Shown: positions 1-64,000 of the stretch, piece by piece
Layout of the letters: every line of letters begins with the position of its first letter
Position numbering within the stretch: position 1 is the first letter of the stretch
Origin: an uncultured Acidimicrobiia bacterium
GTDB lineage: Bacteria; Acidobacteriota; Terriglobia; Versatilivoradales; Versatilivoraceae
Length of the DNA: 64,000 nt
Assembly: GCA_963752385.1 (NCBI GenBank)
Contig: CAVVYL010000065.1
Coordinates: 274,571 to 338,570 of the forward strand
Direction of reading: 5' to 3'
Made by a program: the position numbers and the translations under genes
Notes under the pieces: generated by a model
The model's input: the letters and a program-made list of their open reading frames with translations, nothing else
The model's database searches: none
What the model was told of the DNA's origin: nothing

Positions 1-938
1 TCCCCCAGAATCTGACGGTGCGGATGATGGGGTGCCAGGTTGTCGCGAATGATCTCTATGGCGCCTTTGATGCCTGCCAGGGGATTCTTAATTTCATGGG
101 CCAATCCGGCCGCTAGTTCACCGATCGCCGAAAGCCTTTCCGTCTGTGCCAGATGCCGGTCTAGCAGTTTTTGCTCGGTGACGTTCTTCAAGACCGAGGA
201 GTAGCCGATGAGCTGGCCGTGGGCGTCGCGAACCGCTGTGCGCGTAAACAACACATCAATCGTCTGGCCGTCCTTCGTTAGTCGCTGAGTCTGATAGCTG
301 CGCAGATAACCTTCGGCCCGGGCAATCGCCGAGATCTTCTCCAGTTCTCTCTGTTCTCTCAGATGCTGCGGCAGGAGCACTTCCAGCGACTGTCCCAGCA
401 TTTCCTCTTCGGCAAATCCAAAAATCGCTTCGGCTCCTTTGTTCCAGGAGGTGATTCTCTCTTCGGGATCCAGTGTGACAATGGCATCCGCCGAGTTCCT
501 CAGAATGCTGGCAAAAAACTGATCTCTTCGCGCAATTTCGGTCTCGAGCTGACGAACGGAACTCAGATCGTGGCAAATAGCGACGCAACCGTTGGGGCGG
601 CCACTAGTGTCCTTTAGCAGCGAAACCGACAATCGCACCGGGATCTCACTCTCGCTCTTGCCCACCATCACACTTTCAAATTCCTGAACGTCACCCAAGC
701 TATCCAGGAGTTGCTTGAGTCTCACCAGCTCGGCGGTTCCATCCTTCAGGAGCACATCCACAGGGCGGCCAATCATTTCGTCTGCTGAGTAGCCTAGCAA
801 CTTCTGTGCTCCCGAACTAAAAGAGCTCAGTCGCCAATCGTGCCCGGCTGTCAGAATCGCCTCGGCGCACATCGTTCGGCAATGCTGGTAACAGAAATCT
901 GCTTCCCGATTTTGATGACGAAGGGACGATGGCTTCAT
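1..938 (-). CDS. PAS-domain sensor histidine kinase, 5' part of gene (runs off window start)
   Basis: Minus-strand ATG at 936-938 (MKPSSLRHQNREADFCYQHC...). The frame stays open to position 1. PAS-like segments are followed by the H-box ELAAGLAHEIKNPLAGIKGAIEII. It is absent from the ORF track because there is no in-window stop. Confidence 0.75.
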   Translation of the reverse strand, partial: MKPSSLRHQNREADFCYQHCRTMCAEAILTAGHDWRLSSFSSGAQKLLGYSADEMIGRPVDVLLKDGTAELVRLKQLLDSLGDVQEFESVMVGKSESEIPVRLSVSLLKDTSGRPNGCVAICHDLSSVRQLETEIARRDQFFASILRNSADAIVTLDPEERITSWNKGAEAIFGFAEEEMLGQSLEVLLPQHLREQRELEKISAIARAEGYLRSYQTQRLTKDGQTIDVLFTRTAVRDAHGQLIGYSSVLKNVTEQKLLDRHLAQTERLSAIGELAAGLAHEIKNPLAGIKGAIEIIRDNLAPHHPHRQILG

Positions 939-1317
939 GCGACCTGCTCCTTGTGGGTTTGCAGCTCGACCAATCGCTTTTGACAAAGCGAACGCTTCAA
1001 GACCCGCCGCGCACTCAGCGGTGCCAAGAAGAAGTGCAGTTTAGATTCCAAAGCCCATTTACTAACGACTTGAGGCCGCAAGGCCGACTGGCTCTAAGCC
1101 CATGCGAATCTTTCTCGCTGAGACTCCTAGAACGCATGCAGGCGAAGATGATTGGGTGTTTTCACCAGCGGGTGGGTCAAATGAGCCACTTCTACAAAAA
1201 AAAGCGTTCCTGGCCTGCATTTGAAGAACTGAGGGAGGAAGCCCTGTACAGACTCGACTTTGGTCGAGGACCAGGCAGTCGACCTTGCCGATCGGAGCCA
1301 GGGGGATCTCGAACATT

Positions 1318-2682
1318 TCACCTCTTCACTTCTTTCACGCCTTCAAGTCGCAACTGATATTTGTTGATCTTGTTATAAAGCGTTACTCGATCTATCTCCA
1401 GCCAGCGGGCTGCCCGGGAGATGTTCCAGCCGGTCTCATCGAGTACCCGCTTGATGTGTTGCGCCTCGAGGGCTGAGAGCGATTTGCTGTTCGAGAGCGG
1501 CTTGCTGTTGCCAGGATGAAACGGCAAGTCGCAGGGCTGGATTTCCTGTCCCTTGCAGACCAGCACCGCCCGTTCAATCGCATTCTGCAATTCCCGGGTG
1601 TTGCCGGGCCAGTCGTGGGCTTTCAGCAACTCCAACGCCTCCGCTGAAACACGGCTTACATGCTTATTCATGGCAGAACTGTGTTTTTTGACAAAGTGCT
1701 CGACCAGCAACGGTATGTCTTCGCGGCGATCGCGCAGAGGAGAAAGCGTGATGGAGAAGACGTTCAGGCGATAGTACAGATCTTCGCGGAAGCTTCCTTG
1801 AGCAACGATCGATTCGAGATTGCGATTCGTGGCAGCGATCACGCGAAAATCGACGGCAATGGGCTGATTCTCGCCGCCACGCGTAATAGTTTTCTCCTCC
1901 AACACGCTCAACAATCTTATTTGCGTCTTCAGGCTGATGTCAGCGATTTCGTCGAGAAACAGGGTACCTCCATCGGCCATTTCAAATTTTCCTTTGCGGC
2001 GGTACCGGGCTCCTGTAAACACTCCCTTCTCGTGACCGAACAACTCGCTCTCCAGCACCCCTTCGGCCAGCGCGCCGCAGTTCACAACCACGATTGGGGA
2101 GTAGCGCCGTCGGCTGTCGGCATGGATCGCCCGAGCGATCAGCTTTTTCCCGGTCCCGCTCTCACCGCGGATGAGGATCGTGGTATCGGTCTGCGACACC
2201 AGAGTGACTCGTTCGAGAACACGCTGCATGGCCGAGCTTTGGCCGATGATCTCGTGAAACTGGCAAATCTCGGCAATCTTCTCACGCAGACGGAGATTCT
2301 CAGAAACCAGCTCTCTGCGCTCGGCAGCGTTGCGCACCAGGTGTTTGAGGTGGTCCAGATCAATCGGCTTGACCACATAATCATAGGCGCCCTCCTTCAT
2401 GGCTCCGACAGCGGTGTCCACAGATGCGAAAGCTGACATGAGAATAATCGTGGCACTCGGATCGGCGGCCCTGATCTTTCTCTGCAGTTCCGGGCCGTCC
2501 ATCGTCTTGATGTCAAGCAGGTAGATGTCCCATGAGTTCTGTGCCAGCTTTTCGAGTGCGTCCTTTCCGGACACCGCAGCATCGACTGCGTAACCCTCCT
2601 CACGAAACCAGTTGCTCAGCGAATCCCTGACACTGGGTTCGTCGTCGCAGATCAGAATGCGGACTTGCTTTTTCTTCCCCAT
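1318..2682 (-). CDS. sigma-54-dependent Fis-family response regulator (NtrC-like)
   Basis: 454-aa ORF with an N-terminal receiver (ILICDDEPSVRDSL...DIKTMDG), an AAA+ sigma-54 interaction domain (GESGTGKKLIARAIH, GAFTGA-like) and a C-terminal Fis HTH (AARWLEIDRVTLYNKI). Confidence 0.9.
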   Translation of the reverse strand: MGKKKQVRILICDDEPSVRDSLSNWFREEGYAVDAAVSGKDALEKLAQNSWDIYLLDIKTMDGPELQRKIRAADPSATIILMSAFASVDTAVGAMKEGAYDYVVKPIDLDHLKHLVRNAAERRELVSENLRLREKIAEICQFHEIIGQSSAMQRVLERVTLVSQTDTTILIRGESGTGKKLIARAIHADSRRRYSPIVVVNCGALAEGVLESELFGHEKGVFTGARYRRKGKFEMADGGTLFLDEIADISLKTQIRLLSVLEEKTITRGGENQPIAVDFRVIAATNRNLESIVAQGSFREDLYYRLNVFSITLSPLRDRREDIPLLVEHFVKKHSSAMNKHVSRVSAEALELLKAHDWPGNTRELQNAIERAVLVCKGQEIQPCDLPFHPGNSKPLSNSKSLSALEAQHIKRVLDETGWNISRAARWLEIDRVTLYNKINKYQLRLEGVKEVKR

Positions 2683-2795
2683 GACACCACCTCTCTGCAG
2701 TCTCGTCTTGACCGGTTCACCCTGGAGGACGGCGGCTCGCCAGGAAGCTCTCCCTCCCGATTTTTTTCACGGCTCCCTCTCACGCTTCCACAGCT

Positions 2796-3066
2796 TCATC
2801 CCTTCACTTTCTGCTGCGCTGGCAGACGGAAGGCGACAGTGGTTCCCTCGCCACGGCGCGAGTCCACCTCGATGGTTCCGGAATGTTGACTCACGATGCC
2901 GTAGACAACCGCCAACCGAGGCCACGCCTTTGCCAACCTCCTTGTTCGAAAAGAATGGCTCGAATATGTGCCTGTGCACGTCTTCGTCCATTCCGGCTCC
3001 GTTGTCGCGGACAAGGACGTCCACTGCGTGCGCTTCTGGGATCCGAAGCTCGATCCGCGTTCATTC
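2796..3066 (-). pseudogene. remnant of histidine-kinase HATPase_c domain (frameshifted, N-terminally truncated)
   Basis: Two minus-strand frames carry consecutive HATPase boxes. One has VRDNGAGMDEDVHRHIFEPFFSNKEVGKG (N/G1/G2). The other has LAVVYGIVSQHSGTIEVDSRRGEGTTVAFRLP (G3). There is a stop upstream and no DHp domain. Confidence 0.5.
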
Positions 3067-3190
3067 GCCTTTATCGGCGGCCGTCTCTACGCCCGGCAGT
3101 CTCGCCGGTGACCTCTCCTTCCCGGCCATGAAACTGCTTCAGGCAAGGTTGGCAGCACTCGGGAGGTGCCTAATGTCCTGTTTCGCAACG

Positions 3191-4273
3191 ATGGAACAGA
3201 TGGGGCATGAGGAACTGATCTTCTGCAGAATGAAAGAGGCCGGCCTGCGGGCGATCATTGCCATTCACGATACCACTCTGGGTCCCGCCCTGGGTGGTAC
3301 GCGCATGTGGCCCTATCCCTCGGAGGAAGAAGCCATCGTCGATGCGCTGCGGCTGTCCCGCGGCATGACTTTCAAGGCGACGGCTGCCGGATTGAACCTG
3401 GGTGGCGGCAAGGCAGTCATTATTGGCGATCCGAAGACTGACAAATCCGAAGCCTTATTTCGGGCGTTTGGCCGCTTCATTGAAAGTCTCAAAGGTCGGT
3501 TCATCACCGGCGAAGACGTCGGCATTGATGTGAACGACGTTGAGTATATGTTCATGGAGACCCGTTACGTTTGCGGTCTCTCCAAAGCGCACGGAGGTGG
3601 CGGCGATCCTGCGCCAGTCACGGCCTTCGGTGTTCTCCAAGGTATGAAGGCTTGCGCCGAGGAAAAGTTTGGGAAATCCAGCCTGAAAGACCTGGCGGTT
3701 GCCGTCCAGGGACTGGGTAACGTCGGTTTTCACCTGGCCAAGCTGCTCCACGCGGAGGGGGCCCGGGTCGTTGCGACGGATGTGGATGAGGAGAAAAGGC
3801 AGCACGCGGCGTCTGCTCTGGCACTCGAACTGGTGAAGCCAGATGAGATTTACGATGTGGCGGCGCATATCTTTGCTCCCTGTGGTCTGGGCGCCATTGT
3901 CAATGACCAGACCCTGGCGCGCATGAAATTCAAGATCATTGCTGGAGCCGCCAATAACCAGTTGGAGGCAAACCGGCACGGGTTGCAGCTTCACGAGCGG
4001 AATATTCTCTATGCGCCGGACTATGTCATTAATGCAGGCGGCATGATCAATGTCTTTGTAGAACTCGAAGGCTATGACCGCGAGCGCGCTTTTCGCATGA
4101 GCCGGGGAATCTTCTATAACCTCCGAAAGGTGTTTCAAATCGCTCGCAGGGAGCGCATTCCAACCAACGAAGCAGCTGATCATCTCGTGGAAGAACGGAT
4201 CGCCATGATGCGCCACTTAAAGGGAATGTACACCGGCCCACACCTGAATCAGTATCGGTGGACAGGCCGTTGA
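3191..4273 (+). CDS. Glu/Leu/Phe/Val dehydrogenase family (leucine/valine dehydrogenase-like)
   Basis: 361 aa from MEQMGHEELIF. Motifs include GPALGGTRMW, KATAAGLNLGGGKAVI and the Rossmann GLGNVGFHLAKLL, which is typical of Leu/Phe dehydrogenases. The longer ORF-track version (from 2612) has an unsupported N-terminal extension. Confidence 0.85.
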   Translation: MEQMGHEELIFCRMKEAGLRAIIAIHDTTLGPALGGTRMWPYPSEEEAIVDALRLSRGMTFKATAAGLNLGGGKAVIIGDPKTDKSEALFRAFGRFIESLKGRFITGEDVGIDVNDVEYMFMETRYVCGLSKAHGGGGDPAPVTAFGVLQGMKACAEEKFGKSSLKDLAVAVQGLGNVGFHLAKLLHAEGARVVATDVDEEKRQHAASALALELVKPDEIYDVAAHIFAPCGLGAIVNDQTLARMKFKIIAGAANNQLEANRHGLQLHERNILYAPDYVINAGGMINVFVELEGYDRERAFRMSRGIFYNLRKVFQIARRERIPTNEAADHLVEERIAMMRHLKGMYTGPHLNQYRWTGR

Positions 4274-5107
4274 TACAGGTTGGCCGAGCGACGTCTGGAA
4301 ATAGGGCAGGGCGCTACAGAAGGAGCACTCAGCTCAGGTCTCCTTCACGGACGCGCGCCGTCCGAGGTGCGAGGGTCCCATGGGCTTCTAAAGAGCGGCC
4401 GCGGATGGAGAGTGGGAGCGGATGGTAGCTTTGGCGAACAGGCAGTGTCGTAAATTTGGGAATAATTCAGGGAGGATGTTCTTTTTTGGGGACCTGCTGG
4501 TGCGCGTGTCGTGAGCGTTAATATCGCTCGGGGGTGGAAGAGTCCAGCGTGGGACTCCGCCTGTTCGCCTAAAGGAGCTTCTTGTCGGTGCCCCTCAGCG
4601 AAGAGTCCACTTCTCATGACGCGTCCCACTCCTCGCTACTTTCCTCGGGCGAGAAGCAGCAAGGTTCGCTGCACGCAGTGTCCCTCCTTCTGCTGCTCCT
4701 CAGGCCCGAGGCAACTGTCACGGCACCCTGGGACTTCTACATCACTATCGCTGTTCGACACCAACATTTCTCTGGCCAGGGAGGCCAACACAGACCAACC
4801 CCTCACTCTGCCTGAGCAAAGGGCACAACTCAGGCACTCTCGGGCTAGCCAGCTTTCCCTCCCTGGCCAGAATTCCTACACCCATAACAAGCAAAAGCAA
4901 TTTGCTCGCCACATCGCAACGAGGCTCGATCGGCGATCATTTCTGCTGCAAGTTCTTATTTGTCTGGCGTCCAGCAGCCACTTCTCCACACTACAGAACG
5001 GAACGCAGGTTTCAGCGCACAGTTTGGATTTGGGTGATCTTTCGCGCCGGTGGCTCACCTGCCCCACCCGTGGCTCCACACTCAGGTCCAAGACTTAGCG
5101 AGCGAGC

Positions 5108-6343
5108 TCAATTGGGATGCGGAATGGCGAGCACGGTGCGCACACTATCGCGAGCGATGAGTAGTTCTTCGTTGGTGGGAATGACACAGACTCTGACCTT
5201 GCTGCTTATGGAGGAAATGACGCCTTCCTTGCCCAGCACTTGCTTATTAGCCTGTGGATCGATCTCGATTCCAAAGAAGTTCAAGCGCTCACAGCTTCGA
5301 ATGCGGATAAGCGGGGAGTTTTCTCCAATCCCGCCTGTGAAAATCAATCCATCGACCTTGCCCAACACACCGCAATAGGCCGAAACATATTTTCGGACCC
5401 GGTAGGTGAAGATGTCGATAGCGAGCTTCGCCCTGCTATTGCCGGAATCAGCCTCCTGCTGCAACTCGCGCATGTCGCCAGAGATTCCAGAAACGCCATA
5501 GAGTCCGCTGTGCTTGTTAAGCAGCGTCGTGGCTTCATGCAGTGAGAGATCCTCCTTAGCCATGACGTGCAAAATGATCGCCGGATCGATATCGCCGCAG
5601 CGGCTACCCATGAGCAGTCCCTCTAGCGGTGTGAAGCCCATCGAGGTATCTACCGACCTGCCAGCCTCGATAGCGCAGATCGAACAGCCGTTCCCCAAGT
5701 GGCAAGTGATCAGATTCGCTTCTTCCCGTTGCAGGTCGAATAGCTGCCGGAAGCGATAAGCGACAAAACGATGCGAGGTTCCGTGGAAGCCGTAACGCCT
5801 GATCTGGTGGCGGCGATACAGAACGTAAGGCAAGCCATATAAATAGGCTTCCGGTGGCATGGTCTGATGAAAGGCCGTATCGAAAACAGCGACCTGCGGA
5901 ACTTCGGGTAGCAGCTGCCGGCAGACCTCATAGCCTTTGAGGTTATGGGGATTATGCAGCGGCGCCAGCTCGATGCAATCGCGGATTTCGTCAACCACGG
6001 CTTCGGTCATCAATTGTGAACCGCTAAACTTTTCGCCTCCATGCACGACTCGATGGCCGACGACATCGATGTCTTGTCTCTCGTGGGTGAGGGCTACTTG
6101 GCTGGATCGCAACAGGTTCAGGCATTCGGCAATTGCCGACTTGTGGTCGAGCGCCTCGGCGACCTTGATCGCTGGCTTGCTGTCTCCAATCTGAAAGCGT
6201 ACCAGCGCCTCCGTTGTCCCGATTTTCTCCACGGAACCCTTAACCAGGAGACGATCCTGGTTCCGGGCAATCAGCTCCAGATCGGTTTCAATCAGTTGGA
6301 ACTTGACGGTGGAACTGCCACAGTTCAAAACAAGCACTTTCAT
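5108..6343 (-). CDS. ackA: acetate kinase
   Basis: 411 aa starting MKVLVLNCGSSTVKFQL. It has the acetate/propionate kinase ASKHA-fold motifs (VVHGG, HLGNG, FTGGIGEN). Confidence 0.85.
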   Translation of the reverse strand: MKVLVLNCGSSTVKFQLIETDLELIARNQDRLLVKGSVEKIGTTEALVRFQIGDSKPAIKVAEALDHKSAIAECLNLLRSSQVALTHERQDIDVVGHRVVHGGEKFSGSQLMTEAVVDEIRDCIELAPLHNPHNLKGYEVCRQLLPEVPQVAVFDTAFHQTMPPEAYLYGLPYVLYRRHQIRRYGFHGTSHRFVAYRFRQLFDLQREEANLITCHLGNGCSICAIEAGRSVDTSMGFTPLEGLLMGSRCGDIDPAIILHVMAKEDLSLHEATTLLNKHSGLYGVSGISGDMRELQQEADSGNSRAKLAIDIFTYRVRKYVSAYCGVLGKVDGLIFTGGIGENSPLIRIRSCERLNFFGIEIDPQANKQVLGKEGVISSISSKVRVCVIPTNEELLIARDSVRTVLAIPHPN

Positions 6344-6679
6344 ATGAGCAATTCCTTGGAAGGAGAGCTGTCAAGAATAGCTATAGGGGCCGCAGGGGCG
6401 CAGAGGGCCCTGCGGGACACAGATCGCACAGATAACGCCAATTCAACAGAAAATAGTACTAGCCACACAGACACAGAGAGTGCGGGGATATGGGGGACAC
6501 AGATTGCTCAGACGAGCCCAGATCGAGGCAACGGGCAAGAGCAACCCGACTCGTTTCTTGGCGAACTTTCACGAAGAATCCCTTTCCGGTTTTCACGCCG
6601 AGATTCCAGCGGGTCCCTTCATGCCCCAGATTGGGCAGAGGCGGCTCTCTGAGCCCCTGTGGCTTCCTCTGGCCTGTGG

Positions 6680-7531
6680 CTAGTACTCGAAGAATCCCTT
6701 TCCGGTCTTGACGCCCAGATGTCCCGCCCGTACTTTCATGCGCAAGATCGGGCAGGGGCGATACTTCAGGTCGCCCAATTCCCGGAAAAGATGCTCCATC
6801 CACTTCAGCACTTCATCCAAGCCCATGCGGTCGGCCAGAGCCAGCGGTCCAATGTCCATGTTGTACCCGAGCTTCATGGCGGTGTCGACATCTTCGGCAC
6901 TCGCTACGCCTTCCAGCACCACCTGCATGGCCTCGTTAATCATGGGCAGAATGACACGAGTGGTCACGTACCCGGGGTATTCGTAAACTTCGATGGGTGT
7001 TTTGCCTAGACTGATCAGGAACTCGCGAACCTGCTGATAGGTTGCATCGGAGGTCTTCAGCCCGCGGATGAGTTCTACCAGCTTGACTTTAGGGACGGGG
7101 TTCAGGAAATGCACGCCGATGAAACGCTGGGGGCTCACCAGCTGCTCTCCCATCTTCGTGATGCTCAAGGTGGAGGTATTGGTGACAAAGATCCTGTCGG
7201 GTGGAGACAGTTCAGACAGTTGCTTGAAGAGCCGGACTTTCAGGTCGAATTCTTCTGGAACTGCTTCGATCAGCAGATCCGGGCGAGCGACCTGGACCAG
7301 TTCCGATGTCACAGAAATCTTACTCAGGAGCGTTCGTTTGTCACCTGCGGTCAAGGCCCAGCGGCTGATCTCGTGATCGAACTCTTCGGCAATCTTCGCC
7401 AGAGCAGATTCGGCCAAGGCTTGGTCCTTCTCGCACAACAGCACATCCAGTCCAGCCTGGGCGACGGCGGCAGCAATGCCGCGTCCCATGGTCCCTCCGC
7501 CCAGAATCCCGACCCTGTGAATCGCACTCAT
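6680..7531 (-). CDS. hbd: 3-hydroxybutyryl-CoA / 3-hydroxyacyl-CoA dehydrogenase
   Basis: Starts MSAIHRVGILGGGTMGRGIAAAVAQAG (NAD Rossmann). The length and C-terminal domain fit Hbd. The start was chosen at the internal Met of the 295-aa track ORF. Confidence 0.8.
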   Translation of the reverse strand: MSAIHRVGILGGGTMGRGIAAAVAQAGLDVLLCEKDQALAESALAKIAEEFDHEISRWALTAGDKRTLLSKISVTSELVQVARPDLLIEAVPEEFDLKVRLFKQLSELSPPDRIFVTNTSTLSITKMGEQLVSPQRFIGVHFLNPVPKVKLVELIRGLKTSDATYQQVREFLISLGKTPIEVYEYPGYVTTRVILPMINEAMQVVLEGVASAEDVDTAMKLGYNMDIGPLALADRMGLDEVLKWMEHLFRELGDLKYRPCPILRMKVRAGHLGVKTGKGFFEY

Positions 7532-7645
7532 GCCGTGATGGCTCTTTGACAATCTTGGGGCGCGCACATCCCGCGGGCACTTTTTCGATCGCCGGCCTCG
7601 CTGGCTGCACTCTCAGGCGGACGGCTCCAAGCCGCACCCTTGGCC

Positions 7646-9085
7646 TTATAGACTGGGTCCCCGTTCAAGCTGCTCACCACATTCTAGCGCTTTTCTGTTG
7701 AGGAGACGCAACCCGTCCTGGCTTACGACTTCATCAATGGCCCGGTGGATGGAGTCCCGCCCCAGCAGCGAAGTCCGAGCCAGCAGTGCTCCCAGTGCCA
7801 CAAGGTTAGCCACTTTTGGTTCTCCTAGTTGCTGGGATATTTCGCTGGCTGGGACCCCGAGCCATTCCCTTCGAGGAGATCGCGAGGGATCTTTCACCAA
7901 CGAACTATCGTAAACAATCAGCCCGCCCGTGCGCACCTGAGACTCAAAGGCTGAAAGAGAGGGGCCGTTCATGGCAATCAGGACGTTAGGGAAATCCACC
8001 AGGGGCGTGCCGATTTCCTTGTCCGACAGGATGACATGACAGTGGGCCGCGCCGCCGCGCATTTCCGGACCGTAGGAAGGAAGCCAGCTGGCATGGAAGC
8101 CCTCTTTCATGGCTGCGGTGGCCAGGATAACGCCCAGCGAAAGGACTCCCTGGCCACCGAAGCCCGCAATCTTGATGCGTTCATCCTTCGGGTCCCGTAC
8201 CTCCAGGCTGAACGGCGATACACCGGGTGCACCCTGCGACGGCAAGTCGAGCAGGGCTATCACCTCGGCCGCGTTAACAGGCTTGGAGTGCGACATGGGA
8301 GTCCAATTCGGTTGGGTTGTCTCCTTGAAGATCCCAAGGGGAAAGGCGGGTATCATCTGTTCCTCGATCCAGCGCCAGGCCTGGGCGGGCTTGAGCTTCC
8401 AGCCCGCAGGACAAGCCGCCAGCACCTCCACCAGCGAGAATCCGCGTCCTTCCATTTGACAGCGTAGCGCTTTGCGAACCGCCTGCCTGGCTTTCATGTG
8501 ATGGCGCGGACCCGCCAGCGCCACGCGCTCCAGATAGGCAACCCCTGCCAGCGAACTCAACAACTCGCAGATCCGCAGAGGATATCCTTCGAGGCGGACA
8601 TCGCGGCCCATTGGTGTGGTGGCCGTCTTCTGCCCCAGCAGCGTGGTGGGAGCCATTTGACCGCCGGTCATCCCGTAAATGGCATTGTTGACAAAGAAAA
8701 CGGTAATGTTTTCCCCGCGGTTAGCAGCATGAAGAATTTCAGCGATGCCGATCGAGGCCAGGTCGCCGTCGCCTTGATAACTGATGACAAGGCTCTCGGG
8801 TCGGCTGCGCTTAATGCCTGTGGCGACGGCCGGCGCTCTGCCATGGGCGGCCTGAACGTTGCCGACATCCAAATAGTGATAGGCAAACACGGAGCAACCG
8901 ACAGGGCTCACTAGAATAGTTTGGTCCTGTATGCCCAGATCGTCGATGGCTTCCGCAATCAGCTTGTGCAGGACACCATGCCCGCATCCGGGACAGTAGT
9001 GCGTTGCCATCGGGTCCCCGGCTTTCCGGGTGAAGCGGGGATAAAAACTGCGCGGCTTTTGGTGTGACACAGCAAGTGCAGACAT
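7646..9085 (-). CDS. 2-oxoacid:ferredoxin oxidoreductase beta subunit (TPP-binding) fused to gamma subunit
   Basis: The N-terminal half has CPGCGHG and the GDG..N TPP motif (SYQGDGDLASIGIAEILHAANRGENITVFFVNNAIYGMTGGQ). The C-terminal half (IKIAGFGGQGVLSLGVILATAAM...) is POR/KOR gamma-like. Confidence 0.8.
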   Translation of the reverse strand: MSALAVSHQKPRSFYPRFTRKAGDPMATHYCPGCGHGVLHKLIAEAIDDLGIQDQTILVSPVGCSVFAYHYLDVGNVQAAHGRAPAVATGIKRSRPESLVISYQGDGDLASIGIAEILHAANRGENITVFFVNNAIYGMTGGQMAPTTLLGQKTATTPMGRDVRLEGYPLRICELLSSLAGVAYLERVALAGPRHHMKARQAVRKALRCQMEGRGFSLVEVLAACPAGWKLKPAQAWRWIEEQMIPAFPLGIFKETTQPNWTPMSHSKPVNAAEVIALLDLPSQGAPGVSPFSLEVRDPKDERIKIAGFGGQGVLSLGVILATAAMKEGFHASWLPSYGPEMRGGAAHCHVILSDKEIGTPLVDFPNVLIAMNGPSLSAFESQVRTGGLIVYDSSLVKDPSRSPRREWLGVPASEISQQLGEPKVANLVALGALLARTSLLGRDSIHRAIDEVVSQDGLRLLNRKALECGEQLERGPSL

Positions 9086-9088
9086 GGA

Positions 9089-10174
9089 TCAGTTCCTTGC
9101 CAAGGCTGAATGCGTCGTACAGACAGAAAACTCAGGAAGGCCCCAGACCTTCTCGAGAACTTCTTCCGGAGACGGCACCATGCCGCCTTGTCGTCCGTAG
9201 AAGTAGACCGGCAGTTGGTCTCGGACCGCCAGCCGAACATCCTCCACCATCTGCCCCCAGCTCAATTCGCAGACGAGCAAACACCGGGCTTGTTTGGCCA
9301 GGGTCTCCAGCGTGAGCTTGGGAAATGGCCAAAGGGATACGGGTCGAAGCAGTCCTAGGCGGACACCAGCTCTACGCCCCAAATCGACGGCTGAACGCAG
9401 AATTCGGGAGACAATGCCATAGCCGATCAAAATGATGTCGGCGTCCTCCGTCCGATAGGCTTCGCTGTTGATGCAACAAGCCTCAGCCGTAGCGTACTTC
9501 CGCTGCAAATCCTGGATGTGCTTTTCCAGAGCGTCGTGTTGCAGGTAGATGGAGCTGATGAGATTACTTCGAGTTTGAGCGTTCCCTTGAACGGCCCAGT
9601 CATTGACAGGTGGGTCCAAAGCAAGAGTTGGGAAAGCGACCGGTTCCATCATTTGTCCGATAAACCCGTCGGCCAGGACAATAACCGGATTGCGAAAACG
9701 GTCGGCAATCTCAAACGCCTGCATCGTGAGGTCACACATTTCCTGTGCGGAGTTGGGTGCTAACACAATGTTGCGATAATTCCCATGGCCGCCACCTTTC
9801 ACCATTTGAAAGTAGTCTCCCTGCTCGGGACCGATGTTTCCCAGTCCAGGGCCACCACGCATTACGTCAACGATGACGCAAGGCAGTTCCGCTCCGGCCA
9901 GATAGGAGATGCCTTCCTGCATGAGGCTCAATCCTGGGCCGGAAGACGCCGTCATAACGCGAACCCCGGTCGCCGCGGCGCCATACACCATATTGATCGC
10001 TGCCACTTCGCTTTCCGCTTGCAGGAAGACGCCCCCGGATCGAGGAAAGTAGACAGCGGCTGCCTCGGCGATCTCGCTGGCCGGCGTGATGGGGTAGCCG
10101 TAGAATGCCCGACAGCCCGCCAGCAGGGCGCCTTTCACCGCTGCGACGTTCCCTTTGATCAGTTGTTTCACCAT
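9089..10174 (-). CDS. 2-oxoacid:ferredoxin oxidoreductase alpha subunit
   Basis: Starts [37 protein letters not shown], the alpha-subunit N-terminal signature. The start was set at the internal Met because the track ORF overlaps the ferredoxin gene. Confidence 0.8.
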
Positions 10175-10203
10175 AATCAGGCCACCTGAAAACCAAGCGG
10201 CGC

Positions 10204-10458
10204 TCACGATCGGGGCCGTTCCAGCTGAAAGATGGTCAGCGCAGACGGCTCCGGGCAGACGTAGAAGCAGATGCCACAGCCAGTGCAGCCATGCCCCATG
10301 TACTGAACCGGAACATAACCCTGTCTGTTCAACCTTTCCCGAAGCGTCAGACAGTGAACGGGACAGGTGATGATGCAGAGCCCGCACCCCTTGCATTCTT
10401 CGGGATCAATTTCAATCCAACCTCGCTCCGTGTTTCCCAATGCTGGTTTCGCTGCCAT
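10204..10458 (-). CDS. 4Fe-4S ferredoxin (delta subunit of oxidoreductase)
   Basis: 84 aa with two CxxCxxCxxxCP motifs ([12 protein letters not shown] and [12 protein letters not shown]), sited directly upstream of the alpha subunit. Confidence 0.8.
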
Positions 10459-10464
10459 GTTCCA

Positions 10465-11787
10465 TCACCCCACGAGCGCGAGCTTCTTCGCGCTCGCATA
10501 GTTTTGCTTCCGCACGAATTCCTCCAGCTCACTTCGAAACTTCGGGTGCGCAATCTCGATGAGGGCTTCGGCACGCTGCCGGAGATTCTTGCCGTGCAGG
10601 TAAGCGACCCCGTACTCGGTCACGACATAATGCACATCGCCGCGGGAAGTCACGACTCCAGAGCCCGGGTAGAGATTGGGAACGATCCGGGAGATCGTGT
10701 CCTGTTTGGCCGTGGATGGCATGGCGATGATGGGCTTACCGCCCCGGGAACGGGCCGAGCCGCGGATAAAATCAATCTGGCCACCGATGCCGCTGTACAG
10801 GTAATTGCCCATGGAGTCAGCACAGACTTGGCCGGTCAGGTCAATCTGCAGGGCCGAATTGATGGCCACCATTCGAGGGTTCTGGCTGATGACGAAGGGA
10901 TCGTTCACGTACTCGGAGGGATAAAACTCGATTGCCGGGTTATTGTCGATGAAATCAAAGAGGCGCCTTGTGCCAAGGACGAAGGAAGCTACCGTCTTCC
11001 CCCGGTGGAGGGTCTTGCGCTCTCCATTGACGACGCCCGATTCGATGAGTGGAATAATGCGGTCAGAGAACATCTCGGTGTGAACACCGAGATCGCGACG
11101 ATCACCCAGAAACGACCAGACGGAGTCCGGAATGCCACCGATGCCCATCTGCAGAGTTGACCCGTCTTCAATGAGGCCGGCGACGTGCTTTCCGATTTTC
11201 ATTTGCACGGCCGTCACCGGGCTTTGCGGTTGCTCCAGTAACGGGAAATCGCTTTCCACCAGGACGTCAATCTTGCTCGCGTGAACAAAGGCGTCGCCGT
11301 GAACCCTTGGCATGCGCGGGTTGACTTCGGCGATGACCAGCCGGGCGCACTGGGCTGCAGTCTTCGTGCACTCCACGGCAACGCCGAGGCTGCAATAGCC
11401 ATGTGGATCAGGCGGCGACACCTGGATCAGGCAGACGTCGATCGGTAGAACTCCGGAGACGAACAGCGAGGAGATTTCAGAAAGGAAGATCGGGGTAAAG
11501 TCGGCTTTGCCGGAGTTGATCGCGTCACGGACGTTCGAACCGATAAAGAAGGCATTGTGGCGGAAGTGCGCTGCCATCTCAGGAAGCACGTAGTCCGCGT
11601 TGCCCAGCGTGAGCAGATGAACAATTTCGACGCCGTACAACTCTTGCCGGCGCTGGATCAATGCTTTAACCAGGCGCTCCGGCTCGGCACATCCCGAATG
11701 AATGTAAACACGATCCCCCGATTGAACCAGGGACATCGCTTCCTCGGCACTCATCAGTTTGTGGTATGGGGTCTTGGAGATACTCAT
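10465..11787 (-). CDS. acetyl-CoA hydrolase/transferase family protein (4-hydroxybutyrate/acyl-CoA:acetate CoA-transferase-like)
   Basis: 440 aa starting MSISKTPYHKLMSAEEAMSLVQSGDRVYIHSG. The domain order is typical of the family. The gene stops 7 bp upstream of the ferredoxin gene. Confidence 0.75.
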   Translation of the reverse strand: MSISKTPYHKLMSAEEAMSLVQSGDRVYIHSGCAEPERLVKALIQRRQELYGVEIVHLLTLGNADYVLPEMAAHFRHNAFFIGSNVRDAINSGKADFTPIFLSEISSLFVSGVLPIDVCLIQVSPPDPHGYCSLGVAVECTKTAAQCARLVIAEVNPRMPRVHGDAFVHASKIDVLVESDFPLLEQPQSPVTAVQMKIGKHVAGLIEDGSTLQMGIGGIPDSVWSFLGDRRDLGVHTEMFSDRIIPLIESGVVNGERKTLHRGKTVASFVLGTRRLFDFIDNNPAIEFYPSEYVNDPFVISQNPRMVAINSALQIDLTGQVCADSMGNYLYSGIGGQIDFIRGSARSRGGKPIIAMPSTAKQDTISRIVPNLYPGSGVVTSRGDVHYVVTEYGVAYLHGKNLRQRAEALIEIAHPKFRSELEEFVRKQNYASAKKLALVG

Positions 11788-11839
11788 TTTGCTCTCCCGA
11801 GACTTCCCTTGGCAAACAAGGAAAAAGGCAAACCTTTGA

Positions 11840-12301
11840 TTACTTCACAAAGTCGTGTTCCGGATGTTTCACGGTTAGAACCGGGCAGGGCGCAAGCCGC
11901 ACGACCTTTTCGGCTGTGGAGCCAAACACCAGGTGGCTCAGCCCCTTGTTGCCGTGGGTCGCCATCGTGATGACATCCACGTCTAGTTCCTTCGCTGCTT
12001 TGACAATCTCCTGGTAAGCCCGGCCAATAATGAAGATCGGTTCGACATCAATTCCGCGATCTCGAATCTCCGCCACAGACTTTGCCAAGGCCTTTCGCTC
12101 CCGTTGTTCGAGGTCAGCGACGTACTCCGGGACGGAGAAGTGGTATGCTTCGATACCTGCTCCGGCCATCGGATGCTCACAAACATGCACGACATAGAGT
12201 TTTGCTTTGAAGCTTTCCGCCAGTGCCGCCGCATATTTCAAAGCATGCGCGGAATACTCGGAGAAGTCCGTGGGAAACAGAACCTTCTTGATTGCGATCA
12301 T
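11840..12301 (-). CDS. universal stress protein (UspA family)
   Basis: Starts MIAIKKVLFPTDFSEYSAHALKYAAALA. The C-terminal G-x2-G-x9-G(S/T) region is ITMATHGNKGLSHLVFGSTAEKV. Confidence 0.8.
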   Translation of the reverse strand: MIAIKKVLFPTDFSEYSAHALKYAAALAESFKAKLYVVHVCEHPMAGAGIEAYHFSVPEYVADLEQRERKALAKSVAEIRDRGIDVEPIFIIGRAYQEIVKAAKELDVDVITMATHGNKGLSHLVFGSTAEKVVRLAPCPVLTVKHPEHDFVK

Positions 12302-12877
12302 GGCTGCCTCCTTACTTTCCTGCTGTCTAATAACCCGAACCGCTGCAGGGGCTGGCTTGCGATCCCGCAAAGGTTGTGCATGAGCTTTACCAAAGATCAT
12401 TGTTTCGTAACCTCAAGCTGAGTCAGGGGAAGGACACTTTCGAGTTGGACGGGAATGAGAATCCAGCTGCGTGAATTCACCCGTCTTGGGGGAAAGCCGC
12501 CGGAAGGTTATTCCCGCTTCGAGGGGGGATAGCGGACGCACAGCGACGGTGCTCGCGAAGCAGTCGTAAAGGGGATCTCCCGACAATAGGAACCAGCTGT
12601 CCTGAAGGCTCCTCGAGTTCAGAGTCCAGCCTTCAGACTGCCGTTCAGCAAGCTAAAGATTGGATTTTACGCCAACTTCAGGGTGTGGTGTCATGACCTG
12701 ATGAAAATCCAGATCGGTTGGGCCATGGCTTGCTTAATGCAGGTCAACGGCGGCGTTGTCGAGCGGCTCTGAGTCAGCAATGCCCTGAGAAAGGAACCCT
12801 CATGCCGGGCCAGATCCAGTACCTGATCAACCTCAGCAAAAATCTATCAGCTTGTTAGGCCGCGAGACGAGCAAATC

Positions 12878-13736
12878 ATGTCGTCCATCGAAGCTGTTAG
12901 CAAGCGGTACTCCGTGCTGATCTACTTCACCCTCGTGTTCGTCATCTCGTGGGGCGGCGGCTTCCTTATCCTCGGTCCCCGAGGCTTTCCCCTGAGAGCG
13001 GAAGAATTCGAGAGCCTGGGAGGATTGCTGTACGCCGCGATTCTAGCCGGCCCCTGCTTGGCGGGCATTCTAGCTGACGGGCCTCGTCTATGGGAGTCCG
13101 GGCCTCCGGGACGTTCTCACCCGGCTGCGCCGGTGGCGGGCAGGCTGGCGCTGGTACGTCCTCGCGCTGCTACCCGCTCTCGTGATGACCGCGACAGCTC
13201 TGCTGCTATCCCTCGTGTCCTCCGATTTCCGCCCCGCCATAATCGACTCCAACGATAAAGCCAGCATCGTGATGCGTGCCCTCGGCCCGGCCCTCATGTT
13301 TGGGTTCTTCGAGGAGATCGGCTGGACGGGTTTCGCCGTCCCCCACTTGCGCTCGCGTCACTCCATACTCACGACCGGGCTCGCGGTAGGTGTCGTGTGG
13401 GGAGCTTGGCACTTCCCGCTGTTTTGGGAAGGCGACAGTTTCTCCGCGACGCTCCCGCTCGCCATTTTGCTTACACGTCTCTTCTCCTGGCTGCCGCCGC
13501 TCCGAGTGCTCATGGTCTGGATCCACGACCGCACCCAAAGCCTCCCCGTGGTGATGTTCATGCACGCGGTCGTCTCATTCATTTCGCTCATCTTTCCCCC
13601 CGAGGCGCTGACCGGTGCCCGCCTCCTGACAAGCCTTCTCATGTCGGCGGCCACGATCTGGCTCCTCGTCGCAGCGGTCGGCATGGCCAACCGCCGGCGG
13701 CTCTCACGCCAACCGCTCCGGACGAGCCTGGTGTAA
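12878..13736 (+). CDS. CPBP family intramembrane metalloprotease (CAAX protease/Abi), single frameshift near 13071-13076
   Basis: The N-terminal ORF runs 12878-13258. After a frame change, frame 3 reads LTGLVYGSPGLRDVLTRLRRW....FFEEIGWTGF (EExxxR-like motif) and WGAWHFP (the H motif). Confidence 0.65.
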
Positions 13737-13987
13737 GGGGGCGTCAGCCCACCCCTGGCGGGCCAGCGCCGCCCACTGGCCCGGACGTTTTTTGGGCGCT
13801 TGCAACTGCTCGATCTCGCTGGCCGTGGCGAAATGGCTGCGCTCGCTGCTAAGCGGAGGCAGCCAGCAAAGAAACGCGATTCTTCGTTGTCGCTTCCTCT
13901 GCTTGGGTGAATTGACGAGACCGGCGGGGCCCGTTACTCTGGAGTACCGCCTTGACCTCCAATGTCAATGGCCGAGGCTTCATCTTG

Positions 13988-14920
13988 ATGAACCCAGAGA
14001 ATCCGAAACTCCAGAATGCCTACCTCCAACGCTTTGCAATGCGCTTGTCCCTGGGGGTGGGCTTTTTTATGTTGGCGTCCAAGATGGTTGCCTACTGGAT
14101 CACCGGTTCGGCTGCCATCCTTTCCGATGCCGCAGAATCCGTCGTCCACGTCGTTGCCGTCTCCTTTGCTGCTTACAGTCTCTGGCTGAGCCTCAAGCCC
14201 CCGGATCGCACCCACCTTTACGGTCACGACAAAATCAGCTTCTTCTCGGCTGGTTTTGAAGGAGCGATGATCGTCATGGCGGCGCTTTACATCATCTACG
14301 TGTCCGTTCAAAAGTGGATTACTGGGTTAAGACTGGAAAACCTTGGTAGTGGGACAGCTTTGATTTTGCTGGCTTCGCTGATCAACGGCGTTCTAGGGCT
14401 GTACCTGGTGTCGATTGGAAAGAAACACGGATCACTCATTCTGGAAGCGAATGGCCGTCACGTGCTGACTGACTGCTGGACCAGCTTTGGCGTCGTTCTG
14501 GGCTTGAGCTTAGCCATGCTGACCGGATGGCTAGTCTTGGATCCCATAGTGGCCATTCTGGTGGCTCTCAATATCCTCTGGTCTGGGGGGCAGTTGATGC
14601 GACGTTCGATCGGCGGGCTCATGGACGAAGTCGATCCGATCGTCGAGGCTCGGTTGAAAGAGCTGCTCGATGCACTTACCAGCCAGCTGGGACTTCGCTA
14701 CCACGGGCTTCGACACCGCAGTACCGGCAACACGATATGGGTAGAAGTACATCTGTTATTCTCAAAGGGCATCCCGTTGGAGTCGGCCCATGCACTGGCC
14801 ACGCAGATCGAAGAACAGATTGCCCGCGAATTGCCTAAGCACACGGAGGTCATCACCCACCTCGAAACGGCAGAAGACCATGCCAAAGTGCATCACCATC
14901 CTCACTACGAGCAGCTCTAG
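13988..14920 (+). CDS. cation diffusion facilitator family transporter
   Basis: Carries the CDF signature AILSDAAESVVHVVAVSFAAYSLWLSL and HGHD. It has six predicted TM helices and a C-terminal cytoplasmic domain. The start was chosen at MNPENPK. Confidence 0.8.
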   Translation: MNPENPKLQNAYLQRFAMRLSLGVGFFMLASKMVAYWITGSAAILSDAAESVVHVVAVSFAAYSLWLSLKPPDRTHLYGHDKISFFSAGFEGAMIVMAALYIIYVSVQKWITGLRLENLGSGTALILLASLINGVLGLYLVSIGKKHGSLILEANGRHVLTDCWTSFGVVLGLSLAMLTGWLVLDPIVAILVALNILWSGGQLMRRSIGGLMDEVDPIVEARLKELLDALTSQLGLRYHGLRHRSTGNTIWVEVHLLFSKGIPLESAHALATQIEEQIARELPKHTEVITHLETAEDHAKVHHHPHYEQL

Positions 14921-15302
14921 TCTGCCCTAACCGGTCTTTTCATAGATCGAAATGAAGACAATCAGGGCTAACGTCATCTTTTCCGAATGAGCCGTCGCTG
15001 AGCGCTCAAATGGCTTTGCCCGGGATGTCGCACTGCTGCCCCGCCTGCGACATTTAACCCAGTCTCGTTCGGCAACGCGCTCTCTGGTGGCCCTCACCAT
15101 CCTGTTTCCGGGCGGACGCTCCTGCGTCTGAGGGCGGAACCAACCTCCGCCCTCCGAGAAACCTAGACTTTGGCTCGACCCAGCGGTCCTGCAGAGTCCA
15201 AGCCGACCCCCTGCCTTCCTTCTTGGCAATCGATTTGCACTTTCACAATGGGTGAGCCCGTAAGCGTGCGCGACTCGTCAGCAACTCAAGGCAGGAGGAT
15301 CT

Positions 15303-15638
15303 ATGATCGATGCCCTCTTCCCTGCGAATCCATCTGATCATCACCCTGTGGGCGCTTTGCTGGTTTGGATGTCATGGGTGATCCACCGAAGACGCCATTA
15401 GGAAGTGGGCACACCCTATCCAGAGTAAGACGAAGCGCATGGCCCCCTCGTCGACTTCTTTCGTCAGCTTCGCGTGCGACAAAGGCGAATCGGTCCTCCG
15501 ATTGGGAGGTAGCGCTAATGTTCCGAAGAACTTTCCCAGTGATCGACCTGGCTGCTGAAGTGGATTGGTCGAAAGGGACAGCCACACTCAAGGACCCAAC
15601 GCTCGAGGTTGTGCTGCCTAAGGTCGCTGCCGGCGGTT
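15303..15638 (+). pseudogene. possible degraded Hsp20/alpha-crystallin remnant
   Basis: Frame b ends FRRTFPVIDLAAEVDWSKGTATLKDPTLEVVLPK, which matches the Hsp20 C-terminal (F.R.F.LP...A...dGvL.v.lPK) signature. The upstream parts sit in other frames and are shortened. Confidence 0.3.
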
Positions 15639-18305
15639 GATCCACTTCGTGAGCTCAACCACAGCAATGGGGAGGAGGATCGTCAGACCGGCAATGCCTC
15701 CGTCTGCCATGGTCGGTCGGGACAAGTCCAGGACACGAGTCAAGGGAGTCAGAGAAAATGCCAGCAACTGCAACCCGACCATGGCGGCTGCAGCCAGCCA
15801 GATGAAGGGACTGCGAGACAGTCCTTCAAAGGCTGAGCGGGTGCGTGAGCGGCAGTTGAAGAAATGGCCGATCTGAGTGCCAATCAGTGCCAGGAAAGCG
15901 ACCGTCCGCGCATGGGCCCCTTCGCCGTAATAAGAGAGAGCCCAGACATAGGCGGCCAGGACAATCGTGGCCAACAGGATGCCCTGCCACACGATCAGGA
16001 TCATGAACCGGCGTGACAGCAGCGCGGATTGCGGCGAACGCGGCGGGTGCCGCATGATGTTTCGCTCGGCAGGTTCGACAGCCAAAGCCAGTGCTGGAAA
16101 CACATCGGTCACCAGGTTCATCCAGAGGATCTGCAGAGGCAGCAAGGGCAGTGGCAGGCCGGCGGCAATGGCCACAAAGATGGCCAGTACTTCGGCAAGG
16201 TTGTTGGAGAACATCATGTGGACAAACTTGGTGATGTTGGCATAGATCGTGCGCCCGCCCTCGACGGCCTTCAAAATGGTGGAGAAGTTGTCGTCGGCAA
16301 GCACCAGGTCTGAGGCTTCTTTGGCGACTTCGGTTCCGCGTTCTCCCATCGCCACGCCGATGTCAGCCCGCTTGAGGGCCGGGGCGTCGTTGACGCCATC
16401 ACCCGTCACGGCGACGACTTCGCCCGCCTGCTGCAGAGCTTCCACAATCCGCAGCTTGTCTTCCGGTGAGACGCGGGCGAAGACATCGGTGGTGCGTACC
16501 ATCCTGGCGAGTTCCTCCGGGCTGGCGTTGGCGAGATCGCGCGCGTGCAGCGCCTGGAGGGGGGCGTCGCCGTTCAGTCGCAACTCCTGGGCGATGGCGC
16601 GCGCCGTCTGAATCTGATCTCCTGTCAGCATGACCACCCGGATGCCGGCTGCATGGGCCCCCTCAATAGCAGCCGCCACTCCAGGGCGTGGGGGATCGAT
16701 CATTCCGACGAGGCCAACAAACGTAAATCCCGCCTCCAGGCCTGTGCTGCCGCTCACATCGAAATGCGAGTGGTCCAGCCACTTGCCAGCCAGTCCGAGC
16801 ACACGCAATGCCCGGCTCGCCATGGCCTCATTCATACTCAGGAATCGCGCCCGCGAATCGGCATCCAAAGAGTGGTTAGGAATCCCGGTCGAGTAACCTG
16901 TCGAAGCGTCAAGGACCACGCCTGGCGCTCCTTTCATCGCTACAAAGTGGCGACCATCCCCAGCGCGGTGCACCGTAACCATCCGTTTCGTGGCAGCATC
17001 GAAGGGAAGTTCATGAATCTTGGGGCAGGAGGCTCGCTCGCGGTCGATATCCATGCCCAAGTCATGAGCGGCAGAGAGCAGGGCCGTTTCTGTCGGATCC
17101 CCGAGACCCTCAACGCGATTTGCCGAACTCCGGTGCAGCACCGCCTCGTTGCAGAGAACGCTGATTTGCACGGCATGGGCCAACAAGCCGTCGTCATTCA
17201 GAGAGAGTGGTCTGCCATCGAGTTCAATTCGTCGGCCGTCGGAAAGGTGAAATTCGCGGACGCTCATCCGATTTTCGGTGAGTGTTCCGGTCTTGTCGGT
17301 ACAGACGACGGTCGTGCTGCCGAGTGTTTCGACGGTTGGAAGCCGGCGTACGATGGCCCGCTCGCGCGCCATGCGCAAAACACCGAGCGCCAGAATCAGC
17401 GTGGTTACGGCTGGCAATCCCTCGGGGACGGCCGCGACAGCAAGACTGATGGAGACCTCCACCATGATCCAGAAATCATCTCCTCGCAGCCAGCCCGTGA
17501 TCAGCACCGTCACAGCGATGGCCAACACGATGTAGACCAGCCGGTGACCCAGTTCGTTCAGACGGATCTCCAGCGGAGTCGATTCGTCTGGCGCCTCCGC
17601 CACCAGTCGGCCAATGTGTCCCAATTCCGTGCTCGCGCCTGTTGCCGTCACGATGGCAAGGGCACGGCCGGCGGCGATCGTCGTGCCGAGGTAGAGCATC
17701 GAATGGCGTTCAGCGATTGGAGCCTCGGCACTTACGACCTCGGCCGATTTGTTCACTGGCGCGCTCTCGCCAGTCAGAGCCGACTCTTCCGCGCGAAGTG
17801 CTGCGGCCTCAATGATCCTGGCGTCAGCCGGGACGCGGTCTCCGCCGTTCAAAATGACGATGTCGCCGGGTACGAGATCCTCGGCGTCGACACTCAACTC
17901 AACTCCATCGCGCCGGACTCGGGCCGTCGTATGCGCCTGGCGCCGAAGCGCATCCAGCGCCCGGCCAGCCTGCCATTCTGTGCTAAAACCCACCAGCGCA
18001 TTCAGGACGAGAACAATCAGGATCGCCACCGCTTCGACCACATCGCCCGTCAACCAGGCAACTGTAGCCGCAACGCTGAGGAGGGCCACAATCAGGCTGG
18101 CGAACTGATCAGCCAGGATACGCCAGGCCGGGCGCGGGCGGATACTCTGCAGGATGTTCGAGCCATAATTCTTGCGGCGCTCTTCCACAGTGCCGGAATT
18201 CAACCCCTGCGCCGGGTTGACGTTCAATGCACCGGCAACTGCAGTGGCATCCAGGGAGTGAGGCTTTGCGTTTACAAACATGCCCTTGGAGGGGTGGGTC
18301 GGCAA
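15618..18305 (-). CDS. P-type cation-transporting ATPase (P2-type, Ca2+/Mg2+-ATPase-like)
   Basis: 895 aa with the CTDKTGTLT phosphorylation motif (VVCTDKTGTLTENRMSV) and the hinge VAVTGDGVNDAPALKRADIGVAMG. It has TGES-type actuator and ten-TM architecture. An alternative ATG lies at 18281. Confidence 0.85.
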   Translation of the reverse strand: MPTHPSKGMFVNAKPHSLDATAVAGALNVNPAQGLNSGTVEERRKNYGSNILQSIRPRPAWRILADQFASLIVALLSVAATVAWLTGDVVEAVAILIVLVLNALVGFSTEWQAGRALDALRRQAHTTARVRRDGVELSVDAEDLVPGDIVILNGGDRVPADARIIEAAALRAEESALTGESAPVNKSAEVVSAEAPIAERHSMLYLGTTIAAGRALAIVTATGASTELGHIGRLVAEAPDESTPLEIRLNELGHRLVYIVLAIAVTVLITGWLRGDDFWIMVEVSISLAVAAVPEGLPAVTTLILALGVLRMARERAIVRRLPTVETLGSTTVVCTDKTGTLTENRMSVREFHLSDGRRIELDGRPLSLNDDGLLAHAVQISVLCNEAVLHRSSANRVEGLGDPTETALLSAAHDLGMDIDRERASCPKIHELPFDAATKRMVTVHRAGDGRHFVAMKGAPGVVLDASTGYSTGIPNHSLDADSRARFLSMNEAMASRALRVLGLAGKWLDHSHFDVSGSTGLEAGFTFVGLVGMIDPPRPGVAAAIEGAHAAGIRVVMLTGDQIQTARAIAQELRLNGDAPLQALHARDLANASPEELARMVRTTDVFARVSPEDKLRIVEALQQAGEVVAVTGDGVNDAPALKRADIGVAMGERGTEVAKEASDLVLADDNFSTILKAVEGGRTIYANITKFVHMMFSNNLAEVLAIFVAIAAGLPLPLLPLQILWMNLVTDVFPALALAVEPAERNIMRHPPRSPQSALLSRRFMILIVWQGILLATIVLAAYVWALSYYGEGAHARTVAFLALIGTQIGHFFNCRSRTRSAFEGLSRSPFIWLAAAAMVGLQLLAFSLTPLTRVLDLSRPTMADGGIAGLTILLPIAVVELTKWINRRQRP

Positions 18306-18494
18306 CCAGCCACCAGTTGAGTGAGTGTGGAAAGGAAGGCTTATCCGTCGACCCGATTATACATGCAAAATGTTTGGAGCAGATCCCTGATCAGAACTAG
18401 CAAGGCAACTTCCACCAAAAGGCCATGTCAAAAACTTTGGCGGCTTGGAAAGCCAGCTTTTCTTTAGCAGAGCAGCTGCTTGTGATTCCGGTTG

Positions 18495-18510
18495 TGTGAC
18501 CTAAGTCATA
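18495..18510 (+). promoter_or_regulatory. Crp/Fnr-type operator TGTGA-N6-TCATA upstream of radical SAM gene
   Basis: gtTGTGTGACctaaGTCATAgcaaa lies about 95 bp upstream of the ATG at 18607. It is near-identical to the site at 22023-22038. Confidence 0.55.
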
Positions 18511-18606
18511 GCAAACCTACCCCGCTTCGCTTTAGGCTTGATCCATGTGGTTGCAGAGGTTCTGTGGTCCGCCACTCCATTATTGACTTAGTTTGGGAAG
18601 AAGTGA

Positions 18607-19698
18607 ATGCAACGTCCGAATTTTCAGCAGAATCCTTACATAGCAATTTGGGAAACCACACGCGCTTGCGAGTTGGCTTGCCTGCATTGTCGCGCGGAAG
18701 CCATCAAGTGGCGTCACCCGCTGGAACTCACCACCCAGGAAAGCACTCAGCTCATTGACCAGGTCAGCCAGTGCGGCAACCCGTTGTTTGTGCTGACCGG
18801 CGGGGATCCGATGAAGCGCTACGACCTCTTTGAGTTGATCCCTTACGCAGTTCAAAAAGGCCGACGCGTCGCCATGACACCCAGCGGCACACCGCTGATG
18901 ACTCGCCAAGTGGTGACCGAACTCAAGAAGGTGGGGCTGGCTCGTCTAGCGGTGAGCCTCGATGGCTCGAAGGCAGACATTCACGACCATTTCCGGCAGG
19001 TGTCCGGCTCTTATGGCTGGACAATGAACTGTATCGACTACGCGCACGAAGCGAACTTGCCGGTGCAGATCAATACCACGGTGTCCCGGCATAATCTGGG
19101 CGACCTGCAGGCCGTGGCCGATCTGTTGCTCACCAAGAACGTCACGCTGTGGAGCGTCTTCTTTCTAGTGCCAACGGGACGGGGGAAACCCGAAGATGAA
19201 GTGAGCGCCAATGATTACGAGCGCGTGTTTCACTTTCTGGTCGAACTCTGTCTGAAGGCCCCATTTGACATCAAAACCACGGCAGCTCCACACTACCGGC
19301 GCGTGCTGCTGCAGCGGTTGCAACAACTGCCGGCGCACCAGCGTTCGCAGAAGCTGTTGCAGGCTGGACCCATTGGCCGTGCCGCCGGAGTCAACGAAGG
19401 CCGGGGCCTTCTCTTCGTCTCACATACCGGCGACATTTTTCCCAGCGGGTTTCTGCCAATTTCTGCCGGCAATGTGCGCACGAACTCATTAATTGACGTT
19501 TACCGCAATTCGCCTCTCTTCCGAGATCTCCGCGACACATCAAAACTAAAAGGCAAGTGCGGCGACTGCGAGTTTAAGGAAATTTGCAGCGGTTCACGGG
19601 CACGCGCCTATGCCATGACTGGCGACTACCTTGCCGAGGAGCCCTTCTGCAGCTATGTTCCCAGAAAAGTACGGGCACGGCATGTAGTGCCCATATAG
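18607..19698 (+). CDS. radical SAM / SPASM-domain protein of unknown function
   Basis: Radical SAM cluster motif CELACLHC (C-x3-C-x2-C) in IAIWETTRACELACLHCRA. The C-terminal Cys-rich auxiliary-cluster region is KGKCGDCEFKEICSGSRARAY. Confidence 0.8.
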   Translation: MQRPNFQQNPYIAIWETTRACELACLHCRAEAIKWRHPLELTTQESTQLIDQVSQCGNPLFVLTGGDPMKRYDLFELIPYAVQKGRRVAMTPSGTPLMTRQVVTELKKVGLARLAVSLDGSKADIHDHFRQVSGSYGWTMNCIDYAHEANLPVQINTTVSRHNLGDLQAVADLLLTKNVTLWSVFFLVPTGRGKPEDEVSANDYERVFHFLVELCLKAPFDIKTTAAPHYRRVLLQRLQQLPAHQRSQKLLQAGPIGRAAGVNEGRGLLFVSHTGDIFPSGFLPISAGNVRTNSLIDVYRNSPLFRDLRDTSKLKGKCGDCEFKEICSGSRARAYAMTGDYLAEEPFCSYVPRKVRARHVVPI

Positions 19699-19752
19699 TT
19701 GGACCGCGGCGCATGCCGGGTCCAATACCCTTGTTCATAAGGAGATTGAATC

Positions 19753-20479
19753 ATGACCATCCATATCACAAAGACGGTGCGAGAGGTTGCCGTTGAGCTG
19801 CCTGAAGCAACCCGAGTTTTCGAGAAGTTAGGGATTGACTACTGTTGTGGCGGTGGCAAGGCTCTGCAGGAAGCTTGTCTCGCGGCGGGCGTACCCACAG
19901 AAAAAGTCGTCGCTCTTTTGGAAGACGCTGCCCGTCTTGCGTGCAAATTCGATCAAGGCCCGTGACTGGAATTCAGCACCATTGGCTGACTTGGTAGCTT
20001 ACATCGTCACCCGGCACCATGAATTCACGCGAGAAGAACTGGTCCGGTTAAGCGAACTATTGGCGAAAGTCTGCTCGGTGCATGGAGAAAATCATCCAGA
20101 GCTCTGCAGACTCCACACCATCTTTCAGGAGCTGAAAGCCGAACTGATTGGACACATGTCCAAAGAAGAGCAAATCCTCTTTCCTTACATCGAAAATCTG
20201 GAGGCGGCCGTCGCACGCGGGGAGCCGGCGCCGACGCCAGTCTTCGGCACCGTGCGCTATCCTGTCCGGATGATGATACAAGAGCACGATGACGCCGGGC
20301 AGGCTCTCCGCGGCCTCAGGGAGGCGAGCTCGAATTACCAGGTTCCATCAGATGGCTGCGTCAGTTTCCGCACCTTGTATCGGGCATTGGAAGAGTTTGA
20401 GCAGGACCTGCATGAGCATATCCACTTGGAGAACAACATTCTGTTTCCGCGCGCGACTGAGCTGGAGGCGAGTGCCTGA
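19753..20479 (+). CDS. RIC/YtfE-like iron-sulfur cluster repair di-iron protein, copy 1 (ScdA_N domain + hemerythrin domain; frame change near 19955-19965)
   Basis: 19753-19965 encodes ...FEKLGIDYCCGGGKALQEACLAAGVPTEKVVALLEDAARLACKFDQGP*. The +1 frame continues ARDWNSAPLADLVAYIVTRHHEF...EEQILFPYIE...HIHLENNILFP, which are hemerythrin HHE motifs. The junction matches E. coli YtfE ...EKDWRSAPLAEIID. Confidence 0.7.
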
Positions 20480-20973
20480 TGAATACAGGTCGGCGTCACG
20501 AAAGTTTGATCCCCCTTTCTCGCGAGCATCACTACGGTCTGCTGGTCTGTCTGCGAATCCATCGCGGCATTGTGAAGCACCATACTGATCCGGATTGGCT
20601 CAGCGAACGTGCCGAGAGGGTGATCCGCTTCGAGAGTGATCTGAAAACCCACTTTGAAGCGGAAGAGAAGATCGTATTTCCGGCCATGCTCGAAATTGAG
20701 GAAGCCGGCACGGTCATCGAGCAGTTGATCAAGGAGCACCGGGCCGTCACCAGGCTTGTCGAGCGGCTGAGGCGATCTAGGGGTTTGCAGCTGGCTCCAC
20801 TGCTCCGGGAGTTTGCGGATCTCCTCGAAGCTCATATCCGGCAGGAAGAACGTGTCCTGTTTCCCTGTTACGAGCGGAACATCTCGGCCAAAGAAGCGGG
20901 GCAGGTGAAGATTCAGATTCTGCAAGTCATTGGTAGTGCAATGAAACCTAAGAACCCTGTCCTTTTGGAATGA
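20479..20973 (+). CDS. hemerythrin HHE cation-binding domain protein
   Basis: 164 aa with paired H/E motifs (REHHYGL...HFEAEEKIVFP...EHR...HIRQEERVLFP). Its start overlaps the stop of the preceding gene (ATGA). Confidence 0.7.
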   Translation: MNTGRRHESLIPLSREHHYGLLVCLRIHRGIVKHHTDPDWLSERAERVIRFESDLKTHFEAEEKIVFPAMLEIEEAGTVIEQLIKEHRAVTRLVERLRRSRGLQLAPLLREFADLLEAHIRQEERVLFPCYERNISAKEAGQVKIQILQVIGSAMKPKNPVLLE

Positions 20974-21147
20974 GAAATGAAGCCTCAATCGAGCTGCAGA
21001 GCAACCGCCGGCTTCCTGTGGATGTGAATGGAGCCCAGGCTCAGATGTACATCGTCAATCTGGGCGTCGCGTCTTTGTTCAGCACTCACGCCTCGCCCTG
21101 TCTTTCGAGAGCATTTTCCCAAGGTGGTCTTGCTCGCCAGCCTTATA

Positions 21148-21861
21148 ATGCGGGCTATGCACATCAAACTAGAAAAGGCAGACCGCATCAACACATTGAG
21201 AAAAGTGTCTTTCTTCTCTCATCTAGAGGATGAGGCGCTGCAGTCCTTGGCAGAAACCGCCGTCCCGAAGGGTTGGAGCAAAGGCGAAATCATTTTCAGT
21301 GAAGGGAGTCCTTGTCCCGGCCTGTTTGTCGTGCATTCAGGAGCGGTAAAGATCTTCAAGACTTCGTTGAAGGGCCGCGAACAGGTCCTCACGATCGAAA
21401 CGACGGGGCGAGCTATCGCCGAATTGGCCGTCCTCGATGAGGGCCCGTATCCGGCTTCGGCGATGGCGATGGAGGAAGCAACCCTGCTGCTGATCCTGAA
21501 ACAGGATTTCCAGAATCTTTGTCGCCACCATCCGGAGATTGGGTTCAGGATCATCAAGGCCCTGGCGGGCCGTTTCCGCAAGCTGGTAGGACTGGTCGAG
21601 GCCTTGGCCTTTCTGGAGGTGGGACAGCGGCTGGCGAAGTTTCTGCTTGAAAAAGCCAGCCAGCCGGAGAAGCACGGCGGGCATGTAGAGTTCACGCTGG
21701 ACCAAAGCCACCAGGAATTGGCCGCGCAGATTGGGACCGTCCGGGAACTCGTGTCCCGTTCCTTCGGACGCTTTCAAGAGCAGGAGATCCTTTCCGTCAA
21801 GAACCGCACCATCACCATTCTGAATATGGAGCGTCTCAAAGAAGAAGCCCACGCGGAGTAA
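21148..21861 (+). CDS. Crp/Fnr-family transcriptional regulator (cNMP-binding + C-terminal HTH)
   Basis: cNMP-binding beta-roll (GEIIFSEGSPCPGLFVVHSGAVKIF...) and a C-terminal HTH (QSHQELAAQIGTVRELVSRSF). There is no N-terminal Cys cluster of the FNR type. Confidence 0.8.
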   Translation: MRAMHIKLEKADRINTLRKVSFFSHLEDEALQSLAETAVPKGWSKGEIIFSEGSPCPGLFVVHSGAVKIFKTSLKGREQVLTIETTGRAIAELAVLDEGPYPASAMAMEEATLLLILKQDFQNLCRHHPEIGFRIIKALAGRFRKLVGLVEALAFLEVGQRLAKFLLEKASQPEKHGGHVEFTLDQSHQELAAQIGTVRELVSRSFGRFQEQEILSVKNRTITILNMERLKEEAHAE

Positions 21862-22022
21862 CTGCTCGATCCGCTTTTTATACCTGCGAAGTTCAAGGAC
21901 TCACCGAACCGCGACAACAAGTGCCACCGTTTGCGAACTCTGGGCCCTCAACCTAGAATCTTCCCATCGCGAGTAAGGATCAACCATCATCCCATTTTCG
22001 AAACCTCCCAATAAGTCAGAGT

Positions 22023-22038
22023 TGTGACTTAGGTCATA
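22023..22038 (+). promoter_or_regulatory. Crp/Fnr-type operator TGTGA-N6-TCATA upstream of NnrS-like gene
   Basis: gtTGTGACttagGTCATAgcaag lies about 75 bp upstream of the ATG at 22116. It shares TGTGAC.TA.GTCATAGCAA with the 18495 site. Confidence 0.55.
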
Positions 22039-22115
22039 GCAAGCGCTGAGTAGCGGCTTTACTATCGAACTCAGGAGCAGAGCGGGATCAGCCAAACCTG
22101 ATCGGAGGGTCATCC

Positions 22116-23948
22116 ATGAAGATAGCCACCAATTGCACAATTCGTGAGCTGCTGGGACGTTTTCCACGGACGCGCTCTGTCTTTGATCGCTACGGACTGA
22201 AGGGCTGCGGCGGGATTGAGGGCCCCACAGAGTCACTAGCCTTCTTCGCTCGGGCCCACGGTGTCGACTTAGATCATCTTTTGCAGGAATTGCAGCAGGC
22301 AGCTGCAAGCCCGGAAGTGGCGCCCGTCCAGGAGGTAGTCAGCCCCGCTGATACCATCTACCGCCGTTTCTTCAAAGCCGGCATTGCGATTACACTCACG
22401 GCAGGAGCGGCGTGGGGTGCGTTGCTACTCATCACCATCGGGTTAAAAGGAAGCTTCACGGCTATCTCGATCTTTGACATCAATGCTCACGGTCATGCCC
22501 AGATCTTTGGATGGGTTGGCCTTTTTGTGATGGGCTTTGCCTACCAGGCTTTCCCGCGCTTCAAACATACATCGCTCTGGAATCCCGGCTTAGCGGTATT
22601 GACGTTTTATCTGATGCTGGGAGGATTGATCTTGCGAGTCATTGGCGAACCGCTCCATCGGTTTGCTCCCCTGTTTTGGATCGGGCTTCTAGGCACGGTA
22701 TTGGAGCTGGCGGCAATCGGCTTGTTCATTCTGATCATTACTAAAACGTTCCGTCGAAGTCAGAAACCGCTCGCTGCTTACGACTACTACATCGGCGCGG
22801 CATTCTTCTGGTTCCTTGCACAAGCCGTCCTGGACCTCTTTCATCTCTACATGACGACCACAGCCCCCACCAGGACACTACTGCTGCAACAAGTGGCTAC
22901 CTGGCAGGCGCCGTTGCGGGACTTGCAGATTCACGGCTTTGCCTTGACGTTAATCCTGGGCGTGAGCCAGCGATTCCTGCACGGCATGTATGGCTTCCCG
23001 GAAATCCCCCGCCTCCGCGCGTTGGGTGTGCTGGTGCCGTTGACAGCCGCTGTAGCCGGTGAAGCCCTTTTCTTTGTGCTTTTTCGAAAGACTGGACAGC
23101 ACCTCTATGCGGGGTTCATGTACGCCTGCATGATGGTGATTGCTGTTTCCGTGGTCGTCCTGACACGCAGTTGGTGGATCCATTTCTGGGGCCGTCCGGC
23201 AGAAGTGCCTGAAGAAATCACAGCCGACCGGGCAGACCGTAGCTTTAAGTTCATTCAAGCGGCCTATGCCTGGTTGCTCGTCTCGCTTGCCATGCTGCTC
23301 TTCGTGCCTGTCTACAACCGGCTCACGGGGCAAGCCTTCTCTCATGCCTTTTATGGGGCCACGCGCCACGCGATTACAGTCGGCTTCATTAGCATGATGA
23401 TTCTCGGGGTAGCCGCCAAAGTGGTCCCGGTGCTGAACGGAGTGGATGCTCGCACCCTGTCACGCCTCTGGCCGCCTTTCATTTTGATAAACGCCGGTTG
23501 CTTCTTGAGAGTCAGCACACAGGTTTTGACTGACCTCGTGCCTGGAGCTTTCTCTGTGATTGGCCTGAGTGGCCTGCTCGAAGTCACTGGCATTGCTGTT
23601 TGGGGAATCGGATTGTACCGAGTGATGAACTCGACGAATGAGCGCCTCCAAACAGTGGTGGCTCGACCTGTTTCGGTCGGTTCCGACGACAAGCCCGGAC
23701 CGGTTGTTGACGCCGCACCAGAATTGTTGGCGGTGTTTGCTCAGTTTGGCTTTGCCTCGCTCCAAAACCCGCTTTTGCGCCGCACGCTGGGGCGGCAGAT
23801 CACGATTCGGCAGGCCTGCCGGATGCACAATGCCAATGAGCCAGCACTGCTGGAGGCACTCAACGCAGCGTTGAGTCGCGGCAAAGAGACCCAAACGAGC
23901 CGTTTCCCCATACTCAATGCCTCAGGCATTCCAGCACCGAGGCGGTGA
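22116..23948 (+). CDS. NnrS-family heme-copper membrane protein with N- and C-terminal DUF1858/ScdA_N-like domains
   Basis: N-terminal MKIATNCTIRELLGRFPRTRSVFDRYGLKGCGG resembles the ScdA_N/DUF1858 fold. The central 12-TM region has HGHAQIFGWVGLFVMGF and other conserved His, which are NnrS hallmarks. The C-terminal APELLAVFAQFGFASLQNPLLRRTLGRQITIRQAC is again DUF1858-like. Confidence 0.7.
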   Translation: MKIATNCTIRELLGRFPRTRSVFDRYGLKGCGGIEGPTESLAFFARAHGVDLDHLLQELQQAAASPEVAPVQEVVSPADTIYRRFFKAGIAITLTAGAAWGALLLITIGLKGSFTAISIFDINAHGHAQIFGWVGLFVMGFAYQAFPRFKHTSLWNPGLAVLTFYLMLGGLILRVIGEPLHRFAPLFWIGLLGTVLELAAIGLFILIITKTFRRSQKPLAAYDYYIGAAFFWFLAQAVLDLFHLYMTTTAPTRTLLLQQVATWQAPLRDLQIHGFALTLILGVSQRFLHGMYGFPEIPRLRALGVLVPLTAAVAGEALFFVLFRKTGQHLYAGFMYACMMVIAVSVVVLTRSWWIHFWGRPAEVPEEITADRADRSFKFIQAAYAWLLVSLAMLLFVPVYNRLTGQAFSHAFYGATRHAITVGFISMMILGVAAKVVPVLNGVDARTLSRLWPPFILINAGCFLRVSTQVLTDLVPGAFSVIGLSGLLEVTGIAVWGIGLYRVMNSTNERLQTVVARPVSVGSDDKPGPVVDAAPELLAVFAQFGFASLQNPLLRRTLGRQITIRQACRMHNANEPALLEALNAALSRGKETQTSRFPILNASGIPAPRR

Positions 23949-24029
23949 TTGCTCTTGTGACGGCCAGTGCCGATTGTTTTCTGCCAAAGCAACTGACCGC
24001 TGGCTGAAATCATCGCCTCCGCGCGCTTC

Positions 24030-24731
24030 CTAAGGCAGCGGCTTTGCAATGATGCGAAAGCCCAGGTAGGCCGCGCTGACTTCTGGCTGGAATGTTTCCC
24101 GGTAGGGCAAATAAAGGATCGCGATGCTGGCGCTGTACCACGAACCGCCGCGCACCACGCGCCTTCCGCCTGCATTTTCACGATTGCGCCCATCGTTGTC
24201 CAAATAGGGATAGTCGCGGCTGAAGGTTCGGTCCAGGGTTGCGGTCCACTCGGCCACGTTGCCCGACATGTGATAGAGTCCGTACCGATTCCCGGTGAAA
24301 CGCAGGCGTGTTTCCCGGAGCCCGACAACGGTGACCTCGGCAGAGGGATTCTTTTTCCAGTTATAGAAATCGACCTCCCCATCGCTCACCAGGCTGCTGA
24401 GCCCGTAATCAAAACTGTCCGGCCCGCGTGCGCCTTTTTCCCACTCGCCCTCTGTCGGCAGTGCAAACAACCACCGGCCTTTTCCCAGCGTTCTTGTCAG
24501 CCAGCGGCAGTAAGCGCTGGCCTCGTACCAGTTGACACCGGTCACCGGCTGATCGCTCTGTCCGAAGCGCGCGTACTCGGCATCCCCCGGTCTGAGTTGG
24601 GCTGAAGCCTCAGTGGGCTTTGACGATCTCCACTGCCTTCCGGCTTCAGACCAGTTGGCGTCGTTAGGGTAACCATCCTGGTTCCGCAGAAAGGCCCGAA
24701 ACTCGGCATTGCTCACTTCAAACCGGTTCAT
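24030..24731 (-). CDS. formylglycine-generating-enzyme (FGE-sulfatase/SUMF1) domain protein, possibly N-terminally truncated
   Basis: NRFEVSNAEFRAFL, GVNWYEASAYCRWL, LPTEGEWEKGARG, GNVAEWT, RGGSWYS and YLGFRI are all FGE-sulfatase domain motifs. Confidence 0.7.
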   Translation of the reverse strand: MNRFEVSNAEFRAFLRNQDGYPNDANWSEAGRQWRSSKPTEASAQLRPGDAEYARFGQSDQPVTGVNWYEASAYCRWLTRTLGKGRWLFALPTEGEWEKGARGPDSFDYGLSSLVSDGEVDFYNWKKNPSAEVTVVGLRETRLRFTGNRYGLYHMSGNVAEWTATLDRTFSRDYPYLDNDGRNRENAGGRRVVRGGSWYSASIAILYLPYRETFQPEVSAAYLGFRIIAKPLP

Positions 24732-25149
24732 GAAGTTAGGAAAGTTGCCAGCTCGTGGAGGGTCATGTCGTCTCTGACAGACAGTACCCTAGGATTCATG
24801 ACATCCTTTGCCGTGAGATTGCTCATAGAAGCCCCCTTTGCAGAATGGAAATCGCCGGCAGATACACAGTGGTTATGGACATACGAAACCGGCCCACCTT
24901 CTGCAAAGCACTTCTGCTTCCAGAGTCAAGTCGCGAAGCTTCGTCGAGATCCCTGCCCCAAGCGCCTCATGGCATAAGGGCTTGCCGGATGACTGCCTAG
25001 ATGTCGGTTAGAGCAGGCAACCTATCTGCGCGCTCTTCAGCCTGGCCCTGATTGCCAGCGGATTCATCTTGCTTCCATGGCCACTCTAGAGATTAGTGCT
25101 AGCGTCTCACGCAACTCCTCGCCGGAGTCCCACTCTGCACCTGGCGTTT

Positions 25150-25392
25150 CCACCCACTCGCGTCATATCCCCCATTTTTCCAGCCTGCTGGAATTACCTC
25201 AACCTCCAGTCTTTTGAACAAGTGTAGCTTGGCAAGCAAGGTGCCTTATCCAAGGAAGGAAGAGGCGATTGGTCTTACGCGCGACCTCATTGTTCAGGAT
25301 TCGGCGTTCCCATTCGACTTTGCACCAAGGTAGACACTGCATGAAAACGGCGCAGGGTCACAGATCGATGGAAATGAGGTAGCAGTAATCAT
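25150..25392 (+). repeat. direct repeat copy 1 (promoter + degraded PFOR-leader)
   Basis: About 70-75% identical to 25893-26120. It shares ccacccRctcgcgtcatatccccc and tttggcaaRcaaggtgcc. The leader is degraded here to MKTAQGHRSMEMR*. Confidence 0.6.
25230..25244 (+). promoter_or_regulatory. candidate sigma-54 promoter (TGGCA-N7-TGC, GG/GC spacing 10)
   Basis: cTTGGCAagcaaggTGCc compared with the consensus TGGCAC-N5-TTGC. It is conserved in both repeat copies. Confidence 0.45.
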
Positions 25393-25892
25393 GAAGTTGC
25401 GTAGGGGGTAGAGAGATGACAGGAAAAAGAAGCGGAGGAGTCGCGGCCCCCACGAAGTCGATTTGGAACCTGTGTGCCCAAAGCTATTGGATCAGAGGAG
25501 TGCCTCCTCTCGCGAGGTCCACGAACACCACGCTGGACCAACACTCGGCGAGCTCAGGCAGCCAGGCAACAGCGCTCGCCAAAGGACCCCAATTCGTCGC
25601 CGTCGCGACTCGAACTAATTCTGAGTCAGCGCTTGAGCACCGACAGAGAATTGTCGTGTGGTCGCTCATCGCATTGCTATGGATCCTTTCGGCGCTGGCT
25701 GTCATGATACTCTTGGAGAAGGCGGCATCTTGAGATCCTGACGCGGCTGAAATCATGCAATTGTCCTCCCGGATTGAAACAGTTGATGGCTTTCCCAGGA
25801 AGTTGATCTCGCCACGCATCACTTTGCACTCGGACAATCAGACGGGCGATCGGCGTATCCTTTCTTTAGGGCGCTGCTTCTGCTCCTGCCTT

Positions 25893-26120
25893 TCCCACCC
25901 GCTCGCGTCATATCCCCCACCTGCGAATCTGTTGGAATGACCTGAAGCACCAATCTTTTCAACAAATACAATTTGGCAAACAAGGTGCCTCTTTGAGGGT
26001 CAGGATGAAGTGATGGGGCCTTTTACGCGCGGTCTTCGGCATTCCCATTCGACTTTGGCGTGACGGGAGGTAATTCATGGAACGACGCAGGGTCACGATC
26101 GACGGAAACGAAGCAGCAGC
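25893..26120 (+). repeat. direct repeat copy 2 (promoter + intact PFOR-like leader start)
   Basis: See copy 1. The repeat period is about 743 bp. Confidence 0.6.
25974..25988 (+). promoter_or_regulatory. candidate sigma-54 promoter (TGGCA-N7-TGC)
   Basis: tTTGGCAaacaaggTGCc, about 250 bp upstream of the DHOD-like gene. Confidence 0.45.
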
Positions 26121-26235
26121 ATCTGTCGCCCATCGAACAAACGAAGTCATTGCCATCTATCCTATTACAGCCCCGCTGAACCGCCAGCTTAGGGTCGTCA
26201 GAGCGCAGCGCGGGGTGTGCGAAAAGAAAAGGTGA
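26077..26235 (+). other. 52-codon ORF encoding the N-terminal 29 residues of a PFOR/NifJ-type pyruvate:ferredoxin oxidoreductase followed by unrelated sequence; ends 5 nt before the next ATG
   Basis: MERRRVTIDGNEAAASVAHRTNEVIAIYPIT matches the PFOR N-terminus (M..TxDGN.AAA.VAY..SEVAAIYPITPSS). It then diverges ([21 protein letters not shown]). The stop TGA is at 26233-26235 and the downstream ATG at 26241. Confidence 0.6.
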
Positions 26236-26240
26236 AGTCC

Positions 26241-27233
26241 ATGGACCTGACAACGACTTACCTGGGACTCAAGCTGAGAACGCCGCTGGTCCCATCAGCC
26301 TGTGGTCCGCTCTCCAACAGTCTTGGCAAGATCAGAGGGCTTGAGGATGCGGGTGCATCGGCTATCGTGATGTACTCGTTATTTGAAGAGGAGCTTCTTC
26401 ACGAGGCTCAAAAACTTGACCATTACTTGACTTATGGATCCTACAGCTACGCGGAAGCCTTGAGCTATTTTCCCGAGCCCAAAGACTACGAGCTGGATCC
26501 TGATCGCTATCTGAAACACCTCTACAACGCCAAGCGAGCCGTCGGAGTTCCTGTAATCGGCAGCCTCAATGGAGTTTCCACCGGTGGCTGGGTGAAGTTT
26601 GCCAAGGAGATTGAACAGACGGGAGCTGATGCGCTGGAACTGAATATCTATTACGTTCCCACCGACCTCGACCTCCCTGGCATTGAAGTCGAGCAGATGT
26701 ACGTCAATGTCCTGGAAGACGTGAAGCGCACAGTCAAAATTCCGGTAGCCATCAAACTGGGACCCTTTTTCAGCAACATGGCTCACATGGCAAAGCGCTT
26801 GGTCAACGCTGGGGCGGATGGCTTGGTGTTGTTCAACCGGTTCTACCAGCCGGACATCGATCTGAAGCAATTGGAAGTGGTCCCGAATGTTCTGTTGAGT
26901 ACACCGCAGGCGATGCGCCTCCCCTTGCGCTGGATTGCGATTCTCTACGGGCGGCTTCAAGTGAGTCTGGCGGCCACCGGCGGCATTCATAACTCTGAAG
27001 ATGTCGTCAAGATGCTGATGGCCGGGGCGGACGTCACCATGCTGTGCTCAGCTCTTTTGAAAAATGGCATCGGTTGGATAAGGCAGGTAGAGAAGGATGT
27101 CGTTCGATGGATGGAAGAGCACGAGTACACGTCTGTCGAGCAGATGAAAGGAAGCATGAGCCAGAAATCCTGTCCACACCCGTCTGCCTTTGAACGCGCG
27201 AACTACATGAAGGCACTGAAGAGTTATGTGTGA
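26241..27233 (+). CDS. dihydroorotate dehydrogenase-like (DHO_dh family TIM-barrel flavoprotein)
   Basis: [28 protein letters not shown]...[14 protein letters not shown] matches the dihydroorotate dehydrogenase-like protein family. The C-terminal region has [21 protein letters not shown]. Confidence 0.7.
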
Positions 27234-27391
27234 AGGATTCCTGAAGCTGCGATTCTGCCCAGAGGCACTGGGCTGATCGGCAATCTTTCCCAACCGTGAT
27301 CGCTACGGAGGGGCGAGGCTGCCGGAATGTGATCTTCGGGCGCTGAGACCCTTCGCACTAGATCGATTCGGGACGCCGGAAAGGAGACACC

Positions 27392-28145
27392 ATGAAGGTT
27401 GCTACCACAAGCAAGACTGTCCGAGAGTTCGCTCTCAAGCTCCCAGGAGCTACATGGGTCTTTGAGAAGTTAGGAATTGACTGTTGCCGTGGGAGCGGCA
27501 GGGAGCGCCGGGAGGCCTGACCAGAATGGGGGTGTTGCTGAAGAGAAAGTCGTGGCGCAGGAGGCCAGCGAAGCTGCGACTTGTCCGGAAGGCGAGCGAG
27601 ATTGGAGCACAGCTCCGCTTTCGGCTCTGACGAGCTACATTGTAACCAAACACCACAAATTCACTCGCGAAGAGCTCCCAAGACTCATCCAATTGCATGT
27701 CAAGGTGTGTTCGGTCGATGGCCAGCATCATCCGGAGTTGGTACCCATTCACTCGATTCTCCATGAGCTGCAGCAGGAACTGACGAGTCAGATGCTGAAA
27801 GAAGAGCAGATTCTTTTCCCCTACATTGAGCAGCTGGAAGAGGCGGCTGGTCGCGGGAAGCCCGTTCCCACGCCGTTCCCTTGTGGAACCTTACGGAACC
27901 CGATTGAGTCGATGATGCAGGAACACGAACAAACCGAACAGGCACTGCGTCGCCTGCGTGAGATCAGCTCCAACTATGCCGTTCCGGCGGACGCCAGCAT
28001 CATCTTGCGCACGCTCTATGAGGCGCTGGAATACTTCGAGAAGGACCTTCATCAGCACATCCATCTTGAGAACGACATCGTATTCCCAAGGGCCGCGGAA
28101 CTGGAGGGCCTGACCCGGACAAGCAGCAACCAAAGAGAACAGTAA
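27392..28145 (+). CDS. RIC/YtfE-like di-iron protein, copy 2 (ScdA_N + hemerythrin; frame change near 27505-27520)
   Basis: 27392-27520 encodes MKVATTSKTVREFALKLPGATWVFEKLGIDCCRGSGRERREA*. The +1 frame reads ...GVAEEKVVAQEASEAATCPEGERDWSTAPLSALTSYIVTKHHKF...EEQILFPYIE...HIHLENDIVFP. Confidence 0.7.
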
Positions 28146-28293
28146 ACCGCGAAGTCGCGAAGAAAGTATTCTGGGCCTGTAGTAACGCACACCTCACCTC
28201 CCCGATTGCTCGGCCTTCTCATTCCGTCTACAGACTGCGTGCGTTGAACCTTTGATCAGGCTCGCTGCGTCTTCAGTAGATCGGGGAGGATAT

Positions 28294-28761
28294 TCACCTT
28301 GGGACGCGGCCTCGCCGTTGAAGCCACCACCTCATGCATTTGTGTCCAAAGTCGACTGGATCGCAGAACATGAGCGGACAACCTCCGACGAGACAGTGGA
28401 TGCCGCGTGCTTCGCACTCGCGAACGGCTTGCTCGGACACACTACCGTTTCCGAAGGAACGGTGGAACCAAACTCGGCCTACCTCATGTTGGCTGCACTG
28501 CCGTACGACATCGACCGAGACAGCGGGATGAGTGGCAATCACGACGCCGTCAACTGGAACCTGGATCGCGGCCAAGTTCGGATAGCAGCGTACGCCTTCC
28601 ACTTCGGAGCAGTTTGGGTTGATCGGAAAGACCTCGTATCCGCAATCCTTCAGCTTACGATAGACAGCGTTGGCCGCCTGGTTCACGTGACGGGAAACGC
28701 CCGCCACCGCCATGCGCCTTCCGCTAAGAAACTGGGCTACTGATTCGGGAACTCTTGCCAT
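28294..28761 (-). CDS. CoA-binding domain protein (YccU-like)
   Basis: MAVAGVSRHVNQAANAVYRKLKDCGYEVFPINP....VDGVVIATHPAVSVDVVRQC is the CoA_binding_2 pattern. Confidence 0.7.
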   Translation of the reverse strand: MARVPESVAQFLSGRRMAVAGVSRHVNQAANAVYRKLKDCGYEVFPINPNCSEVEGVRCYPNLAAIQVPVDGVVIATHPAVSVDVVRQCSQHEVGRVWFHRSFGNGSVSEQAVRECEARGIHCLVGGCPLMFCDPVDFGHKCMRWWLQRRGRVPR

Positions 28762-28936
28762 TGATCATCCCCCTTCGTAGGAGCTGCCTAACATCTATGG
28801 CGAATGGAGTGGAGTCTCACCGGATGTCGCCAGGCGCTCCTGCTCGGTTTCAAGAGGAGGTCCTTTCTTTCCAAGGCTAGTCCAAGTCCAAGCGCTCTGG
28901 CGATCAAGGCATTCCGCAAAGAAATGGATGCGTTCG

Positions 28937-29930
28937 CTACGGACGGAAGTCCATCCCTTTGTCTCCTCCTGCGTGGCTCGCGGCCGCCGTCACCCAGGGC
29001 TCTGAATGCTCTTCTTTCTGTGGGACAAGCCAAACAGGGCAGGGACTCTGATGAAGAACTCCTTGCGAATTGGCGCCAAAGATCATCCGGTCGACCACGT
29101 TCTTGGCATGGGCGCCCATGACAATAAGCGTCGCCCGTGCGCTGTGGGCATAGGCAATAATCTCATGGACGACTGACCCCATCCGCACTTCGAATTTCAC
29201 ACGGCTCAGATACTCTGTTGGAACCAATGCCTTCAACCGCTCCAGAGAAGCGGTGATTCTTTGATGCCTCTGCTCTTCGAAATGCAGGGAGTGGCCCACG
29301 GCTCGAAAGTCATCCAGCGCCAACGGGGCCTCGACGTGTAACAGATGCAGCCTCAGGGGCAGCACGTCCATCAGGCTCAAGGCATACTCCAACGCATGCA
29401 GGGAATGGGTAGAGAAATCCATCGGCAGCACCACAGTTTGGAGCGAGCAGGCATCCCTGAAGTCCGGGAGCACAGTTGCCGAGGTAGTTTCTCTGGTTTC
29501 TCTGGTAGTGAGGACCGGACACGGTGAGTGAGCCAAGACACGATCAGTATGGGAAGTATGCTCAGCACTGCTGGGATCATGAGTTCCCATCACAATGAGA
29601 TCTGCCGGAAGCTGCCGGGCCAGGTGCAGGATACATTCATCCAGTTTCCCAAAAGTGATCCTTCCCTCATACTTGATCGATTTGGGGAGTTTCTCGAAAG
29701 CCGCTTTGAGCAGACGGGAAGCTTGAGCCTCCCTTTCTTCTTCTGGGTACATGTGGGTTTCGGAATACATCCACGCGTTGGCTAGGAAGACGGGAGGCAC
29801 GTCATCGATATTATGCTGGACCATCATCCTGGCGCCGAATCGCTCGCAAATTTGTGCGGCTAGCCTGAGTTCTCTGTCTGAGAGCGTTGAAAAATCAACG
29901 GGGCAAAGAACCGTCTTTATGTCCATCATG
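28937..29930 (-). CDS. tandem universal stress protein (two Usp domains)
   Basis: MMDIKTVLCPVDFSTLSDRELRLAAQ... A second Usp domain (VVLPMDFSTHSLHALEYA...) ends in VMGAHAKNVVDRMIFGANSQGVLHQSPCPVWLV. Confidence 0.75.
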
Positions 29931-30617
29931 GCAGGCTCCTTTCTGATGAGGAAGCTGCCTTGTCGGAATTTAGGCACAGGTTGCGAAGCGTGGCGCAGGC
30001 AGATCTTCCTAACCTGCCGATATCAGTGCAATCCAAGAGCCAGAGAGTTGATGAGACTCCTTCGCATGTAGCTTGTTCTGCAACAAGGACGGGCATCATC
30101 TTGATCACTTTCTTTTCAGGAAGCTTGGAACTGAGGTGGGTGGATTCACCAATCTCTGCGGAAATTCACCCAGCCAGACTACGGCACCGAAAACTGCTCC
30201 CGAGAATCCAGAAGGATTCAGTCCAGACAAGCAACGCGATCACGCATTAGGCAGATAGGAGGCAATGGAAATGGCACCATGGGCGACCGTCACTTTAGCG
30301 GGTGTCGGTTTGGCTGGCGGGGGACTCGACGGTGATTGTCGGCGCCGGGAGTCATACTGTTCGATCCGATTTTTCAAGGCCTGGCTATTCGCTCATGGCC
30401 GGCGAAGTGGCTTCGCTGCTGTTGTCGCGCATGACGGTGCCCATTCTGTATACCTGCGTGAAAAACGAATGCATCACCATCAGCTGGCAAGTCGAGACCC
30501 TAGATCGTGAGCGACCGGAGATCGCGTTAGGGTGGTTGGTCGGGGAGTCAGCCACGAGCATGGAGCCGACTCAACTTCGCCAACTTCGGCGTTCCGGTCT
30601 TATGAAGTTGCTCTAGT

Positions 30618-30860
30618 CTAGTCGGCCTCAACGTAGAGTGAACGGAAGCAGTGCTCACATTGAATTGTCTTGCCGCCCAAGGCTCGCTGGAGGTGGCCGG
30701 AAGGAATTCTCATATTGCATCCCGAACAATGGCCGGCCCGAATAGGCATGAGTTCCCCTCGATCGTACTGGGTGTGCTCACACGCCGTTCGCGTAAGCAA
30801 AACATTCGATGCGCCTGCCGCCCCGGCGAGCTTCAAAACTCTCTTGGTCATTCGTGCCAT
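30618..30860 (-). CDS. small C4 zinc-ribbon protein (COG1579-C-terminal-like)
   Basis: CSGCNMRIPSG...IQCEHCFRSLY has paired CxxC motifs. It is the last gene of the complex operon. Confidence 0.45.
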   Translation of the reverse strand: MARMTKRVLKLAGAAGASNVLLTRTACEHTQYDRGELMPIRAGHCSGCNMRIPSGHLQRALGGKTIQCEHCFRSLYVEAD

Positions 30861-30929
30861 CCTTTTGTTTCCTTCCTTTCATTCACTAGAAACAGCCGTG
30901 CTTGTCGCCCCTCGCGACCCCTGGCATCT

Positions 30930-31793
30930 TCAACCAGTCTCAGTTCTGAGCTTCTCCTGCAACCGGCCCATAGCTACCAGAATTCCGTACAGTAAGGCCT
31001 GCGGCGGTGGGGGGCAGCCTGGAATATACATATCGACCGGGATCACCTGGTCCACACCCCCCAGTGACGCATAGGTGCAACCAAAGATTCCTCCACTGCA
31101 GCCACAGGCGCCCACAGCCACCACCAAACGCGGCTCTGGTGTGGCGTTGTAGGCCTTCTTGAGTGGGATCTCCATGTTGCGAGTGACCGGACCAGTGACC
31201 AGCAGCATATCCGCATGGCGCGGGGAAGCCACAAATCGGATTCCCAGTCGTTCGGCGTCATAAATGGGGCTGTTGAGGCCCGTGATTTCAACTTCGCAAC
31301 CATTGCAAGAGCCTGCGTCCACTTCGCGAATCTGCAGCGAGCGGCCCAGTACACGGCGGATTCTCTCTCGCAACCGCTCTTTGACCAGCGCTTCCGCCTC
31401 AGAGGTCTGCCGGTCTGTCTGCGCCATCTGGAGGAACTGCTGCTTCCCGCCCGCATCCAGACGGTAGTAGGCCGAGGACACCAGGTGAGAGCGATGTTGG
31501 GCAGCCAGCTCGATTTCTCCCGTGGTGCGGATCGTGCCGTCGGCGGAGGCTTCGGCACAGAGGCCGCAGAAGATGCAACGCCCGTAATCGAGCGTCACCT
31601 TCCGGTTGTCCAGTTTGTCCTCGACGGTGAGTGCGCCTGTGGGACAAACGAGGGCGGCAGGCAGACAATCTGCGGCTTTCTCGAAATCGATCACCGGTCT
31701 ACCGCGCAGGTTGGGGAGAGGCTCCATGGGGCGGGCTGGGTAGTCGGTCGTGACAACGCCTGTCACAAAGGCTCGGTTTAGAATCTTGAACAT
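30930..31793 (-). CDS. fused HycF/HyfH-like 2x[4Fe-4S] ferredoxin + HycG/HyfI/NuoB-like small subunit
   Basis: N-terminal MFKILNRAFVTGVVTTDYPARP...GRCIFCGLCAEAS is HycF-like. The C-terminal GSCNGCEVEI...RFVASPRHADMLLVTGPVT...VAVGACGCSGGIF...YIPGCPPPP holds the NuoB/HycG proximal-cluster cysteines. Confidence 0.8.
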   Translation of the reverse strand: MFKILNRAFVTGVVTTDYPARPMEPLPNLRGRPVIDFEKAADCLPAALVCPTGALTVEDKLDNRKVTLDYGRCIFCGLCAEASADGTIRTTGEIELAAQHRSHLVSSAYYRLDAGGKQQFLQMAQTDRQTSEAEALVKERLRERIRRVLGRSLQIREVDAGSCNGCEVEITGLNSPIYDAERLGIRFVASPRHADMLLVTGPVTRNMEIPLKKAYNATPEPRLVVAVGACGCSGGIFGCTYASLGGVDQVIPVDMYIPGCPPPPQALLYGILVAMGRLQEKLRTETG

Positions 31794-31853
31794 AAGGTTG
31801 GCAGCTCCAGGCAAGAATTTTTCGAGCTAAGCGCTGGTGATCAATCTTCAGAA

Positions 31854-32663
31854 TCATGTGCTGTGTCTGAAGTGAAAGCACAAATGGAAACCCAGAGCGG
31901 GGTTTCTGCGCCCGCCCGGTCGAGGGCGGAAAGCCTCGGTGCTTGCAAGTCTTCGGGCCGTGGAAATTCTCCGAAGGGAAATTAAATCTCCCGGACTTGG
32001 GTTCTTGATCGATAGCTCGAGAAATCCGATGTCCTGGAATTCCTGCACGACCCGCTCGTAACCGCCAGGCAGGTCTCCTCCCATCCCGTGAAACGTCACC
32101 ACGCGCGTGCCCGAGGGAGCTTGCGCCAGCCGATCCTGCGTCATCTTAATGTAGCGGTCATATAGAGAAGGACTCAACTCCACGCGTTCGTCGAGCTTCT
32201 TGTCAGGGTCCAGGTTTTCGTAAAACGGATTGTAAAAGTAGAAGGCGTTGTATCGGCTCCAGTCCAGGTCTCCGGCATTGGCACACAAAAAGCGCACGCG
32301 GGAAATGGCGTACCTATGAGCAAAGCTCCGAGAGAGTTCCGCCAGATGTGGTCTCTGTTCCACACCTGTAAAATTTCCCTGGGTAGCCAGTGCGCCGACC
32401 AGGCAGAATTTGCCTGGGCCTGACCCCACAGCCAGCACCTGAGTTTCGGGCCCGCTGACCAACAACTGGGCGGCGCGGCGAGCCACGTGGACCGGAGTCC
32501 AATGCATGATGGAGAATCGGCGCCAGCACAGGGGGAGAATGCGGTCGAACTGCGCATTCCATACGTGAGCACCGGTCCGCACACGGTCAAAGAGTCGCTG
32601 TATTTCGCATGAGTGTTCTTTCTCGATATCTAACAGTGCCTGTCTGAGAGGAGAAGCAGTCAC
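31854..32663 (-). CDS. class I SAM-dependent methyltransferase-like protein embedded in complex operon
   Basis: Motif I-like QVLAVGSGPGKFCLVGA. It sits between the large-subunit and small-subunit genes, and its function is unknown. Confidence 0.45.
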   Translation of the reverse strand: MTASPLRQALLDIEKEHSCEIQRLFDRVRTGAHVWNAQFDRILPLCWRRFSIMHWTPVHVARRAAQLLVSGPETQVLAVGSGPGKFCLVGALATQGNFTGVEQRPHLAELSRSFAHRYAISRVRFLCANAGDLDWSRYNAFYFYNPFYENLDPDKKLDERVELSPSLYDRYIKMTQDRLAQAPSGTRVVTFHGMGGDLPGGYERVVQEFQDIGFLELSIKNPSPGDLISLRRISTARRLASTEAFRPRPGGRRNPALGFHLCFHFRHST

Positions 32664-32718
32664 TGAATTGCTCTCGCAGTCGCTTTGGGTTGATTGTCGA
32701 TGGCGCTGTGCCAGTGTT

Positions 32719-34379
32719 TCATCGGTCTGTTCCTGAGTAAGAGAGATTGAAGCTTTTGTTGATGACAGGAAAATCCGGAATGATGTTGCCCTGCACGGCT
32801 TCGGGCAGGGCCGGCCAATTGTTCAATGAAGGATCTTTGATCTTGCAGCGAGCCAAACTGCCGTTTTTCCCGGTGAGCACCCAGTGAAGGATTTCGCCGC
32901 GCCAGCCTTCCACGTAACCGAGAGCGCAGCTTTCCGGCGGGATGGGTGGTAGTGCAGTACTCACCGGGCCCGGGACAGCAGGGCCAATGCTTCCAGCGCG
33001 ATGCGGATTGAATCCAGGGCCTCCCCCATACGCACCCGCATCCGGTCAAAGACATCCCCTTTGGAATGGAGGACCACCTTCGGAGGAATTTCGTCGTACG
33101 CCGCGTAGGGAAAGTCCCGGCGAACGTCGAGGTCCACTCCGGACGCGCGGGCGGCAACCCCCACGACGCCCAGGTCCACAGCGGTTTTGTGCGGGAGAAT
33201 GCCGGTCGTCTCCAGCCGGTCGCGAGTAGAGGCGGACGAGAGAATCAGATCCACTAGCGATTCAAACTCCCTTTTGAGGAAGCGTAGCACGCCGGCGGCC
33301 CTCTGAATCTGCTGGGGATCCCAGTCGCGCCGCAAGCCGCCATACACATTCATGCTTCGCAAGAGGCGGTTGCCGGTCAATTCGGCGTTTAAGCACAACA
33401 GTTGTTCCTTCAGGCGCATGGCGTGTGCGTTAGCCACCATGAATCCCACATCCGTGGCAATGGCGCCCACGTCAGCAATGTGGTTGTACAGCCTTTCCAG
33501 TTCGAGCAGCACGGTTCGCATCAACCGGGCCCGACGCGGCACTTCGACGCGCGCCAGGCTCTCGATCGCCTGGCAGAAAGCGGTGGAGTGACTGAAGCTG
33601 GAATCTCCTGAAATGCTTTCGGCAAGGAAGACCGCGTGCGCGAGCGGCTTGTGCTCGAAGAGTTTCTCGGTGGCCTTGTGGGTGTAAAACAACCGGATTT
33701 GCAGATACAGCACCGGCTCGCCGGCAACACTAAAGCGAAAATGACCGGGCTCAATGATGCCGGCATGGATCGGGCCCACGGGCACCTGAAATACGCCTTC
33801 GCCCTCCACTGGGCGGAACAGGTGACGGGGACCTGGCAAGGGCAAGGGCCTGGAGAACAGGTCGAAGTCCTTGCGCAGTGGATGGACCCTGTCCGGGAAA
33901 TCGTCATGGAGCGCCACACGGCGCGGATTGGGGTGGCCCACGGCCGTCAGCCCAAACCAGTCCTGGATTTCCCGCTCCTGCCAGTTGACCGCAGGAATCA
34001 CAGGTGTCAGCGACGGGAATTCAGGATCGGTTGCGGGAACCGGCGTTCGAACGAGAATGAAGCCGCCAGCCCGGTCGCAAGCAAACGTGTACTGGAGATA
34101 GAAGACTTCCTCCTCTTTGCGCCGATCGATGCCAAACACCATGGCCAACCGTATCTTGCGAAGTTTGTAGAGGTGGGCCGCGATGGCAGCAATTGAGTCT
34201 CGCCCGGTTTCCAGATAGACCTCGTTGGGACGCCTACTATAAAGCCGCTGGATCTTGCCGCCAAACGCCATCTGCAGGTCGGCGACAATGGAACCTACCC
34301 CGTTTGCCTCACTCATAAAAACGCTCCCAAATGGAATTGCTTCTCCGCGCCGGATTTCCTGCAGTAATGCCGCGGTCAT
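32719..34379 (-). CDS. NuoC-NuoD/HycE-like fused large subunit lacking Ni-Fe cysteine ligands (frame change near 32960-32985)
   Basis: NuoC part: AMVFGIDRRKEEEVFYLQYTFA...NWQEREIQDWFGL. NuoD/HycE part: VPVGPIHAGIIEPGHFRF. The N-terminal RxCGxC is replaced by ESISGDSSFSHSTA. The C-terminal DPCxSCTDR is replaced by FNLSYSGTDR (in the 32719-32964 ORF, shifted frame). Its ATG overlaps the upstream stop (ATGA at 34376-34379). Confidence 0.8.
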
Positions 34380-35859
34380 CGCGCGCCTCCAACGATCTGG
34401 CCTGCCTGTTGGATCAAGCGCAATAAGGGTGAAGGCAGCCAGAAACCGAAGAGCAGCGTCAACGCAGCAATCAGAAGCATCGGCAGAAGCCGCCACCAGG
34501 ACTCGGCGGTCCGATTCATTCCAATCCGAGGGGCTCCCAGCGCCAGGTGCCCCACGTGGTAAAGAAATCCGGCAAAGATTGTGACCACGCATCCGACAAA
34601 AATGCTGGCTATCCAGAGGCTGCGGCCCTGGACCGAAGCGCTGAGCACCGTCAACTCGCTCTGGAACAGGCCGGCGGGCGGAGTGCCGGTCACCGCCAGG
34701 GTCCCGGCCAGAAACAATACTGCTGTCACTGGCATCAGATGGATCACGCGCCGCCTACTTTGCGGAACATGGCGGTTCCAAACTGCTGCTGGACATTGCC
34801 CGCGCAGAAGAAGAGCAACGGCTTGGTGATGGCGTGATAAAACATGTGCAGCAGCGCGCCAAACGGACCCAGGCTTCCGCCAACCCCGAAGCCAACCAGC
34901 ATGATCCCGGTATGATCAATACTGGAGTAAGCCAGGAGGCGGCGGAAGTTGGTCTGCACCAGGATGAACGGCGTCGCAATCAGCAAGGAACCCAGTCCAA
35001 ACCAAAGCAGCAGGCCGCTGGAAAACTCCGGACCGAGACACCTCGAGGCAAGGATGTGAAAACGCAGGATCCCGTAAAGCGCGCAGTTGAGCACCGCCGC
35101 AGCCAGAATCGCCGCCGAGGGAGCAGGCGCTTCGCTGTAGGAGTCTGGTTTCCAGGTATGCATCGGAGCAATACCGGCTTTGGTTCCATACCCCATGAGA
35201 ATGAAGAGGAAAGCCAGGCGCAAGGCCTTGGGATTGAGCGACGACGCGGCCGAGATAAGCCGAGTCCAGTTCAGCCCTTCGATTGATTCCGTCCCGACGA
35301 CATGGCTGGCGGCGTAATAGGTCAGCAACGTCCCAAACAGCGCCATCGAGATCCCCATGCTGCCGATGATGATGTACTTCCAGGCCGCTTCCAGCGAGGT
35401 CTTCTGGTTGTAGAAGGCAATCAAAAGCACCGAGGCCAGCGTGCTGCCTTCGATGGCCACCCACATAATTCCCAGGTTGTTGGCCAAGGCGACCAGAAAC
35501 AGGGCGAAGACGAAAAGCGGAGTCAGGATGTAGTACTCCTTGAGTCTCCCCAGGGTAATGCTTCCCTTTTCCAAATCCGTCCGGAAATAACCCACTGCGT
35601 AGATGGCACAGACGAAAGACACGAAAGCCGTGAGCACAACCACCAGAGCGCTGAGCGCGTCCGCATACAGAAATCCGTCAAACGCGCTGACTGATTGGAA
35701 CCGTGCCACGTTTTGGACGAGTATCACAGCCAGGGCGAGGTTAATGGCCGCCGAAATGAGGCTGACCCGTTCCATCCACCGGCGCGAACGCAACAACCCG
35801 CAAGCAGCAGCCTCCACCAGTGGCGCCAACAGGAGCAAAACAAGACTCATTCGGATCAA
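34376..35859 (-). CDS. NuoN/NuoM/HyfF-like antiporter-type membrane subunit (frame change near 34745)
   Basis: GIAPMHTWKPDSYSEAPAPSAAILAAAVLNCALYGILRF is the complex-I subunit 2/4/5 family motif. The C-terminal MPVTAVLFLAGTLAVTGTPPAGLF continues in the 34376-34747 ORF. Confidence 0.75.
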
Positions 35860-36521
35860 CCTCGCAATCGTCGTAGTTTACTGGTGTCCATCGACTCGAA
35901 GGTTTCGGCGATGCGATAGGACAGAATGCCCAGGATCATCACACCCACCAACAGATCGAAGAGGATTCCGACTTCCACAATCAGCGGCATTCCATAGGTC
36001 AACGCGATTGCAGCCAGGAAGAGCCCATTTTCGGCCGTCAGCAGCGCCACGACCTGTGAGATGGCCTTCCGCCGGTTCATCATCAGAAAGAACCCAATGA
36101 GGAACAGGGCAGTGGCCACCGCCAGCGAACCGTGACCGTGCTCTTGAGACTGACTGAACGGGTGGGCCACCAGGTAGCCCAGCAGCGTCAAACCGCCGCA
36201 GATCAAGATGGACGCCGGCGTGTTCAGGTAGCCTTCCACTTCCTCCTGCGTGTCAGTCTGGCGGATGATGCGCCGCAACAGCAGCGGCATCACGATGACC
36301 TTCAACAGCAGTGTCAGCCCGGCTGCAATGTAAACGTGATGGGCCTGGTTGACATAGGCCACAGCCGCGGCTAGACAGGCCAGGAAGAACGACTGCAGGC
36401 TGAACAGCGCAATGACCGTGGGTAAGAGCCTCTGGCCCACCAGCAGCATCTGCACCACCAGCATGGCAGCGGCCATCAATGTGATCAGCCGGTGTCCGAG
36501 TTCCACGGAGTCATAGGACAT
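35856..36521 (-). CDS. HyfE-like small membrane subunit
   Basis: MSYDSVELGHRLITLMAAAMLVVQMLLVGQR... About 221 aa and polytopic. It is positioned between the HycD-like and HyfF-like genes as in hyf operons, with ATGA overlaps at both ends. Confidence 0.6.
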   Translation of the reverse strand: MSYDSVELGHRLITLMAAAMLVVQMLLVGQRLLPTVIALFSLQSFFLACLAAAVAYVNQAHHVYIAAGLTLLLKVIVMPLLLRRIIRQTDTQEEVEGYLNTPASILICGGLTLLGYLVAHPFSQSQEHGHGSLAVATALFLIGFFLMMNRRKAISQVVALLTAENGLFLAAIALTYGMPLIVEVGILFDLLVGVMILGILSYRIAETFESMDTSKLRRLRG

Positions 36522-36535
36522 ACGGAACGCCTTTC

Positions 36536-37471
36536 TCAGAAGATAAAGGGAGACGCCAAGGCCAGCAGCGCCAAGATGAACGCGACGCTCAGCAGCTCGG
36601 GCACGCGAAACAGACGCAACTTGGCGTTGGAGGTCTCCACTAAAACCACAGCCAAGGCCAGCAGGAGCAGCTTGGCCAGGAATGCGATCAAGCCCGTGGC
36701 TAGAGACGCTGCCGTGAAGGCGCTGCCGACGCCAACCGGAAAGAAGATGTTGACCAGCAGGGTCATGAGCACCAGTTGCTTGAGGGCCACTGCCCACTCG
36801 ATCAGTGCCAGGTAATGCCCTGAATATTCCAGGATCATCGCCTCATGGATCATCGTCAGTTCCAAATGGGTAGCCGGATTGTCCACCGGAATGCGCCCGG
36901 TCTCGGCAATCAGCACGATGAACATGGCCGCGAATGCCAGGATGTGTCCGGGGTTCAGGAACTGTTCTTGATGCTGCAGCGTCGCCTGCACCACCTGGCT
37001 CAAGTTCGTCGACCCGGCCGTAATCGCCACGCTGAAGATGGATAGCATCATGGCCGGCTCGGCAATCGCCGCTACCGTCATTTCTCTGCTGCTGCCCATG
37101 CCACCGAAAGCGCTGGCCGTGTCCAATGCCGCCAGCGCCACAAAGAAACGGCCCAAAGCGAGCAGGTAGATCACTGCAATAACGCCGCCAAAAAGACTCA
37201 GCGGAACGGCAGTGGTAATCATGGGAATCATCAGGCTGACCATCAGGGCGGTCAAAAAGGAAATGTACGGCGTGACCCGGAAGATCCAGGAGGCGTGCCG
37301 GGATACCACCGTTCCTTTCCGCCACAGCTTGAACAGATCGTAGTACGGCTGCAGCAAGCCAGGGCCGCGGCGGTTTTGCAGCAGCGCCTTGCATTTGCGG
37401 ATGAGCCCGTTGACAAGAGGCGCCAGCGCCAGCGCCAGCACCATCTGCAGCAGGATTTGCAAAAGTGTCAT
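36536..37471 (-). CDS. HycD/HyfC/NuoH-like membrane subunit
   Basis: MTLLQILLQMVLALALAPLVNGLIRKCKALLQNRRGPGLLQPYYDLFKLWRKG is the NuoH/HycD signature RRGP..LQPY.D..K. Confidence 0.8.
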   Translation of the reverse strand: MTLLQILLQMVLALALAPLVNGLIRKCKALLQNRRGPGLLQPYYDLFKLWRKGTVVSRHASWIFRVTPYISFLTALMVSLMIPMITTAVPLSLFGGVIAVIYLLALGRFFVALAALDTASAFGGMGSSREMTVAAIAEPAMMLSIFSVAITAGSTNLSQVVQATLQHQEQFLNPGHILAFAAMFIVLIAETGRIPVDNPATHLELTMIHEAMILEYSGHYLALIEWAVALKQLVLMTLLVNIFFPVGVGSAFTAASLATGLIAFLAKLLLLALAVVLVETSNAKLRLFRVPELLSVAFILALLALASPFIF

Positions 37472-39522
37472 CGCGTTCTCTCCCACAGCAACAAGGTGAG
37501 AAGCGTCACAAATATGTAAAACAAGTAGGCCGAGAGGCTGCCGGCCTGCAGCAGACGAATCCGTCGGGAAAGCCGAAGAACCGCACGATTCACGGGCTGG
37601 TAAAGCCACTTTTCGAATGTCGGTTCAATCTGGCTCTGGAAACGAATGGATTGCGTGAAATAGCGCGAGACCGCGAAGTCGGCCTGAACTTGCCGGCGCG
37701 GCCGATAGATGGCTCGGAAGATCATTTGCAGCGGCTTGGAGTAAGCTGTCCCCGTGTACTCCATCTGGGGCGTCAGGCGGTCCAGCCCGCAGTCCCAAGT
37801 CTCATCAACAACCGCTTTCTCTTTTCTGGCCCAAAGCCACCACAACGCTGCTGGAAGCGGCAGCAAAACCAGGAAGAACGAGAGCATGCCCACTGTCGAA
37901 ATCGATCCCTCAGAGGCGCCGAGAGCGTTCACGACCCAACCGTTGCCCGCGATCAGCTGCGGGCTGATCGCAGTTCCCAGCAGTTGCTGTGTGATCGGAT
38001 CCATCAACCGAAGCACACCTGGGGAAACAGTCCCAGAAAAATGCACGCGAGCCCGAAGAGTCCCATGCCGAGCAGCATCGAAGGCGAAGCTTCATGCGCT
38101 CCTTCGGCCTGCGGACTGCGTGGAAGGGAGAGGAAGGTAATTCCCATGGCTTTGACGAAGCAAGCAGCAGCTAGAGCGCCAGTCAGAGCGAGCAATGCCC
38201 CGGCAATGGGAAAGTTCAGGCGGACGAGCCGTTCGGTGGCGCTGAAGCCTTGCAGTAATGCCTGGTAAGTGAGCCACTCGCTGACAAATCCGTTCAGCGG
38301 TGGGAAGCCGCAAAGCGCAATGGCACCCAGGAGAAAGAAAAAAGCCGTTTTCGGCATCCTGCGGATCAGTCCACCCAGCTTTTCGAGGTCCCTGGTGTGA
38401 GCCCCGTTCAATACAGCGCCGGCACCCAGAAACAGCAGCCCTTTGAAGCAAGCGTGATTGAGGGTGTGATAAAGCGCCGCCACAAGCGCCAAGGCAGCCA
38501 GAACCGGCTGTCGGAAAGCGCTGAGCATCAGCGAGGCGCCGATTCCCATCAGGATGATGCCGATGTTCTCCAGGCTGCTGAAAGCCAACAGGCGTTTCAG
38601 GTCTTTCTGAACGAGCGCGTAGAGGACACCCAGTAAAGCAGAGAGCTGAGCCCAGCACAAGCAAAGTGATGCCCCACCAGGCGGGCGGGGTCCCCAGAAA
38701 ATCCAAGAGAACGCGAAGCAGCCCGTAGATGCCGCTCTTGAGCAGCACACCCGACATGAGCGCCGAAACGTTGGAAGGGGCCACGGGGTGAGCTTCGGGC
38801 AGCCAGACGTGCAAGGGAATGATCCCAGCCTTGACGCCGAATCCCACCAGGAAAAGGAAGAACGCGGTATGTCGCTGGAGCGGCGAAAGCCGTGTCCCCA
38901 GGAGATGGAAGTCTTCAAACCGAAAACTTCCAGCTGACTCTGGTAGAGCAGCAGGAAGCCAAGGATCAGACAGCCGGTCCCAATGTGCGACATCACGAAG
39001 AAAAGGACGCCGGCTTGCCGAGTCTTGGGCTCCTCGTGCTCGAAGCTAACCAGGACGAAGGCGGCCAGGGCCATCACTTCCCAGACCACCAGAAGGAAAA
39101 CAGCGTGGCTGGCGCAAAACACCAGCGTGTTGGCCAGCAGCAGCAAGTTAAAGAAGGCGGCCAGGGCGCCCACATTCTTGACCCCGTAATAGTGGGCCGC
39201 ATAGCCGATGGAGTAGATGGAAATGGCCACAGCCGACAACGAAATGAGCAAGACGAAGAACGCGCCCAACGGGTCCAGCTTCACGGCAAACGGAAACAGC
39301 GGCGTTGTCTAAAGGCAAGAGATCGAATGCCGGCGAAGGTCCATCTTGCAAGCATAACCAGGAAGCCGCCATGCCTGCCAAGCCGCCAAGGCAGGAGCCT
39401 AAGAAACCGAGCGTATTCGCCAGCCTTTGCTGGCGCGTGAATGCCAGTGCGAGGGCCGCCCCAATGAAATAGGCAAGCAGGCAGGAACGGAATAGCAAAA
39501 GGACAACCTGTTCAGAAACCAT
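37468..39522 (-). pseudogene. HyfB/NuoL-like antiporter subunit, paralog 1, with at least four frame disruptions
   Basis: Homology to paralog 2 is spread over ORFs 39148-39522, 38004-39284 (frame A), 38092-38847 (frame B, FGVKAGIIPLHVWLPEAHPVAPSNVSALMSGVLLKSGIYG) and 37468-38046 (DETWDCGLDRLTPQMEYTGTAYSKPL...). Confidence 0.65.
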
Positions 39523-39576
39523 TCGGGAGCAACTCTCCTTCAGAGCAATGTGGCAGTCGAAACAGGCAGCCGACGG

Positions 39577-41668
39577 TTAGAACCATGGGAAAACCTCCCG
39601 CAGGTCACTCGTACCGTACTGGATCTTCTCCCAGAGCAGCAGAACGATGAGGGTCAGGAAGATGTAAACCAGGTAGGTGGTGAGGCTCCCGGTTTGAATC
39701 AGGCGTACGCGCCTGGAAAACCGAAGGATGGCGCGATTGACCGGACGATAAATCAACTGCTCAAATGTCGGCTCAATATGGCTCTCAAAGCGAATCGACT
39801 TGGTGAAGTAGCGCGACACGGCGAAGTCGGCCTGAATTCGACGTCGCGGCCGGTAAATCGCCTGAAAGATCATGCGCAAGGGCTTGGAATAAGCCGTCGC
39901 CGTGTACTCCATCTGCGGCGTCAGACGGTCCAGCCCGCAGTCCCAGGTTTCATCCACGCGATGCCGGCCACGCCGCGAGAAACCAGCCACAAGGCCAGAG
40001 GCAAAGGCAGCAGCGCCAAGAAACAGCGCCGCCATCCCTGGTGTCGAAATCGCCCCCCGCTCGACCGCTAGAGATGTCACCATCCAGCCATTCCCAGCGA
40101 TCAGTTGCGGGCTAATCTCTTGCTCCAGTAACTCCTGTGTAACTGGATCCAAAAGAGGAAGGAACGCCATGGGAAACACGCCGAGTACCACGCAAGCCAG
40201 TCCGAGAGTCGCCATACCGAAAAGCATCGAGCGCGGCGCCTCGTGCGCTTTTTCTGCCTGCGGGCTTCGTGGCAGAGCAAGAAAAGTGATCCCCACTGCC
40301 TTGACGAAACAGGCCGCGGCCAAAGCGCCTGTCAGAGCCAACAGGGCACCGCCAATCGGGAAGATCAGCCGCACGGCGATCTGGGTGGCGCCAAAGCCCT
40401 GCAGAAGCGCCTGGTAGGTCAACCACTCGCTGACGAAGCCGTTTAAGGGAGGAAGACCCGAGATAGCCACAGCCCCCAAAAGGAAGAAAAACGCTGTCCA
40501 GGGAAGACGGCGAATCAACCCGCCCAGCTCTTCCATGTTTCGAGTCCCAGTGGCGTGGAGCACTGCCCCGGCGCCCAAGAACAGCAGGCCTTTGAAGCAG
40601 GCATGATTCAACGTGTGGTAGAGGCCCGCTACCAGCGCCAGCGCGGCGAGGGCCGGCTGATGGAATGAAATGAAGAGTAACGAGGCGCCTAAGCCCATCA
40701 GGATGATCCCGATATTCTCGATGCTGTGAAACGCCAGCAAGCGCTTGAGATCGTGCTCCACCAGGGCATAGAGCACGCCCAGCAGAGCGGATATCGATCC
40801 GGCAGCGAGAATCAGAAGACCCCAGAAGACGGGAGGCGGAGTCAAGAAGTCAAAGAAAACCCGAACCATCCCATAGATCCCAGTTTTGATGAGCACGCCA
40901 GACATGAAGGCGGAAACATTGGTGGGAGCCACCGGATGCGCCGCTGGCAGCCAGATATGCAACGGGATGACTCCAGCCTTGATGCCGAATCCCACGAAGA
41001 AGAGAAAGAAGGCCGCCGTGCGTCGCGAGAGCGAAAGCTGGGCTCCGATGTTGTGAAGATCTTCAAAGCGGAAACTGCCGTTGACCTGAAAGAGCAGCAG
41101 AAAGCCCAAGATCAAACAGCCAACGCCAATGTGCGACATGACGAAATACAACATCGCCGGCTCGCCGTGCTTCCGGGTGTTCATGCTCAAAAACTACCAG
41201 CACAAAAGCAAAGAGGGCCATCAACTCCCAGGCAATGAGAAGGAAGACCGCATTATCAGCACAGAAGATAAGCGTCGTGGCGAGCAGCAGAAGATTGAAG
41301 AAGCCCGCCAGACTGCCCACATTCTTGACACCGTAGTACTGGGTAACGTAACCGTAGGAATAAATGGATATGGCCAGCCCCAGCAGCGAAACCACCAGAG
41401 TGAAGAACGCCGCCAAGGGATCGAGCTGAATTGAAAAGCGGACCAGCGGCGTCGCAGCTGGCAAGAGTGTGAAGGCCGGCGAAGTCCCCTGACTGAGGCC
41501 AGTGAAGGATGCCCAACAGCCGGCCAGCCCTCCGATCCACGCCCCGAAAAAGCCAGCCAGGCTGGCCATCCTGGGAAAGCGAGTCAGAGCAAAGGAGGCC
41601 ACGGCGCCGACAGCGTATGCCCACAAGGAGATTGGAAGCAGGTGAACCGCGAATTGCTCCAGTCCCAT
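39577..41668 (-). CDS. HyfB/NuoL-like antiporter subunit, paralog 2 (one frame change near 41150-41190)
   Basis: N-terminal ORF 41063-41668 (MGLEQFAVHLLPISLWAYAVG...) and the 537-aa ORF 39577-41190 (FGIKAGVIPLHIWLPAAHPVAPTNVSAFMSGVLIKTGIYG...). Together they are about 697 aa. Confidence 0.75.
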
Positions 41669-41686
41669 CAGCTTTGAGGTCTCCTT

Positions 41687-41998
41687 TTAACTTGATCGCC
41701 TTCGCGTGGAGAACTGCGAAATTAGATACTGCAGTTTTCCCTCGCGGAATTCCGTCATGGTGATCTTGATCACCTGCGAGAGGGGCTTTCCTGGGTAACG
41801 AGTTGCTAACTGTAAGGTGCGCTGGGAAAGAACACGGCACAAGACAAACGGATTGACTTTGAAGTGAATACTCCCCCTTGGCAGAACGACTCGAACCGGT
41901 GAGGGTTCTCTCAATGTCTCCGGGTGTGGTGTCTCGTTGCGAGCGTTACCTTGGTCAACGTAGTCTTCAATACTTAGATTGATATGTGTATCTCCCAT
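41687..41998 (-). CDS. hypothetical small protein at head of complex operon
   Basis: 103-aa ORF directly upstream of paralog 2, with no recognisable motif. Confidence 0.25.
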   Translation of the reverse strand: MGDTHINLSIEDYVDQGNARNETPHPETLREPSPVRVVLPRGSIHFKVNPFVLCRVLSQRTLQLATRYPGKPLSQVIKITMTEFREGKLQYLISQFSTRRRSS

Positions 41999-42189
41999 TC
42001 AGCGGGGCATCCCTTCAGTCGACCCAGACACTTTGGCGCGCGCTTCCTCCAGGCTCAGTCCGTGGTTACGCATGTAATGCAGAACTCCCTTCAGCCGGTA
42101 GAACTCGCGCATTCCCAGGTTCTTAAACAGATGCTAATTCCCCAATTTCCAGTGAGCTAATATGCGAACATGCAAAGATATGCACATAG

Positions 42190-42225
42190 ATAAGTCAAAA
42201 AAATCCGGATCATTGAGATCCGGAA
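42190..42225 (-). terminator. intrinsic terminator downstream of arsR-like gene
   Basis: On the minus strand: GGTTCCGGATCtcaatGATCCGGAtttttttgac. It is a perfect 8-bp stem followed by a T7 run, 14 bp after the stop at 42239. Confidence 0.6.
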
Positions 42226-42238
42226 CCAGACGCCCAGC

Positions 42239-42592
42239 CTAGTGCCGCCCCGCCTTGGCAGGACGTTCCGAATTGATTGCTTCCAGCATGCCGCGTACCC
42301 CAATCAGATGGTTGTTAAAGATTTGCCGGGCCACGTCCAACAGCTTGAAGAGAGTGGGATCACTGACGGAATAGTAAACGTTGGCCCCCTCTTTACGCGC
42401 CACAATAATGTTCTTATTCCGCAACACGGCCAGCTGCTGGGAGGCATTCGGGGGCTCTACCGAGAACCTCTGGCTGATCTCATTCACGGTCAGTTCGCCT
42501 TCCCGCAAAGCATCCAAGATGGATATTCGGAGGGGGTGTGCCAGCGCTTTAAAGAACTCCGCCTTGAAGTTACTCAGCTGTTGCCTTGTCAT
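42239..42592 (-). CDS. ArsR/SmtB-family transcriptional regulator
   Basis: FKALAHPLRISILDALREGELTVNEISQRFSVEPPNASQQLAVLRNKNIIVARKEGANVYYSV is the ArsR winged HTH. An alternative start lies at 42610. Confidence 0.75.
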   Translation of the reverse strand: MTRQQLSNFKAEFFKALAHPLRISILDALREGELTVNEISQRFSVEPPNASQQLAVLRNKNIIVARKEGANVYYSVSDPTLFKLLDVARQIFNNHLIGVRGMLEAINSERPAKAGRH

Positions 42593-42884
42593 TTCTGCAG
42601 GCCTCCGCATCTGCGAACAGGTGCAAATTCTACACATTAATCGGCAGCAGATCAAGGCGGCATTAACTTGAGCTTCGAAACCGTCAAAAGGACTGAAAGA
42701 AACTGAGGTGAGTGAAACAGCCACTCGTGTGAATTCGCAATTTGGTTTGATGCCGCTCGGCATCCTCACATGACCCGGTTGTGGCACCAACTCAAAATTG
42801 ACCGTCTTCGCCTCGTTTGGATAGAATGGCCCGCGTGGCAGGCAAAAGCACTAGAGGCCATTCAGGCAAGACTTTGGGAGACCC

Positions 42885-44267
42885 ATGCCCCGAGAAAGCA
42901 TACTGATTGTTGATGACGAGAAGCTGATCCGCTGGTCGCTGAAGCAGAAACTGGAATCCTGGAACTACCAGGTCGTTGAAGCCGAAGACCTGCGGGCTGC
43001 TCGTGGCAAACTCCAGCAGGAGATCCTAGACCTGGTTACACTCGACATCAAACTGCCTGATGGAAGCGGAATTGATTTTCTGAAGCAGATCCGAGAATCA
43101 CATCCCGGAATACCCGTCATCATGATTACCGCCTTTGGCGTTGTGGACGTAGCGGTTCAGGCGCTGAAGCTGGGTGCTTACGACTTCATCGAGAAGCCGA
43201 TTAATTTAGAGAAACTGCAAAACGTGATCCGCAATGCATTGGAAACCAACCGGCTGAAGACTCAAGTTGCCCAGACTTCGAAAACCAACCGGACGCGGTT
43301 TGCTTTGGACAACATTGTTGGCAAGTCCAAAGCGATCCGTGAGGTTTTGGACATGATTCGACGCTTGGCTCAGGCAAGTGCATCCACACTGCTGGTGGAG
43401 GGAGAGAGTGGCACGGGCAAAGATTTGGTAAGCCAGGCTCTCCACTATGAAAGCGCGCGCCGCGACCATCCGTTCTTTGCTCTCAACTGTGCAGCGATTC
43501 CAGAAACTCTGATCGAAACCGAGCTGTTCGGCTACGAAAAGGGTGCGTTTACCGATGCCAAGACCACGAAGAAGGGAGTCTTCGAGATGGCCGACGGCGG
43601 GACAGTGTTTCTCGACGAGATCAGTGAGATGCATCTCAACATGCAGTCGAAGTTCCTGCGGGTGCTGGAGGACCAGACGTTTCGGCGGGTGGGCGGCGTT
43701 CGGGACATTTCCGTCGACGTGCAGGTGGTGGCGTCTACGAACCGTAACTTGGAGCAGGCGGTCCAGGAAGGGAAGTTTCGAGAAGATCTATTCTATCGTC
43801 TATCGGTGGTCCCGATCAATATTCCACCGCTGCGCGAGCGCAAGGAGGACATTCCGCTTTTGATCGAACACTTCATTCAGCACTACAACACCCAGTTCCG
43901 CAAGAAGGTCAAAGGCGTCACTCCCGAGGGACTCAAGTTGCTGACGAACTACCTCTGGCCCGGAAACATTCGGGAATTGAGGAACGCCATCGAGCGAGCC
44001 ATGATCTTGGTGGATCGAGACACGATTGATGTCGATCAACTCCCCATCCGGATTGCCGGTCCGGCAGCTGTCGGCCCTATGCCGCGAGGGAGTGAGAATC
44101 ATCAATTGAAGTTGCCACCTGAAGGTGCTGCATTGGATGACATCGAGAGAGAGCTGATTCAGCAGGCTCTTCACTACGCCAACGGCAACAAGACCCAGGC
44201 CTCCAAACTCCTCAAGATCAGCCGGGACACACTGCGATACAAAGTGAAAAGGCATAACCTGGAGTAA
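42885..44267 (+). CDS. sigma-54-dependent Fis-family response regulator (NtrC-like)
   Basis: Receiver (ILIVDDEKLIRWSL...LDIKLPDG), AAA+ domain (GESGTGKDLVSQALH) and a C-terminal HTH. It is paralogous to 1318-2682. Confidence 0.9.
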   Translation: MPRESILIVDDEKLIRWSLKQKLESWNYQVVEAEDLRAARGKLQQEILDLVTLDIKLPDGSGIDFLKQIRESHPGIPVIMITAFGVVDVAVQALKLGAYDFIEKPINLEKLQNVIRNALETNRLKTQVAQTSKTNRTRFALDNIVGKSKAIREVLDMIRRLAQASASTLLVEGESGTGKDLVSQALHYESARRDHPFFALNCAAIPETLIETELFGYEKGAFTDAKTTKKGVFEMADGGTVFLDEISEMHLNMQSKFLRVLEDQTFRRVGGVRDISVDVQVVASTNRNLEQAVQEGKFREDLFYRLSVVPINIPPLRERKEDIPLLIEHFIQHYNTQFRKKVKGVTPEGLKLLTNYLWPGNIRELRNAIERAMILVDRDTIDVDQLPIRIAGPAAVGPMPRGSENHQLKLPPEGAALDDIERELIQQALHYANGNKTQASKLLKISRDTLRYKVKRHNLE

Positions 44268-44295
44268 GTCTTAAGCGGGCAGCCGTTGCTCGCTT

Positions 44296-45576
44296 GTGAT
44301 TGCTGTTTTTCGGCCGTCCTGGTTGGAAGCAAGCCGGGAGGACAACCTTATCGCCACCAGCAAACCCCCTGTCGAAAGAAGACGCTCCCGGCTGCGCGAC
44401 GAGCAACTGGCGCGCGCCAAAGCAGAAGCTGCGGAGGTGAAGTTTCGCGCGCTGCTGGAGTCTGCTCCTGACGGGGTTGTGATCGTGAATACCGAGGGCC
44501 AGATTCTTCTGATCAATCATCAGGCGGAACAGTTGCTCGGCTATCGGCGCGAGGAGCTTTTGGGACAGCTAGTCGAGATATTGCTTCCGGAGCGCTTTCG
44601 GCAGCGGCATATCGAGCACCGCGCTCGCTATTTTGCGGCTCCGGTGACGCGACCGATGGGGGCCAACTACGAACTTTGGGCGCGGCGTAAAGACGGCAGC
44701 GAGTTCCCGGTCGAAATCAGTCTCAGTCCGCTACAGGCGGAAGACGGGCTCCTGATTATCAGTGCGATCCGCGATGTGACAGACCGGCACAGGGCGGCAG
44801 AGGCCTTGCGCAAAGCACACGATGAGCTGGAACTGAGAGTCCAGGAGAGGACCGCAGAACTTGTCGAAGCAAATGCGGAAAAGGAGCAAGTCCTGGAGCA
44901 GTTGCTGAAGGCGGAGAAGCTGGCAGAAATTGGGCAGTTGGCAGCGGGAGTGGCTCATGAGATTCGCAATCCGTTAGCAGGAATTCGGGGCGCCATCGAG
45001 GTGTTGCGCGAAAACAAGATGGATAGTGAGCTTCAGCGCCCTATTATGGATGAAATCCTGGAGCGTGTGGACCGCCTCAACGCTGCGGTGCACGACCTTC
45101 TCGAATACGCCAAGCCGATGTCTCCTCACAAGACAAGGGTTCATCTCACCGACATCCTCGAGAGCACGCTGTCCACCCTTGTGCATGATCCCCGTCTACA
45201 GGGAGTCGAAATCGTAAGAGATTATCGCCAGTCGGTCGACGTGGATACCGACCCGGCCATCGCCGAGAGAGTCTTCATCAATATCATTCTGAATGCGGCC
45301 CAGGCCATGAACTGCTCTGGGAAATTGCACGTCACGATCGAGCGTAGCGCCGCGGCGGGAGTGGTCTCGTTTCAAGATACTGGACCCGGTATCGAGCCGA
45401 CTGTCATGGGGAAGATCTTTAACCCTTTCTTCACGACACGCTCCGAAGGCTCAGGATTGGGATTGGCCCTGTGCCAGAAGTATATCGAGATTCTCGGCGG
45501 TAAGATCGAAGTCACGACGCGGTTGGGTGCCGGAACCACGTTTGTGATATCGCTGCCAAGAGCAATCAACCTATGA
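44296..45576 (+). CDS. PAS-domain sensor histidine kinase (cytoplasmic)
   Basis: PAS domain ([31 protein letters not shown]), H-box [24 protein letters not shown], and HATPase ([10 protein letters not shown]...GSGLGLAL...[11 protein letters not shown]). No TM segment. Confidence 0.85.
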
Positions 45577-45797
45577 ACCTGCGCCATAACCACTGCTTTG
45601 GGTGAAACCACCCATCCGTTGAACCAGAGCACACAGATTCAAGATTCAGGGCGCAGCAAGGTTAACATGCTGAAAATGGATGATGGAAAACCCGCGGCCT
45701 GACGGGCTCGCGACTTTGGAAGTCAGGCTGCTTTTAAGCCGCTGTGACTGCGTGAAGTCGAGTTTGAGTAGAGGCGCGCAGTCCAGAACAAACTTCT

Positions 45798-46241
45798 ATG
45801 TTAAGGCGCATTAATTCCGTCTTCTTATTCGTCGTTCTGGCAGGCGGCACCGCTGCAACCGCTAGCACTCTTTGCGCTCGTTCTGCAGGAGAGAACGCCG
45901 CCGGTTCGCCTCAGGACCGTTGCAAGATGGCTGGAACGAAGGCGGCCACTCTGATGAGTTGCGGCGAGCGAGCGCCTGTCCCGCATTCTGAACAAACGAG
46001 CAAGAAAGCCTCGGGCTGCTGCCAAATGTCAGCACCGGTGCCTGATCAGCCGCGTTCTGCTCTTCCCGACAACTCTTTCGGAGAGTTCAGGCAAGAAACT
46101 CGGGCTCAACTGTTGGATTCATCAGAGCCGGTTTCCCCATCAGCTCTGGGAGCTTTGCGTCATCGATGGGCGTTTTTGACGATCACCTTCTGGCCGGATC
46201 GTTCTGATATCTATCTCCTCGGGTCTACCTTCCGTATTTAA
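45798..46241 (+). CDS. hypothetical secreted protein
   Basis: Signal-peptide-like N-terminus MLRRINSVFLFVVLAGGTAATAS. Cys-containing, with no recognisable domain. Confidence 0.35.
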   Translation: MLRRINSVFLFVVLAGGTAATASTLCARSAGENAAGSPQDRCKMAGTKAATLMSCGERAPVPHSEQTSKKASGCCQMSAPVPDQPRSALPDNSFGEFRQETRAQLLDSSEPVSPSALGALRHRWAFLTITFWPDRSDIYLLGSTFRI

Positions 46242-46404
46242 GTCTGCCCAAAGATTCTTTGCAGTTACCCAGGACCGCTCGAAGTGCGGCTCTCTGAGGG
46301 CATTCCCCATTTACGAGTTTTCTCGTGTCCTCGGGAGCGCCACGGGGCCAAACGACTGAAGTGTTTTTAGCTCAATCAAGTCGTGAACTGAAAGGAGACA
46401 GCAA

Positions 46405-46809
46405 ATGTACCCCTTCCGAAAAATGAACAAATCATTGGTCCGTCTTGCCATCGTCGCTGTGATGGGACTGGTTGTTGCCCTCGCCAGCCCATTCACCGGG
46501 GAGGCAAAGGAAAAGACCTCCAAGCGTGCCCTGAAGGAAATGGTCGCCGGGGCCAAGACAGCCGCAGATCACAAGGCTATTGCAGATTACTACTACGCAG
46601 AAGCCGCCAAGGCGCGTGCCAAAGCCGTCGAGCATGACCAGATGGCGAGTTGGTATCGAACGGCAGGTGAGGTCGGAACGAAGAAGATTCCTTATGCGGC
46701 CGGATCTATCGACCATTGCGAGCGGCTCGTGAAGAACTACCAGTCCACAGCGGACAACCTGACGGCCTTAGCAAAAGAGCATGAAGCCATGGCAGCCAAG
46801 AGCAAGTAG
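46405..46809 (+). CDS. hypothetical secreted protein
   Basis: Signal peptide MNKSLVRLAIVAVMGLVVALASP. It is Ala/Lys-rich and followed by the hairpin CCCGGGGGActtagTCCCTCGGG at 46819-46841. Confidence 0.4.
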   Translation: MYPFRKMNKSLVRLAIVAVMGLVVALASPFTGEAKEKTSKRALKEMVAGAKTAADHKAIADYYYAEAAKARAKAVEHDQMASWYRTAGEVGTKKIPYAAGSIDHCERLVKNYQSTADNLTALAKEHEAMAAKSK

Positions 46810-46899
46810 CTGTGATCAATCCCGGGGGACTTAGTCCCTCGGGATTTCACTGAGCCTGATGAAATTCTCAGATTCGACAATAGGACGGATGTCACTCCT

Positions 46900-47222
46900 A
46901 TGAAGCGATTCATTGCCTGGTTGCTGTCTCTACGAACTGGCTGAGTCTCGCACCAGCTGATGCCCAGGCCAATGCCGACTTTCAATAGCAGGGCGTCGTA
47001 ACCCTCAACTCGCTTGTCAGGGAGTTACTTGCCAAGAATCCGGAGTTATGGGCCGTGAGAAGCGCTACGAAGCGGCTCTGACTCGGCCTCACCAAGACAG
47101 CGCTTTCCAGACCCACGCGCTTCACCCAACGTGTCGTGACGAATGCTGAGAGTATGGGTGAACTTCCGGGGGGGCGCGGCCCTTCACCCAGCGACGCGAT
47201 GAGAGCTCATTCCTTTAGGTAA
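46900..47222 (+). pseudogene. TolC-family outer-membrane efflux protein N-terminal remnant
   Basis: MKRFIAWLLSLRTG* then, in other frames, LSLAPADAQANADFQ* and QGVVTLNSLVRELLAKNPELWAVRSATKRL* (the lTLeeAv..AL.nNPeL TolC signature). It is broken by stops and frameshifts. Confidence 0.5.
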
Positions 47223-47555
47223 GATGTGTCTTGTGAAAGGCACATTCTAGTTCCTAGTCGCGCTTTGAGGTAGAAGACATCACTGTTTTCCCGGCTCAAG
47301 CCGGAACACAAAGAAAGCCGGTCTCCCTCTCAGTTAGGATGAAGTGGCTTGCCTGCGTTGCTCGGACCGTCAGGCCAGTGAAATGCCAAAGGCTCAACGG
47401 GATGCCTTCTCGAATCGCCGCTCCACCGATACCTGGAGTGGAAATGACTCAGATTTCGTGACACAGTCATCGAGTGCGAGGAAGCCAACAGGGGCGGCTC
47501 CGATGGGCGATTCGTTCGCCCAACAGCTTTCGGAGCTTAAGATGGAGGCTCTGGC

Positions 47556-48443
47556 TCACCGTTTGGCAGGCGGCACCTCTCCGCGTAGCCGATAGTAGCT
47601 TTCGTCAGCACGCGGGCCCACATTCGCCTCGCATGGCTGGCACTCCCTTCCTTCGGCCTTCAGAAGGGTTTTGTAGACCTCAGATGGAGTGTACTCGCTA
47701 TAATCCTCAGGTACGGTGAAGTACTCCGGTGGCGGATCTCCTGGGTTGATTTGCTCTATTTCGATGGCGGTAGCACCAGTACTGACTCCCGGTGTATTCA
47801 CCTTGAGAGTCCGCTTCAGTGCAACACAACCTAATTCCGGGGCCCGCCATTCCTCCTCAAGGACGGAGTCACCGCCTTCCATGCCCTCGTATACATAATG
47901 CTCGGCTGAATAGCCCAACAGGAAGGAGTCCGTTTGCTCACTCCTCTTGAATCTGGCCTCGCCTGCACAATTTTGCCGAGGCGAGTGACTTCCACGTATG
48001 TTTTTTGCGTCCGCATCGCTGATCGGTACCGTGACGGTACCCTTCAAAAAAGGAAACACGCTGACGCGACGTTGCGAAACCAAGTCAACGATCTCGCGGG
48101 TTTCAAACACCCCTCCAGGAACGGTTTCTGGCTGGCCCGCCCATTCGGTTCGGCGTATCTTCGCTATTGATCCGTTTCCCCGGACAGCAAGGACTTGAGT
48201 GGCCAGCCTCGCCTGGCCGCCACCTTCCAGGCGTTCACTGAAAACGAGTGTGTATGGTGATATTTCTGAAACCTCTGCGTAAACCCCGGCTAACTTTGGC
48301 ACGAATTTTACCGCCAAAACCCCCAAAAGGAGTGCGGCGAGACTCAACGCACCGATGCTTAGTAAGCCTAGGTTTCCAACACATTTGATAACAGGCATAA
48401 TGTGTATTGGTTCACCGGAAATGAGACTTTTTGAGGGGTTCAA
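47556..48443 (-). CDS. hypothetical membrane-anchored protein
   Basis: 295 aa with the N-terminal TM segment LGLLSIGALSLAALLLGVLAV and no recognised domain. Confidence 0.4.
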   Translation of the reverse strand: MNPSKSLISGEPIHIMPVIKCVGNLGLLSIGALSLAALLLGVLAVKFVPKLAGVYAEVSEISPYTLVFSERLEGGGQARLATQVLAVRGNGSIAKIRRTEWAGQPETVPGGVFETREIVDLVSQRRVSVFPFLKGTVTVPISDADAKNIRGSHSPRQNCAGEARFKRSEQTDSFLLGYSAEHYVYEGMEGGDSVLEEEWRAPELGCVALKRTLKVNTPGVSTGATAIEIEQINPGDPPPEYFTVPEDYSEYTPSEVYKTLLKAEGRECQPCEANVGPRADESYYRLRGEVPPAKR

Positions 48444-48498
48444 GAAGTAGCGGATCTGAAGACTTTGGTTGTCGTAAACTCAATTTCCAGAGAGAAAG

Positions 48499-50012
48499 TC
48501 ATCGAATTGCTGGTGCCGGCATCGCTGTCAGTATCTCGCGTCCGATTGTTGCGACTTGAAGGTCAATCTTCTTTGCCAAACTCTGGACCTCTTTCAAATA
48601 GGCGGGATCGTCCTCGCTGCCATTCTCGTGACCAACAAGAGCCGCCACGAAATACTCCCCAGGAACGATTCCGTTTAGCGAAAACCGACCTTCATGATCT
48701 GTTTGTCCCGTAATAATGAATCGCGAGTTCGGTACCCAATTCTTGCGAGCGATGGAGTAAACAAGGACAGTCGCACCTTTCACCATCTCATTATTTTCCT
48801 CAGTTTTCACCGCCCCCGTCAGCTGCGCTGCTGGCGAAGAGATCACTATCTCAGTGCCGGTCATTTCCAACTTCAACGGTCGCACTTGCCACTTGTGCTC
48901 TGCCTTCTTTGAACACTCCAGCTATGATCCGGTAGGAGCCCGGAAACAGGTTAATGAGTTTGAAATCTCCGTTCAAATCAGGACGGTAGACAGTTGAAGG
49001 ACCAATGTGGCCTGCAGTGGATCTGACAGGGCAAACTAATGCGTTAAACGCTGGCTTGCCCTCCGGTGCTACGACCCTACCACTGACTGAATAACCCATT
49101 GACTCGACCAAGGTTATGTCCATCCCCCTGTTACACTGGACGCGCCCACCTCAATCTTCGTCGAGTCCTGGAAATCGAGAACTCCTGGATAAAACGTTGA
49201 AGGATAGGAAGATTGTGTAGCCGAGCCAGGAATTCTGAAGGAGAGATAGGTAGCGCTCAGGTAGTAAGTCCCTGGGAGCACATCGAAGAGACGGAACTGT
49301 CCAAGGTCGTCTGTCCTAGCAACCGCCGTTGGCTCAAGTTTCCCACTCGCGTAACGACTCAGTCCTACATTGACGTTGCATAATGGTCCCCCGTGGTCAA
49401 ACACACGACCTCCACGACGCCACCACGCACAAGCTGGATGTCAATCCTGTCAATTGTCTCACCAGGTCGCACTACGACGGGACTCCCGGTGGGAAGTTTC
49501 GCTGAATCGGAGGCTACATTGAGGGGATCTTTTTGGCCGTATAGCTGGACCAGATAACCGTTTCGGTATGCCATCACAGAGTATTTGCCCGGCACGACCT
49601 GCCTAAACTCGTACTCTCCAGCGTCATTTGTCTTTGTGGACAGCGGCTCGATCTCGAGTCGCGATTCCAACGGCCTCAAGGCAACGGTAGTCTTGTTCAA
49701 GACTGCACCGGAAACTGCATCTACTATCTTTCCCTTGAGAGTTCCATGTTTTTTCTGGCCCGTAACAGTCTCTTCCAGTGCCTGCGCTAAATTCTGAGAT
49801 TGAGCGAGACCAGGGCTACGGCCAATGGAGCTACAGATGAACAGCAGAACGCTTGACCAGGTTAGCTTGATGACGGAAATCCTGTGATTAGAGATACGAG
49901 ATCGCATGGCTAGATTCCGGAACCGCCTGGAACCAGGTAATGCCCTCGTTAGACTCTCTTGCACGGCGTGCAACACTTTTGGAATACTACCATCCAAAGG
50001 CAAGTTCCACAA
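48499..50012 (-). CDS. carboxypeptidase regulatory-like domain protein (about four tandem CarboxypepD_reg domains; split by three frame changes)
   Basis: It spans four consecutive minus ORFs (49365-50012, 49114-49404, 48851-49123, 48499-48885). Each carries G.V.D...G..L....V.L....TD..G.F.F..L.PG.Y-type motifs, for example GKIVDAVSGAVLNKTTVAL...TNDAGEYEFRQVVPGKY. Confidence 0.6.
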
Positions 50013-51763
50013 CGATCGCTAACCACTGGAAACCAACAGGACCATAGCATTTGAGCCGAATCTCAATGGCCTATACTGGCTTCTCCAATCGACGGCGACG
50101 CAAGTTTCACCATCGTGCCCGGAGCTGGAACCTCGCCATCATATATACCCGCCACTATGCGGTTGCAAAAAGCTGAGGAAGATGCCGGTAGTAGGGCGCG
50201 AGCTCCGTGTCGTTTACAGAGAAAATCGGAAATCCAGGGGTATGCTTGAAAATAAACCTAATGGCGCTCTCCTCAGGTTCTGGGATCAGTCCAACGATCC
50301 TGTGCCCTTCGTATTCTGGTGCCACTTCCTTGAGGCGTACCACAGGCGCTCCGACTCGTCTTGACCTGACTTCAAGAGAACGACGAGGAAACGCCCTTTC
50401 GTTAGGCCAAGCTCTCTGTAATTAGAGAGTATAGTACCGGCGGCGGCAGCAAGCGCCCAGTGTCAGTGAATACCGGAGACCCGACTGAATACCTCGCGAG
50501 CACACGCGGACCGAATTAGGAATGACCTGGCGCATAGCAGGGAGGGCTTCTCAATCGGGTGGGCCGGCTTAGTTGGCATCCAGTCTGTTCTCAAATCTAA
50601 CGATCAATGGTCTCCCGACGAGTAGCTTCCGGTCAGGGAGTCGAGCCTCAGACACCTCGCAACCTTGCGCCTCTCCGGCGACGGTCGTTTTCTCCCTGAC
50701 CCTCCTCCATGAGCCCACTTCCCTCAAAGCAATTGCCTAGCCATGCTTGACCACATCCCGACATGTGCAGACCAGAAGCTGGAGATCGTTAAGCTCCTTG
50801 CAGGCAAGAGCGAGCGTCTTCACATAGCTCCCGAGTGTCAACTAAGGCCCGGAGCCGGATAGCAGGGCCGGGGAATTCCCCCCATATGTGGATCATTTGC
50901 CCCATGTCCATTCATCGTGGCTCCGTGGTCGGCCGCAGGCACAAGAGCCCTTGGGATTGCTCTACTGTCCGAACGACATCTAGGAGGGGATTGCGATTCA
51001 CGGAGGTCCGGTTGTGCCCGCACGGCCTGCGAGCCATGGCTGCATTCGGATCCCAATCTTCGCGGCCAAAACGTTCTGTGAGATAGCCCCATCGGCAAGG
51101 TTGTGCTCGTTTACGGCGGTAGCCCTCAATCGATTTCCTGATGTGTCTCCAACTTTAGTTCTCCCCTTGTTCAAATATGCCGCAGTGATCTTCAAAGTCG
51201 TGGCCTTTTCATCGTCCACACCTCGCGTTCCCCATATCCAGCTTAGACTTGCTGCGGCCTGGCCACCTCTCTCCCGATCCACAAGCATCTCCTCGTGCCG
51301 TTGACTGCGATGGGAGCCCATCGGCTGGCGTAACGAGAGCCCTGGTGTCTTGGCAGTGGAATCGGGTTGTCCAAGGCGGACCCACGTGGCAACGCTCAAC
51401 AGTGCTGAGCCACTGCCGTCTCGCGCTTCTCAATGCGACAAAGATGGGTGGTTCGGGTTCTCAGAAAAAGAAGGCCCTGCCCGTAATCGGAGGGCGCAAA
51501 TTGAGACTGGCTGCTCGCTTGCAGTGGAAGATCTTGTGAAGGTTCTGATCTCAAGGCTCTATTGCCGATGAGTCTTGTCGGCTGAGATCTTCAACCTGGA
51601 ATGTGTTCCTCGATTACGGCAGGGTTTGCATCCCTCACCGAGGACGAGAACGGTCACTCCCTTGACAAACGCGACCGAGGAGACGGCGATTCCCCGATTT
51701 CGAGCAGTGCCAGAGGTTGATTTCTGAATCCCGAAGCCGGCAAATCAACCAGGAGGTGCTGAC

Positions 51764-52483
51764 ATGGATACCTTGACCACCGCCACGACCGGGACACGCA
51801 AGCCACTCAAAATCTACTCGTGGCTGAGAAGCCTTTTTGGGGGGCAACCTCTGAAAAGAATCGATGTTACTACTCTTTTTACCATCGTGCTGGCTGGCTC
51901 GTCCCTATGCCCTGCACTGGACACGGACACTTGGTGCGGATCTCCAAGTCAACACGCAGTCAATACCGCTTGGCGAGCGGCCGAGATCCACGATGACACG
52001 GCACTGCTCGCAGACTTTCAGAAGCGCGTACAGAAGTACGTCGAACTGCACAGACGCCTCGAAAGATGTCTGCCACCGCTAGAGCTATCGGATGATCCGG
52101 CTAAGATTTGTGCGGCCATTGGTGCCCTTAAGCGGGAGCTGCGAGCTGCCCGCACCAAGGGGAAACGTGGAGAACTTTTCACCAACGACATCGGGGAGCT
52201 GTTCCGTCGGGTTATCCTCGAGGCGCTGAAGGACGCTGATCCCGTCGAGCTTCTTGTCATGTTGGCGGAGGAAGATCCCAACCCGACCGCCCTGCCGCGA
52301 ATCAATGCGTCGTATCCAGGAGCCGCTCAGATCGCGGTCATGCCGGCTCGGATACTGCTCGCTCTTCCCGAATTACCCGAAGAGCTTAGGTACAGTTTCA
52401 TGTATCGAGCATTGATCTTGTGGGATGTTCATGCCGAGCTAATCGTTGATTTTATCCCGGACGCCATACCCTACTCTGATTAA
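51764..52483 (+). CDS. hypothetical protein
   Basis: 239-aa ORF with no recognised domain. It sits in a gene-sparse region. Confidence 0.3.
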   Translation: MDTLTTATTGTRKPLKIYSWLRSLFGGQPLKRIDVTTLFTIVLAGSSLCPALDTDTWCGSPSQHAVNTAWRAAEIHDDTALLADFQKRVQKYVELHRRLERCLPPLELSDDPAKICAAIGALKRELRAARTKGKRGELFTNDIGELFRRVILEALKDADPVELLVMLAEEDPNPTALPRINASYPGAAQIAVMPARILLALPELPEELRYSFMYRALILWDVHAELIVDFIPDAIPYSD

Positions 52484-52734
52484 GAACACAATAGTCAAGA
52501 CACGCAGGGTGGGTCACGCGTCTCGACGGCAGCAGCAACGGTACGTTGCTTTCATCCATGCGCTGGAGCGGCATGAGAAGGGAAGAAATGAATGGGGCCA
52601 GCAAGCAGTTATGGAGGATCCTGGAGTACCCGATTAGAGCTCAATTCTTGTCTTTCTTCACTGGAATAGATAGCTGACGGTGGGCCAAAGGCTGTGAAGA
52701 TCGAATCAGCCTCCGTCGGTATCAATGGCAGGAG

Positions 52735-52947
52735 GTGGCAATGAAGGATCAACTATACGTGATGATTTCCGGAACCATTTTCGGCCTTGTGGCACTGTTG
52801 CATTTGCTCCGGGCTGTCAATCAGTGGCCATTTCAGCTCGGGCCGTGGTTCCTTCCCCAGTGGGCGTCGTGGTTTGGCGCGGCAATTGCGGCAGGTCTAT
52901 GTTTATGGGCCTTTCGCCTGTCGACCCAAGGGAGAGACGTTCCGTAG
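52735..52947 (+). CDS. small two-TM membrane protein
   Basis: MAMKDQLYVMISGTIFGLVALLHLL...FGAAIAAGLCLWAF. 70 aa. Confidence 0.3.
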   Translation: MAMKDQLYVMISGTIFGLVALLHLLRAVNQWPFQLGPWFLPQWASWFGAAIAAGLCLWAFRLSTQGRDVP

Positions 52948-53053
52948 GCATTCTGTCTAAGAGTATCCGTTGACAAGGCCAATCCTGAGAGAGAACCGTC
53001 CGTTGGAAGAAGAGACACCTCTTCGATAGGGGCGTCCGAGAAAGGAAACAACA

Positions 53054-56000
53054 ATGACCACCACAGACGGCATGAAAGTTTGTTTGACGAAGAAGGACAC
53101 ATGGTGGTTGACGCTGGCAACAGCGTTGATCGCTTGGCTGGTTTCCAGCTATGCGATCGAGCCAGCTAGTGTGACCTTCAGGCTGCCATTCCGGATGGAT
53201 TCCAGGCGAATCTGCGACACGTCACTTTTGACCCCGCCTCTCCCCAAACGAATTTCAGCCGCATACACACCAAAACAGCGCAGCCATGAGATCGGCAAGA
53301 CCTTTGGAAAATTTCCGCTCAGCTTTGAAGTAAACCACGGGCAATTGGATCCACATAGTGAAGTTCGTCTCCCGAGGTCGAGGATACACGCTCTCTTTAA
53401 CGGCGAATGAAGCCGTGTTTCATTTCTGGAGCGGAGATCTCGAATCGCGAAATGAACAAACCCTTACGCCTTCGGATGCGAGACCTGCAAGACTCTTCTC
53501 TTTTTTCCAAATTTCGGCCCCGGAACTTTCGCGGGTGGCGGGGAGAGATATTAAGGAACCACTGGTGAATCGGCGACCTTCGGATCGGCGACCCGAAGTC
53601 CCCAATCTGCAATCTCGATCGGTTCGCATGAAACTCATCGGCTCTAATCCCAGGGTAGCAGTCGAAGGAATCGACAGGCGGGCGGGGATTACCAATTACT
53701 TCATAGGCAACAATCCTGAGAAATGGCGAACAAACATACCGAATTATTCCAGAGTCCGTTATCGCGACATCTATCCTGGTATTGACTTGGTCTACTACGG
53801 AAATCCTGAACAGCTTGAGTATGACGTTGTGGTTGCTCCAGGCGTTGACCCGCAATCTTTTTTGATGACGTTTGATGGTGTTGACCATCTTTCAATCAAT
53901 GAAAGCGGCGATCTGGTCATGGAAGTCGCTGGATCACAGATACTTCAGCATAAACCTCAAGTCTACCAATGGATCAAAGGAAAGCAGAGAAATGTCCCAG
54001 GAGAATATCGACTCACCAGAGAAATGCAAGTCGCGTTTTCGGTGGGGGATCATGATGTGACGAAGCCGCTTTTTATCGACCCTGTTTTCTCGTTTACGTT
54101 CACTGGCCGCGGTTATGCGTCCGGGATCGTCCTGGATTCAGCAGGCTCGGCTTGCATTATAGGTCACGCGCTCACCCCCGACTTTCAGACCACCCCTGGG
54201 GCGTTTCAAACAACGGGAGATGGCGCTTTCGTAGCCAAACTGAACCCTGCGGGTACCGAACTCGTCTACTCTACTTTCCTCGGCGGGAGTGGAAGCGACA
54301 CTGCCACCGGCATAGTCGTTGATCAGAGCGGGAATACTTATATCGCCGGTTTCACCAATTCATCCAACTTCCCAACGACTCCCGGGGCTTTGCAGCCGGC
54401 GTATGCCAGCGGCTCGACCTCCTTCGGACCTTCCGATGCCTTTGTGACCAAACTGAATCCCACAGGAACAGCCCTGGTCTACTCGACCTACCTGGGAGGG
54501 AAGGATTATGACTCAGGGGCTGGGATTGCAGTCGACGCCGCAGGAAATGCTTACACCACCGGCAGCACTTCGTCCACGGACTTTCCAGTCAGCCCATCGT
54601 TTCCGAATCCACCCGGCGCCTTTCAGAAAAGCAACGGTGGAAGCGAAGACGTTTTCGTAGCCAAGCTCAACCCGCTTGGGTCGGCGTTGGTCTATTCTAC
54701 TTACCTCGGTGGGAGTCGTGACGAATTCCCCGCTGGCCTTAGAGTGAATAGCGCCGGCGAAGCCTATGTGGCAGGAACTACAGGATCGGACAACTTTCCC
54801 CTGACAGCTGGAGCTTATCAAACCCAGTTCTGGGGAGGACATGGGATGTCTTCGCCACGAGGCTCAATGCTTCAGGAACGGGTCTCATTTATTCGACCTA
54901 TCTCGGAAGTGCAGAGGAGGAAATCGCAGCGGGCCTTGCCTTGGATTCTCAAGAGAATCTTTACATCTCTGGCCCGTCCTTTGTAAAGATACTTAACTCC
55001 GCCGGCACCCATCAGGTTTATTCCACCCATTTGGCAGGTGGTTTTCCTCCTGGTACTGGTTTACCTGGAACAGGCAGGATCGAAGTGGATTCGGCAGGCA
55101 ATGTGTACGTCCTGGATTCCCAGTCCTTGAAGAAGCTGAATCCCCGTGAGGATTCCATTTTGAGCACAATCCCGTTCGGAGGTTACGATCCAAGGCTCGA
55201 TATCACGAGCTTCGCGTTGAATCCTGCTGGAGAGTTATATGTCACAGGGTCGAAGAGTACCGGAGCGATCATTTACGGCCTCGGAATAGTCTCTTATCAG
55301 AACCAGAACGTCTACGTCGCCAAGTGGACCGAAACTGAAAGTGCAACTCTATTCGTTCCCATTGTCCTCTCGGCATCCGGACTCAACAACTCGTTCTTCA
55401 CTTCCGAATTGACACTCACTAACAGAGGTCCGAAAGACGCCACACTCGATTTGACCTATGTCCCTGCCTTCGGCGAAGGGAGCGGGTCTGTCACAACGAC
55501 ACTTCCGGCGGGGAAACAGTGGATCTTTCCGGATGCAATCGAGTATCTGAGATCTCTCGGTTTGCCAATCCCAGCAACTGGAGATCAGGGTGGGACTGTA
55601 TCGATTCACGTTGCTGGAGTACTTCGCCTTCCGATGTTGCGGCGATGGTGCGAACCACCACCCCGGCAGGCAGAGGCCGTGCCGGTTTGGCTTACCCTGC
55701 CGTACCCGCTTCCAAGGCCTTGAACGATCCAGTCTATCTCTTAGGGCTTCGCCAGAACGAACAGGACCGATCCAATGTTGCCGTTCAAAACGCCGGCGGC
55801 CCGGGGGAAGGGGACATCGTACTCCGTCTCACGATATTTTCAGGTGACCGAGGCAGACCTCTCTCGCTCGTGCTGCCTGAGATACAACTGGGGCCAGGTG
55901 AATTCCGGCAGATCAACGGCATCCTCAATTCCGTTGGAGGTGCTTTGCAGAGTGGATACGTCCGTGTCGAAAAACTCAGCGGCTCAGCTCCTTACTACGC

Positions 56001-56833
56001 TTACGGCGTTATTAATGACCAAATGAGTTCCGACGGATCCTTTGTTCCGCCAACACCAAGATTTCTGGCAGCCGGGCAAGATGCGCTGTGGTTGCCAGCG
56101 GTGGTTGAGTCAGACGAGTTTGACACCGAGGTAGTCGTCACAAACTGGTCTGCAAATCGGAAAGTAATCCAGCTGGGTTTTCAGGCGCAAGCCTTGGCAA
56201 ATGCCGAAAAGACAGCCGTTGTTTCTGTTGAACTTGAAGGCGGAGAGCAAAAAATCATCCCCAGTTTTGTTCAATATCTGAGGGACCACGGATTGGGCGA
56301 TGTTGGCCCTATGGGACCGACTTATGTGGGGACAGTGATTGCAAGAGATGCCACTCAACTTAAGGGCTATGATCTGGAAGGCGTCTCCGTCAGCGCGCGC
56401 ACGTCTGCACAGGGTGTTGGAGGTAAGTATGGGGTCTTTTACTCTGGTGTACCCCAGAGTGAAACATCTCTATTTTCCAGCGTTTGGCTTTATGGCTTGC
56501 AGCAGAATACGGAGAATCGTACCAACCTGGCCCTGGCAAGTACAGGAGTTCCGGGCTCTCAAGAGCAAGCTGCCAATGAATTCAGGATTGAACTTTTTGA
56601 CGGTGACAACGGTTCTCGGGTCAGTCTCATCGAGAATGTCACTCTCGGTTTTGAGCCCTGGAAACAACTGGACTCCATCCTGGCGCAACTATGCCCCCAC
56701 CACACAACAAGGCTATGCCAGAGTGTCACGAACAAAAGGTGGGTCACCGTTTATCGCTTATGCGGTTATCAACGATGGCTCCGCTCCAGGCGAGCGGACG
56801 GGAGATGGAGCGTTCATACCAAGCTCGCCCTGA
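53054..56833 (+). CDS. large secreted SBBP (beta-propeller) repeat protein, split by at least four frame changes
   Basis: N-terminal TM/signal WWLTLATALIAWLVSSYA then GKFPLSFEVNHGQLDP // KFVSRGRGYTLSLTANEAV (a family N-terminal box). Repeated YSTFLGGSGSDTATGIVVDQSGNTYIAGFTNSSNFPTTPGA SBBP units follow. The ORFs are 53054-53410, 53358-54986, 54941-55723, 55519-56925 and 56339-56833. Confidence 0.65.
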
Positions 56834-56877
56834 GCCTGCTGAGGCTGGGGAAGGCACGAAGATGGAGGCCGTCTCTT

Positions 56878-58173
56878 TCAGAGACCAGAAGTGTCTTTCG
56901 GAGCGGCCGCAACCCGAATCGATGAATCAGACTGATCGACATTCTCAGCTTTCGCCAAATGGAGAGTTGGAGAATAATGCCCGATTTGGTTGCCAAGATG
57001 TTTTTGCGCACCACAGGCGGGGGGCGGCTGCAGCCGCGAAAGATCCGGCAGAGTCTGGCTCAGCAAGATCAGCTCATCGCCTTCGCGCAACGGTCCCGCT
57101 TCCCCGCCAACCGGGTTGAGCATCATTGTTTCACCGCGATAGAGCCCGATGAGAAGGCACGCCTTCATGTTCGTGCGATCGGGCAGGAACACGTTTGCCG
57201 CTGCGACGAAATCCATCCCAACAAGTTGGGCAGGCACCGGCACCAGGTACATCTCGTTGGCGTCGCGCCGGACCGATAGCAGCTCTTGATAAACGCGCGT
57301 CATGCCATGAAAGAGCGAGGCACGTGCCATCAGCCGCAATCCGAAGTCGGCGGCCGAGATGACTTCATCGGCACCCGCCTTGCGCATGTGCAGCCGGTAT
57401 TTCGGATCCTGGCACTCGACCACGATGTTTGGCTGGCGCTCTTGCACGCAAACGTTCTTGACGGCAATGCAGCACACGATGGTTTTTCCGTCGGCATGCT
57501 GGTCCTGGCGGTCATCCGACAAGATGACGACGGAATGCGCTTGCGCAACCTTGGCGCGGCGCAGGATCACTTCGTTGGCTGGGTCACCTTTGACGATATA
57601 GACGTCGTTGAAGGCGGCTTCATCCTGTTTGTCAGGCAGCACGACTTCGTCGGGTGTGTCGTGAACGATCACGACTGGCCGCTTGTCGGTGATACCGCTG
57701 TGCACTTCGCGTATCCAGTCTAGTGCTCGCGGCGACCAGTTGCACAGCACCAGATGGTCAGACATTTCAAGATTAGACACCTCACGACTCCTTAGTGAGC
57801 GTTCGATCAGGATCGACGCCACGCTGGCCGTGAACAAACCGGCCAAGGCGACACCGACGACAAGCACGGCGGAAACCACGAGCCGCCCAACAGGAGAGTT
57901 GGGCGCGTTGTTGAGTCCGCTGAAGAGGGTGACCCAGACGTTCCAGAGGGACTCGCCCAACGTCTCGAACGCTGGATTCGTGCCACGCTCCGCGAAGTGG
58001 AGTGCTGTGCCGCTGACGATCCAGATCACCACGATAGCGGTCAGGATTTTCCAGACTTGGTGGCGGTTCCACGCCGTTAGCACGCTCAGCAAGGTGCCGC
58101 GCCACGACGCCTTGTCCCGAACTCGGCCGAGCTCGCTCAAAGCCGAGCCTCTGCGTCCGGAGCCATAACTCAT
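56878..58173 (-). CDS. potassium channel with tandem RCK/TrkA domains
   Basis: Two TM helices plus a pore region (WKILTAIVVIWIVSGTALHFAE...LWNVWVTLFS) followed by two TrkA_N-like Rossmann segments (HLVLCNWSPRA...; HSVVILSDD...). Confidence 0.7.
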   Translation of the reverse strand: MSYGSGRRGSALSELGRVRDKASWRGTLLSVLTAWNRHQVWKILTAIVVIWIVSGTALHFAERGTNPAFETLGESLWNVWVTLFSGLNNAPNSPVGRLVVSAVLVVGVALAGLFTASVASILIERSLRSREVSNLEMSDHLVLCNWSPRALDWIREVHSGITDKRPVVIVHDTPDEVVLPDKQDEAAFNDVYIVKGDPANEVILRRAKVAQAHSVVILSDDRQDQHADGKTIVCCIAVKNVCVQERQPNIVVECQDPKYRLHMRKAGADEVISAADFGLRLMARASLFHGMTRVYQELLSVRRDANEMYLVPVPAQLVGMDFVAAANVFLPDRTNMKACLLIGLYRGETMMLNPVGGEAGPLREGDELILLSQTLPDLSRLQPPPACGAQKHLGNQIGHYSPTLHLAKAENVDQSDSSIRVAAAPKDTSGL

Positions 58174-58393
58174 GTCATTTTCCGTGTGCGAGGGCTGTCA
58201 CGATTAGGGCGAGCGGTAATTGTTTCTAGGCCGAAAGTCCGCCTGCAGGCGCACTTATTCGCCACGCTCATATTTCGTCAAGTCCCGCGTTCTTTGCACG
58301 CCATGACAACCGGCAAGGAAGCACGACTGATTGTACACGGTACGCCACTAGTCCGCCAGTCCGAAAACCACCACCCGCCGCCCTGGCGGAAGC

Positions 58394-58580
58394 CCCAGAG
58401 CGAGTTGCCGCCGGCGGCCACCGCCACGTACTGCTTGCCGTCCATGGCATAGCTCAACTGCGGCGCGTTCACGCCCGCGCCGCAGTTGAAGACCCACAGC
58501 CGTTCGCCCGTCTTGGCATCGAACGCCGAGAGGTCACCCTTGCCTTCGCCCGTAAACACCAGCCCGCCCGCGGTCGCCAA
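58394..58580 (-). pseudogene. C-terminal fragment of PQQ-dependent dehydrogenase
   Basis: GGLVFTGEGKGDLSAFDAKTGERLWVFNCGAGVNAPQLSYAMDGKQYVAVAAGGNSLWGF is a quinoprotein dehydrogenase terminal propeller blade. There is no upstream body. Confidence 0.55.
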
Positions 58581-58992
58581 GGAACGCTTCGCCGATCAGC
58601 GGATCTTCCGATCTTCTGCATGATAGAGCGATAGTGTCCTCATAACGCCTCGCAGCGTTTACGAATCCACTCGGGCGAGAAGTCGGCCCCACTTCTCGCC
58701 ACCCAGTAACGGAAGAGTCCGGCGTCGAATGCCGCAGGCCAAATGATTTCCGGCTTGTCAGCCATCGACAGGGATCGATCGCCTAAGGACGTACCTATCG
58801 GCAGCCGTCAGCATCTGAGGCCGCGACGAAGGCAGACGATAGGAAATGTTTAGTGCCGTCTCGCGGTTAGCATAACCTCCGTTCTCAGCCCATTTGGCAG
58901 TCCTCCGCACACGAACAAGGAGCGGCACATGGCACTCATTGGCGCACCTCACATGCTGCTTTACTCGTCTCAAGCAGACGCTCTGCGGGTAA

Positions 58993-59316
58993 TCTACGAA
59001 ATCCGTTCGGTTTCGACTCGGTGGACGCAGCGGTGGCTGGCTCATTTTTGCGCTACCTCCATCAGAGCTCGGGGTGCACCCTGCGGAGGGTCCGACCTAT
59101 GAATCCGGTGTTCGCCATCAGGTTACGTTCATGTGTGACGACATCCGAGCGACAATCGCCGAACTGCGCATGAGGGGTGTCCAAATCGATGGCGAGCCAG
59201 AAGATCAGGGCTACGGCGTCACAGTAATGATGACATTGCCAGGTGGCGTGCAGGTCATGCTATATGAGCCGCGCCACGCCATGGCTATCACCCCAAGCAA
59301 GACAAACGCAGGCTAG
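58993..59316 (+). pseudogene. VOC/glyoxalase-family C-terminal fragment
   Basis: ...GGWLIFALPPSELGVHPAEGPTYESGVRHQVTFMCDDIRATIAELRMRGVQIDGEPEDQGYGVTVMMTLPGGVQVMLYEPRH. A possible N-terminal half (MALIGAPHMLLYSS...) is in another frame. Confidence 0.35.
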
Positions 59317-59372
59317 AGCGGGCCGCGTGTGGATCACGCATCCGTATGAAAAGAAGCTCTCAGCCCGAGCCT

Positions 59373-60422
59373 TCATTTTTCCGAAAGACGAGAAACTAAC
59401 AACTTGATGAACCGTTCTCTATCGATATCCATCGCCACATGAGTGTTCGGTTGCAGAGGCTCAGTCCCTTCGAAAACTAACCGGTCTCCTCGGGGTACTA
59501 TCCGATTAGTGGCATTCTGGCGATTGGCAACGGTTTCGGCCCGTGTGAACTCCCCACGCAGTTCCACATCGATATGAAAAAACTGTGTCGTGATCAGCGT
59601 GCGGTCAATGACTGCACCCATCGCCGTTGGATCATACAACGGAGCGCCCTTGAGGCCGTACTTTTCAGATAAATTGATAAGGTATTCGAGGAGCTCAGCA
59701 GCGAAATCATTTTGGGCCCCGTGAGTTTTTTTTAGTTGCTGGAGGTGGTCGCGACGGAAGAGTGCCTTTCGTCCTATCTCCAATCCGACCATCGTCAATG
59801 GGCAACCACTATTGAACACAATTTGGGCCGCTTCGGGGTCCACGTAAATGTTGAATTCGGCCACGGCGTCGACATTGCCGCCTGAGATTGCTCCCCCCAT
59901 CAAGACCACTTCTTTTACTAATTTCGCAATTGAAGGATCTTTGGAGAGCGCGAGGGCAATATTGGTAAGGGGTCCAACCGGAACCAACGTAATCTCATGC
60001 GGATACTTGCGGACAAGTTCGATGATGAGGTCGGGCGCAAAGTTCGGGTCTGGACTGCACCGAGCCGGGGGCAGGTTGATATTCGCAAGGCCATTCGGAC
60101 CGTGGGTCTCCGCTGTGACCAACTTTTGGAGCAGGGGCTTTTGTGCTCCGGCAGCAACAGGTATATCAGTACGCCCTGCCAGAGACACGAGCTTGAGCGC
60201 ATTCTCAAGTCCTTGCGCAGCTGTTACATTGCCCGGCACAATAGTAAGGGCTTCGACTTTCAGCTCCGGCGAGTTCAGCGCCAGCAGAATCGCAAGGGCA
60301 TCGTCCGTCCCTGGATCAGTGTCGATAATCACTCGTTTCGGCGCTTCCGGAAGAGCGGCCCATGCCATGGCTCCGGCCATCCAGAAAATTCCAACCACGC
60401 TGCAGTGCCGCCACATATTCAT
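59373..60422 (-). CDS. secreted inosine-uridine-preferring nucleoside hydrolase family protein
   Basis: Signal peptide MNMWRHCSVVGIFWMAGAMAWAA, then RVIIDTDPGTDDALAILLALNSPE, which is the IUNH DxDxxxDD motif. Confidence 0.8.
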   Translation of the reverse strand: MNMWRHCSVVGIFWMAGAMAWAALPEAPKRVIIDTDPGTDDALAILLALNSPELKVEALTIVPGNVTAAQGLENALKLVSLAGRTDIPVAAGAQKPLLQKLVTAETHGPNGLANINLPPARCSPDPNFAPDLIIELVRKYPHEITLVPVGPLTNIALALSKDPSIAKLVKEVVLMGGAISGGNVDAVAEFNIYVDPEAAQIVFNSGCPLTMVGLEIGRKALFRRDHLQQLKKTHGAQNDFAAELLEYLINLSEKYGLKGAPLYDPTAMGAVIDRTLITTQFFHIDVELRGEFTRAETVANRQNATNRIVPRGDRLVFEGTEPLQPNTHVAMDIDRERFIKLLVSRLSEK

Positions 60423-60629
60423 AGGGATACCCTTTCGTGCGAGTGGAGTTGGTGAAGGCAATGTTCTCGGTCTCTCTGTAGAATCCTATGTGAGCCGTCG
60501 TTGCGTTTCAAGTTCAGATCGCCGTGGGCCTCTTTGAGACAACTTTACGAGTACAGGGTCAGAAGCCGTACTGTGCGCATTGACCCCCCGTTTGAGGCGC
60601 ACGATCCAGCACGGCGCTCGGCGCCAGTG

Positions 60630-60812
60630 TCACGTTCGAGATTTCAACCGCGGCCGCGGCCGTTTCCGCTTGAGAACGACGAGCTGCTGCCGCAAGGCGA
60701 GGATCTCCAGGGCGGCGTCAGTTTGTGACATGCGTAACATCATCCTCAAAGGTCGGCTACCCGGAATCGCAAGTTGCTGATTGCAAAACACGACCGAATT
60801 TCGGCTACCCAC
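60630..60812 (-). mobile_element. transposase N-terminal fragment (remnant)
   Basis: ...DAALEILALRQQLVVLKRKRPRPRL resembles the conserved N-terminal LRHQLAVLRR..RPR segment of rve-type IS transposases. It is truncated after 60 codons. Confidence 0.35.
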
Positions 60813-60907
60813 AGCTATGGATCACCGGCGCCACGTTGGCGGTGGACGGCGGCCAGACCTGCACCGAGGGCGGCCTGACTGGGGTAAATGACCGAGCTAC
60901 CGCATGA
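60725..60907 (+). pseudogene. short-chain dehydrogenase/reductase C-terminal fragment
   Basis: ...YPQLWITGATLAVDGGQTC is the SDR C-terminal tail (ItGq.l.vDGG). There is no upstream Rossmann domain. Confidence 0.4.
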
Positions 60908-61030
60908 AAAAAACTGCAGCGCAATGAGACAAGGCTGTTGTACGCGGATCCGCCGTCAAGGGCACGATCGAAAGACCCGCCGCGACGAGCAAAACGAGAA
61001 TAATTTTTGTTAAAGGCATAGTGGTGAACC

Positions 61031-61243
61031 TTACATTCTCTCTAAAAACTCCCGCGGATGTTTCTCAGAACATACAGAGACGAAATTGAATAATCCTCTT
61101 TCCGCTTTCGCCAGCTCGCGGCAGAGATCATTGAAAGTCTGCTCCATCCCTTCCTCGAAACGCTCGCGGTACGACTTTGGATAGAAACGAAGCAGTTTTA
61201 GGTACAGCTTCCGGTATCGTGCAATCGGGTGTTCATATGCCAT
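61031..61243 (-). CDS. hypothetical protein translationally coupled to PadR (possible truncated permease-prefix-like N-terminus)
   Basis: Its ATG at 61243 overlaps the corrected PadR stop (ATGGCATATGA). MAYEHPIARYRKLYLKLLRFYPKSYRERFEEGMEQTFND. Confidence 0.35.
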   Translation of the reverse strand: MAYEHPIARYRKLYLKLLRFYPKSYRERFEEGMEQTFNDLCRELAKAERGLFNFVSVCSEKHPREFLERM

Positions 61244-61594
61244 ATGTGTATGTGTTGGGTGAAAGCTTATTGCGCTTGGCGACCGCCACGACCTCGCGGT
61301 ATCGCTTCAATTCCGCTGCGAGCGCGTCTTGGCCGAGGCCGGTGATTTTGTAGTACACTCGCCGTTCATCGTCCATATCGGGGTCTCTTTTTTTTCGCTC
61401 TCGCGTATGAGTCCCGTCTCAATCATCCGGCCCAACGAGCCGTAGAGCGTTCCCGGCCCCATATTTACCTTTCCCTGCGAATCCGCTTGGACTTGCTTCA
61501 TAATTCCGTAGCCGTGCCGCTCTTTCACGGAGAGCGCAAGGAGGATATGAAGTACCGCCGGAGTCAGGGGCGCGTTGGCTTTGTTGTTTGCCAT
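61233..61594 (-). CDS. PadR-family transcriptional regulator (frame change in T8 homopolymer at 61389-61396)
   Basis: LTPAVLHILLALSVKERHGYGIMKQVQADSQGKVNMGPGTLYGSLGRMIETGLIRESEKK. After a -1 shift the sequence reads RDPDMDDERRVYYKITGLGQDALAAELKRYREVV, which is the canonical PadR C-terminus. Confidence 0.75.
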
Positions 61595-61939
61595 TCGCTG
61601 AGACTATATCCGTTGCGGATATATGTCAAGCGGATATATCGTTAAAACTATAAAACCAAAGCAAACCGACTTGAGGAAGGTTCAATCGTTCTGGTGCGAG
61701 GCAGCAGAACGCAGATGATGGCGACAATGTACCCGCCGATCGCCATAACTTGAAAGCCTACGCACATATGTGGCATCACGCCCTCAGGTTCAGCCGCTCG
61801 CGCCTTTGCGAGTCGGCTGCGACCTATTGGTTAAGCTGCAGCTTGACAGGGATGCCTCGATGTGAAGCGACGTGGGTCGGGGCGACGTCGAGCTGCCCAA
61901 CCTGTTGATCAAGGTTTCTCCCCGGACTGCCGTCCATCC

Positions 61940-63518
61940 TTACGGCAGAGCCGGCTGGTGCGTCGCCCACCACTCCCGCGCCCGTTCCTGGGTCCAGGCG
62001 CTCGCGCCTTCCACCTCGGCCAGCCGAAGCGACAGCTCTCTGGCGGACTGCGGTCGATTCGCGGGGTCCTTGGCCAGACAGGATAGCACGAGGTCATCGA
62101 GTGCCCTGGGGATCGGCAGGTCCGTCCGGGCTGATGGAGGCGTGGGCGGAGTCTGGGCGTGATGCAGGAGCAGCCCCATGGGGGTCTCGGCGGTGAACAC
62201 GAGTTGCCCGGTCAGGAGCCAGTAGGCGACACAGCCGGTCGCATAAATGTCGGCGCGCCCGTCCAAATCGGTCTCCCATCGCCTGCTCGGGCGCAATGAA
62301 CGCCGGCGTACCATGGACCGCGTTCTCCCGCGTGTGCACCGGGCTCGTGTCCGCGGGGTCGCGGACTGCCCCCACAATTCCGAAATCCAGCACCTTCACG
62401 AAGTCGTACTCCTCGCCGTACCGGCAGAGGAAGATGTTCGCGGGTTTGATGTCGCGATGAACCAGGCCGCAGGACTGGGCCTCGGACAGCGAGTGACAGA
62501 CCTGGCGAAGCAGGTAGATGGCCCGTTCGGGCGGGGTCGGCCCGAAGCGCCGAAGCAGCGAGTCGGCATCGAGGCCATCGAGCAGCTCCATGACGTAGTA
62601 GAAGGCGCCGTCGGCGGCGATCCCGAAATCGAAGAGCTCCACGGTATGGGGTGAGCGGAGACGGGCGATCACCTGCGCTTCGCGCTCGAATCGGCGGGCC
62701 GCCTCCTCCGACACTCCGGCACGCGCATTCCCGGCGAAGGAGGGCCGAATCAGCTTGATGGCGGCAGGCCTTGCCAGCATGCGATGCCGGGCTCGCCAGA
62801 CCTCGCCCATCCCTCCCTCGCCGAGCTTCTCCTCCAGGCGGTAGCTCCCCAGCTCGCGCGCGCGCTTGACCTCGGTGCCCAGATGGTAGACCACGCGGGC
62901 TCCGACATAGGCCATGCCCACCACGAGGAGATATGGGAACACGAGACCGAAGAAGAACTGTGCCGGATCTATCCGGAACGAAGTGGCGCCGGACGCCATC
63001 ACGAGCCCGATGACGACGGCGACCGAGCTGACCGATGCCAGGGCGGCCACCACCGCGCGGCGCGGGGAGGTCGGCACGACGACCGTGAACAGCACGACCC
63101 AGACGGCGACCCAGGAGAGCCCCAAGCAGCCCCGGTGCGTCTCGAGGTGCATGGGATCGGCGAACTCGGCCGCGGCGATGGCGTAGCTGCTGACGATCTC
63201 GAATGCCAGACCGAGGTTCATCGCCGTGGGAAGCGGAACGCGCGGGCTCCGGATCACCGCCGCGACGAGCACCGCCACCACGATCCCGATGACGCCGGGA
63301 CCCCACTGCACGAAGCTGCCGAGGAATCGGGCCCGATCGCCCGGGAACAGCAGCGCCGGAAAGATTCCGGCCATGAAGAAGACGAACGCGTACAGCAGGG
63401 CGAGGACGCGGAGGCGTCCGGCAGACTGGCGGAGCAGATCGACCGGGAATCCCGACGAGATCCCTCGAGCGGTCGGGTCACCCGCGTCGGGGGGCATGAG
63501 AGTGACGTGCTCGTGCAT
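61940..63518 (-). CDS. Ser/Thr protein kinase with N-terminal polytopic membrane domain (frame change near 62270-62300)
   Basis: Kinase motifs GEGGMGEVWRA, AIK, HRDIKPANIFL, DFGI and GTPAFIAPEQ. The C-lobe DLDGRADIYATGCVAYWLLTG... continues in ORF 61940-62377. Confidence 0.75.
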
Positions 63519-64000
63519 GCCGAGGCTCCAAACGGTACGGGCAAAATGTCTTGCCGTTTACCTCGTGGGCAATGGCGGTCGTCGCTTCGCTGGGACACTC
63601 TGCTCACCCTCTGACCGACGCAGCACGCTGCGGGTGAGCCGGAGCCGCTTCGAGCCGTTATGCCCTTGCGGTTGGTGCCGCACTGCGGCCGACTGCCAAC
63701 CTCAGAACATAGTCAAAGTGCCTTATGCCAACCCAGGCGAGCCTTCCCACCTCACTGACCGACTGGACGACCTCCATCGCGAACTGCCAGACAAGCGGCC
63801 TGGCCATCTTTGTGTCTTGCCGGGCCGAGTAACGGGTAACCACCGAGCAAGCAACGAAGAGGAATGCTGCCTTGACGGGCGCTTTGCCTTGCCGCTCTGT
63901 TGGTCTCTCCTGACTGGCCTAACGCCTAGATAACCTGTGGTTTTGCGAAGCAAAAGCATCAGGTTGATCTAGATGTTAGGCGGCCCGGACTCAGCTTTTC

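What the first reader, a model, noticed from the sequence alone, without database searches (positions are those of the whole stretch)
1..64000. Pervasive single-frame disruptions in conserved genes, including one inside a T8 homopolymer: likely assembly indel errors (or massive pseudogenisation)
Frame changes split at least the following.
- CPBP protease (about 13073)
- RIC copy 1 (about 19960) and RIC copy 2 (about 27515)
- NuoCD-like subunit (about 32975, in a GGCCC run)
- HyfF-like subunit (about 34745)
- HyfB paralogs (five sites)
- carboxypeptidase-regulatory-like gene (three sites)
- SBBP protein (four or more sites)
- PadR (T8 run at 61389-61396)
- Ser/Thr kinase (about 62285)
- HK remnant (about 2925)

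Several sit in homopolymer or dinucleotide tracts. This density, about one per 3 kb, is far above what intact operons tolerate and is typical of uncorrected long-read or homopolymer-prone sequencing.
Basis: seen in the sequence. Interest (0 to 1): 0.6.

Follow-up and report, generated by a model that had tools for sequence, protein, structure and literature searches.

The report
Assembly indel errors splitting many genes
About two dozen 1-2 base insertions or deletions break 13 otherwise healthy genes in this 64-kb stretch of an uncultured soil bacterium's genome, and comparison with close relatives shows that nearly all are consensus errors of a long-read metagenome assembly, not real gene decay.

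Summary

The window comes from a public 348,526-bp NCBI/ENA contig whose truncated products are on record. I could not confirm that contig's sequencing platform.

Evidence that almost all breaks are consensus errors:
- Every event is a 1-2 nt indel, with no nonsense codon, no larger or 3n deletion, and no IS insertion in the broken genes.
- Relatives at 82-96% identity and a same-species contig (L170) carry single-frame genes at 17 of the 18 sites that could be compared.
- The window lineage shows no relaxed selection. dN/dS is 0.06-0.09 in broken genes. 72% of window-specific substitutions downstream of the first frameshift still fall on third codon positions of the ancestral frame.
- Sister "contig_N" assemblies of the same or related populations have their own, different frameshifts.

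- Only 2 of 23 sites lie in homopolymers of 5 or more bases (T8, G5).
- Errors cluster in the hyf-like operon.
- The SBBP gene has three sites, not four or more.
- The truncated histidine-kinase remnant and one switch near 48890, shared by three assemblies, may be genuine.

This is ordinary, low-interest data-quality news.

The parts
2767..3086 (-). Truncated histidine-kinase remnant (C-terminal HATPase_c only). It has two -1 shifts about 15 nt apart near 2905-2930 (GGG->GG and TTT->TT inferred). This one may be a genuine dead fragment.
   Evidence: 'VRDNGAGMDEDV..FEPFFSNKEVGKG', 'GLG' and 'LAVVYGIVSQHSGTIEVDS..GEGTTVAFRLPA' lie in three different frames. No HisKA or N-box lies upstream. One search gives weak tblastn hits to HK C-termini.
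12827..13736 (+). CPBP/Rce1-like protease gene with one frame change somewhere in 13074-13258 (best estimate 13075, called as +1).
   Evidence: coding HMM; the downstream piece matches Rce1-like and CPBP_MmRce1 positions 89-234 of 271, starting at its residue 29. No ortholog was available.
19753..20479 (+). RIC copy 1 (ScdA_N + hemerythrin) with a +1 insertion of G at 19941.
   Evidence: domains in different frames; extra G relative to JGI contig L171, whose RIC is an intact 241 aa; 90.9% aa identity end to end after one correction.
27392..28145 (+). RIC copy 2 with a frame change at about 27513-27517 (+1 or -2). The N-terminal region is also unusually diverged and the DYCC tyrosine is missing.
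   Evidence: No close ortholog, so this is protein-level only.
31841..32722 (-). SAM-methyltransferase gene embedded in the operon. It has a -2 deletion at 31964 and a net shift near 32698 (+1 G).
   Evidence: three-way alignment; the same events appear against L161 (92% aa), L162 and L168.
32719..34316 (-). NuoCD-like fused subunit with a -1 deletion at 32973, in a CCGGGCCCGGG context.
   Evidence: Orthologs are 532 aa in L161, L162 and L168.
34376..35850 (-). HyfF-like antiporter subunit with a -1 deletion at 34750 (GG->G).
   Evidence: the 368-aa truncated product is on record on the source contig, and 7 cluster mates at >=90% identity are 491 aa.
37468..39522 (-). HyfB paralog B with four events: 39309 +1 (G), 38941 +2 (AG), 38643 +1 (C), 38017 -1.
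   Evidence: the corrected protein matches intact 683-aa orthologs at 90-93% identity over 100% of its length.
39577..41668 (-). HyfB paralog A with a +1 (A) at 41154, plus a compensated pair: +1 near 40023 and -1 at 39983. The pair misreads about 13 codons without closing the ORF.
   Evidence: L161, L162 and L168 all disagree with the window at the pair; the 201-aa truncated product is on record.
48499..50012 (-). Gene with four CarboxypepD_reg domains and three frame switches. 49410 is -1 (GGG->GG, window only). 49128 is -1 (G6->G5, shared with L169 but not L170). The switch near 48890 is shared by all three assemblies, so it is a real frameshift or a real gene boundary.
53030..56925 (+). 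DUF7948/SBBP repeat protein gene with three events: 53355 +1, 54841 +2, 55620 +2.
   Evidence: all three are window-only relative to the same-species contig L170, whose ORF runs through 54841 and 55620.
61233..61594 (-). PadR regulator with a frame change inside the T8 run 61389-61396 (A8 on the coding strand; A9 inferred, i.e. -1).
   Evidence: the corrected sequence aligns with PadR structures over residues 19-104; the 95-aa truncated product is on record.
61940..63518 (-). Ser/Thr kinase with a +1 insertion at about 62270.
   Evidence: 90.7% identity over all 525 aa of P0573 after one correction; the 474-aa truncated product is on record, and cluster mates are 525 aa.

Best explanation
The window is a piece of a public metagenome-assembled contig (348,526 bp, NCBI/ENA) from an uncultured bacterium, probably an acidobacterium. 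Its consensus carries uncorrected 1-2 nt insertion and deletion errors. Each error shifts the reading frame, so gene callers report truncated or split products.

Shown:
- The indels are in the deposited sequence.
- They are absent from orthologs and from another assembly of the same species.
- The affected genes are still under strong purifying selection in their original frame.

Inferred:
- The assembly is Nanopore-only (Flye plus one Medaka round, as in the Microflora Danica long-read MAG set). The errors would then arise from low or mixed coverage.
- A minority are classical homopolymer under-calls (T8, G5).
- The excess in the hyf-like operon comes from local coverage or strain-mixture effects during polishing.

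Two items may be genuine rather than errors. One is the truncated histidine-kinase remnant. The other is the frame switch near 48890, which recurs in three assemblies.
For: 1. Spectrum. All 23 events are +/-1 or +/-2 nt. There are no in-frame stop codons in any frameshift-aware alignment, no window-specific 3n or larger indels in coding sequence, and no IS insertion.

2. Not shared.
- L162 (1.76-Mb contig) and JGI contig L168 carry the same operon with the genes that are broken in the window as single ORFs. L168's HyfE is called as two adjacent ORFs.
- JGI contig L171 has an intact RIC.
- Same-species contig L170 lacks the window's events at 53355, 54841, 55620, 49410 and 49128.
- Cluster mates at >=90% identity are full length for HyfF (491 aa) and STK (525 aa).

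3. Selection.
- Window-branch dN/dS is 0.081 for HyfB-A, 0.086 for HyfB-B, 0.067 for HyfF and 0.060 for NuoCD. Intact neighbours give 0.033-0.15.
- Window-specific substitutions downstream of the first frameshift fall 26:17:112 on codon positions 1:2:3 of the ancestral frame, P=8e-24 against uniform.

4. Sister assemblies err differently.
- L161 has five private +1 insertions.
- L169 has about 15 private -1 deletions where the window is intact.
- L170 has 36 private indels in 4.9 kb, against 2 for the window.
- L167 has split ADH and Usp genes.

5. Provenance and context.
- Truncated products are on record on the source contig.
- The MFD-LR paper describes Nanopore-only Flye plus one Medaka round and notes Nanopore-associated errors at low coverage.
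Against: - Only 2 of 23 sites are in runs of 5 or more bases. Many are non-homopolymer single-base or 2-nt insertions, which is not the textbook Nanopore error profile.
- Events are over-represented in one functional unit: 11 of 23 lie in the 11.1-kb hyf-like operon (P=7e-4). Operon-wide decay would also produce this pattern.
- Two switches in the CarboxypepD_reg gene recur in a second assembly and one recurs in a third. They are therefore either systematic errors or real.
- No reads or coverage were available.
- The link between the source contig and a Nanopore project is inferred from contig naming and accession neighbourhood, and was not verified.
Confidence: 0.88

Rival explanations
1. Genuine, very recent pseudogenisation. 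The strain has really lost the hyf-like complex, the RIC proteins, PadR, the kinase and others through frameshift mutations, for example after a mutator episode. Operon-wide decay would explain the cluster in the hyf-like genes.
For: - Events cluster in one multi-subunit operon.
- The truncated products are present in the deposited sequence.
- Two switches in the CarboxypepD_reg gene recur in independent assemblies.
- The HK remnant is clearly a dead fragment.
Against: - dN/dS is not relaxed on the window branch, and third-position dominance persists downstream of the frameshifts.
- Four independent frameshifts in one 2-kb gene come with only 10 nonsynonymous changes on the branch.
- There are zero nonsense codons, zero indels longer than 2 nt and zero IS insertions.
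- Insertions are about as common as deletions, unlike the deletion-biased spectrum known for bacterial pseudogenes (established knowledge).
- Same-species contig L170 lacks five of the six events it can be compared at.
Confidence: 0.05
2. Same artefact, different cause. The errors come mainly from collapsed strain or species heterogeneity rather than from low coverage. Reads from co-occurring relatives at 85-97% identity would map to the contig during polishing and produce a mixed consensus with spurious indels, especially in conserved operons.
For: - Several populations with 86-97% identical copies of these genes exist in the same family of samples.
- L169 switches between 99.4% and 97.1% identity to the window along its length.
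- Events cluster in the conserved hyf-like operon.
- There are paired compensating +1/-1 events 40 nt apart.
Against: There are no read data. The window shows only one private substitution in the 4.9-kb three-way comparison, so its base calls are not obviously chimeric there.
Confidence: 0.35
3. Programmed ribosomal frameshifting or transcriptional slippage restores the full-length proteins, so the shifts would be functional.
For: The PadR site is an A8 run on the coding strand, a motif type that can support slippage.
Against: - Orthologs at 82-96% identity encode the same proteins in a single frame.
- The sites share no slippery motif.
- A single gene would need up to four shifts of different sign and size.
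Confidence: 0.01

Closest known systems
Consensus indel errors in Nanopore-only metagenome assemblies (Flye + Medaka MAGs, e.g. the Microflora Danica long-read catalogue, PMC12313526)
   Same: - Short indels split conserved genes.
- Error load varies between contigs of the same population.
- Some errors sit in homopolymers (T8, G5/G6, GGGCCCC) and recur at the same site in independent assemblies.
- Contig naming ('contig_N') and ENA analysis accessions of the sister contigs fit this kind of data.
   Different: - Most events here are not in homopolymers, and several are 2-nt insertions.
- I could not verify the sequencing platform or coverage of the source contig.
Pseudogene-rich genomes undergoing reductive evolution (e.g. 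Mycobacterium leprae, recent insect symbionts)
   Same: High density of frame-disrupted genes, including several hits within one gene and one operon.
   Different: Those genomes also show nonsense mutations, larger deletions, IS expansion and relaxed dN/dS. None of these is seen here.
Programmed frameshifts (prfB, dnaX, IS3-family transposases)
   Same: Two overlapping reading frames encode one protein.
   Different: Programmed sites are conserved among orthologs and have slippery motifs. Here the orthologs are in a single frame and the sites are heterogeneous.

Membership tests
Sequencing/assembly consensus indel errors | Disruptions are short indels only, with no nonsense substitutions or large deletions | tested here: met
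   23 of 23 events are +/-1 or +/-2 nt. No in-frame stops appear in the frameshift-aware alignments.
Sequencing/assembly consensus indel errors | Events are private to the assembly and absent from conspecific or closely related sequences | tested here: met
   17 of the 18 events that could be compared at nucleotide level are absent from at least one relative or from same-species contig L170. The exception is the switch near 48890.
Sequencing/assembly consensus indel errors | Affected genes still evolve under purifying selection in the original frame | tested here: met
   Window-branch omega is 0.06-0.09. Codon positions 1:2:3 are hit 26:17:112 times downstream of the first frameshift.
Sequencing/assembly consensus indel errors | Enrichment in homopolymers (the classical Nanopore/454/IonTorrent signature) | tested here: inconclusive
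   2 of 23 sites lie in runs of 5 or more, against about 1% of background windows. The other 21 sit in ordinary context.
Sequencing/assembly consensus indel errors | Reads do not support the consensus at the sites, or coverage is low or mixed | not testable with these tools
   No reads or coverage were available. The platform is inferred only.
Genuine pseudogenes (gene decay) | Relaxed selection (dN/dS approaching 1) on the lineage carrying the disruption | tested here: not met
Genuine pseudogenes (gene decay) | Mixed spectrum of lesions (nonsense, larger deletions, IS insertions) with deletion bias | tested here: not met
   Only 1-2 nt events were found, about 13 insertions against 10 deletions.
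Genuine pseudogenes (gene decay) | The lesion is inherited and therefore shared by conspecific genomes | tested here: not met
   L170 lacks 5 of the 6 comparable events. Only the switch near 48890 is shared by all three assemblies, and 49128 is shared with L169.
Programmed frameshifting / transcriptional slippage | The frameshift site and slippery motif are conserved in orthologs | tested here: not met
   Orthologs are single ORFs. The sites share no motif.

The most novel reading that the evidence does not exclude
The indels are real. This strain would have very recently inactivated its hyf-like (cysteine-less, Ehr-type) membrane complex, both RIC proteins and several regulators through an indel-only mutational burst. 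The burst would be so recent that no relaxation of selection is yet visible. That would be a snapshot of the first moments of operon-wide decay in a free-living soil bacterium.
Probability: 0.04. Interest if true: 0.45.

Novelty: not a real feature. Interest (0 to 1): 0.1.

Why it matters
The practical consequence concerns annotation. About a quarter of the genes in this stretch would be annotated as truncated, split or pseudogenes, and any metabolic or pseudogene inference from this MAG would be wrong. That includes any claimed loss of the hyf-like complex, of nitrosative-stress repair (RIC) or of regulators.

It also gives a worked example of telling errors from decay without reads. The method uses private 1-2 nt indels, intact orthologs, an unrelaxed branch-specific dN/dS, and third-position bias downstream of the lesion. 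There is no new biology here.

Tried and rejected
- Exact look-ups of two intact window proteins found nothing. A later look-up showed one of them is in the collection, so that was an index limitation and not evidence about provenance.
They were useful as distant homologs but not for nucleotide comparison.
- The homolog search with the SBBP piece found nothing above about 53% identity. Alignments to those distant repeats suggested an extra shift at 53624. I rejected it because the DUF7948 match runs in frame from residue 3 of that piece and L170 shows no difference there.
- I tested whether the CarboxypepD_reg frame switches reflect a tandem DNA repeat with a period not divisible by 3. No such repeat exists.
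- The coding HMM's 'shifts' at 20477, 34381, 35875, 36539 and 37487 are overlapping gene boundaries, not frameshifts.
- An apparent compensated pair at 23101/23117 relative to L171 is not a window error, because the window agrees with the 610-aa ortholog P0543.
- Apparent shifts at 21035/21123 lie in what looks like a non-coding extension of a gene call in L171.
- Attempts to tie the ERZ and ERR accessions to a publication failed.
Full report
**What is there**

The window (57% G+C) carries about 48 genes.
- Translating every stop-to-stop piece and scanning Pfam showed that adjacent pieces in different frames match consecutive parts of the same domain models. HyfF matches Proton_antipo_M 1-225, then 238-291. 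NuoCD's Complex1_49kDa match stops at 159 of 271. The Ser/Thr kinase matches Pkinase 1-168, then 175-254. In RIC1, ScdA_N and Hemerythrin are in different frames. In RIC2, ScdA_N is cut at 31 of 56.
- A homology-free seven-state coding HMM trained on the window's long ORFs independently called frame changes at 13075, 32977, 34752, 38017, 38652, 38921, 41196, 54844 and 62276. Its other calls are overlapping gene boundaries.

**Exact events**

I wrote a frameshift-aware protein-to-DNA aligner and ran it with homolog ORFs from fetched loci.
- HyfB paralog B has four shifts.
- HyfB paralog A has one shift plus a compensated pair.
- HyfF and NuoCD have one shift each.
- No in-frame stops were found.

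The corrected HyfB-B protein matched intact 683-aa proteins at 90-93% identity over its full length. That led to three relatives carrying the operon: L161 (84-90% nt), L162 (82% nt, on a 1.76-Mb contig) and the JGI contig L168 (85% nt).

A three-way nucleotide alignment identified the window-only, non-triplet indels:

| Position | Event |
|---|---|
| 41154 | +A |
| 40023 | +T |
| 39983 | -1 |
| 39309 | +G |
| 38941 | +AG |
| 38643 | +C |
| 38017 | -1 |
| 34750 | -1 |
| 32973 | -1 |
| 32698 | +G |
| 31964 | -2 |

In the same alignment L162 has no private frameshift in coding sequence, while L161 has five private +1 insertions of its own.

**Other sites**

- RIC1 carries an extra G at 19941 relative to JGI contig L171, whose RIC is an intact 241 aa. 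After one correction the window protein is 90.9% identical end to end.
- The kinase aligns with the 525-aa P0573 at 90.7% identity over its full length after a single +1 near 62270.
- PadR changes frame exactly at the A8/T8 run. The downstream frame reads the canonical 'DDERRVYYKITGLGQDAL', and the corrected protein aligns with solved PadR structures over residues 19-104.
- The HK fragment is a truncated HATPase_c remnant with two -1 shifts about 15 nt apart.
- CPBP (about 13075) and RIC2 (about 27515) could be supported only at the protein or statistical level.

**Same-species assemblies**

A representative search with the ORF at 47.5-48.4 kb showed it is a separate 280-aa gene. It is identical to a protein on a 348,526-bp NCBI/ENA contig, which is evidently the window's source. 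Two other ENA contigs carry the same species.

L169 is 99.4% identical over 47.4-50.4 kb and 97.1% identical over 41.7-47.4 kb, with an IS256-type insertion. It has about 15 private single-base deletions in places where the window's genes are intact.

L170 is 97.2% identical over 45.6-58.0 kb. It differs from the window by 65 small indels. At the window's own frameshift sites it carries the frame-restoring state:
- no extra base at 53355, 54841 or 55620;
- GGG instead of GG at 49410;
- G6 instead of G5 at 49128.

In the 4.9-kb three-way overlap the private indel counts are 2 for the window, 5 for L169 and 36 for L170. Private substitutions are 1, 16 and 68. The window is therefore the cleanest of three error-laden assemblies, but it is not clean.

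Two observations show that context-dependent errors recur across assemblies.
- At GGGCCCC (47842), both L169 and L170 have deletions where the window is intact.
- The G5 at 49128 is shared by the window and L169.

The switch near 48890 is shared by all three. It may be a genuine frameshift, or a real gene boundary with an ATG just upstream of the stop.

**Errors or decay?**

Branch-specific Nei-Gojobori counts use sites where L161 and L162 agree and the window differs. They give the following window-branch omega values:

| Gene | Status | Omega |
|---|---|---|
| HyfB-A | broken | 0.081 |
| HyfB-B | broken | 0.086 |
| HyfF | broken | 0.067 |
| NuoCD | broken | 0.060 |
| HyfC | intact | 0.033 |
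| HyfE | intact | 0.086 |
| HyfHI | intact | 0.150 |

- HyfB-B has four frameshifts but only 10 nonsynonymous against 41 synonymous changes on that branch.
- From established knowledge of bacterial mutation spectra, indels are roughly a tenth of substitutions. Eleven neutral indels in 11 kb should then be accompanied by on the order of 100 neutral substitutions, mostly nonsynonymous. There is no room for them in the counts.
- Window-specific substitutions downstream of the first frameshift in each broken gene fall 26:17:112 on codon positions 1:2:3 of the ancestral frame (P=8e-24 against uniform). This matches the intact genes.
- None of the 23 events is a nonsense codon (P about 0.001 if a quarter of real lesions were nonsense).
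- None is longer than 2 nt.
- Insertions are as frequent as deletions.

**Provenance**

The truncated products are on record on the 348,526-bp public contig: STK 474 aa, HyfF 368 aa, HyfB-A 201 aa and PadR 95 aa. The frameshifts are therefore in the deposited sequence. Their cluster mates at >=90% identity are full length: HyfF is 491 aa in seven members and STK is 525 aa.

The sister contigs have Flye-style names and neighbouring ENA analysis accessions. The Microflora Danica long-read paper describes Nanopore-only Flye assemblies polished with one Medaka round, and it notes Nanopore-associated errors at low coverage. I could not link the accessions to that project, so the platform remains an inference.

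**What does not fit neatly**

- Only two sites are in runs of 5 or more bases (T8, G5). Most insertions are single bases, or 2 nt, in ordinary context.
- Eleven of the 23 events fall in the 11.1-kb hyf-like operon (binomial P=7e-4). Operon-wide decay would give such clustering, but the selection tests above exclude it unless the process was indel-only and extremely recent.
- Local low coverage, or cross-mapping reads from co-occurring relatives at 85-97% identity during polishing, is a plausible technical cause. It is untested.

**Verdict**

- The homopolymer emphasis is only partly right.
- The HK remnant and the switch near 48890 may be genuine.
- This is a data-quality artefact of a known kind. 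It matters for annotation but not as biology.

Noticed in passing
window 30930-41668 (- strand); L161, L162, L168: The hyf-like operon has this order: two HyfB paralogs, HyfC, HyfE, HyfF, fused NuoCD, a SAM-methyltransferase gene, then a fused Fer4-NuoB subunit. The embedded methyltransferase is conserved in all four relatives. The 532-aa NuoCD ortholog in L162 has no CxxC motif at all, so the complex looks like a cysteine-less, Ehr-type relative of group 4 hydrogenases.
   Followed up: partly
window 61940-64000: G+C jumps to 65.7% here. The kinase belongs to a >=90%-identity cluster of 67 proteins whose members come from MAGs labelled Gemmatimonadota and Tepidiformaceae. This could be horizontally mobile DNA, or a binning or assembly chimera at the end of the window.
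   Followed up: no
window 24735: This is a sharp homology breakpoint. To the left the window matches L171, where the FGE-sulfatase gene is 396 aa, whereas the window keeps only about 250 C-terminal residues. To the right it matches L163. It is either a rearrangement or deletion, or a chimeric join.
   Followed up: partly
window 47419-47426; L169 3011-4302: The same-species contig L169 carries a 1.3-kb IS256-family (Transposase_mut) insertion that is absent from the window and from L170. The flanks overlap by 8 bp, like a target-site duplication.
   Followed up: no
window 47842 and 49128: Independent assemblies make indel errors at the same G/C-run sites. At GGGCCCC, both L169 and L170 have deletions while the window is intact. 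At G5/G6, the window and L169 read G5 while L170 reads G6. Shared frameshifts between long-read assemblies are therefore not proof of reality.
   Followed up: yes
window 60630-61306 (- strand): The small gene after PadR ('MAYEHPIARYRKLYLKLLRFYPKSYRERF...') appears to change frame near 61055. A transposase-like N-terminal remnant ('AALEILALRQQLVVLKRKRPRPRL') lies at about 60630-60740.
   Followed up: no
window 30.2-42.8 kb vs L167: The relative L167 (about 78-81% nt) is collinear with the window on both sides but lacks the whole hyf-like operon and the RIC genes. These therefore sit in variable islands.
   Followed up: no
window 27479-27520: RIC copy 2 lacks the conserved tyrosine of the ScdA_N 'DYCC' motif and is poorly conserved for about 12 residues before its frameshift. 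It could carry further compensated errors or be genuinely degenerate.
   Followed up: partly
window 46.8-53.7 kb: This stretch has low G+C (51-52%). The coding HMM finds almost no typical coding signal even though ORFs are conserved with L169 and L170. It looks like atypical, possibly foreign, DNA.
   Followed up: no

Follow-up and report, generated by a model that had tools for sequence, protein, structure and literature searches.

Described regulators close to the locus

The oxygen sensor FNR ligates a [4Fe-4S] cluster through an N-terminal cysteine cluster and Cys122 and binds a TTGAT-N4-ATCAA box; Mycobacterium tuberculosis CRP and GlxR bind a TGTGA-N6-TCACA box; and DNR and NnrR act from class II positions, NnrR being an activator. 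DNR of Pseudomonas and the beta-proteobacteria and NnrR of the alpha-proteobacteria are responsive to nitric oxide (NO) and regulate nor, to which some species add nnrS and dnrN (that is, RIC) (PMC1274295). Desulfovibrio HcpR (HcpR1 branch) is a predicted nitrite/NO-stress activator whose targets include hemerythrin-like genes (Rodionov et al. 2004/2005, PMC1274295), and P. gingivalis HcpR (HcpR2 branch) is a heme-based NO sensor and nitrosative-stress activator that targets hcp, with Met68 as its proposed heme ligand (PMC12750200). In Proteobacteria and Firmicutes, ytfE/dnrN (RIC), nnrS, hmp and norB are under NsrR, an NO-sensing repressor of the Rrf2 family (PMC1274295, PMC9268430).

The Acidobacteriota rank with the most abundant bacteria in soil, yet very little is known of how their transcription is regulated. 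Here, we analyzed a 64-kb stretch of acidobacterial DNA (hereafter the window) that carries two near-identical short sites with a Crp/Fnr-family gene between them. We infer that these sites are probably operators of the Crp/Fnr protein, which would bind them, activate the genes behind them and sense NO as part of a lineage-specific NO/nitrosative-stress regulon; in soil Acidobacteria, the genes so turned on most likely serve the repair or removal of NO damage. The observation is confirmed, and it is well supported that the regulator is a new, if unsurprising, branch of a known kind of regulator; our literature search found no paper on this clade. The general picture is unchanged, since NO-responsive Crp/Fnr activators are already well known. 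What is gained is a concrete predicted regulator-operator pair for Acidobacteriota and a defined promoter architecture, predicted to comprise an operator at -41.5, a weak -35 and a TAnnnT -10 element.

Two matching sites in the window

The pattern TGTGACNNNNGTCATAGCAA has exactly two matches in the 64-kb window, both on the + strand, and none in 100 dinucleotide-preserving shuffles. Site 1 (TGTGACCTAAGTCATA, 18495-18510) faces a radical SAM operon and site 2 (TGTGACTTAGGTCATA, 22023-22038) faces an NnrS-fusion gene. The extended pattern TGTGAC-N4-GTCATAGCAA also gives exactly two matches in the 64 kb (18495-18514 and 22023-22042, both +), and these stretches agree without gaps at 18 of 20 bases, the sole differences being two spacer positions. 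The near-identity that the first-pass annotation had reported therefore stands, although its figure of 20/23 requires a 2-nt gap in the GTTGTG prefix, a minor matter. With a position weight matrix built only from other genomes, the window being left out, site 1 scores 24.6 bits and site 2 20.3 bits against 8.4 bits for the runner-up match in the window, the core positions having been preselected by the search pattern such that the independent evidence comes only from spacer, flanks, orientation and -10 spacing. The matrix finds the two sites solely in the orientation of their downstream genes. Sites 1 and 2 are not chance occurrences, as two exact matches stand against none in the shuffles and both score high with a window-excluded matrix, and the claim of a real operator motif common to both promoters is borne out. 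From site to start codon we measured 96 nt (ATG at 18607) and 77 nt (ATG at 22116), roughly the 75-95 bp given earlier.

Genes of the locus

Domain searches (Pfam, NCBIfam) returned the gene content that had been read from the sequence before, namely radical SAM, RIC, hemerythrin, Crp/Fnr regulator and DUF1858-NnrS-DUF1858 genes, all on the + strand. The first gene of the site-1 operon (18607-19698; Pfam Radical_SAM and SPASM) encodes a radical SAM/SPASM protein of the TIGR04053 family, with AhbD and NirJ as relatives, scoring 469.7 bits with TIGR04053 (cut-off 395) and 366 bits with AhbD, under the latter's cut-off of 500. RIC/YtfE (19753-20479) follows and is frameshifted in this assembly, with the break mapped to 19927-19962: an N-terminal ScdA_N domain (19753-19965; Pfam ScdA_N, 69.6 bits), whose ORF is closed by a frameshift-made stop, is continued in the next frame by the di-iron hemerythrin domain (19952-20479; TIGR03652 FeS_repair_RIC, 191.5 bits, profile positions 56-216). 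Between this hemerythrin part and the unbroken RIC of another locus (L082), identity is 62%. Next come a stand-alone hemerythrin-domain gene (20479-20973; Pfam Hemerythrin, 68.4 bits), syntenic in a relative whose regulator is 85% identical, and the Crp/Fnr-family gene (21148-21861; Pfam cNMP_binding and HTH_Crp_2), whose product is the presumed binder of both sites. No site lies directly upstream of the window's own regulator gene. Behind site 2, a DUF1858-NnrS-DUF1858 membrane protein is encoded at 22116-23948 (Pfam DUF1858, 65.5 bits in two stretches; NnrS, 29.4 bits, cut-off 28). Its DUF1858 had been called hcp-associated, and it does match TIGR03980, but at 44.0 bits, just under the cut-off of 44.95.

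Site 1 would drive the radical SAM, RIC and hemerythrin genes, and probably the regulator itself by read-through, while site 2 would drive the NnrS-fusion gene.

The regulator and its described relatives

The product of 21148-21861 belongs to the Crp/Fnr superfamily (PF00027, 76 bits; PF13545, 64 bits): an N-terminal beta-roll of the cNMP-binding type is followed by a long dimerisation helix and, at the C terminus, by an HTH_Crp_2 domain. Its AlphaFold2 model (pLDDT 92.4) has the CRP fold, and the top Foldseek matches are all CRP/FNR proteins. The recognition helix is of the CRP type (R-E-x-x-x-R): R199, E200 and R204 align with R180, E181 and R185 of CRP, and the stretch GTVRELVSR is invariant in 117 homologues. 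As the R180/E181 combination goes with TGTGA boxes (rule of Rodionov et al. 2005, PMC1274295), the invariant R199/E200 fits a TGTGA half-site, and the protein, judged by these residues, appears suited to the sites it had been paired with. A dimer would read TGTGAC-N4-GTCAYA through this helix. R199/E200 also align with the RE recognition residues of actinobacterial CRP/GlxR (M. tuberculosis Rv3676 and Corynebacterium GlxR), which among solved sequences come nearest (26-28% identity, profile E about 1e-42), yet those are global metabolic regulators, whereas the regulator of the window is associated with a narrow stress set.

The positions that hold cAMP differ. Arg82/Ser83 of CRP align with the invariant Pro102/Ala103, and the GPRTSS motif of M. 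tuberculosis CRP reads GPYPAS, with Tyr101/Pro102 in place of the cAMP phosphate-binding Arg/Thr. We rejected a cAMP receptor (CRP sensu stricto) on the absence of the cAMP-binding Arg/Ser and on an NF008732 score of 76 bits against a cut-off of 266. An FNR oxygen sensor was rejected on the lack of the N-terminal extension and Cys cluster, on 68 bits against a cut-off of 228 for NF008365, and on the TGTGAC-N4-GTCAYA box. Neither cAMP nor an Fe-S cluster of the FNR type would serve in sensing. The only two cysteines of the protein are C56 in the beta-roll and C125, the latter lying with His128 where helix B meets the dimerisation helix; all three residues are near-invariant among homologues and might form a cofactor site, for example for heme as in DNR, HcpR or CooA.

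Desulfovibrio HcpR resembles this system in its family, its CRP-like box (wTGTGAnnnnnnTCACAw) and the Arg/Glu at CRP positions 180/181 (PMC1274295); a CRP-like or related palindrome read by these two positions defines HcpR boxes and corresponds here to TGTGA with R199/E200. The Geobacter HcpR box TTGACnnnnGTCAA shares the GAC-N4-GTC centre with the window motif (PMC1274295). However, the present system lacks the targets that define HcpR, frdX and hcp, the latter in the window and in 200 related loci; RIC is its core target, and it belongs to another phylum, Acidobacteriota. DNR and NnrR, like the regulator described here, are Crp/Fnr proteins without the FNR cysteine cluster, but DNR has the FNR-like box TTGATnnnnATCAA (PMC1274295), whereas all 118 strong sites of the present motif have G as the third base of the half-site; moreover, DNR is 22% identical to the regulator and ranks under Mycobacterium CRP in the profile search. 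Thus, from the CRP/HcpR/NnrR box class proposed at first, the CRP and Desulfovibrio HcpR part is matched, and the FNR-like box of DNR (TTGAT-N4-ATCAA, PMC1274295) is not. P. gingivalis HcpR resembles the model in overall fold and domain arrangement and has the highest TM-score to it (0.70), but it shares 19% identity, falls outside the 60 best profile matches and differs in its proposed heme ligand Met68 and its HcpR2-type box (GTAAC-N4-GTTAC or variants). NsrR controls essentially the same gene set as found here, but as a repressor of an unrelated family with a gATGyAT-N5-ATrCATc box it is a functional analogue only.

Motif and regulator in other Terriglobia and in metagenomes

We compared 80 species-level Terriglobia genomes at loci centred on regulator orthologues, covering some 8 kb to either side. 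Of the 80 loci, 77 have a site that scores 12 bits or more. Their consensus is c-TGTGAC-AWAA-GTCAT[AC]-G, and we counted 113 consensus-like sites where shuffles gave 33 +/- 7; these sites cluster on both flanks of the regulator gene, at distances of up to 250 bp. This adjacency ties the operator to the intervening Crp/Fnr gene, as the first-pass annotation had suggested. In L081, whose regulator is 85% identical, an identical site-2 core precedes the orthologous gene and is followed by a -10 at offset 21; the three closest species-level relatives (L001, L002 and L004; 63-67% identity) lack a strong site, and neither RIC nor NnrS is close by. An independent, unbiased metagenome scan, with motif plus -10 as query, yielded 121 sites, 68 of which precede the same gene families as in the Terriglobia loci.

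That the sites belong instead to a CRP-type protein encoded elsewhere, such as a true cAMP-CRP, with the adjacent regulator a coincidence, is very improbable. TGTGA-N6-TCACA is also the cAMP-CRP box, and the nearest solved relatives of the regulator are Mycobacterium CRP and GlxR, but the motif adjoins the regulator gene in nearly every species compared, a regulator homologue is also found on 45 of 120 motif-selected metagenome loci, and the targets form a narrow stress set rather than a catabolic one.

Promoter geometry

Across 136 sites, a TAnnnT hexamer lies exactly 21 nt downstream of the site in 94 and 22 nt downstream in 6, every remaining offset occurring at most three times; the sequence in between is unconserved. 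With TAnnnT taken as the -10 element, the 21-nt offset places the site centre at -41.5 and the 22-nt offset at -42.5. In the 118 strong sites, the consensus at positions 15-20 is T/C/G/G/C/A, separated from TAnnnT by 17 nt, and this -35-like hexamer is weak, matching at 3/6 positions in the window and 4/6 in the consensus. In the window, the candidate -35 TAGCAA at 18509-18514 (+) starts on the final 2 bp of site 1 and makes up the 'GCAA' tail common to both sites, and the putative -10 TAGGCT at 18533-18538 (+) begins 22 nt past the site (centre around -42.5). Likewise, a candidate -35 TAGCAA (22037-22042, +) overlaps site 2 and a putative -10 TACTAT (22060-22065, +) lies 21 nt past it (centre at -41.5). 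Promoters that depend on an activator typically have a weak -35. Judged by these spacings, the sites most likely occupy a class II activator position, centred at about -41.5 from the predicted transcription start and over the -35 region, from which the bound regulator would most likely activate by direct contact with RNA polymerase.

The same binding might serve repression, the regulator occluding the -35 region until a signal releases it, as with the unrelated NsrR. The 16-mer does overlap the -35-like hexamer by 2 bp, and RIC, nnrS and hmp are commonly under NsrR in Proteobacteria (PMC1274295, PMC9268430). We nevertheless consider repression quite unlikely, given that the -10 register is fixed within 1 bp in 100 of the 136 sites, in front of non-orthologous genes and across unconserved spacers; stereospecific class II contact predicts such a register, whereas occlusion needs none. 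The weakness of the hexamer points the same way, and the literature has DNR, NssR and P. gingivalis HcpR as activators (PMC1274295, PMC12750200).

Targets and likely signal

RIC is the usual gene behind the sites (68 Terriglobia loci), followed by NapH-like ferredoxin (9), TIGR04053 radical SAM (7), DUF438-hemerythrin-PAS_10 (7), AhbD-like radical SAM (4), NnrS (4), quinol NO reductase (4; PF22085 plus COX1), YwiC (2) and DUF3079 (1). The metagenome targets comprise RIC (42), NnrS (9), DUF438 (5) and quinol NO reductase (5), the rest of the 68 belonging to the other Terriglobia target families. Oriented sites with a -10 stand upstream of quinol NO reductase, NnrS and RIC, an association by position. 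This content agrees with the nitrosative-stress regulon first proposed, but hcp is linked to none of the sites, so that 'HcpR' applies by analogy only. Searched by tblastn with E. coli Hcp, the window and 200 loci around regulators or motifs gave no homologue, and the genes behind sites include no nir or nos structural genes.

Across Terriglobia, regulator and motif would thus control RIC as the core, together with quinol NO reductase, NnrS, DUF438-hemerythrin-PAS and a few redox genes. Because of this target set, NO or nitrosative damage is the most likely signal. A different signal acting on the same operator-regulator pair, be it low oxygen, redox/iron stress or oxidative Fe-S/heme damage, is unlikely. 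RIC genes elsewhere respond to oxidative stress too (PMC9268430), radical SAM enzymes, NapH-like ferredoxin and YwiC are oxygen-sensitive or anaerobic-type targets, and the regulator's sensor cofactor is only putative; against this, regulons that respond to NO (DNR, NnrR, NsrR, NorR; PMC1274295) are marked by the combination of quinol NO reductase, NnrS and RIC, and the regulator, with its two cysteines, lacks the oxygen-sensing cluster motif of FNR.

With NO as the preferred signal, the regulon could be read from metagenomes to learn how Acidobacteriota cope with NO from neighbouring denitrifiers and nitrifiers, and several poorly understood proteins become linked to NO stress (TIGR04053 radical SAM, DUF438-hemerythrin-PAS, the DUF1858-NnrS fusion, DUF3079 and YwiC). 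Possible, if doubtful, is a further step in which the clade senses NO or Fe-S/heme damage through a Cys56/Cys125/His128 cofactor site unseen in DNR, HcpR, CooA and FNR, and in which the TIGR04053/AhbD-like radical SAM output could serve NO-triggered repair or resynthesis of heme or another cofactor; if true, this would give the uncharacterised TIGR04053/AhbD-like family its first physiological context. TIGR04053 orthologues with the same motif occur in L003, L019, L038, L073, L041, L077, L047 and L079, and homologues of the DUF1858-NnrS-DUF1858 protein are also encoded behind sites in L023 and L047.

Two near-identical sites precede the radical SAM and NnrS-fusion genes

The two 16-bp sites, both on the + strand, read TGTGACCTAAGTCATA (site 1, 18495-18510) and TGTGACTTAGGTCATA (site 2, 22023-22038). 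Their half-sites, TGTGAC and GTCATA, form an imperfect palindrome, the perfect counterpart of the second being GTCACA. Aligned without gaps, they agree at 18 of 20 positions, with both differences falling within the 4-nt spacer, and the core with its shared tail (TGTGACNNNNGTCATAGCAA) has exactly two matches in the window and none in 100 dinucleotide-preserving shuffles, which confirms the pair of sites that had been proposed as a common operator of both promoters. Start codons follow at 18607, 96 nt past the end of site 1, and at 22116, 77 nt past the end of site 2.

The first gene behind site 1 (18607-19698) encodes a radical SAM/SPASM protein of the TIGR04053 family, with a score of 469.7 bits where the cut-off is 395; the nearest characterised relatives of this protein are AhbD and NirJ. 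The gene is followed by RIC/YtfE, split into a 5' ScdA_N ORF (19753-19965) and a 3' hemerythrin-domain ORF ending at 20479, and by a second hemerythrin-domain protein (20479-20973). The RIC frameshift falls within 19927-19962, in the linker that joins the ScdA_N domain to the hemerythrin domain, and the RIC genes of relatives are intact (242-248 aa); the split may stem from a misassembly, or the gene may truly be a pseudogene or divided in two. After a gap of 175 nt comes the Crp/Fnr-family regulator (21148-21861, + strand), with 161 nt between its stop codon and site 2, and behind site 2 a DUF1858-NnrS-DUF1858 membrane protein of 610 aa (22116-23948). In the public annotation the regulator gene (P0001) is called at 277 aa with its start at 21028, which adds 21028-21147; most homologues are 233-235 aa long and start at about the position of 21148, and the call is probably some 40 codons too long. 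An Rfam scan of the whole window gave no match, and the conserved 5' regions therefore correspond to no known riboswitch or other known RNA; no sign of a foreign island was seen in the composition profile.

The motif recurs around regulator homologues

We sampled 80 genome loci from as many species, each with a regulator homologue (45-67% identity) at its centre; the homologues come from Terriglobia/Acidobacteriota metagenome-assembled genomes. With at most two mismatches allowed, TGTGAC-N4-GTCACA had 113 sites in these loci versus 33 ± 7 in shuffled loci, and site density was highest close to the regulator gene, in the 250 bp directly upstream of it and within the first few hundred bp on its downstream side. 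The gene order in about 65 loci is regulator followed by RIC, with TGTGAC-AAAA-GTCAT[CA] in the intervening spacer. From 50 oriented sites, the window excluded, we derived a 22-nt matrix with the consensus c-TGTGAC-AWAA-GTCAT[AC]-G-n-C, and at least one site of at least 12 bits was present in 77 of the 80 loci. Scored with this matrix, sites 1 and 2 reached 24.6 and 20.3 bits, both oriented towards their downstream genes, and the next best score in the window was 8.4 bits. This candidate third site (60724-60739, TGTGACATGCGTAACA) has neither a -10-like hexamer TAnnnT at the right offset nor a plausible downstream gene, and was taken as a chance match.

Two relatives illustrate the placement of the sites. 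In that with an 85%-identical regulator, known from a gene table and the 1.5-kb fragment L081, the identical core of site 2 precedes the orthologous gene, and in a 65%-identical relative (L003) TGTGACTAAAGTCATA precedes both the RIC-NnrS operon and the TIGR04053 gene.

In some species, radical SAM genes of the AhbD-like or TIGR04053 type are preceded by two operator-like sites spaced 22-23 bp from each other (at 5490/5512 in locus L008, 6557/6579 in L036, 6553/6575 in L071, 5770/5793 in L041 and 3500/3523 in L077; 6484 in L067 is also listed). In L041 and L077 a second, distant Crp paralogue (24-27% identity) adjoins the regulator gene, and such pairs and paralogues could reflect co-regulation by two family members.

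The sites keep a fixed distance to a -10-like hexamer

Among the 136 sites of at least 12 bits, TAnnnT starts exactly 21 nt past the 16-mer in 94 and 22 nt past it in 6, while each of the other offsets from 10 to 39 occurs at most three times; the sequence between site and hexamer is not conserved. If TAnnnT is the -10 element at -12 to -7, the site centre would lie at -41.5, where Crp/Fnr activators classically bind in the class II mode. Candidate -10 hexamers in the window are TAGGCT for site 1 (18533-18538, centre at -42.5) and TACTAT for site 2 (22060-22065, centre at -41.5). Positions 15-20 of 118 strong sites, comprising the last two bases of the site and four more, read T-C-G-G-C-A, a weak -35-like hexamer that overlaps the proximal half-site and stands 17 nt from TAnnnT; its window counterpart is TAGCAA (18509-18514 and 22037-22042). 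This overlap would explain why the proximal half-site is systematically GTCAT and not GTCAC, and why both window sites share the GCAA tail. The same register recurs before non-orthologous genes, which would argue for a stereospecific contact with RNA polymerase, and thus for activation rather than simple occlusion. From this spacing we infer, with good confidence, class II activation as the probable mode.

A generic sigma-70 and terminator scan of 18300-24100 missed these promoters and gave no more hits than in shuffles; such scans are expected to miss activator-dependent promoters. Divergent control from site 1 was also considered for the P-type ATPase gene upstream of it (15618-18305, - strand). 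In reverse orientation the site scores 12.6 bits, but TAnnnT is absent at offset 21 there, and this possibility was rejected.

RIC is the predicted main target across genomes and metagenomes

As the gene next after an oriented site in the genome loci, RIC was found at 68 sites, a NapH/MauN-like 4Fe-4S membrane ferredoxin at 9, TIGR04053 radical SAM and DUF438-hemerythrin-PAS_10 proteins at 7 each, AhbD-like radical SAM proteins, NnrS-type proteins and a quinol-type NO reductase (PF22085 NorB cytochrome c-like domain plus COX1) at 4 each, YwiC at 2 and DUF3079 at 1. As an unbiased check, metagenome contigs were scanned for TGTGACANAAGTCAT-N22-TANNNT, and 68 of the 121 sites preceded the same gene families (RIC 42, NnrS 9, DUF438 5, NO reductase 5 and, more rarely, NapH-like 3, DUF3079 2, YwiC 1 and multiheme cytochrome 1); a regulator homologue was also encoded on 45 of 120 metagenome fragments. 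In other phyla, the combination of NO reductase, RIC and NnrS is what marks an NO-responsive regulon (PMC1274295; PMC9268430), and we name NO as the signal with moderate confidence.

In a GTCATT variant, the scan pattern also occurred before unrelated genes: the same protein of about 620 aa, starting MITTKEKLQPEV / MISDKVKLQPEV, in five metagenome loci (L096, L120, L134, L163, L191), rubrerythrin-like N-termini in L091 and L173, and a common protein starting MKIEQIYTGCLAQGAYY in L169 and L185. These loci probably belong to a Crp-type regulon of another organism group.

A CRP-like DNA-binding domain without the CRP or FNR sensor

The regulator combines a cNMP-binding-type beta-roll with an HTH_Crp_2 domain, and its model (pLDDT 92.4) matches CRP/FNR structures. 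Its recognition helix, GTVRELVSR, is invariant among 117 homologues and aligns with R180, E181 and R185 of E. coli CRP, a combination that pairs with TGTGA and not with the FNR-type TTGA (Rodionov et al., PMC1274295). The positions of CRP Arg82/Ser83 are taken by invariant Pro102/Ala103, and GPYPAS stands in place of the M. tuberculosis GPRTSS motif; the regulator is therefore not a cAMP receptor. The N-terminal cysteine cluster of FNR is absent, and there are only two cysteines. Cys56, Cys125 and His128 are 95-99% conserved among the homologues, the latter two lying, in the model, where helix B meets the dimerisation helix, and one may speculate that the three residues are a candidate cofactor or redox site. 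Of the relatives with solved structures, actinobacterial CRP/GlxR come closest (26-28% identity), with DNR at 22% and P. gingivalis HcpR at 19%, and none of the NCBIfam equivalog cut-offs was reached.

Sequence comparison makes it highly probable that the adjacent regulator uses the sites as its operators, and that it controls a stress regulon through them. The first-pass annotation had read the region as an HcpR/NnrR-like NO-responsive regulon with a shared TGTGA-N6-TCATA operator; this reading is supported, with the corrections that the box differs from the FNR-like box of DNR, that RIC is frameshifted and that the link to hcp falls away. Indeed, hcp was considered as a hidden regulon member and dismissed, as an E. 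coli Hcp query found no homologue in the window or in any of 200 loci.

The protein belongs to the Crp/Fnr superfamily but differs from CRP and FNR in its sensor, from HcpR in that no control of hcp was seen in the neighbourhoods sampled, and from DNR in its box, which is of the type of CRP and Desulfovibrio HcpR. The Terriglobia system is putatively a functional analogue of the NO-responsive Crp/Fnr activators DNR, NnrR, HcpR and NssR. Its target set resembles the NsrR regulon and overlaps with the targets of DNR, NnrR and NsrR, with RIC as the core target instead of hcp or nir/nor. We found no publication on an NO regulon of Acidobacteria that describes this regulator, and nothing relevant in the literature on TIGR04053 or on DUF438 with NO. 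The underlying principle itself is not surprising; the regulon and promoter model are clean and testable for a poorly studied, abundant phylum, and several domains of unknown function gain a context from the regulon.

Neighbouring genes

In the 85%-identical relative (JGI contig), a 393-aa gene with an FGE-sulfatase domain comes next after the NnrS-fusion gene and precedes ABC-2, NosL, ABC ATPase and NosD genes; the window counterpart is only a 233-aa FGE-sulfatase ORF (24030-24731, - strand), with no ORF of at least 150 aa at 24.7-26.2 kb. Three further genes lie near those of the regulon: one is DHO_dh-like (26217-27233), the next encodes two hemerythrin stretches in one protein (27477-28145), and the third is a tandem-Usp gene (28937-29977). 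The matrix scan of the window gave no operator site for any of them. The 74%-identical relative (L082) likewise has DHO_dh and Usp genes adjoining its regulon genes. Further on, and with no operator site nearby, a cluster on the - strand (30930-37609) encodes complex-I/Mrp-type subunits, namely a 20-kDa one that carries a ferredoxin domain, a fusion of the 30-kDa and 49-kDa subunits, and antiporter-like ones, and resembles a group-4 hydrogenase or complex-I-like module.

Follow-up and report, generated by a model that had tools for sequence, protein, structure and literature searches.

Analysis of the window (the whole 64-kb stretch of DNA that was analysed) revealed a locus at which nifJ, encoding PFOR, has been cut down to its two ends in front of an intact dihydroorotate dehydrogenase-like (DHOD-like) gene, and at which the putative nifJ promoter is preceded by a diverged copy of itself that lies ahead of a small membrane-protein gene. 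We consider it probable, at roughly 70%, that this locus combines an old duplicate of a promoter and leader, a later nifJ deletion of ~3.45 kb, and control by sigma-54 and an activator. The features of the locus are as follows, in window coordinates.

25134–25395, forward strand: module 1 (repeat copy 1), with promoter and leader of the small-protein gene
25146–25174, forward strand: candidate upstream activating site (UAS) of module 1, GTTTCCACCCAC and GTCATATCCCCCA, ~19 nt apart
25230–25245, forward strand: P1 −24/−12 element, TGGCAAGCAAGGTGCC, GG-N10-GC, 8/11 consensus positions
25341–25382, forward strand: degenerate nifJ start (13-codon ORF) in the leader of the small-protein gene
25416–25733, forward strand: small membrane-protein gene, 105 aa, product disordered towards the N-terminus and with a single transmembrane helix at the C-terminal end
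25879–26130, forward strand: module 2 (repeat copy 2), putative native promoter, 5′ UTR and start of nifJ
25890–25919, forward strand: candidate UAS of module 2, CTTTCCCACCCGC and GTCATATCCCCCA
25974–25989, forward strand: P2 −24/−12 element, TGGCAAACAAGGTGCC, 103 nt 5′ of the nifJ ATG, 8/11 consensus positions
26077–26169, forward strand: nifJ remnant, codons 1–31 (tblastn against the intact L003 PFOR)
26077–26235, forward strand: accidental 52-codon ORF, product of an out-of-frame deletion
26170–26192, forward strand: nifJ remnant, last ~7 codons and ancestral TAG (26190–26192), out of frame
26193–26240, forward strand: native nifJ–DHOD spacer with the DHOD Shine-Dalgarno sequence (AAGGTGA, 26229–26235)
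26241–27233, forward strand: DHOD-like gene, 330 aa, NCBIfam NF005741 'dihydroorotate dehydrogenase-like protein'

Modules 1 and 2 are homologous. BLASTN of 25100–25420 against the whole window returned a sole match, 25879–26119, in an alignment of 257 columns, 21 of them gapped, with 71% identity and E=4e-29, and self-comparison of the region resolved four collinear blocks spaced 744, 745, 735 and 735 nt apart with identities of 79% (62 nt), 88% (41 nt), 96% (23 nt) and 94% (16 nt). The 18-mer CTCGCGTCATATCCCCCA has two exact occurrences in the window where 0.02 would be expected. The initial annotation had described two direct repeats of about 250 bp with an identity of about 70–75%; both statements are borne out, with coordinates that were off by at most ~15 nt. 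Tandem duplication of an entire 745-nt unit was also considered and rejected, as 25396–25878 resembles neither nifJ nor the 5′ region of DHOD, whether by blastn and tblastx or by Smith-Waterman comparison with shuffled sequences (z ≤ 2.4). The identity matrix of the copies shows no clear grouping by genome or type, all pairs falling at ~60–79%, and thus gives no sign of concerted evolution; one short tract, block D3 (96% identical), was possibly converted between them.

Comparison with related loci shows the order of events. Module 1 with its small gene was found in L141, L142, L143, L146 and L148, and module 1 also lies 5′ of the small gene in L001, L100 and L118. Module 2 is homologous to the sequence 5′ of intact nifJ in L003, L006, L008, L010 and L148, and to that in L142, where it runs into the nifJ start (ATGGAACGACGCAAG) at the contig end. 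L148 contains module 1, the small gene, module 2, nifJ and DHOD in full. Since the two-module arrangement occurs in relatives that still have nifJ (L148) or its start (L142), the duplication is older than the deletion, which reverses the earlier claim that a cassette was duplicated and captured after nifJ had been deleted. We propose that the modules are paralogous promoter-and-leader units of a Terriglobia (Acidobacteriota) lineage, each of which would comprise an upstream motif, a TTTTCAAC box, a sigma-54-type −24/−12 element and a leader derived from the nifJ 5′ UTR and first ~17 codons. Of the two, module 2 would be the promoter that the widely conserved nifJ(PFOR)–DHOD-like operon had from the start, and module 1 an old partial duplicate of that promoter which now stands ahead of a lineage-specific small membrane-protein gene. 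Because module 1 sits ahead of this gene, it probably places it under the same control as the nifJ operon.

Both copies carry TGGCAA(G/A)CAAGGTGC, and the elements TGGCAAGCAAGGTGC (25230) and TGGCAAACAAGGTGC (25974) have GG-N10-GC spacing, in agreement with the sigma-54 −24/−12 geometry (GG/GC spacing of 10) that had been read in both repeats. Relative to the consensus used (−24 GG and −12 GC exactly 10 nt apart, with flanks like TGGCAC-N5-TTGCW), the match is moderate (8/11), the −12 box of the window elements being GTGC, not TTGC. The module consensus is TTGGCAA(G/A)C..GGTGCC; the −24/−12 element is kept in all module-1 and module-2 copies compared, and TTGGCAAGC..G(G/A)TGC is kept in every module-1 orthologue. 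An equivalent element lies at −99 (L003), −110 (L006), −108 (L008) and −119 (L010) from the nifJ ATG, and at −111 to −137 in 15 Bacteroidota/Kryptoniota genomes. A GG-N10-GC element scoring at least 8/11 is present at −85 to −145 of the nifJ ATG in 18 of 60 genomes, against a chance expectation of 0.0225 per genome (P=8e-16), and many of these 18 are near-perfect TGGCA(T/C)-N5-TTGCA in Bacteroidota/Kryptoniota. There are signs that nifJ may also be sigma-54-controlled in these phyla. Within the window the loose GG-N10-GC pattern is not enriched (4 found, 3.6 expected). A scan of 24600–27600 with an E. coli-type sigma-70 consensus found no promoter; terminator-like sites are on the minus strand only. 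Transcripts from P1 may read through the small gene into P2 and the DHOD-like gene. No rpoN was seen within the 64-kb window, and our literature search found no paper on sigma-54 control of PFOR.

Alternatively, TTGGCA-N6-GTGCC could serve as a palindromic operator bound by a dimeric transcription factor such as the Crp/Fnr-type regulator encoded nearby at 21028–21861. Transcription would then begin at a sigma-70 or ECF-type promoter that a scan limited to the E. coli-type consensus could have passed over. The window element is indeed quasi-palindromic (GGCA..TGCC), and its minus strand, AGGCACCTTGTTTGCC, scores 9/11, equal to or better than the forward reading. However, the palindrome is not kept elsewhere: L003 (TGGCGAAGCAGGTGCA) and Bacteroidota (TGGCATTCTAATTGCA) fit GG-N10-GC only towards nifJ, which is the conserved orientation of the element, and the distance between element and ATG is fixed across phyla. 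The FNR/CRP consensus is TTGAT-N4-ATCAA, which the element does not resemble, and the segment with the Crp/Fnr gene is absent from the closest relatives that have the same modules. We therefore regard an operator of this kind as unlikely and favour sigma-54-type promoters at P1 and P2.

Upstream of these promoters, the modules share the motif ATTTCCACCC..GT(C/G)ATATCCCCCAC, and a GTCATATCCCCCAC box is present in the P1 and P2 promoter regions. Sixteen nifJ-type promoters were examined, and in 14 of them the second UAS box keeps a fixed place at −64 to −68 relative to the −24 element; a degenerate form of the box is seen in L141 and module 1 of L142. In the window, the pattern GT[CG]A[AT]..C[AC]CCCAC[CG]T, which was chosen post hoc, occurs only at 25907 (forward) and 30149 (reverse), where 0.035 occurrences would be expected. 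The upstream motif is a candidate activator-binding site. A related motif is also found upstream of another sigma-54-type promoter in the window:

30027–30042, reverse strand: second sigma-54-type promoter, TGGCTCTTGGATTGCA, 5′ of Usp and CoA-binding genes, 10/11 consensus positions

This promoter is kept at −104 to −113 of the Usp start in L002, L003, L144 and L145. Sigma-54 (RpoN) promoters are activated from an upstream site by response-regulator enhancer-binding proteins of the NtrC/AtoC class. Two Sigma54_activat proteins are encoded in the window, one of which is paired with a kinase:

42885–44267, forward strand: response-regulator sigma-54 activator (Pfam/NCBIfam matches)
44296–45576, forward strand: PAS histidine kinase (Pfam/NCBIfam matches)

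The activator is 85–86% identical in amino acid sequence to one in L003, L144 and L145, where the gene lies 2.5–6 kb downstream of DHOD and is divergent from Usp, and the activator/kinase pair is syntenic with the locus in these three relatives. We propose that this enhancer-binding protein, together with the PAS kinase, is the likely activator of P1 and P2, and that the pair would respond to a signal that is presumably low oxygen or redox state. The likeness to NtrC/AtoC-class systems extends to the GG-N10-GC spacing, to a conserved motif 65–110 nt upstream of the −24 element, and to the conserved neighbourhood of the locus, which includes genes for a receiver-AAA+-HTH_8 activator and a PAS kinase. 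The window differs from them in its GTGC −12 box, in an upstream motif that resembles a direct repeat where a dyad is usual, and in the separation of activator and promoters, which in this genome are 15.6 kb apart with a 12.7-kb hydrogenase-like cluster between them. Position, orientation, upstream motif and the nearby activator provide comparative support for a sigma-54 dependence of P1 and P2, and 42885–45576 encodes the candidate cognate regulators of these promoters.

Downstream of P1, the first repeat had been described as decayed to a 13-codon ORF. The ORF exists at 25341–25382 and aligns with nifJ codons 1–17 with a 1-nt insertion, but the copy is not a leftover, as it fronts a conserved gene of 92–105 aa. 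The Shine-Dalgarno sequence of this gene, AGGGGG (AGGAGG in relatives), is located 7 nt 5′ of its ATG. A profile search recovered about 40 homologue clusters of 63–108 aa, 38 of them 88–97 aa, that share the C-terminal helix LEQRQRVIVWxLIALLWILF, and AlphaFold predicts a helix at residues 71–104 with pLDDT >90 and low confidence elsewhere; the protein has no Pfam or NCBIfam match. The gene carries a 3-nt in-frame indel in L100/L118 and has a dN/dS of 0.3–0.7, and this fast evolution suggests weak constraint on the protein. From the conservation of the family, the 105-aa ORF is a real, unannotated small membrane-protein family that the initial annotation overlooked. A de novo origin of the gene from nifJ sequence found no support in Smith-Waterman comparison with shuffles, and a 105-aa ORF in L005 that was considered as a homologue proved to be unrelated, its equal length being coincidental.

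Rather than being a duplicate that has simply not decayed, the nifJ-derived leader of module 1 could be under selection for a cis-regulatory role that it has in common with nifJ mRNA, whether as a binding site for an sRNA or protein or as a uORF. GGGTCACGATCGATGGAAACGAAGCA can still be made out in module 1 of both L141 and L146, where the small protein shares no more than 47% and 67% of its residues, respectively, with that of the window over the aligned part; the 22-codon uORF of L146 ends 5 nt before the small-gene ATG; and RNAalifold pairs ACCUC with the small-gene Shine-Dalgarno sequence in 6/6 sequences. Against this, the reading frame is not kept, being shifted in the window and closed by a stop after two codons in L141, L142 and L148, and the leader has suffered lineage-specific deletions of 18 nt (L143) and ~33 nt (L142). 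Folding of the module-1 leaders yields only a weak consensus structure (−9.1 kcal/mol; covariation term −0.19), a non-coding identity of ~70% is what a synonymous divergence of ~0.4 would lead one to expect, and a short conversion tract is plausible, since D3 is 96% identical and module 2 of L100 differs there. Selection on the leader thus seems quite unlikely. It is equally doubtful that the nifJ 5′ UTR and ~17 codons were copied and kept as a post-transcriptional control element, with the small protein a dedicated PFOR/DHOD-like accessory in Terriglobia. If this were true, the small protein and PFOR/DHOD would be co-controlled at both the transcription and the mRNA level, and a small RNA or translational-regulator site, or anti-Shine-Dalgarno pairing, would be candidates for the element.

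Module 2 leads into what remains of nifJ. The ORF at 26077–26235 encodes MERRRVTIDGNEAAASVAHRTNEVIAIYPIT..., and its residues 1–31 are identical at 29/31 positions (93.5%) to residues 1–31 of the intact 1190-aa PFOR of L003, the closest relative with long flanks, which scores 1863 bits on TIGR02176. The product of 26077–26169 contains the N-terminal pattern of PFOR domain I (..TxDGNxAxAxxAYxxxEVxAIYPITP..), and the PFOR N-terminus that had been recognised in the second repeat is thus confirmed by tblastn. The segment 26170–26192 aligns with the nifJ 3′ end in L002 (...cagcccagctgaaccgccagcTTAG) and L003. In L002, the DHOD of which is 95% identical, the last 81 nifJ codons are still in frame, and homology with the window begins at 26168. 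Comparison with L003, L148 and L002 places the junction at 26168–26170, where nifJ codon 31 is fused out of frame, with 2–3 nt of microhomology, to the last seven codons; the 23 nt retained from the end of nifJ, which contain the ancestral TAG, lead into the native spacer and Shine-Dalgarno sequence. The loss of most of a nifJ-like gene upstream of the DHOD-like gene, which had been suspected earlier, could therefore be mapped against intact orthologues. The same junction is found in L001, an independent metagenome contig from another sample, and we propose that the ~3.45-kb deletion arose in recent ancestry shared by the two. A full-length NifJ (~1170–1200 aa; POR_N, PFOR_II, POR, EKR, 2x[4Fe-4S], TPP-binding) was not found, and the 64-kb window has no other long nifJ match. 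Judged against these orthologues, nifJ in the window is a remnant and not a gene, although its Shine-Dalgarno sequence (GGGAGG) and ATG are intact.

The DHOD-like protein scores 487.2 bits on NF005741 (cut-off 303) over residues 1–329, whereas its scores with true PyrD models are far under their cut-offs. Its best match among GTDB representatives is 80%. Across many phyla, ~71 of 80 GTDB genomes have nifJ just ahead of the DHOD-like gene, five more contain nifJ fragments and four have none there, and the gap between the genes is <0.4 kb in most loci and up to ~1.4 kb. In L003, nifJ (6374–9946) is followed by DHOD at 10001, and the spacer and Shine-Dalgarno sequence between them (9947–10000), like those in L002, are the same as in the window. 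Because nifJ has been cut to 31+7 codons, the DHOD-like gene is, by family assignment and gene order, an orphaned operon partner and not a pyrimidine-synthesis gene. Its dN/dS is 0.19 against L001, 0.09 against L002 and 0.08 against L003; the comparison with L001 rests on 8.5 synonymous and 5.5 non-synonymous differences, non-synonymous sites being ~3 times as numerous. On these ratios the gene is still under purifying selection after nifJ loss in the window lineage. In a sister lineage, DHOD was lost along with nifJ.

The initial annotation had instead seen a functional 52-codon leader translationally coupled to the DHOD-like gene, captured with the cassette after the deletion. Its TGA (26233–26235) does lie 5 nt before the DHOD ATG (26241), as had been noted, and inside the DHOD Shine-Dalgarno sequence, so termination-reinitiation is physically possible; the nifJ Shine-Dalgarno sequence and ATG at its head are intact, and an ORF that ends a few nucleotides from the next start codon resembles leader peptides and coupled uORFs. 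Unlike these, the ORF is not kept at 98.8% nucleotide identity: in L001 a 1-nt insertion shortens it to 38 codons that end at the ancestral TAG, 48 nt before the DHOD ATG. In L100 the start codon has changed from ATG to AGG. The ORF has no regulatory codons or alternative hairpins, and an Rfam 15 scan of 24000–27500 gave no match at E ≤ 1. Its tail is out-of-frame nifJ followed by intergenic sequence, reading through the ancestral TAG and the native spacer into a Shine-Dalgarno sequence that, like the spacer, is the same as that behind intact nifJ, and L148 and L142 have the two modules together with intact nifJ and with the nifJ start, respectively. Coupling through this ORF is thus very improbable; from the junction, the 52-codon ORF is a by-product of the out-of-frame nifJ deletion. 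P2 would now transcribe this junk ORF, the native spacer and the DHOD-like gene, and the last would be translated from its own Shine-Dalgarno sequence. That nifJ is missing merely from a collapsed or chimeric contig is hardly credible: short-read assembly can go astray at direct repeats spaced by 744 nt, and a sequencing error could account for the 1-nt frameshift in the RIC gene just downstream, but neither endpoint of the deletion (nifJ codon 31, ~codon 1184) falls within the repeats, the junction is identical in the independent contig L001, and nifJ has been lost through different deletions in L100/L118 and L145.

The ancestral operon has counterparts in known systems. In Synechocystis, TU3296 (sll0741 nifJ, sll0743 and sll0744, 'dihydroorotate dehydrogenase (fumarate)') is one microoxically induced transcription unit (PMC11368403), and in Propionibacterium PFOR is flanked by GltD-like and DHOD-like genes (PMC7650540). 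The same DHOD-like family (NF005741) is present here, and the relatives of the window share the nifJ-then-DHOD order, the spacer and the Shine-Dalgarno sequence. L003 also has a GltD-like gene like that of Propionibacterium, divergent from nifJ, whereas the window has no GltD-like partner. The window further departs from these systems in retaining only 31+7 codons of nifJ and an orphan DHOD-like gene, and in Synechocystis the controlling factors are SigE and cyAbrB2, not sigma-54. As in internal-deletion pseudogenes, 5′ and 3′ stubs are left with microhomology at the junction, and as in partial tandem duplications, a copied promoter and 5′ coding stub stand ahead of another ORF. Unlike in ordinary remnants, the copied promoter is of old standing and has a stable association with a small-protein gene specific to the lineage, and nifJ has been lost several ways at the same locus in close relatives with the downstream gene intact.

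The locus is a well-documented but ordinary gene loss, with no new kind of mechanism. For annotation, the 52-codon ORF and the 13-codon ORF, the latter with 22 codons in L146, are debris. The nifJ–DHOD-like pair is near-universal across phyla. The window with L001, L145 and L100/L118 constitute natural nifJ knock-outs at this locus, and whether DHOD is kept or lost after nifJ loss offers a handle on whether the DHOD-like protein works only with PFOR. The sigma-54-type promoter, upstream motif and response-regulator/PAS-kinase pair together form a candidate low-oxygen regulatory unit in poorly studied soil Acidobacteriota.

Repeat search and BLASTN revealed that segments 25134-25395 (copy 1) and 25879-26130 (copy 2) are homologous, as the initial annotation had proposed. 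With copy 1 as BLASTN query against the whole window, the sole match is copy 2 (E=4e-29; 71% identity in an alignment of 257 columns, 21 of them with gaps), and the repeat search resolved the similarity into four collinear blocks of 62, 41, 23 and 16 nt (79%, 88%, 96% and 94% identical, respectively), spaced by 744, 745, 735 and 735 nt. An 18-mer within the repeat occurs exactly twice in the window, against 0.02 occurrences expected. Tract 26035-26057 is 96% identical between the two copies and differs in module 2 (the counterpart of copy 2) of the related contig L100; this comparison suggests occasional gene conversion between the copies. The earlier description was also accurate in that copy 1 holds a 13-codon ORF (25341-25382) and that the ORF opening in copy 2 (26077-26235) stops 5 nt upstream of the ATG of a dihydroorotate dehydrogenase-like (DHOD) gene. 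The first 31 residues of the latter ORF are 93.5% identical to the start of intact pyruvate:ferredoxin oxidoreductase (PFOR, encoded by nifJ), which confirms the proposed PFOR N-terminus. The repeat finding is thus real and the idea of a nifJ deletion is right, but the role given to copy 1, the order of events and the coupled leader have to be revised.

The 330-aa DHOD gene product matches NCBIfam NF005741 ('dihydroorotate dehydrogenase-like protein') with 487 bits versus a cut-off of 303, and its homologues place the window in Terriglobia (Acidobacteriota). Among 80 genomes, spread over many phyla, with a gene for this protein, nifJ (full or contig-truncated) lies just upstream of the DHOD-like gene in about 71, mostly with a gap of <0.4 kb (up to ~1.4 kb); five of the remainder carry nifJ fragments and four no nifJ. 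The related locus L003 encodes a 1190-aa nifJ product (6374-9946), followed 54 nt later by a DHOD 88% identical to that of the window. Like these loci, Synechocystis pairs nifJ with a 'dihydroorotate dehydrogenase (fumarate)' gene, in a single microoxically induced transcription unit (PMC11368403), and a Propionibacterium PFOR is also paired with a DHOD-like gene, the two flanking genes being GltD-like and DHOD-like (PMC7650540).

In the window, nifJ codon 31 (...IYPIT) ends at 26169 and is followed by gccccgctgaaccgccagcTTAG, which corresponds to the last ~7 nifJ codons and stop, as in the relatives L002 (cagcccagctgaaccgccagcttag) and L003. Homology with L002 begins at 26168, and the nifJ-DHOD spacer and Shine-Dalgarno (aaaggtgaagtccATG) are those found behind intact nifJ. 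A large deletion has therefore joined codon 31 to the end of the gene, with ~3.45 kb of nifJ missing. The two joined parts are in different frames; reading from the nifJ ATG thus passes the old TAG (26190-26192) and the spacer and ends at a TGA within the DHOD Shine-Dalgarno, giving the 52 codons that had been read as a leader coupled to DHOD. L001, an independent metagenome contig, has the identical junction (98.8% identity in the region, 98.1% over 3.6 kb in all) and one extra base (tatAcct), which shifts the frame and leaves 38 codons ending at the old TAG. The 52-codon ORF is debris rather than a leader, and its apparent coupling is accidental. The deletion is recent, because L002, with a 95% identical DHOD and the same downstream genes, still keeps the last 81 nifJ codons in frame.

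Other relatives have lost nifJ differently. Contigs L100 and L118 have flanks 94-97% identical to the window and both repeat copies, but lack window positions 26121-27217 and with them the remainder of the nifJ stub and all of DHOD. The start codon of nifJ is AGG instead of ATG in L100, where inspection of the sequence also shows a short inverted stretch of nifJ (codons ~20-33) at the junction (L100:2640-2745); L118, in reverse orientation, has the same larger deletion. In L145 (DHOD 83% identical), the deletion differs from that of the window: within 8300-10000, the DHOD-proximal promoter copy is followed by ~nifJ codon 5 fused to the final ~20 codons (..FYEQLA..PPA-stop) and by DHOD. Another promoter copy, located 1.4 kb further upstream, precedes nifJ residues 3-18 fused to 251-351, and a Usp gene separates the two arrangements; nifJ of L145 is independently scrambled. 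L144 and L005 have DHOD with no recognisable trace of nifJ. Given these differing losses, nifJ was lost repeatedly in the clade. Between the window and L001, which share the deletion, DHOD shows 8.5 synonymous and 5.5 non-synonymous differences, or a dN/dS of 0.19, since non-synonymous sites are ~3x as numerous; the ratio is 0.09 versus L002 and 0.08 versus L003. These ratios indicate continuing constraint on DHOD in the window lineage. The window also contains a fermentative gene set at 5108-11787 (minus strand; acetate kinase, 3-hydroxyacyl-CoA dehydrogenase, acetyl-CoA hydrolase/transferase), within which a two-subunit 2-oxoacid:ferredoxin oxidoreductase (7646-10396, minus strand) could partly substitute for the lost PFOR.

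Copy 1 had been taken for a decayed relic. Instead, it fronts a conserved small membrane-protein gene (25416-25733), which has a Shine-Dalgarno AGGGGG (AGGAGG in relatives) 7 nt upstream and no similarity to nifJ. The protein has no match in Pfam or NCBIfam; homologues are 47-67% identical, and a profile search gathered ~40 clusters with lengths of 63-108 aa, of which 38 fall within 88-97 aa. The C-terminal segment LEQRQRVIVWxLIALLWILF is nearly invariant and forms a single confident helix (71-104) in the AlphaFold model, the remainder being disordered. The gene has a dN/dS of 0.3-0.7 and carries an in-frame 3-nt deletion in L100 and L118. A module-1 copy precedes it in every contig that shows the upstream region (L001, L100, L118, L143, L141, L142, L146/147, L148). 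L148 has the full series of module 1, small gene, module 2, nifJ and DHOD, and L142 has module 2 and then the nifJ start at its contig end. The nifJ promoter, 5' UTR and first ~17 codons were therefore duplicated before nifJ was deleted, the reverse of the order first proposed. Since module 1 and the small gene are common to these lineages, whose synonymous divergence is ~0.4, the duplication also predates their split.

Comparison of frame, indels, RNA fold and identity among relatives gave no good evidence for a function of the module-1 leader. In its nifJ-like stretch, stops or frameshifts differ between lineages and deletions are lineage-specific; the consensus RNA fold is weak (-9.1 kcal/mol, covariation term -0.19), and the ~70% non-coding identity matches the prediction for neutral divergence. 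All that stays constant is a potential ACCUC:GAGGU duplex involving the Shine-Dalgarno of the small gene.

Both copies in the window carry TGGCAA(G/A)CAAGGTGC with GG-N10-GC spacing, so the proposed sigma-54-type geometry exists as a sequence pattern. The bare pattern occurs in the window about as often as expected by chance (4 vs 3.6). Scanning 24600-27600 for sigma-70-type promoters gave none. Common to all module copies are ATTTCCACCC..GT(C/G)ATATCCCCCAC, a TTTTCAAC box and TTGGCAA(G/A)C..G(G/A)TGCC. GG-N10-GC also lies upstream of intact nifJ (-99 in L003, -110 in L006, -108 in L008, -119 in L010), and 15 Bacteroidota/Kryptoniota genomes have a near-perfect TGGCA(T/C)-N5-TTGCA at -111..-137. 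Near-consensus elements, (T/C)GGCA(T/C)-N5-TTGCA, stand at a fixed distance of ~110-140 nt from nifJ in the Bacteroidota and Kryptoniota loci L019, L029-L034, L042, L043, L047, L049, L051, L054, L055, L064 and L065 and suggest sigma-54 control of PFOR in those phyla, on which we found no paper. A GG-N10-GC element at -85..-145 of nifJ occurs in 18 of 60 genomes, where 0.0225 per genome would be expected by chance (P=8e-16; the genomes are not phylogenetically independent, with at least two distant groups involved). The window element also scores as a site on the minus strand (9/11); this symmetry is absent in L003 and the Bacteroidota elements, and the conserved orientation is therefore towards nifJ. 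A further strong sigma-54-like match, TGGCAATCGATTTGCA (15224-15239, plus strand, 10/11), points into the 3' end of a minus-strand P-type ATPase gene and has no obvious downstream gene.

Two related elements precede the Usp gene, whose true start is ATG 29929 (Shine-Dalgarno AAGGAG):

30027-30042, minus strand: conserved sigma-54-type promoter TGGCTCTTGGATTGCA, ~100 nt upstream of the true Usp start
30134-30149, minus strand: GGTGAA(A)TCC(N)CCCAC(C/G)TCAG, ~108 nt upstream of the Usp element

The first, TGG(C/T)TC(T/A)TGGATTGCA, is conserved ~105-113 nt upstream of Usp in the window, L002, L003, L144 and L145; the second resembles the -65 box of nifJ-type promoters. The combined upstream-motif pattern, defined post hoc, occurs in the window only at the nifJ-type and Usp promoter sites (0.035 expected). 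In L003, L144 and L145, a response-regulator sigma-54 activator and a PAS histidine kinase are encoded divergently from Usp; the window orthologue of this pair (42885-45576, 85-86% identical) is displaced from Usp by a 12.7-kb hydrogenase-like and complex-I-like gene cluster. This two-component system is the likely activator of these promoters. Usp/CoA-binding, the small protein and nifJ-DHOD would then form one regulon driven by it, probably a low-oxygen or redox response. The displacing block (30174-42874), located between genes that adjoin in L003, L144 and L145, encodes a hydrogenase small-subunit-like protein (Oxidored_q6 + Fer4), a fused Complex1_30kDa/49kDa protein and three Proton_antipo_M proteins; this content suggests an energy-converting (group 4) hydrogenase-like cluster and possible ferredoxin sink. 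L002 has at least its first 5 kb (to ~35300, contig end).

The closest relatives L100, L118 and L143 lack a 6.4-kb segment (18361-24735); in them, a CBS-domain gene links the P-type ATPase gene to module 1. The genes of this segment (radical-SAM/SPASM, two hemerythrin/RIC-type, Crp/Fnr regulator, NnrS-like, FGE-sulfatase) make it look like an inserted NO/redox-stress island. They include an unusual 610-aa protein (22116-23948, plus strand), whose NnrS-like membrane core is preceded by a ScdA_N/'prismane-associated redox disulfide' domain and followed by DUF1858. What remains of the CBS-domain gene found in L001 and L143, its first 173 nt, is a stub at 24735-24907 (minus strand); this stops 3 nt short of the FGE gene start codon and marks the right-hand breakpoint of the segment. 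Just 3' of DHOD, a single extra nucleotide compared with L001 and L002 (cctgAccag, ~27519) divides a RIC/ScdA/YtfE-type iron-sulfur repair gene (27392-28145, plus strand) into ScdA_N (27392-27520) and hemerythrin (27477-28145) parts; this reflects either a pseudogene or a sequencing error. The RIC/hemerythrin paralogues 19835-20479 and 27477-28145 share ~65-67% nucleotide identity.

We propose that an old promoter-and-leader duplicate serves the small membrane-protein gene, and that the original promoter, having recently lost nifJ, now heads a junk ORF and then the orphaned DHOD-like gene. The locus combines gene decay with a further, putative sigma-54 regulon and does not amount to a novel type of system. 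Its value lies in annotation and in a natural experiment on the unexplained partnership between PFOR and the DHOD-like protein.

Follow-up and report, generated by a model that had tools for sequence, protein, structure and literature searches.

A tandem pair of HyfB-type genes in a predicted Ehr-type operon of an uncultured acidobacterium, with frame breaks that are probably assembly errors

The E. coli Hyf (hydrogenase-4) and Hyc (formate hydrogenlyase-1; PDB 7Z0S/7Z0T) complexes have a subunit set and gene order homologous to those of the operon analysed here; the subunits compared were HyfB/HycC, HyfC/HycD, HyfE, HyfF, HyfG/HycE and HyfI/HycG. A second group of related systems, the energy-converting hydrogenase-related (Ehr) complexes, combines Mrp/Nuo-type antiporter-like subunits with homologues of the group-4 large and small subunits in which the Ni/Fe ligands are missing (PMC6349859). 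The P. furiosus Mbx/Mbs complexes (PDB 6U8Y) are among them. The NuoL, NuoM and NuoN subunits of complex I belong to the same fold family (Pfam PF00361) as the antiporter-like subunits described below.

The window, a stretch of 64,000 nucleotides from contig CAVVYL010000065.1, carries an operon in the order HyfB-HyfB'-HyfC-HyfE-HyfF-large subunit-methyltransferase-small subunit, beginning with two adjoining HyfB/HycC-type antiporter-like genes, both on the minus strand (Table 1). The start of HyfC overlaps the stop of the downstream HyfB-type copy (ATGA). In hyfF, positions 1-225 and 240-292 of the PF00361 profile fall in two separate ORFs, and the HyfE-like subunit scores below the gathering threshold of PF00420 (24.6 vs. 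26.1 bits). The methyltransferase gene is read in frame -3 and then -1 against its L001 and L089 orthologs, and Pfam Methyltransf_31 is matched by orthologs of this gene. Orthologs of the small subunit match PF01058 and, faintly, PF00037, and its sequence contains the Cys motifs SCNGCE, GACGCSGG and PGCPP, candidates for a NuoB-type [4Fe-4S] cluster site. Neither formate dehydrogenase nor hyp genes were seen beside the operon. A malic-enzyme gene, which precedes the operon in the related loci L001 and L002 and is apparently outside the described Ehr/Mbx modules, is missing in the window.

Table 1. Operon genes, upstream regulator and positions of frame breaks in the window
Feature	Position	Strand	Remarks
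ArsR/HTH_5-type regulator upstream of operon	42239..42586	-	87% identity to HTH_5 protein of L002
Upstream HyfB/HycC-type paralog	41668..39577	-	~696 aa once corrected; as read, ORFs 41668..41063 and 41190..39577
+1 insertion, upstream copy	41154	-	GCCGGCG[A]TG; gap in L001 and L002 (3-way alignment)
Compensating pair, upstream copy	+1 near 40019-40023, -1 at 39983	-	window-specific vs. L001, L002, L089
Downstream HyfB/HycC-type paralog	39522..37468	-	~683 aa once corrected; as read, four ORF pieces
+1 insertion, downstream copy	39310	-	CCTTTA[G]ACAACG; absent in L001, L002, L088, L089
+2 insertion, downstream copy	38940..38941	-	CTACC[AG]AGTCAGC; absent in L001, L002, L088, L089
+1 insertion, downstream copy	38644	-	CAGCT[C]TCTGC (ctctct tract); absent in L001, L002, L088, L089
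-1 deletion, downstream copy	38017..38018	-	CAGGT[-]GTGC; orthologs CAGGTAGTGC or CAGGTACTGC; gap in window only
HyfC/NuoH-like membrane subunit, intact	36536..37471	-	311 aa; PF00146; 93.6% to L002 ortholog, one frame
HyfE-like (NuoK-type) membrane subunit, intact	35856..36521	-	221 aa; 91% identity, one frame
HyfF/NuoN-like antiporter subunit	34376..35859	-	split by -1 at ~34750 (GGCGGC[-]GCGTG); tblastn frame switch, alignment
NuoC/NuoD-fusion large-subunit homologue (HycE-like)	32719..34316	-	532 aa corrected; -1 at ~32973; tblastn frame switch
SAM-methyltransferase-like gene	31844..32722	-	+1 at ~32698, -2 at ~31964; between large and small subunits
NuoB/HycG-like small subunit, N-terminal ferredoxin-like domain, intact	30930..31793	-	87% identity, one frame

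None of the four [NiFe] Cys ligands is present in the large subunit, either in the window or in its close relative L002. In the alignment to E. coli HycE (7Z0S_E; E=1e-82 for the L002 subunit), VCGICGFAH is replaced by SISGDSSFSH and DPCYSCTDR by NLSYSGTDR, and the corrected subunit of the window has the same motifs. The N-terminal RxCGxCxxxH and C-terminal DPCxxCxxR/H ligand motifs being absent, a Hyf/Hyc-type group 4 [NiFe]-hydrogenase is ruled out. The ligand-free large subunit, accompanied by antiporter-like and NuoH-like membrane subunits, identifies the predicted product of the operon as an Ehr-type complex, which has these features in common with Mbx/Mbs. The operon resembles Hyf in having three antiporter-like subunits (HyfB, D and F in E. 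coli), but a second HyfB-type gene stands where the HyfD-type gene would be. It further differs from Hyf and Hyc in the methyltransferase gene placed between the large and small subunits and in the missing [NiFe] cysteines. The tandem HyfB-type pair and the embedded methyltransferase are apparently outside the described Ehr/Mbx modules.

A sequence-only reading of the window had proposed two adjacent HyfB-like paralogs sharing long motifs, and indeed both genes were recovered in the positions expected and each copy has the motifs it quoted, with 70.2% nucleotide identity between the copies over 1873 nt (BLASTN) and 68% protein identity after frame correction. The upstream copy was recognised by PF00662 and PF00361 and by a tblastn frame switch. 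Pieces of both copies match PF00361 (E 3.5e-50, 1.1e-30 and 6.6e-14) and together cover profile positions 29-277. PF00662 is above threshold in the upstream copy only (E 5e-7, 29.9 bits); the match of the downstream copy falls short (E 0.0024, 18.2 vs. 24.5 bits). Once corrected, however, the downstream copy aligns with E. coli HycC (7Z0S chain C) over residues 16-505 (E=2.2e-79).

Both copies contain putative ion-path motifs (WEVMAL/WELMAL, GFGVKAG/GFGIKAG and CFKGLLFLGAG), and each keeps the charged residues within them: Glu in WEVMAL, and Lys both in GFGVKAGIIPLH and in CFKGLLFLGAG. We take these to be the TM5 Glu, TM7 Lys and TM12 Lys of the ion path, their roles being those assigned in complex I, so that the charged residues of NuoL, NuoM and NuoN would be retained here. 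Both copies also have a HyfB-specific C-terminal extension (DETWDCGLDRLTPQMEYT...) in place of the NuoL lateral helix, and belong to a smaller complex than NuoL/M/N. The Pfam matches, the similarity to HycC and the charged residues together mark both genes as encoding predicted HyfB/HycC-type antiporter-like subunits.

The pair is also present in four related loci. In L002, both copies are intact and in the same order (696 and 683 aa). In L001, L088 and L089, an intact gene of full length is seen for the downstream copy only; the upstream copy of L001 is itself split and L088 and L089 hold only its 3′ end. Many database proteins of each type reach full length, at 85-94% identity; those of the upstream type have 696 aa. 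The corrected downstream protein is 93% identical to intact orthologs of 683/694 aa, and several lineages have its type intact, with identities of 79-93%. In an NJ tree, the clade of the upstream type is sister to that of the downstream type. A recent tandem duplication is ruled out by the degree of divergence (70% nucleotide and 68% amino-acid identity), by the presence of both copies in L001, L002, L088 and L089 and by their separate clades. In a scan of genome contigs, a single HyfB gene was the common state in distant relatives (at most 68%) among the matches listed. The comparison of orthologous loci suggested by the earlier reading thus gives a single HyfB as the general state in distant relatives and the tandem pair as ancestral for this acidobacterial clade. 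As judged from these sequences, the duplication is old and the pair is conserved in related uncultured soil Acidobacteriota.

Indels were placed by 3-way and 5-way nucleotide alignment with orthologous loci, the 5-way alignment of the downstream copy comprising the window, L001, L002, L088 and L089. The four frame changes that had been estimated for this copy near 39290, 38870, 38660 and 38020 were all confirmed, at 39310, 38941, 38644 and 38017 respectively. The window alone carries them; no frame-breaking indel was seen in the downstream copy of the four orthologous loci. With 4 breaks in 2 kb, the downstream copy is the most broken gene in the window. The upstream copy, described as nearly intact with one change near 41170, indeed has a single stop-creating frameshift, at 41154, but also hides the compensating pair, which leaves about 13 codons out of frame without a stop. 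These codons are scrambled, such that the LLPLPLxLW of the orthologs reads AAAFASGLVAG in the window.

After frame correction, no stop codon was found in 681 and 693 codons, and dN/dS was 0.09-0.13. Signs of relaxed selection in the downstream copy (raised dN/dS, nonsense codons, an excess of non-synonymous changes) were sought and not found: its terminal dN/dS is ~0.08 and, beside the 4 indels, its window-specific substitutions comprise 25 synonymous and 6 non-synonymous changes and 0 stops. Terminal-branch dN was lower in the window than in L001 (0.011 vs. 0.018). Judged by its substitutions, the frame-corrected downstream copy appears to be under strong purifying selection.

Frame breaks are not peculiar to the downstream copy, which corrects the emphasis of the earlier reading: besides the upstream copy, hyfF and the genes for the large subunit and the methyltransferase are affected, making 11 indels in ~11 kb and in 5 of the 8 operon genes. 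Outside the operon, 3-4 indels were detected in 53 kb, a count based on intact long ORFs and the few splits detected, giving a density ~10x higher in the operon (~1 per kb) than outside it. At least three unrelated genes are hit there, for a Ser/Thr kinase, an SBBP-repeat protein and a CAAX protease (the last by eye). A test for internal repeats was negative for a second SBBP frame switch near 55.56 kb, and Pfam gave no evidence of split genes at 4511-5378, 6459-7567, 19835-20973 and 23741-24731. Insertions account for 7 of the 11 operon indels in the alignment. None of the 11 lies in a run of at least 4 bases, which rules out homopolymer slippage as their cause. Nor did they significantly favour blocks 95-97% identical to L001, as read cross-mapping might produce (4 of 11 in ~21% of the sequence).

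The most likely explanation is that the frame breaks are indel errors in the consensus: single-base mistakes, dense here by chance, in a metagenome assembly that is error-prone and was probably built from long reads. As in the residual errors of such assemblies, isolated indels of 1-2 bases split conserved genes, they differ between the window and L001 and they come without accompanying substitutions or stops. The close relative L001 also has frameshifts in this operon, as well as in the flanking feoB and cytochrome b genes, and they differ from those of the window. The contig names of L001 are Flye-style. Nanopore-only assemblies from such soils have received a single round of Medaka polishing (PMC12313526). 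What sets these indels apart from such residual errors is their local density, much higher than elsewhere in the window, and their clustering in one functional unit, as real operon decay would give, speaks against assembly errors; for random errors to cluster in this way, something further would be required, for instance a local drop in coverage or reads from co-occurring relatives. If assembly error is nonetheless the cause, the organism most likely has both HyfB genes intact, as a functionally retained ancient pair. The operon headed by the pair would encode a membrane-bound Ehr-type complex without a [NiFe] site, a relative of both complex I and the group-4 hydrogenases. Together with HyfF, the pair would provide three antiporter-like ion-translocating modules, a role that homology suggests and that would parallel HyfB/D/F of E. 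coli Hyf and the NuoL/M/N subunits of complex I.

The strongest rival is that the frameshifts are real and that the whole Ehr-type operon, rather than one paralog, was very recently inactivated and is beginning to decay. This would account for the concentration of the 11 breaks in 5 of 8 genes, between flanking NtrC and histidine-kinase ORFs that are uninterrupted (NtrC matches the 460-aa homologues of L087 and L089). It would also fit the breaks of L001 in the same operon, the missing malic-enzyme gene and the 2.7-kb ATPase gene, which shows no indel when aligned with a JGI contig of 95.5% identity. Contigs sharing the ATPase gene have little synteny with the window beyond it. However, there is no nonsense codon and dN is not raised. 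If indels arise at about one tenth of the rate of substitutions, as mutation-accumulation studies suggest, 4 indels in the downstream copy would imply at least about 30 neutral substitutions, most of them non-synonymous, against the 6 non-synonymous and 25 synonymous changes seen beside them. The indels are mostly insertions outside homopolymers, unlike those of natural slippage, unrelated genes elsewhere are also broken and no larger deletions were seen. We therefore consider inactivation of the operon unlikely.

The earlier reading had left the choice between a decaying duplicate and a local hotspot of assembly indels; the second best fits the evidence, short of proof, and the first finds little room. 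Decay of just the downstream copy, as a redundant duplicate, would agree with its having the most breaks, but the duplication is old (68% amino-acid identity), the downstream type is intact in several lineages, terminal dN/dS is low, no stop has accumulated and breaks also affect the upstream copy and three further genes of the operon, making this very improbable. Decoding of the frame changes by programmed ribosomal frameshifting or transcriptional slippage, to which only their presence points, is scarcely credible, since the 11 sites have differing contexts and both + and - shifts, no slippery heptamer or long homopolymer is found and the orthologs all encode these proteins without any change of frame.

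These data serve mainly as a caution. What looks like a pseudogene is most likely an artefact of assembly, which makes the window unfit for inferring gene decay or loss of function, and frames have to be corrected in the gene calls of the 30.9-41.7 kb region. Were the indels genuine, which we doubt, a conserved Ehr-type respiratory module would have been switched off very recently here and may have been independently switched off in L001; the complex would then be dispensable and lost in parallel in soil populations. The biological point is more modest. Automatic hydrogenase annotation would be misleading for this locus, with its missing nickel-iron site, tandem HyfB pair and conserved embedded methyltransferase: what annotation pipelines label "hydrogenase-4" in this clade of uncultured soil Acidobacteriota is a predicted Ehr-type complex.

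The two adjacent HyfB-like genes proposed by the sequence-only reading were borne out by the ORF listing, three-frame translation, BLASTN (70.2% identity between the copies over 1873 nt) and Pfam, all ORF pieces of both copies matching PF00361 or PF00662 and representing consecutive segments of a single antiporter-like subunit. After frame correction the two proteins share 68% identity. Both copies keep the Glu of WEVMAL, the Lys of GFGVKAGIIPLH and the Lys of CFKGLLFLGAG, as would be expected of functional antiporter-like modules. As read, the downstream copy changes frame four times and the upstream copy once, and the approximate break positions first proposed differ from ours by no more than a few tens of bases. 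The count of one frame change in the upstream copy stands for the frames as read, but alignments add a hidden pair of indels (40019/39983), between which out-of-frame residues replace a conserved LLPLPLxLW stretch. This pair was previously overlooked because it introduces no stop.

We located the indels by comparison with orthologous loci in publicly available assemblies: L001 (ENA ERZ25039555, contig_22644), L002 (ENA ERZ25039503, a 1.76-Mb contig), and L088 and L089, both from JGI metagenomes. Throughout the operon the window is collinear with all four, and its nucleotide identity to them is 82-90%. Only window-specific indels with a length that is not a multiple of three were counted, in three-way and five-way MAFFT alignments. 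There are 11 in ~11 kb, hitting five of the eight operon genes; no break was seen in hyfC, hyfE or the small-subunit gene. The four indels of the downstream copy were found in none of the four orthologs in the five-way alignment, and this gene is free of frame-breaking indels in every ortholog.

Genes with frame breaks in the window and in the orthologous locus L001 (window coordinates unless marked)
Feature	Coordinates	Strand	Frame-breaking indels	Basis
Upstream HyfB-like gene	41668..39577	-	41154 (+1); 40019 (+1); 39983 (-1)	ORF listing, three-frame translation; MAFFT alignments (indels)
Downstream HyfB-like gene	39522..37468	-	39310 (+1); 38941 (+2); 38644 (+1); 38017 (-1)	ORF listing, three-frame translation; MAFFT alignments (indels)
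hyfF		-	34750 (-1)	MAFFT alignments
Large-subunit gene	32719-34316	-	32973 (-1)	MAFFT alignments
SAM-methyltransferase-like gene	31844-32722; L001 16931-17809; L002 16804-17766; L089 8051-8929	- (window)	32698 (+1); 31964 (-2)	
Ser/Thr kinase gene, split	62094..63518 + 61940..62377 (61940-63518)	-		Two overlapping ORFs; Pfam
DUF7948/SBBP beta-propeller-repeat protein, large	53358-56925	+		Three overlapping ORFs
CAAX (Rce1-like) protease gene, apparent frame switch	12878-13736	+		Pfam on C-terminal part
L001 regions with their own frameshifts (upstream HyfB, small subunit, feoB, cytochrome b)	L001 7699-9955, 2486-3398, 3430-5569, 17684-18720			

Codon alignments that took their reading frame from the intact L002 genes gave the downstream copy a dN/dS of 0.13 (against L001) and 0.086 (against L002), with no stops in 681 codons; its terminal-branch dN was 0.011 in the window vs. 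0.018 in L001. In such alignments, the remaining operon genes and the upstream copy behaved like the downstream copy. In the five-way alignment, 25 synonymous and 6 non-synonymous changes of the downstream copy occur in the window only; none of them is a nonsense change, and they stand against 4 indels. Neutral change would produce about 3 non-synonymous changes per synonymous change and many more substitutions per indel; in bacterial mutation-accumulation work, indels amount to about one tenth of substitutions. Given the low dN/dS, the lack of stops, the 25:6 private changes and the kept key residues, there is thus no sign of relaxed constraint in the downstream copy.

Used as a query, the frame-corrected downstream protein matched an intact group of 683-694 aa at 79-93% identity and a separate class of ~696 aa at 68-70%. 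The latter is the upstream type, sharing 85-94% identity with the corrected upstream copy, and the two types form sister clades in an NJ tree. L002 has both copies intact, in the order malic enzyme, HyfB (696), HyfB' (683), HyfC, HyfE, HyfF, large subunit, methyltransferase and small subunit. The 3' end of the upstream copy is also followed by the downstream copy in L001, L088 and L089, and in two further pairs of matched database proteins (P0004 with P0020, P0009 with P0030) both members come from contigs of equal length, which suggests that they too are neighbours. A single HyfB precedes HyfC among the 80 more distant loci listed, mostly from Verrucomicrobiota and Acidobacteriaceae. On the question of whether one or two HyfB genes is ancestral, these comparisons indicate one as the general state and the pair as an old duplication kept in this acidobacterial clade. 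A recent duplication is ruled out by the relatives' pairs, the divergence and the sister clades. A Bryobacterales MAG locus (L064, 9761-14185) also has two tandem HyfB-type genes, which fall outside the groups of the window pair in the NJ tree and look like an independent duplication or acquisition.

Frame breaks also occur in unrelated genes. The Pkinase profile of the Ser/Thr kinase is divided between its two ORFs (profile positions 1-168 and 175-254). In the SBBP-repeat protein the repeats resume in another frame at ~54830-54845, and a second switch, suspected near 55.56 kb, was not confirmed. The N-terminal membrane part and the Pfam-matched part of the CAAX protease lie in different frames, the switch appearing, by eye, near 13.13 kb. 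Breaks are therefore window-wide, yet denser in the operon, at roughly ten times the density of the rest of the window. Most long genes outside the operon are uninterrupted, and comparison with a 95.5%-identical JGI contig shows no frame-breaking indel in a 2.7-kb P-type ATPase gene. The ~46000-56000 region is lower in G+C (51-55%), has few long ORFs and scores weakly as coding sequence under a codon model of the window itself; its DNA may be foreign or heavily disrupted. In the comparison of 24735-25724 with L083 1-976, from a JGI contig that is 91-95% identical, synteny stops at 24735, inside a CBS-domain gene that is reduced to a 5' fragment and adjoins an FGE-sulfatase-like gene; 24735 is therefore a rearrangement breakpoint.

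Of the explanations offered by the sequence-only reading, a local hotspot of assembly indels is best supported. We consider it probable that consensus errors cause the frame breaks; those of the operon would be consensus indel errors of the assembly rather than gene decay. This is argued by indels that are window-specific and come without matching substitutions or stops, by the broken unrelated genes, by a predominance of insertions (7/11) with none of the 11 sites in a homopolymer of at least 4 bases, and by the different set of frameshifts in the close relative L001. There, the upstream copy has its own +1 indels at L001 8383 and 8583, the small-subunit gene has a +1/+1 pair, and the feoB and cytochrome b genes are split; L002 is free of such breaks. 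The contig names of L001 and L002 are Flye-style, and many of the related matches listed are Microflora Danica nanopore MAGs; nanopore-only assemblies from such soils were polished with one round of Medaka (PMC12313526), and the window may derive from comparable data. Cross-mapping of relatives' reads onto L001-like blocks, considered as a technical cause of the clustering, found no support, just 4 of the 11 indels lying inside them, which is not significant. These blocks (38265-39464 and 32129-32709) are 95-97% identical to L001, the remaining operon being 77-93% identical (mostly 82-90%), and dS differs from gene to gene (0.13 to 0.93). Such a mosaic points to lineages having recombined, or to a mixed consensus. 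A 154-nt insertion separates the two HyfB genes of L001.

A genuine, very recent inactivation of the operon is unlikely. The clustering of breaks in one functional unit would be expected of a decaying operon, and the malic-enzyme gene upstream in L001 and L002 is missing from the window, but neither matching substitutions nor stops accompany the indels, and the damage extends to unrelated genes. In the window, only ~570 bp (41669-42238) lie between an ArsR-type regulator and the first HyfB gene; the malic-enzyme gene occupies this interval in L001 (6377-7681) and L002 (6412-7839). Programmed frameshifting and decay of one paralog alone are effectively excluded, the proposed decaying duplicate being unsupported in an old, conserved pair with dN/dS of 0.086-0.13, no stops and other operon genes broken.

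The large subunit is a NuoC/NuoD fusion that, in its L002 version, aligns to E. coli HycE (7Z0S_E, E=1e-82), with SISGDSSFSH for VCGICGFAH and NLSYSGTDR for DPCYSCTDR. All four [NiFe] cysteine ligands are missing, in L002 and the frame-corrected window gene alike; the defining feature of a group-4 hydrogenase is thus lacking, and a 'hydrogenase-4' identity for the operon was rejected. The complex fits the published definition of Ehr, the energy-converting hydrogenase-related complex (PMC6349859), and the operon is thus of the Ehr type, not a hydrogenase. The SAM-methyltransferase-like gene is an unusual operon member, which all close relatives keep between the genes for the large and small subunits. 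Like E. coli Hyf, the complex has three antiporter-like modules, but through HyfB, HyfB' and HyfF instead of HyfB, HyfD and HyfF. In some single-HyfB relatives, hyfE and hyfF lie ~2.2 kb apart, room for an additional gene. A HyfD-like position may be taken by the second HyfB-type subunit. Judged by homology, the complex likely acts by redox-driven ion translocation, which would be fed by a cytoplasmic donor. The HyfB pair consists of ordinary conserved paralogs in an already recognised, moderately interesting kind of complex.
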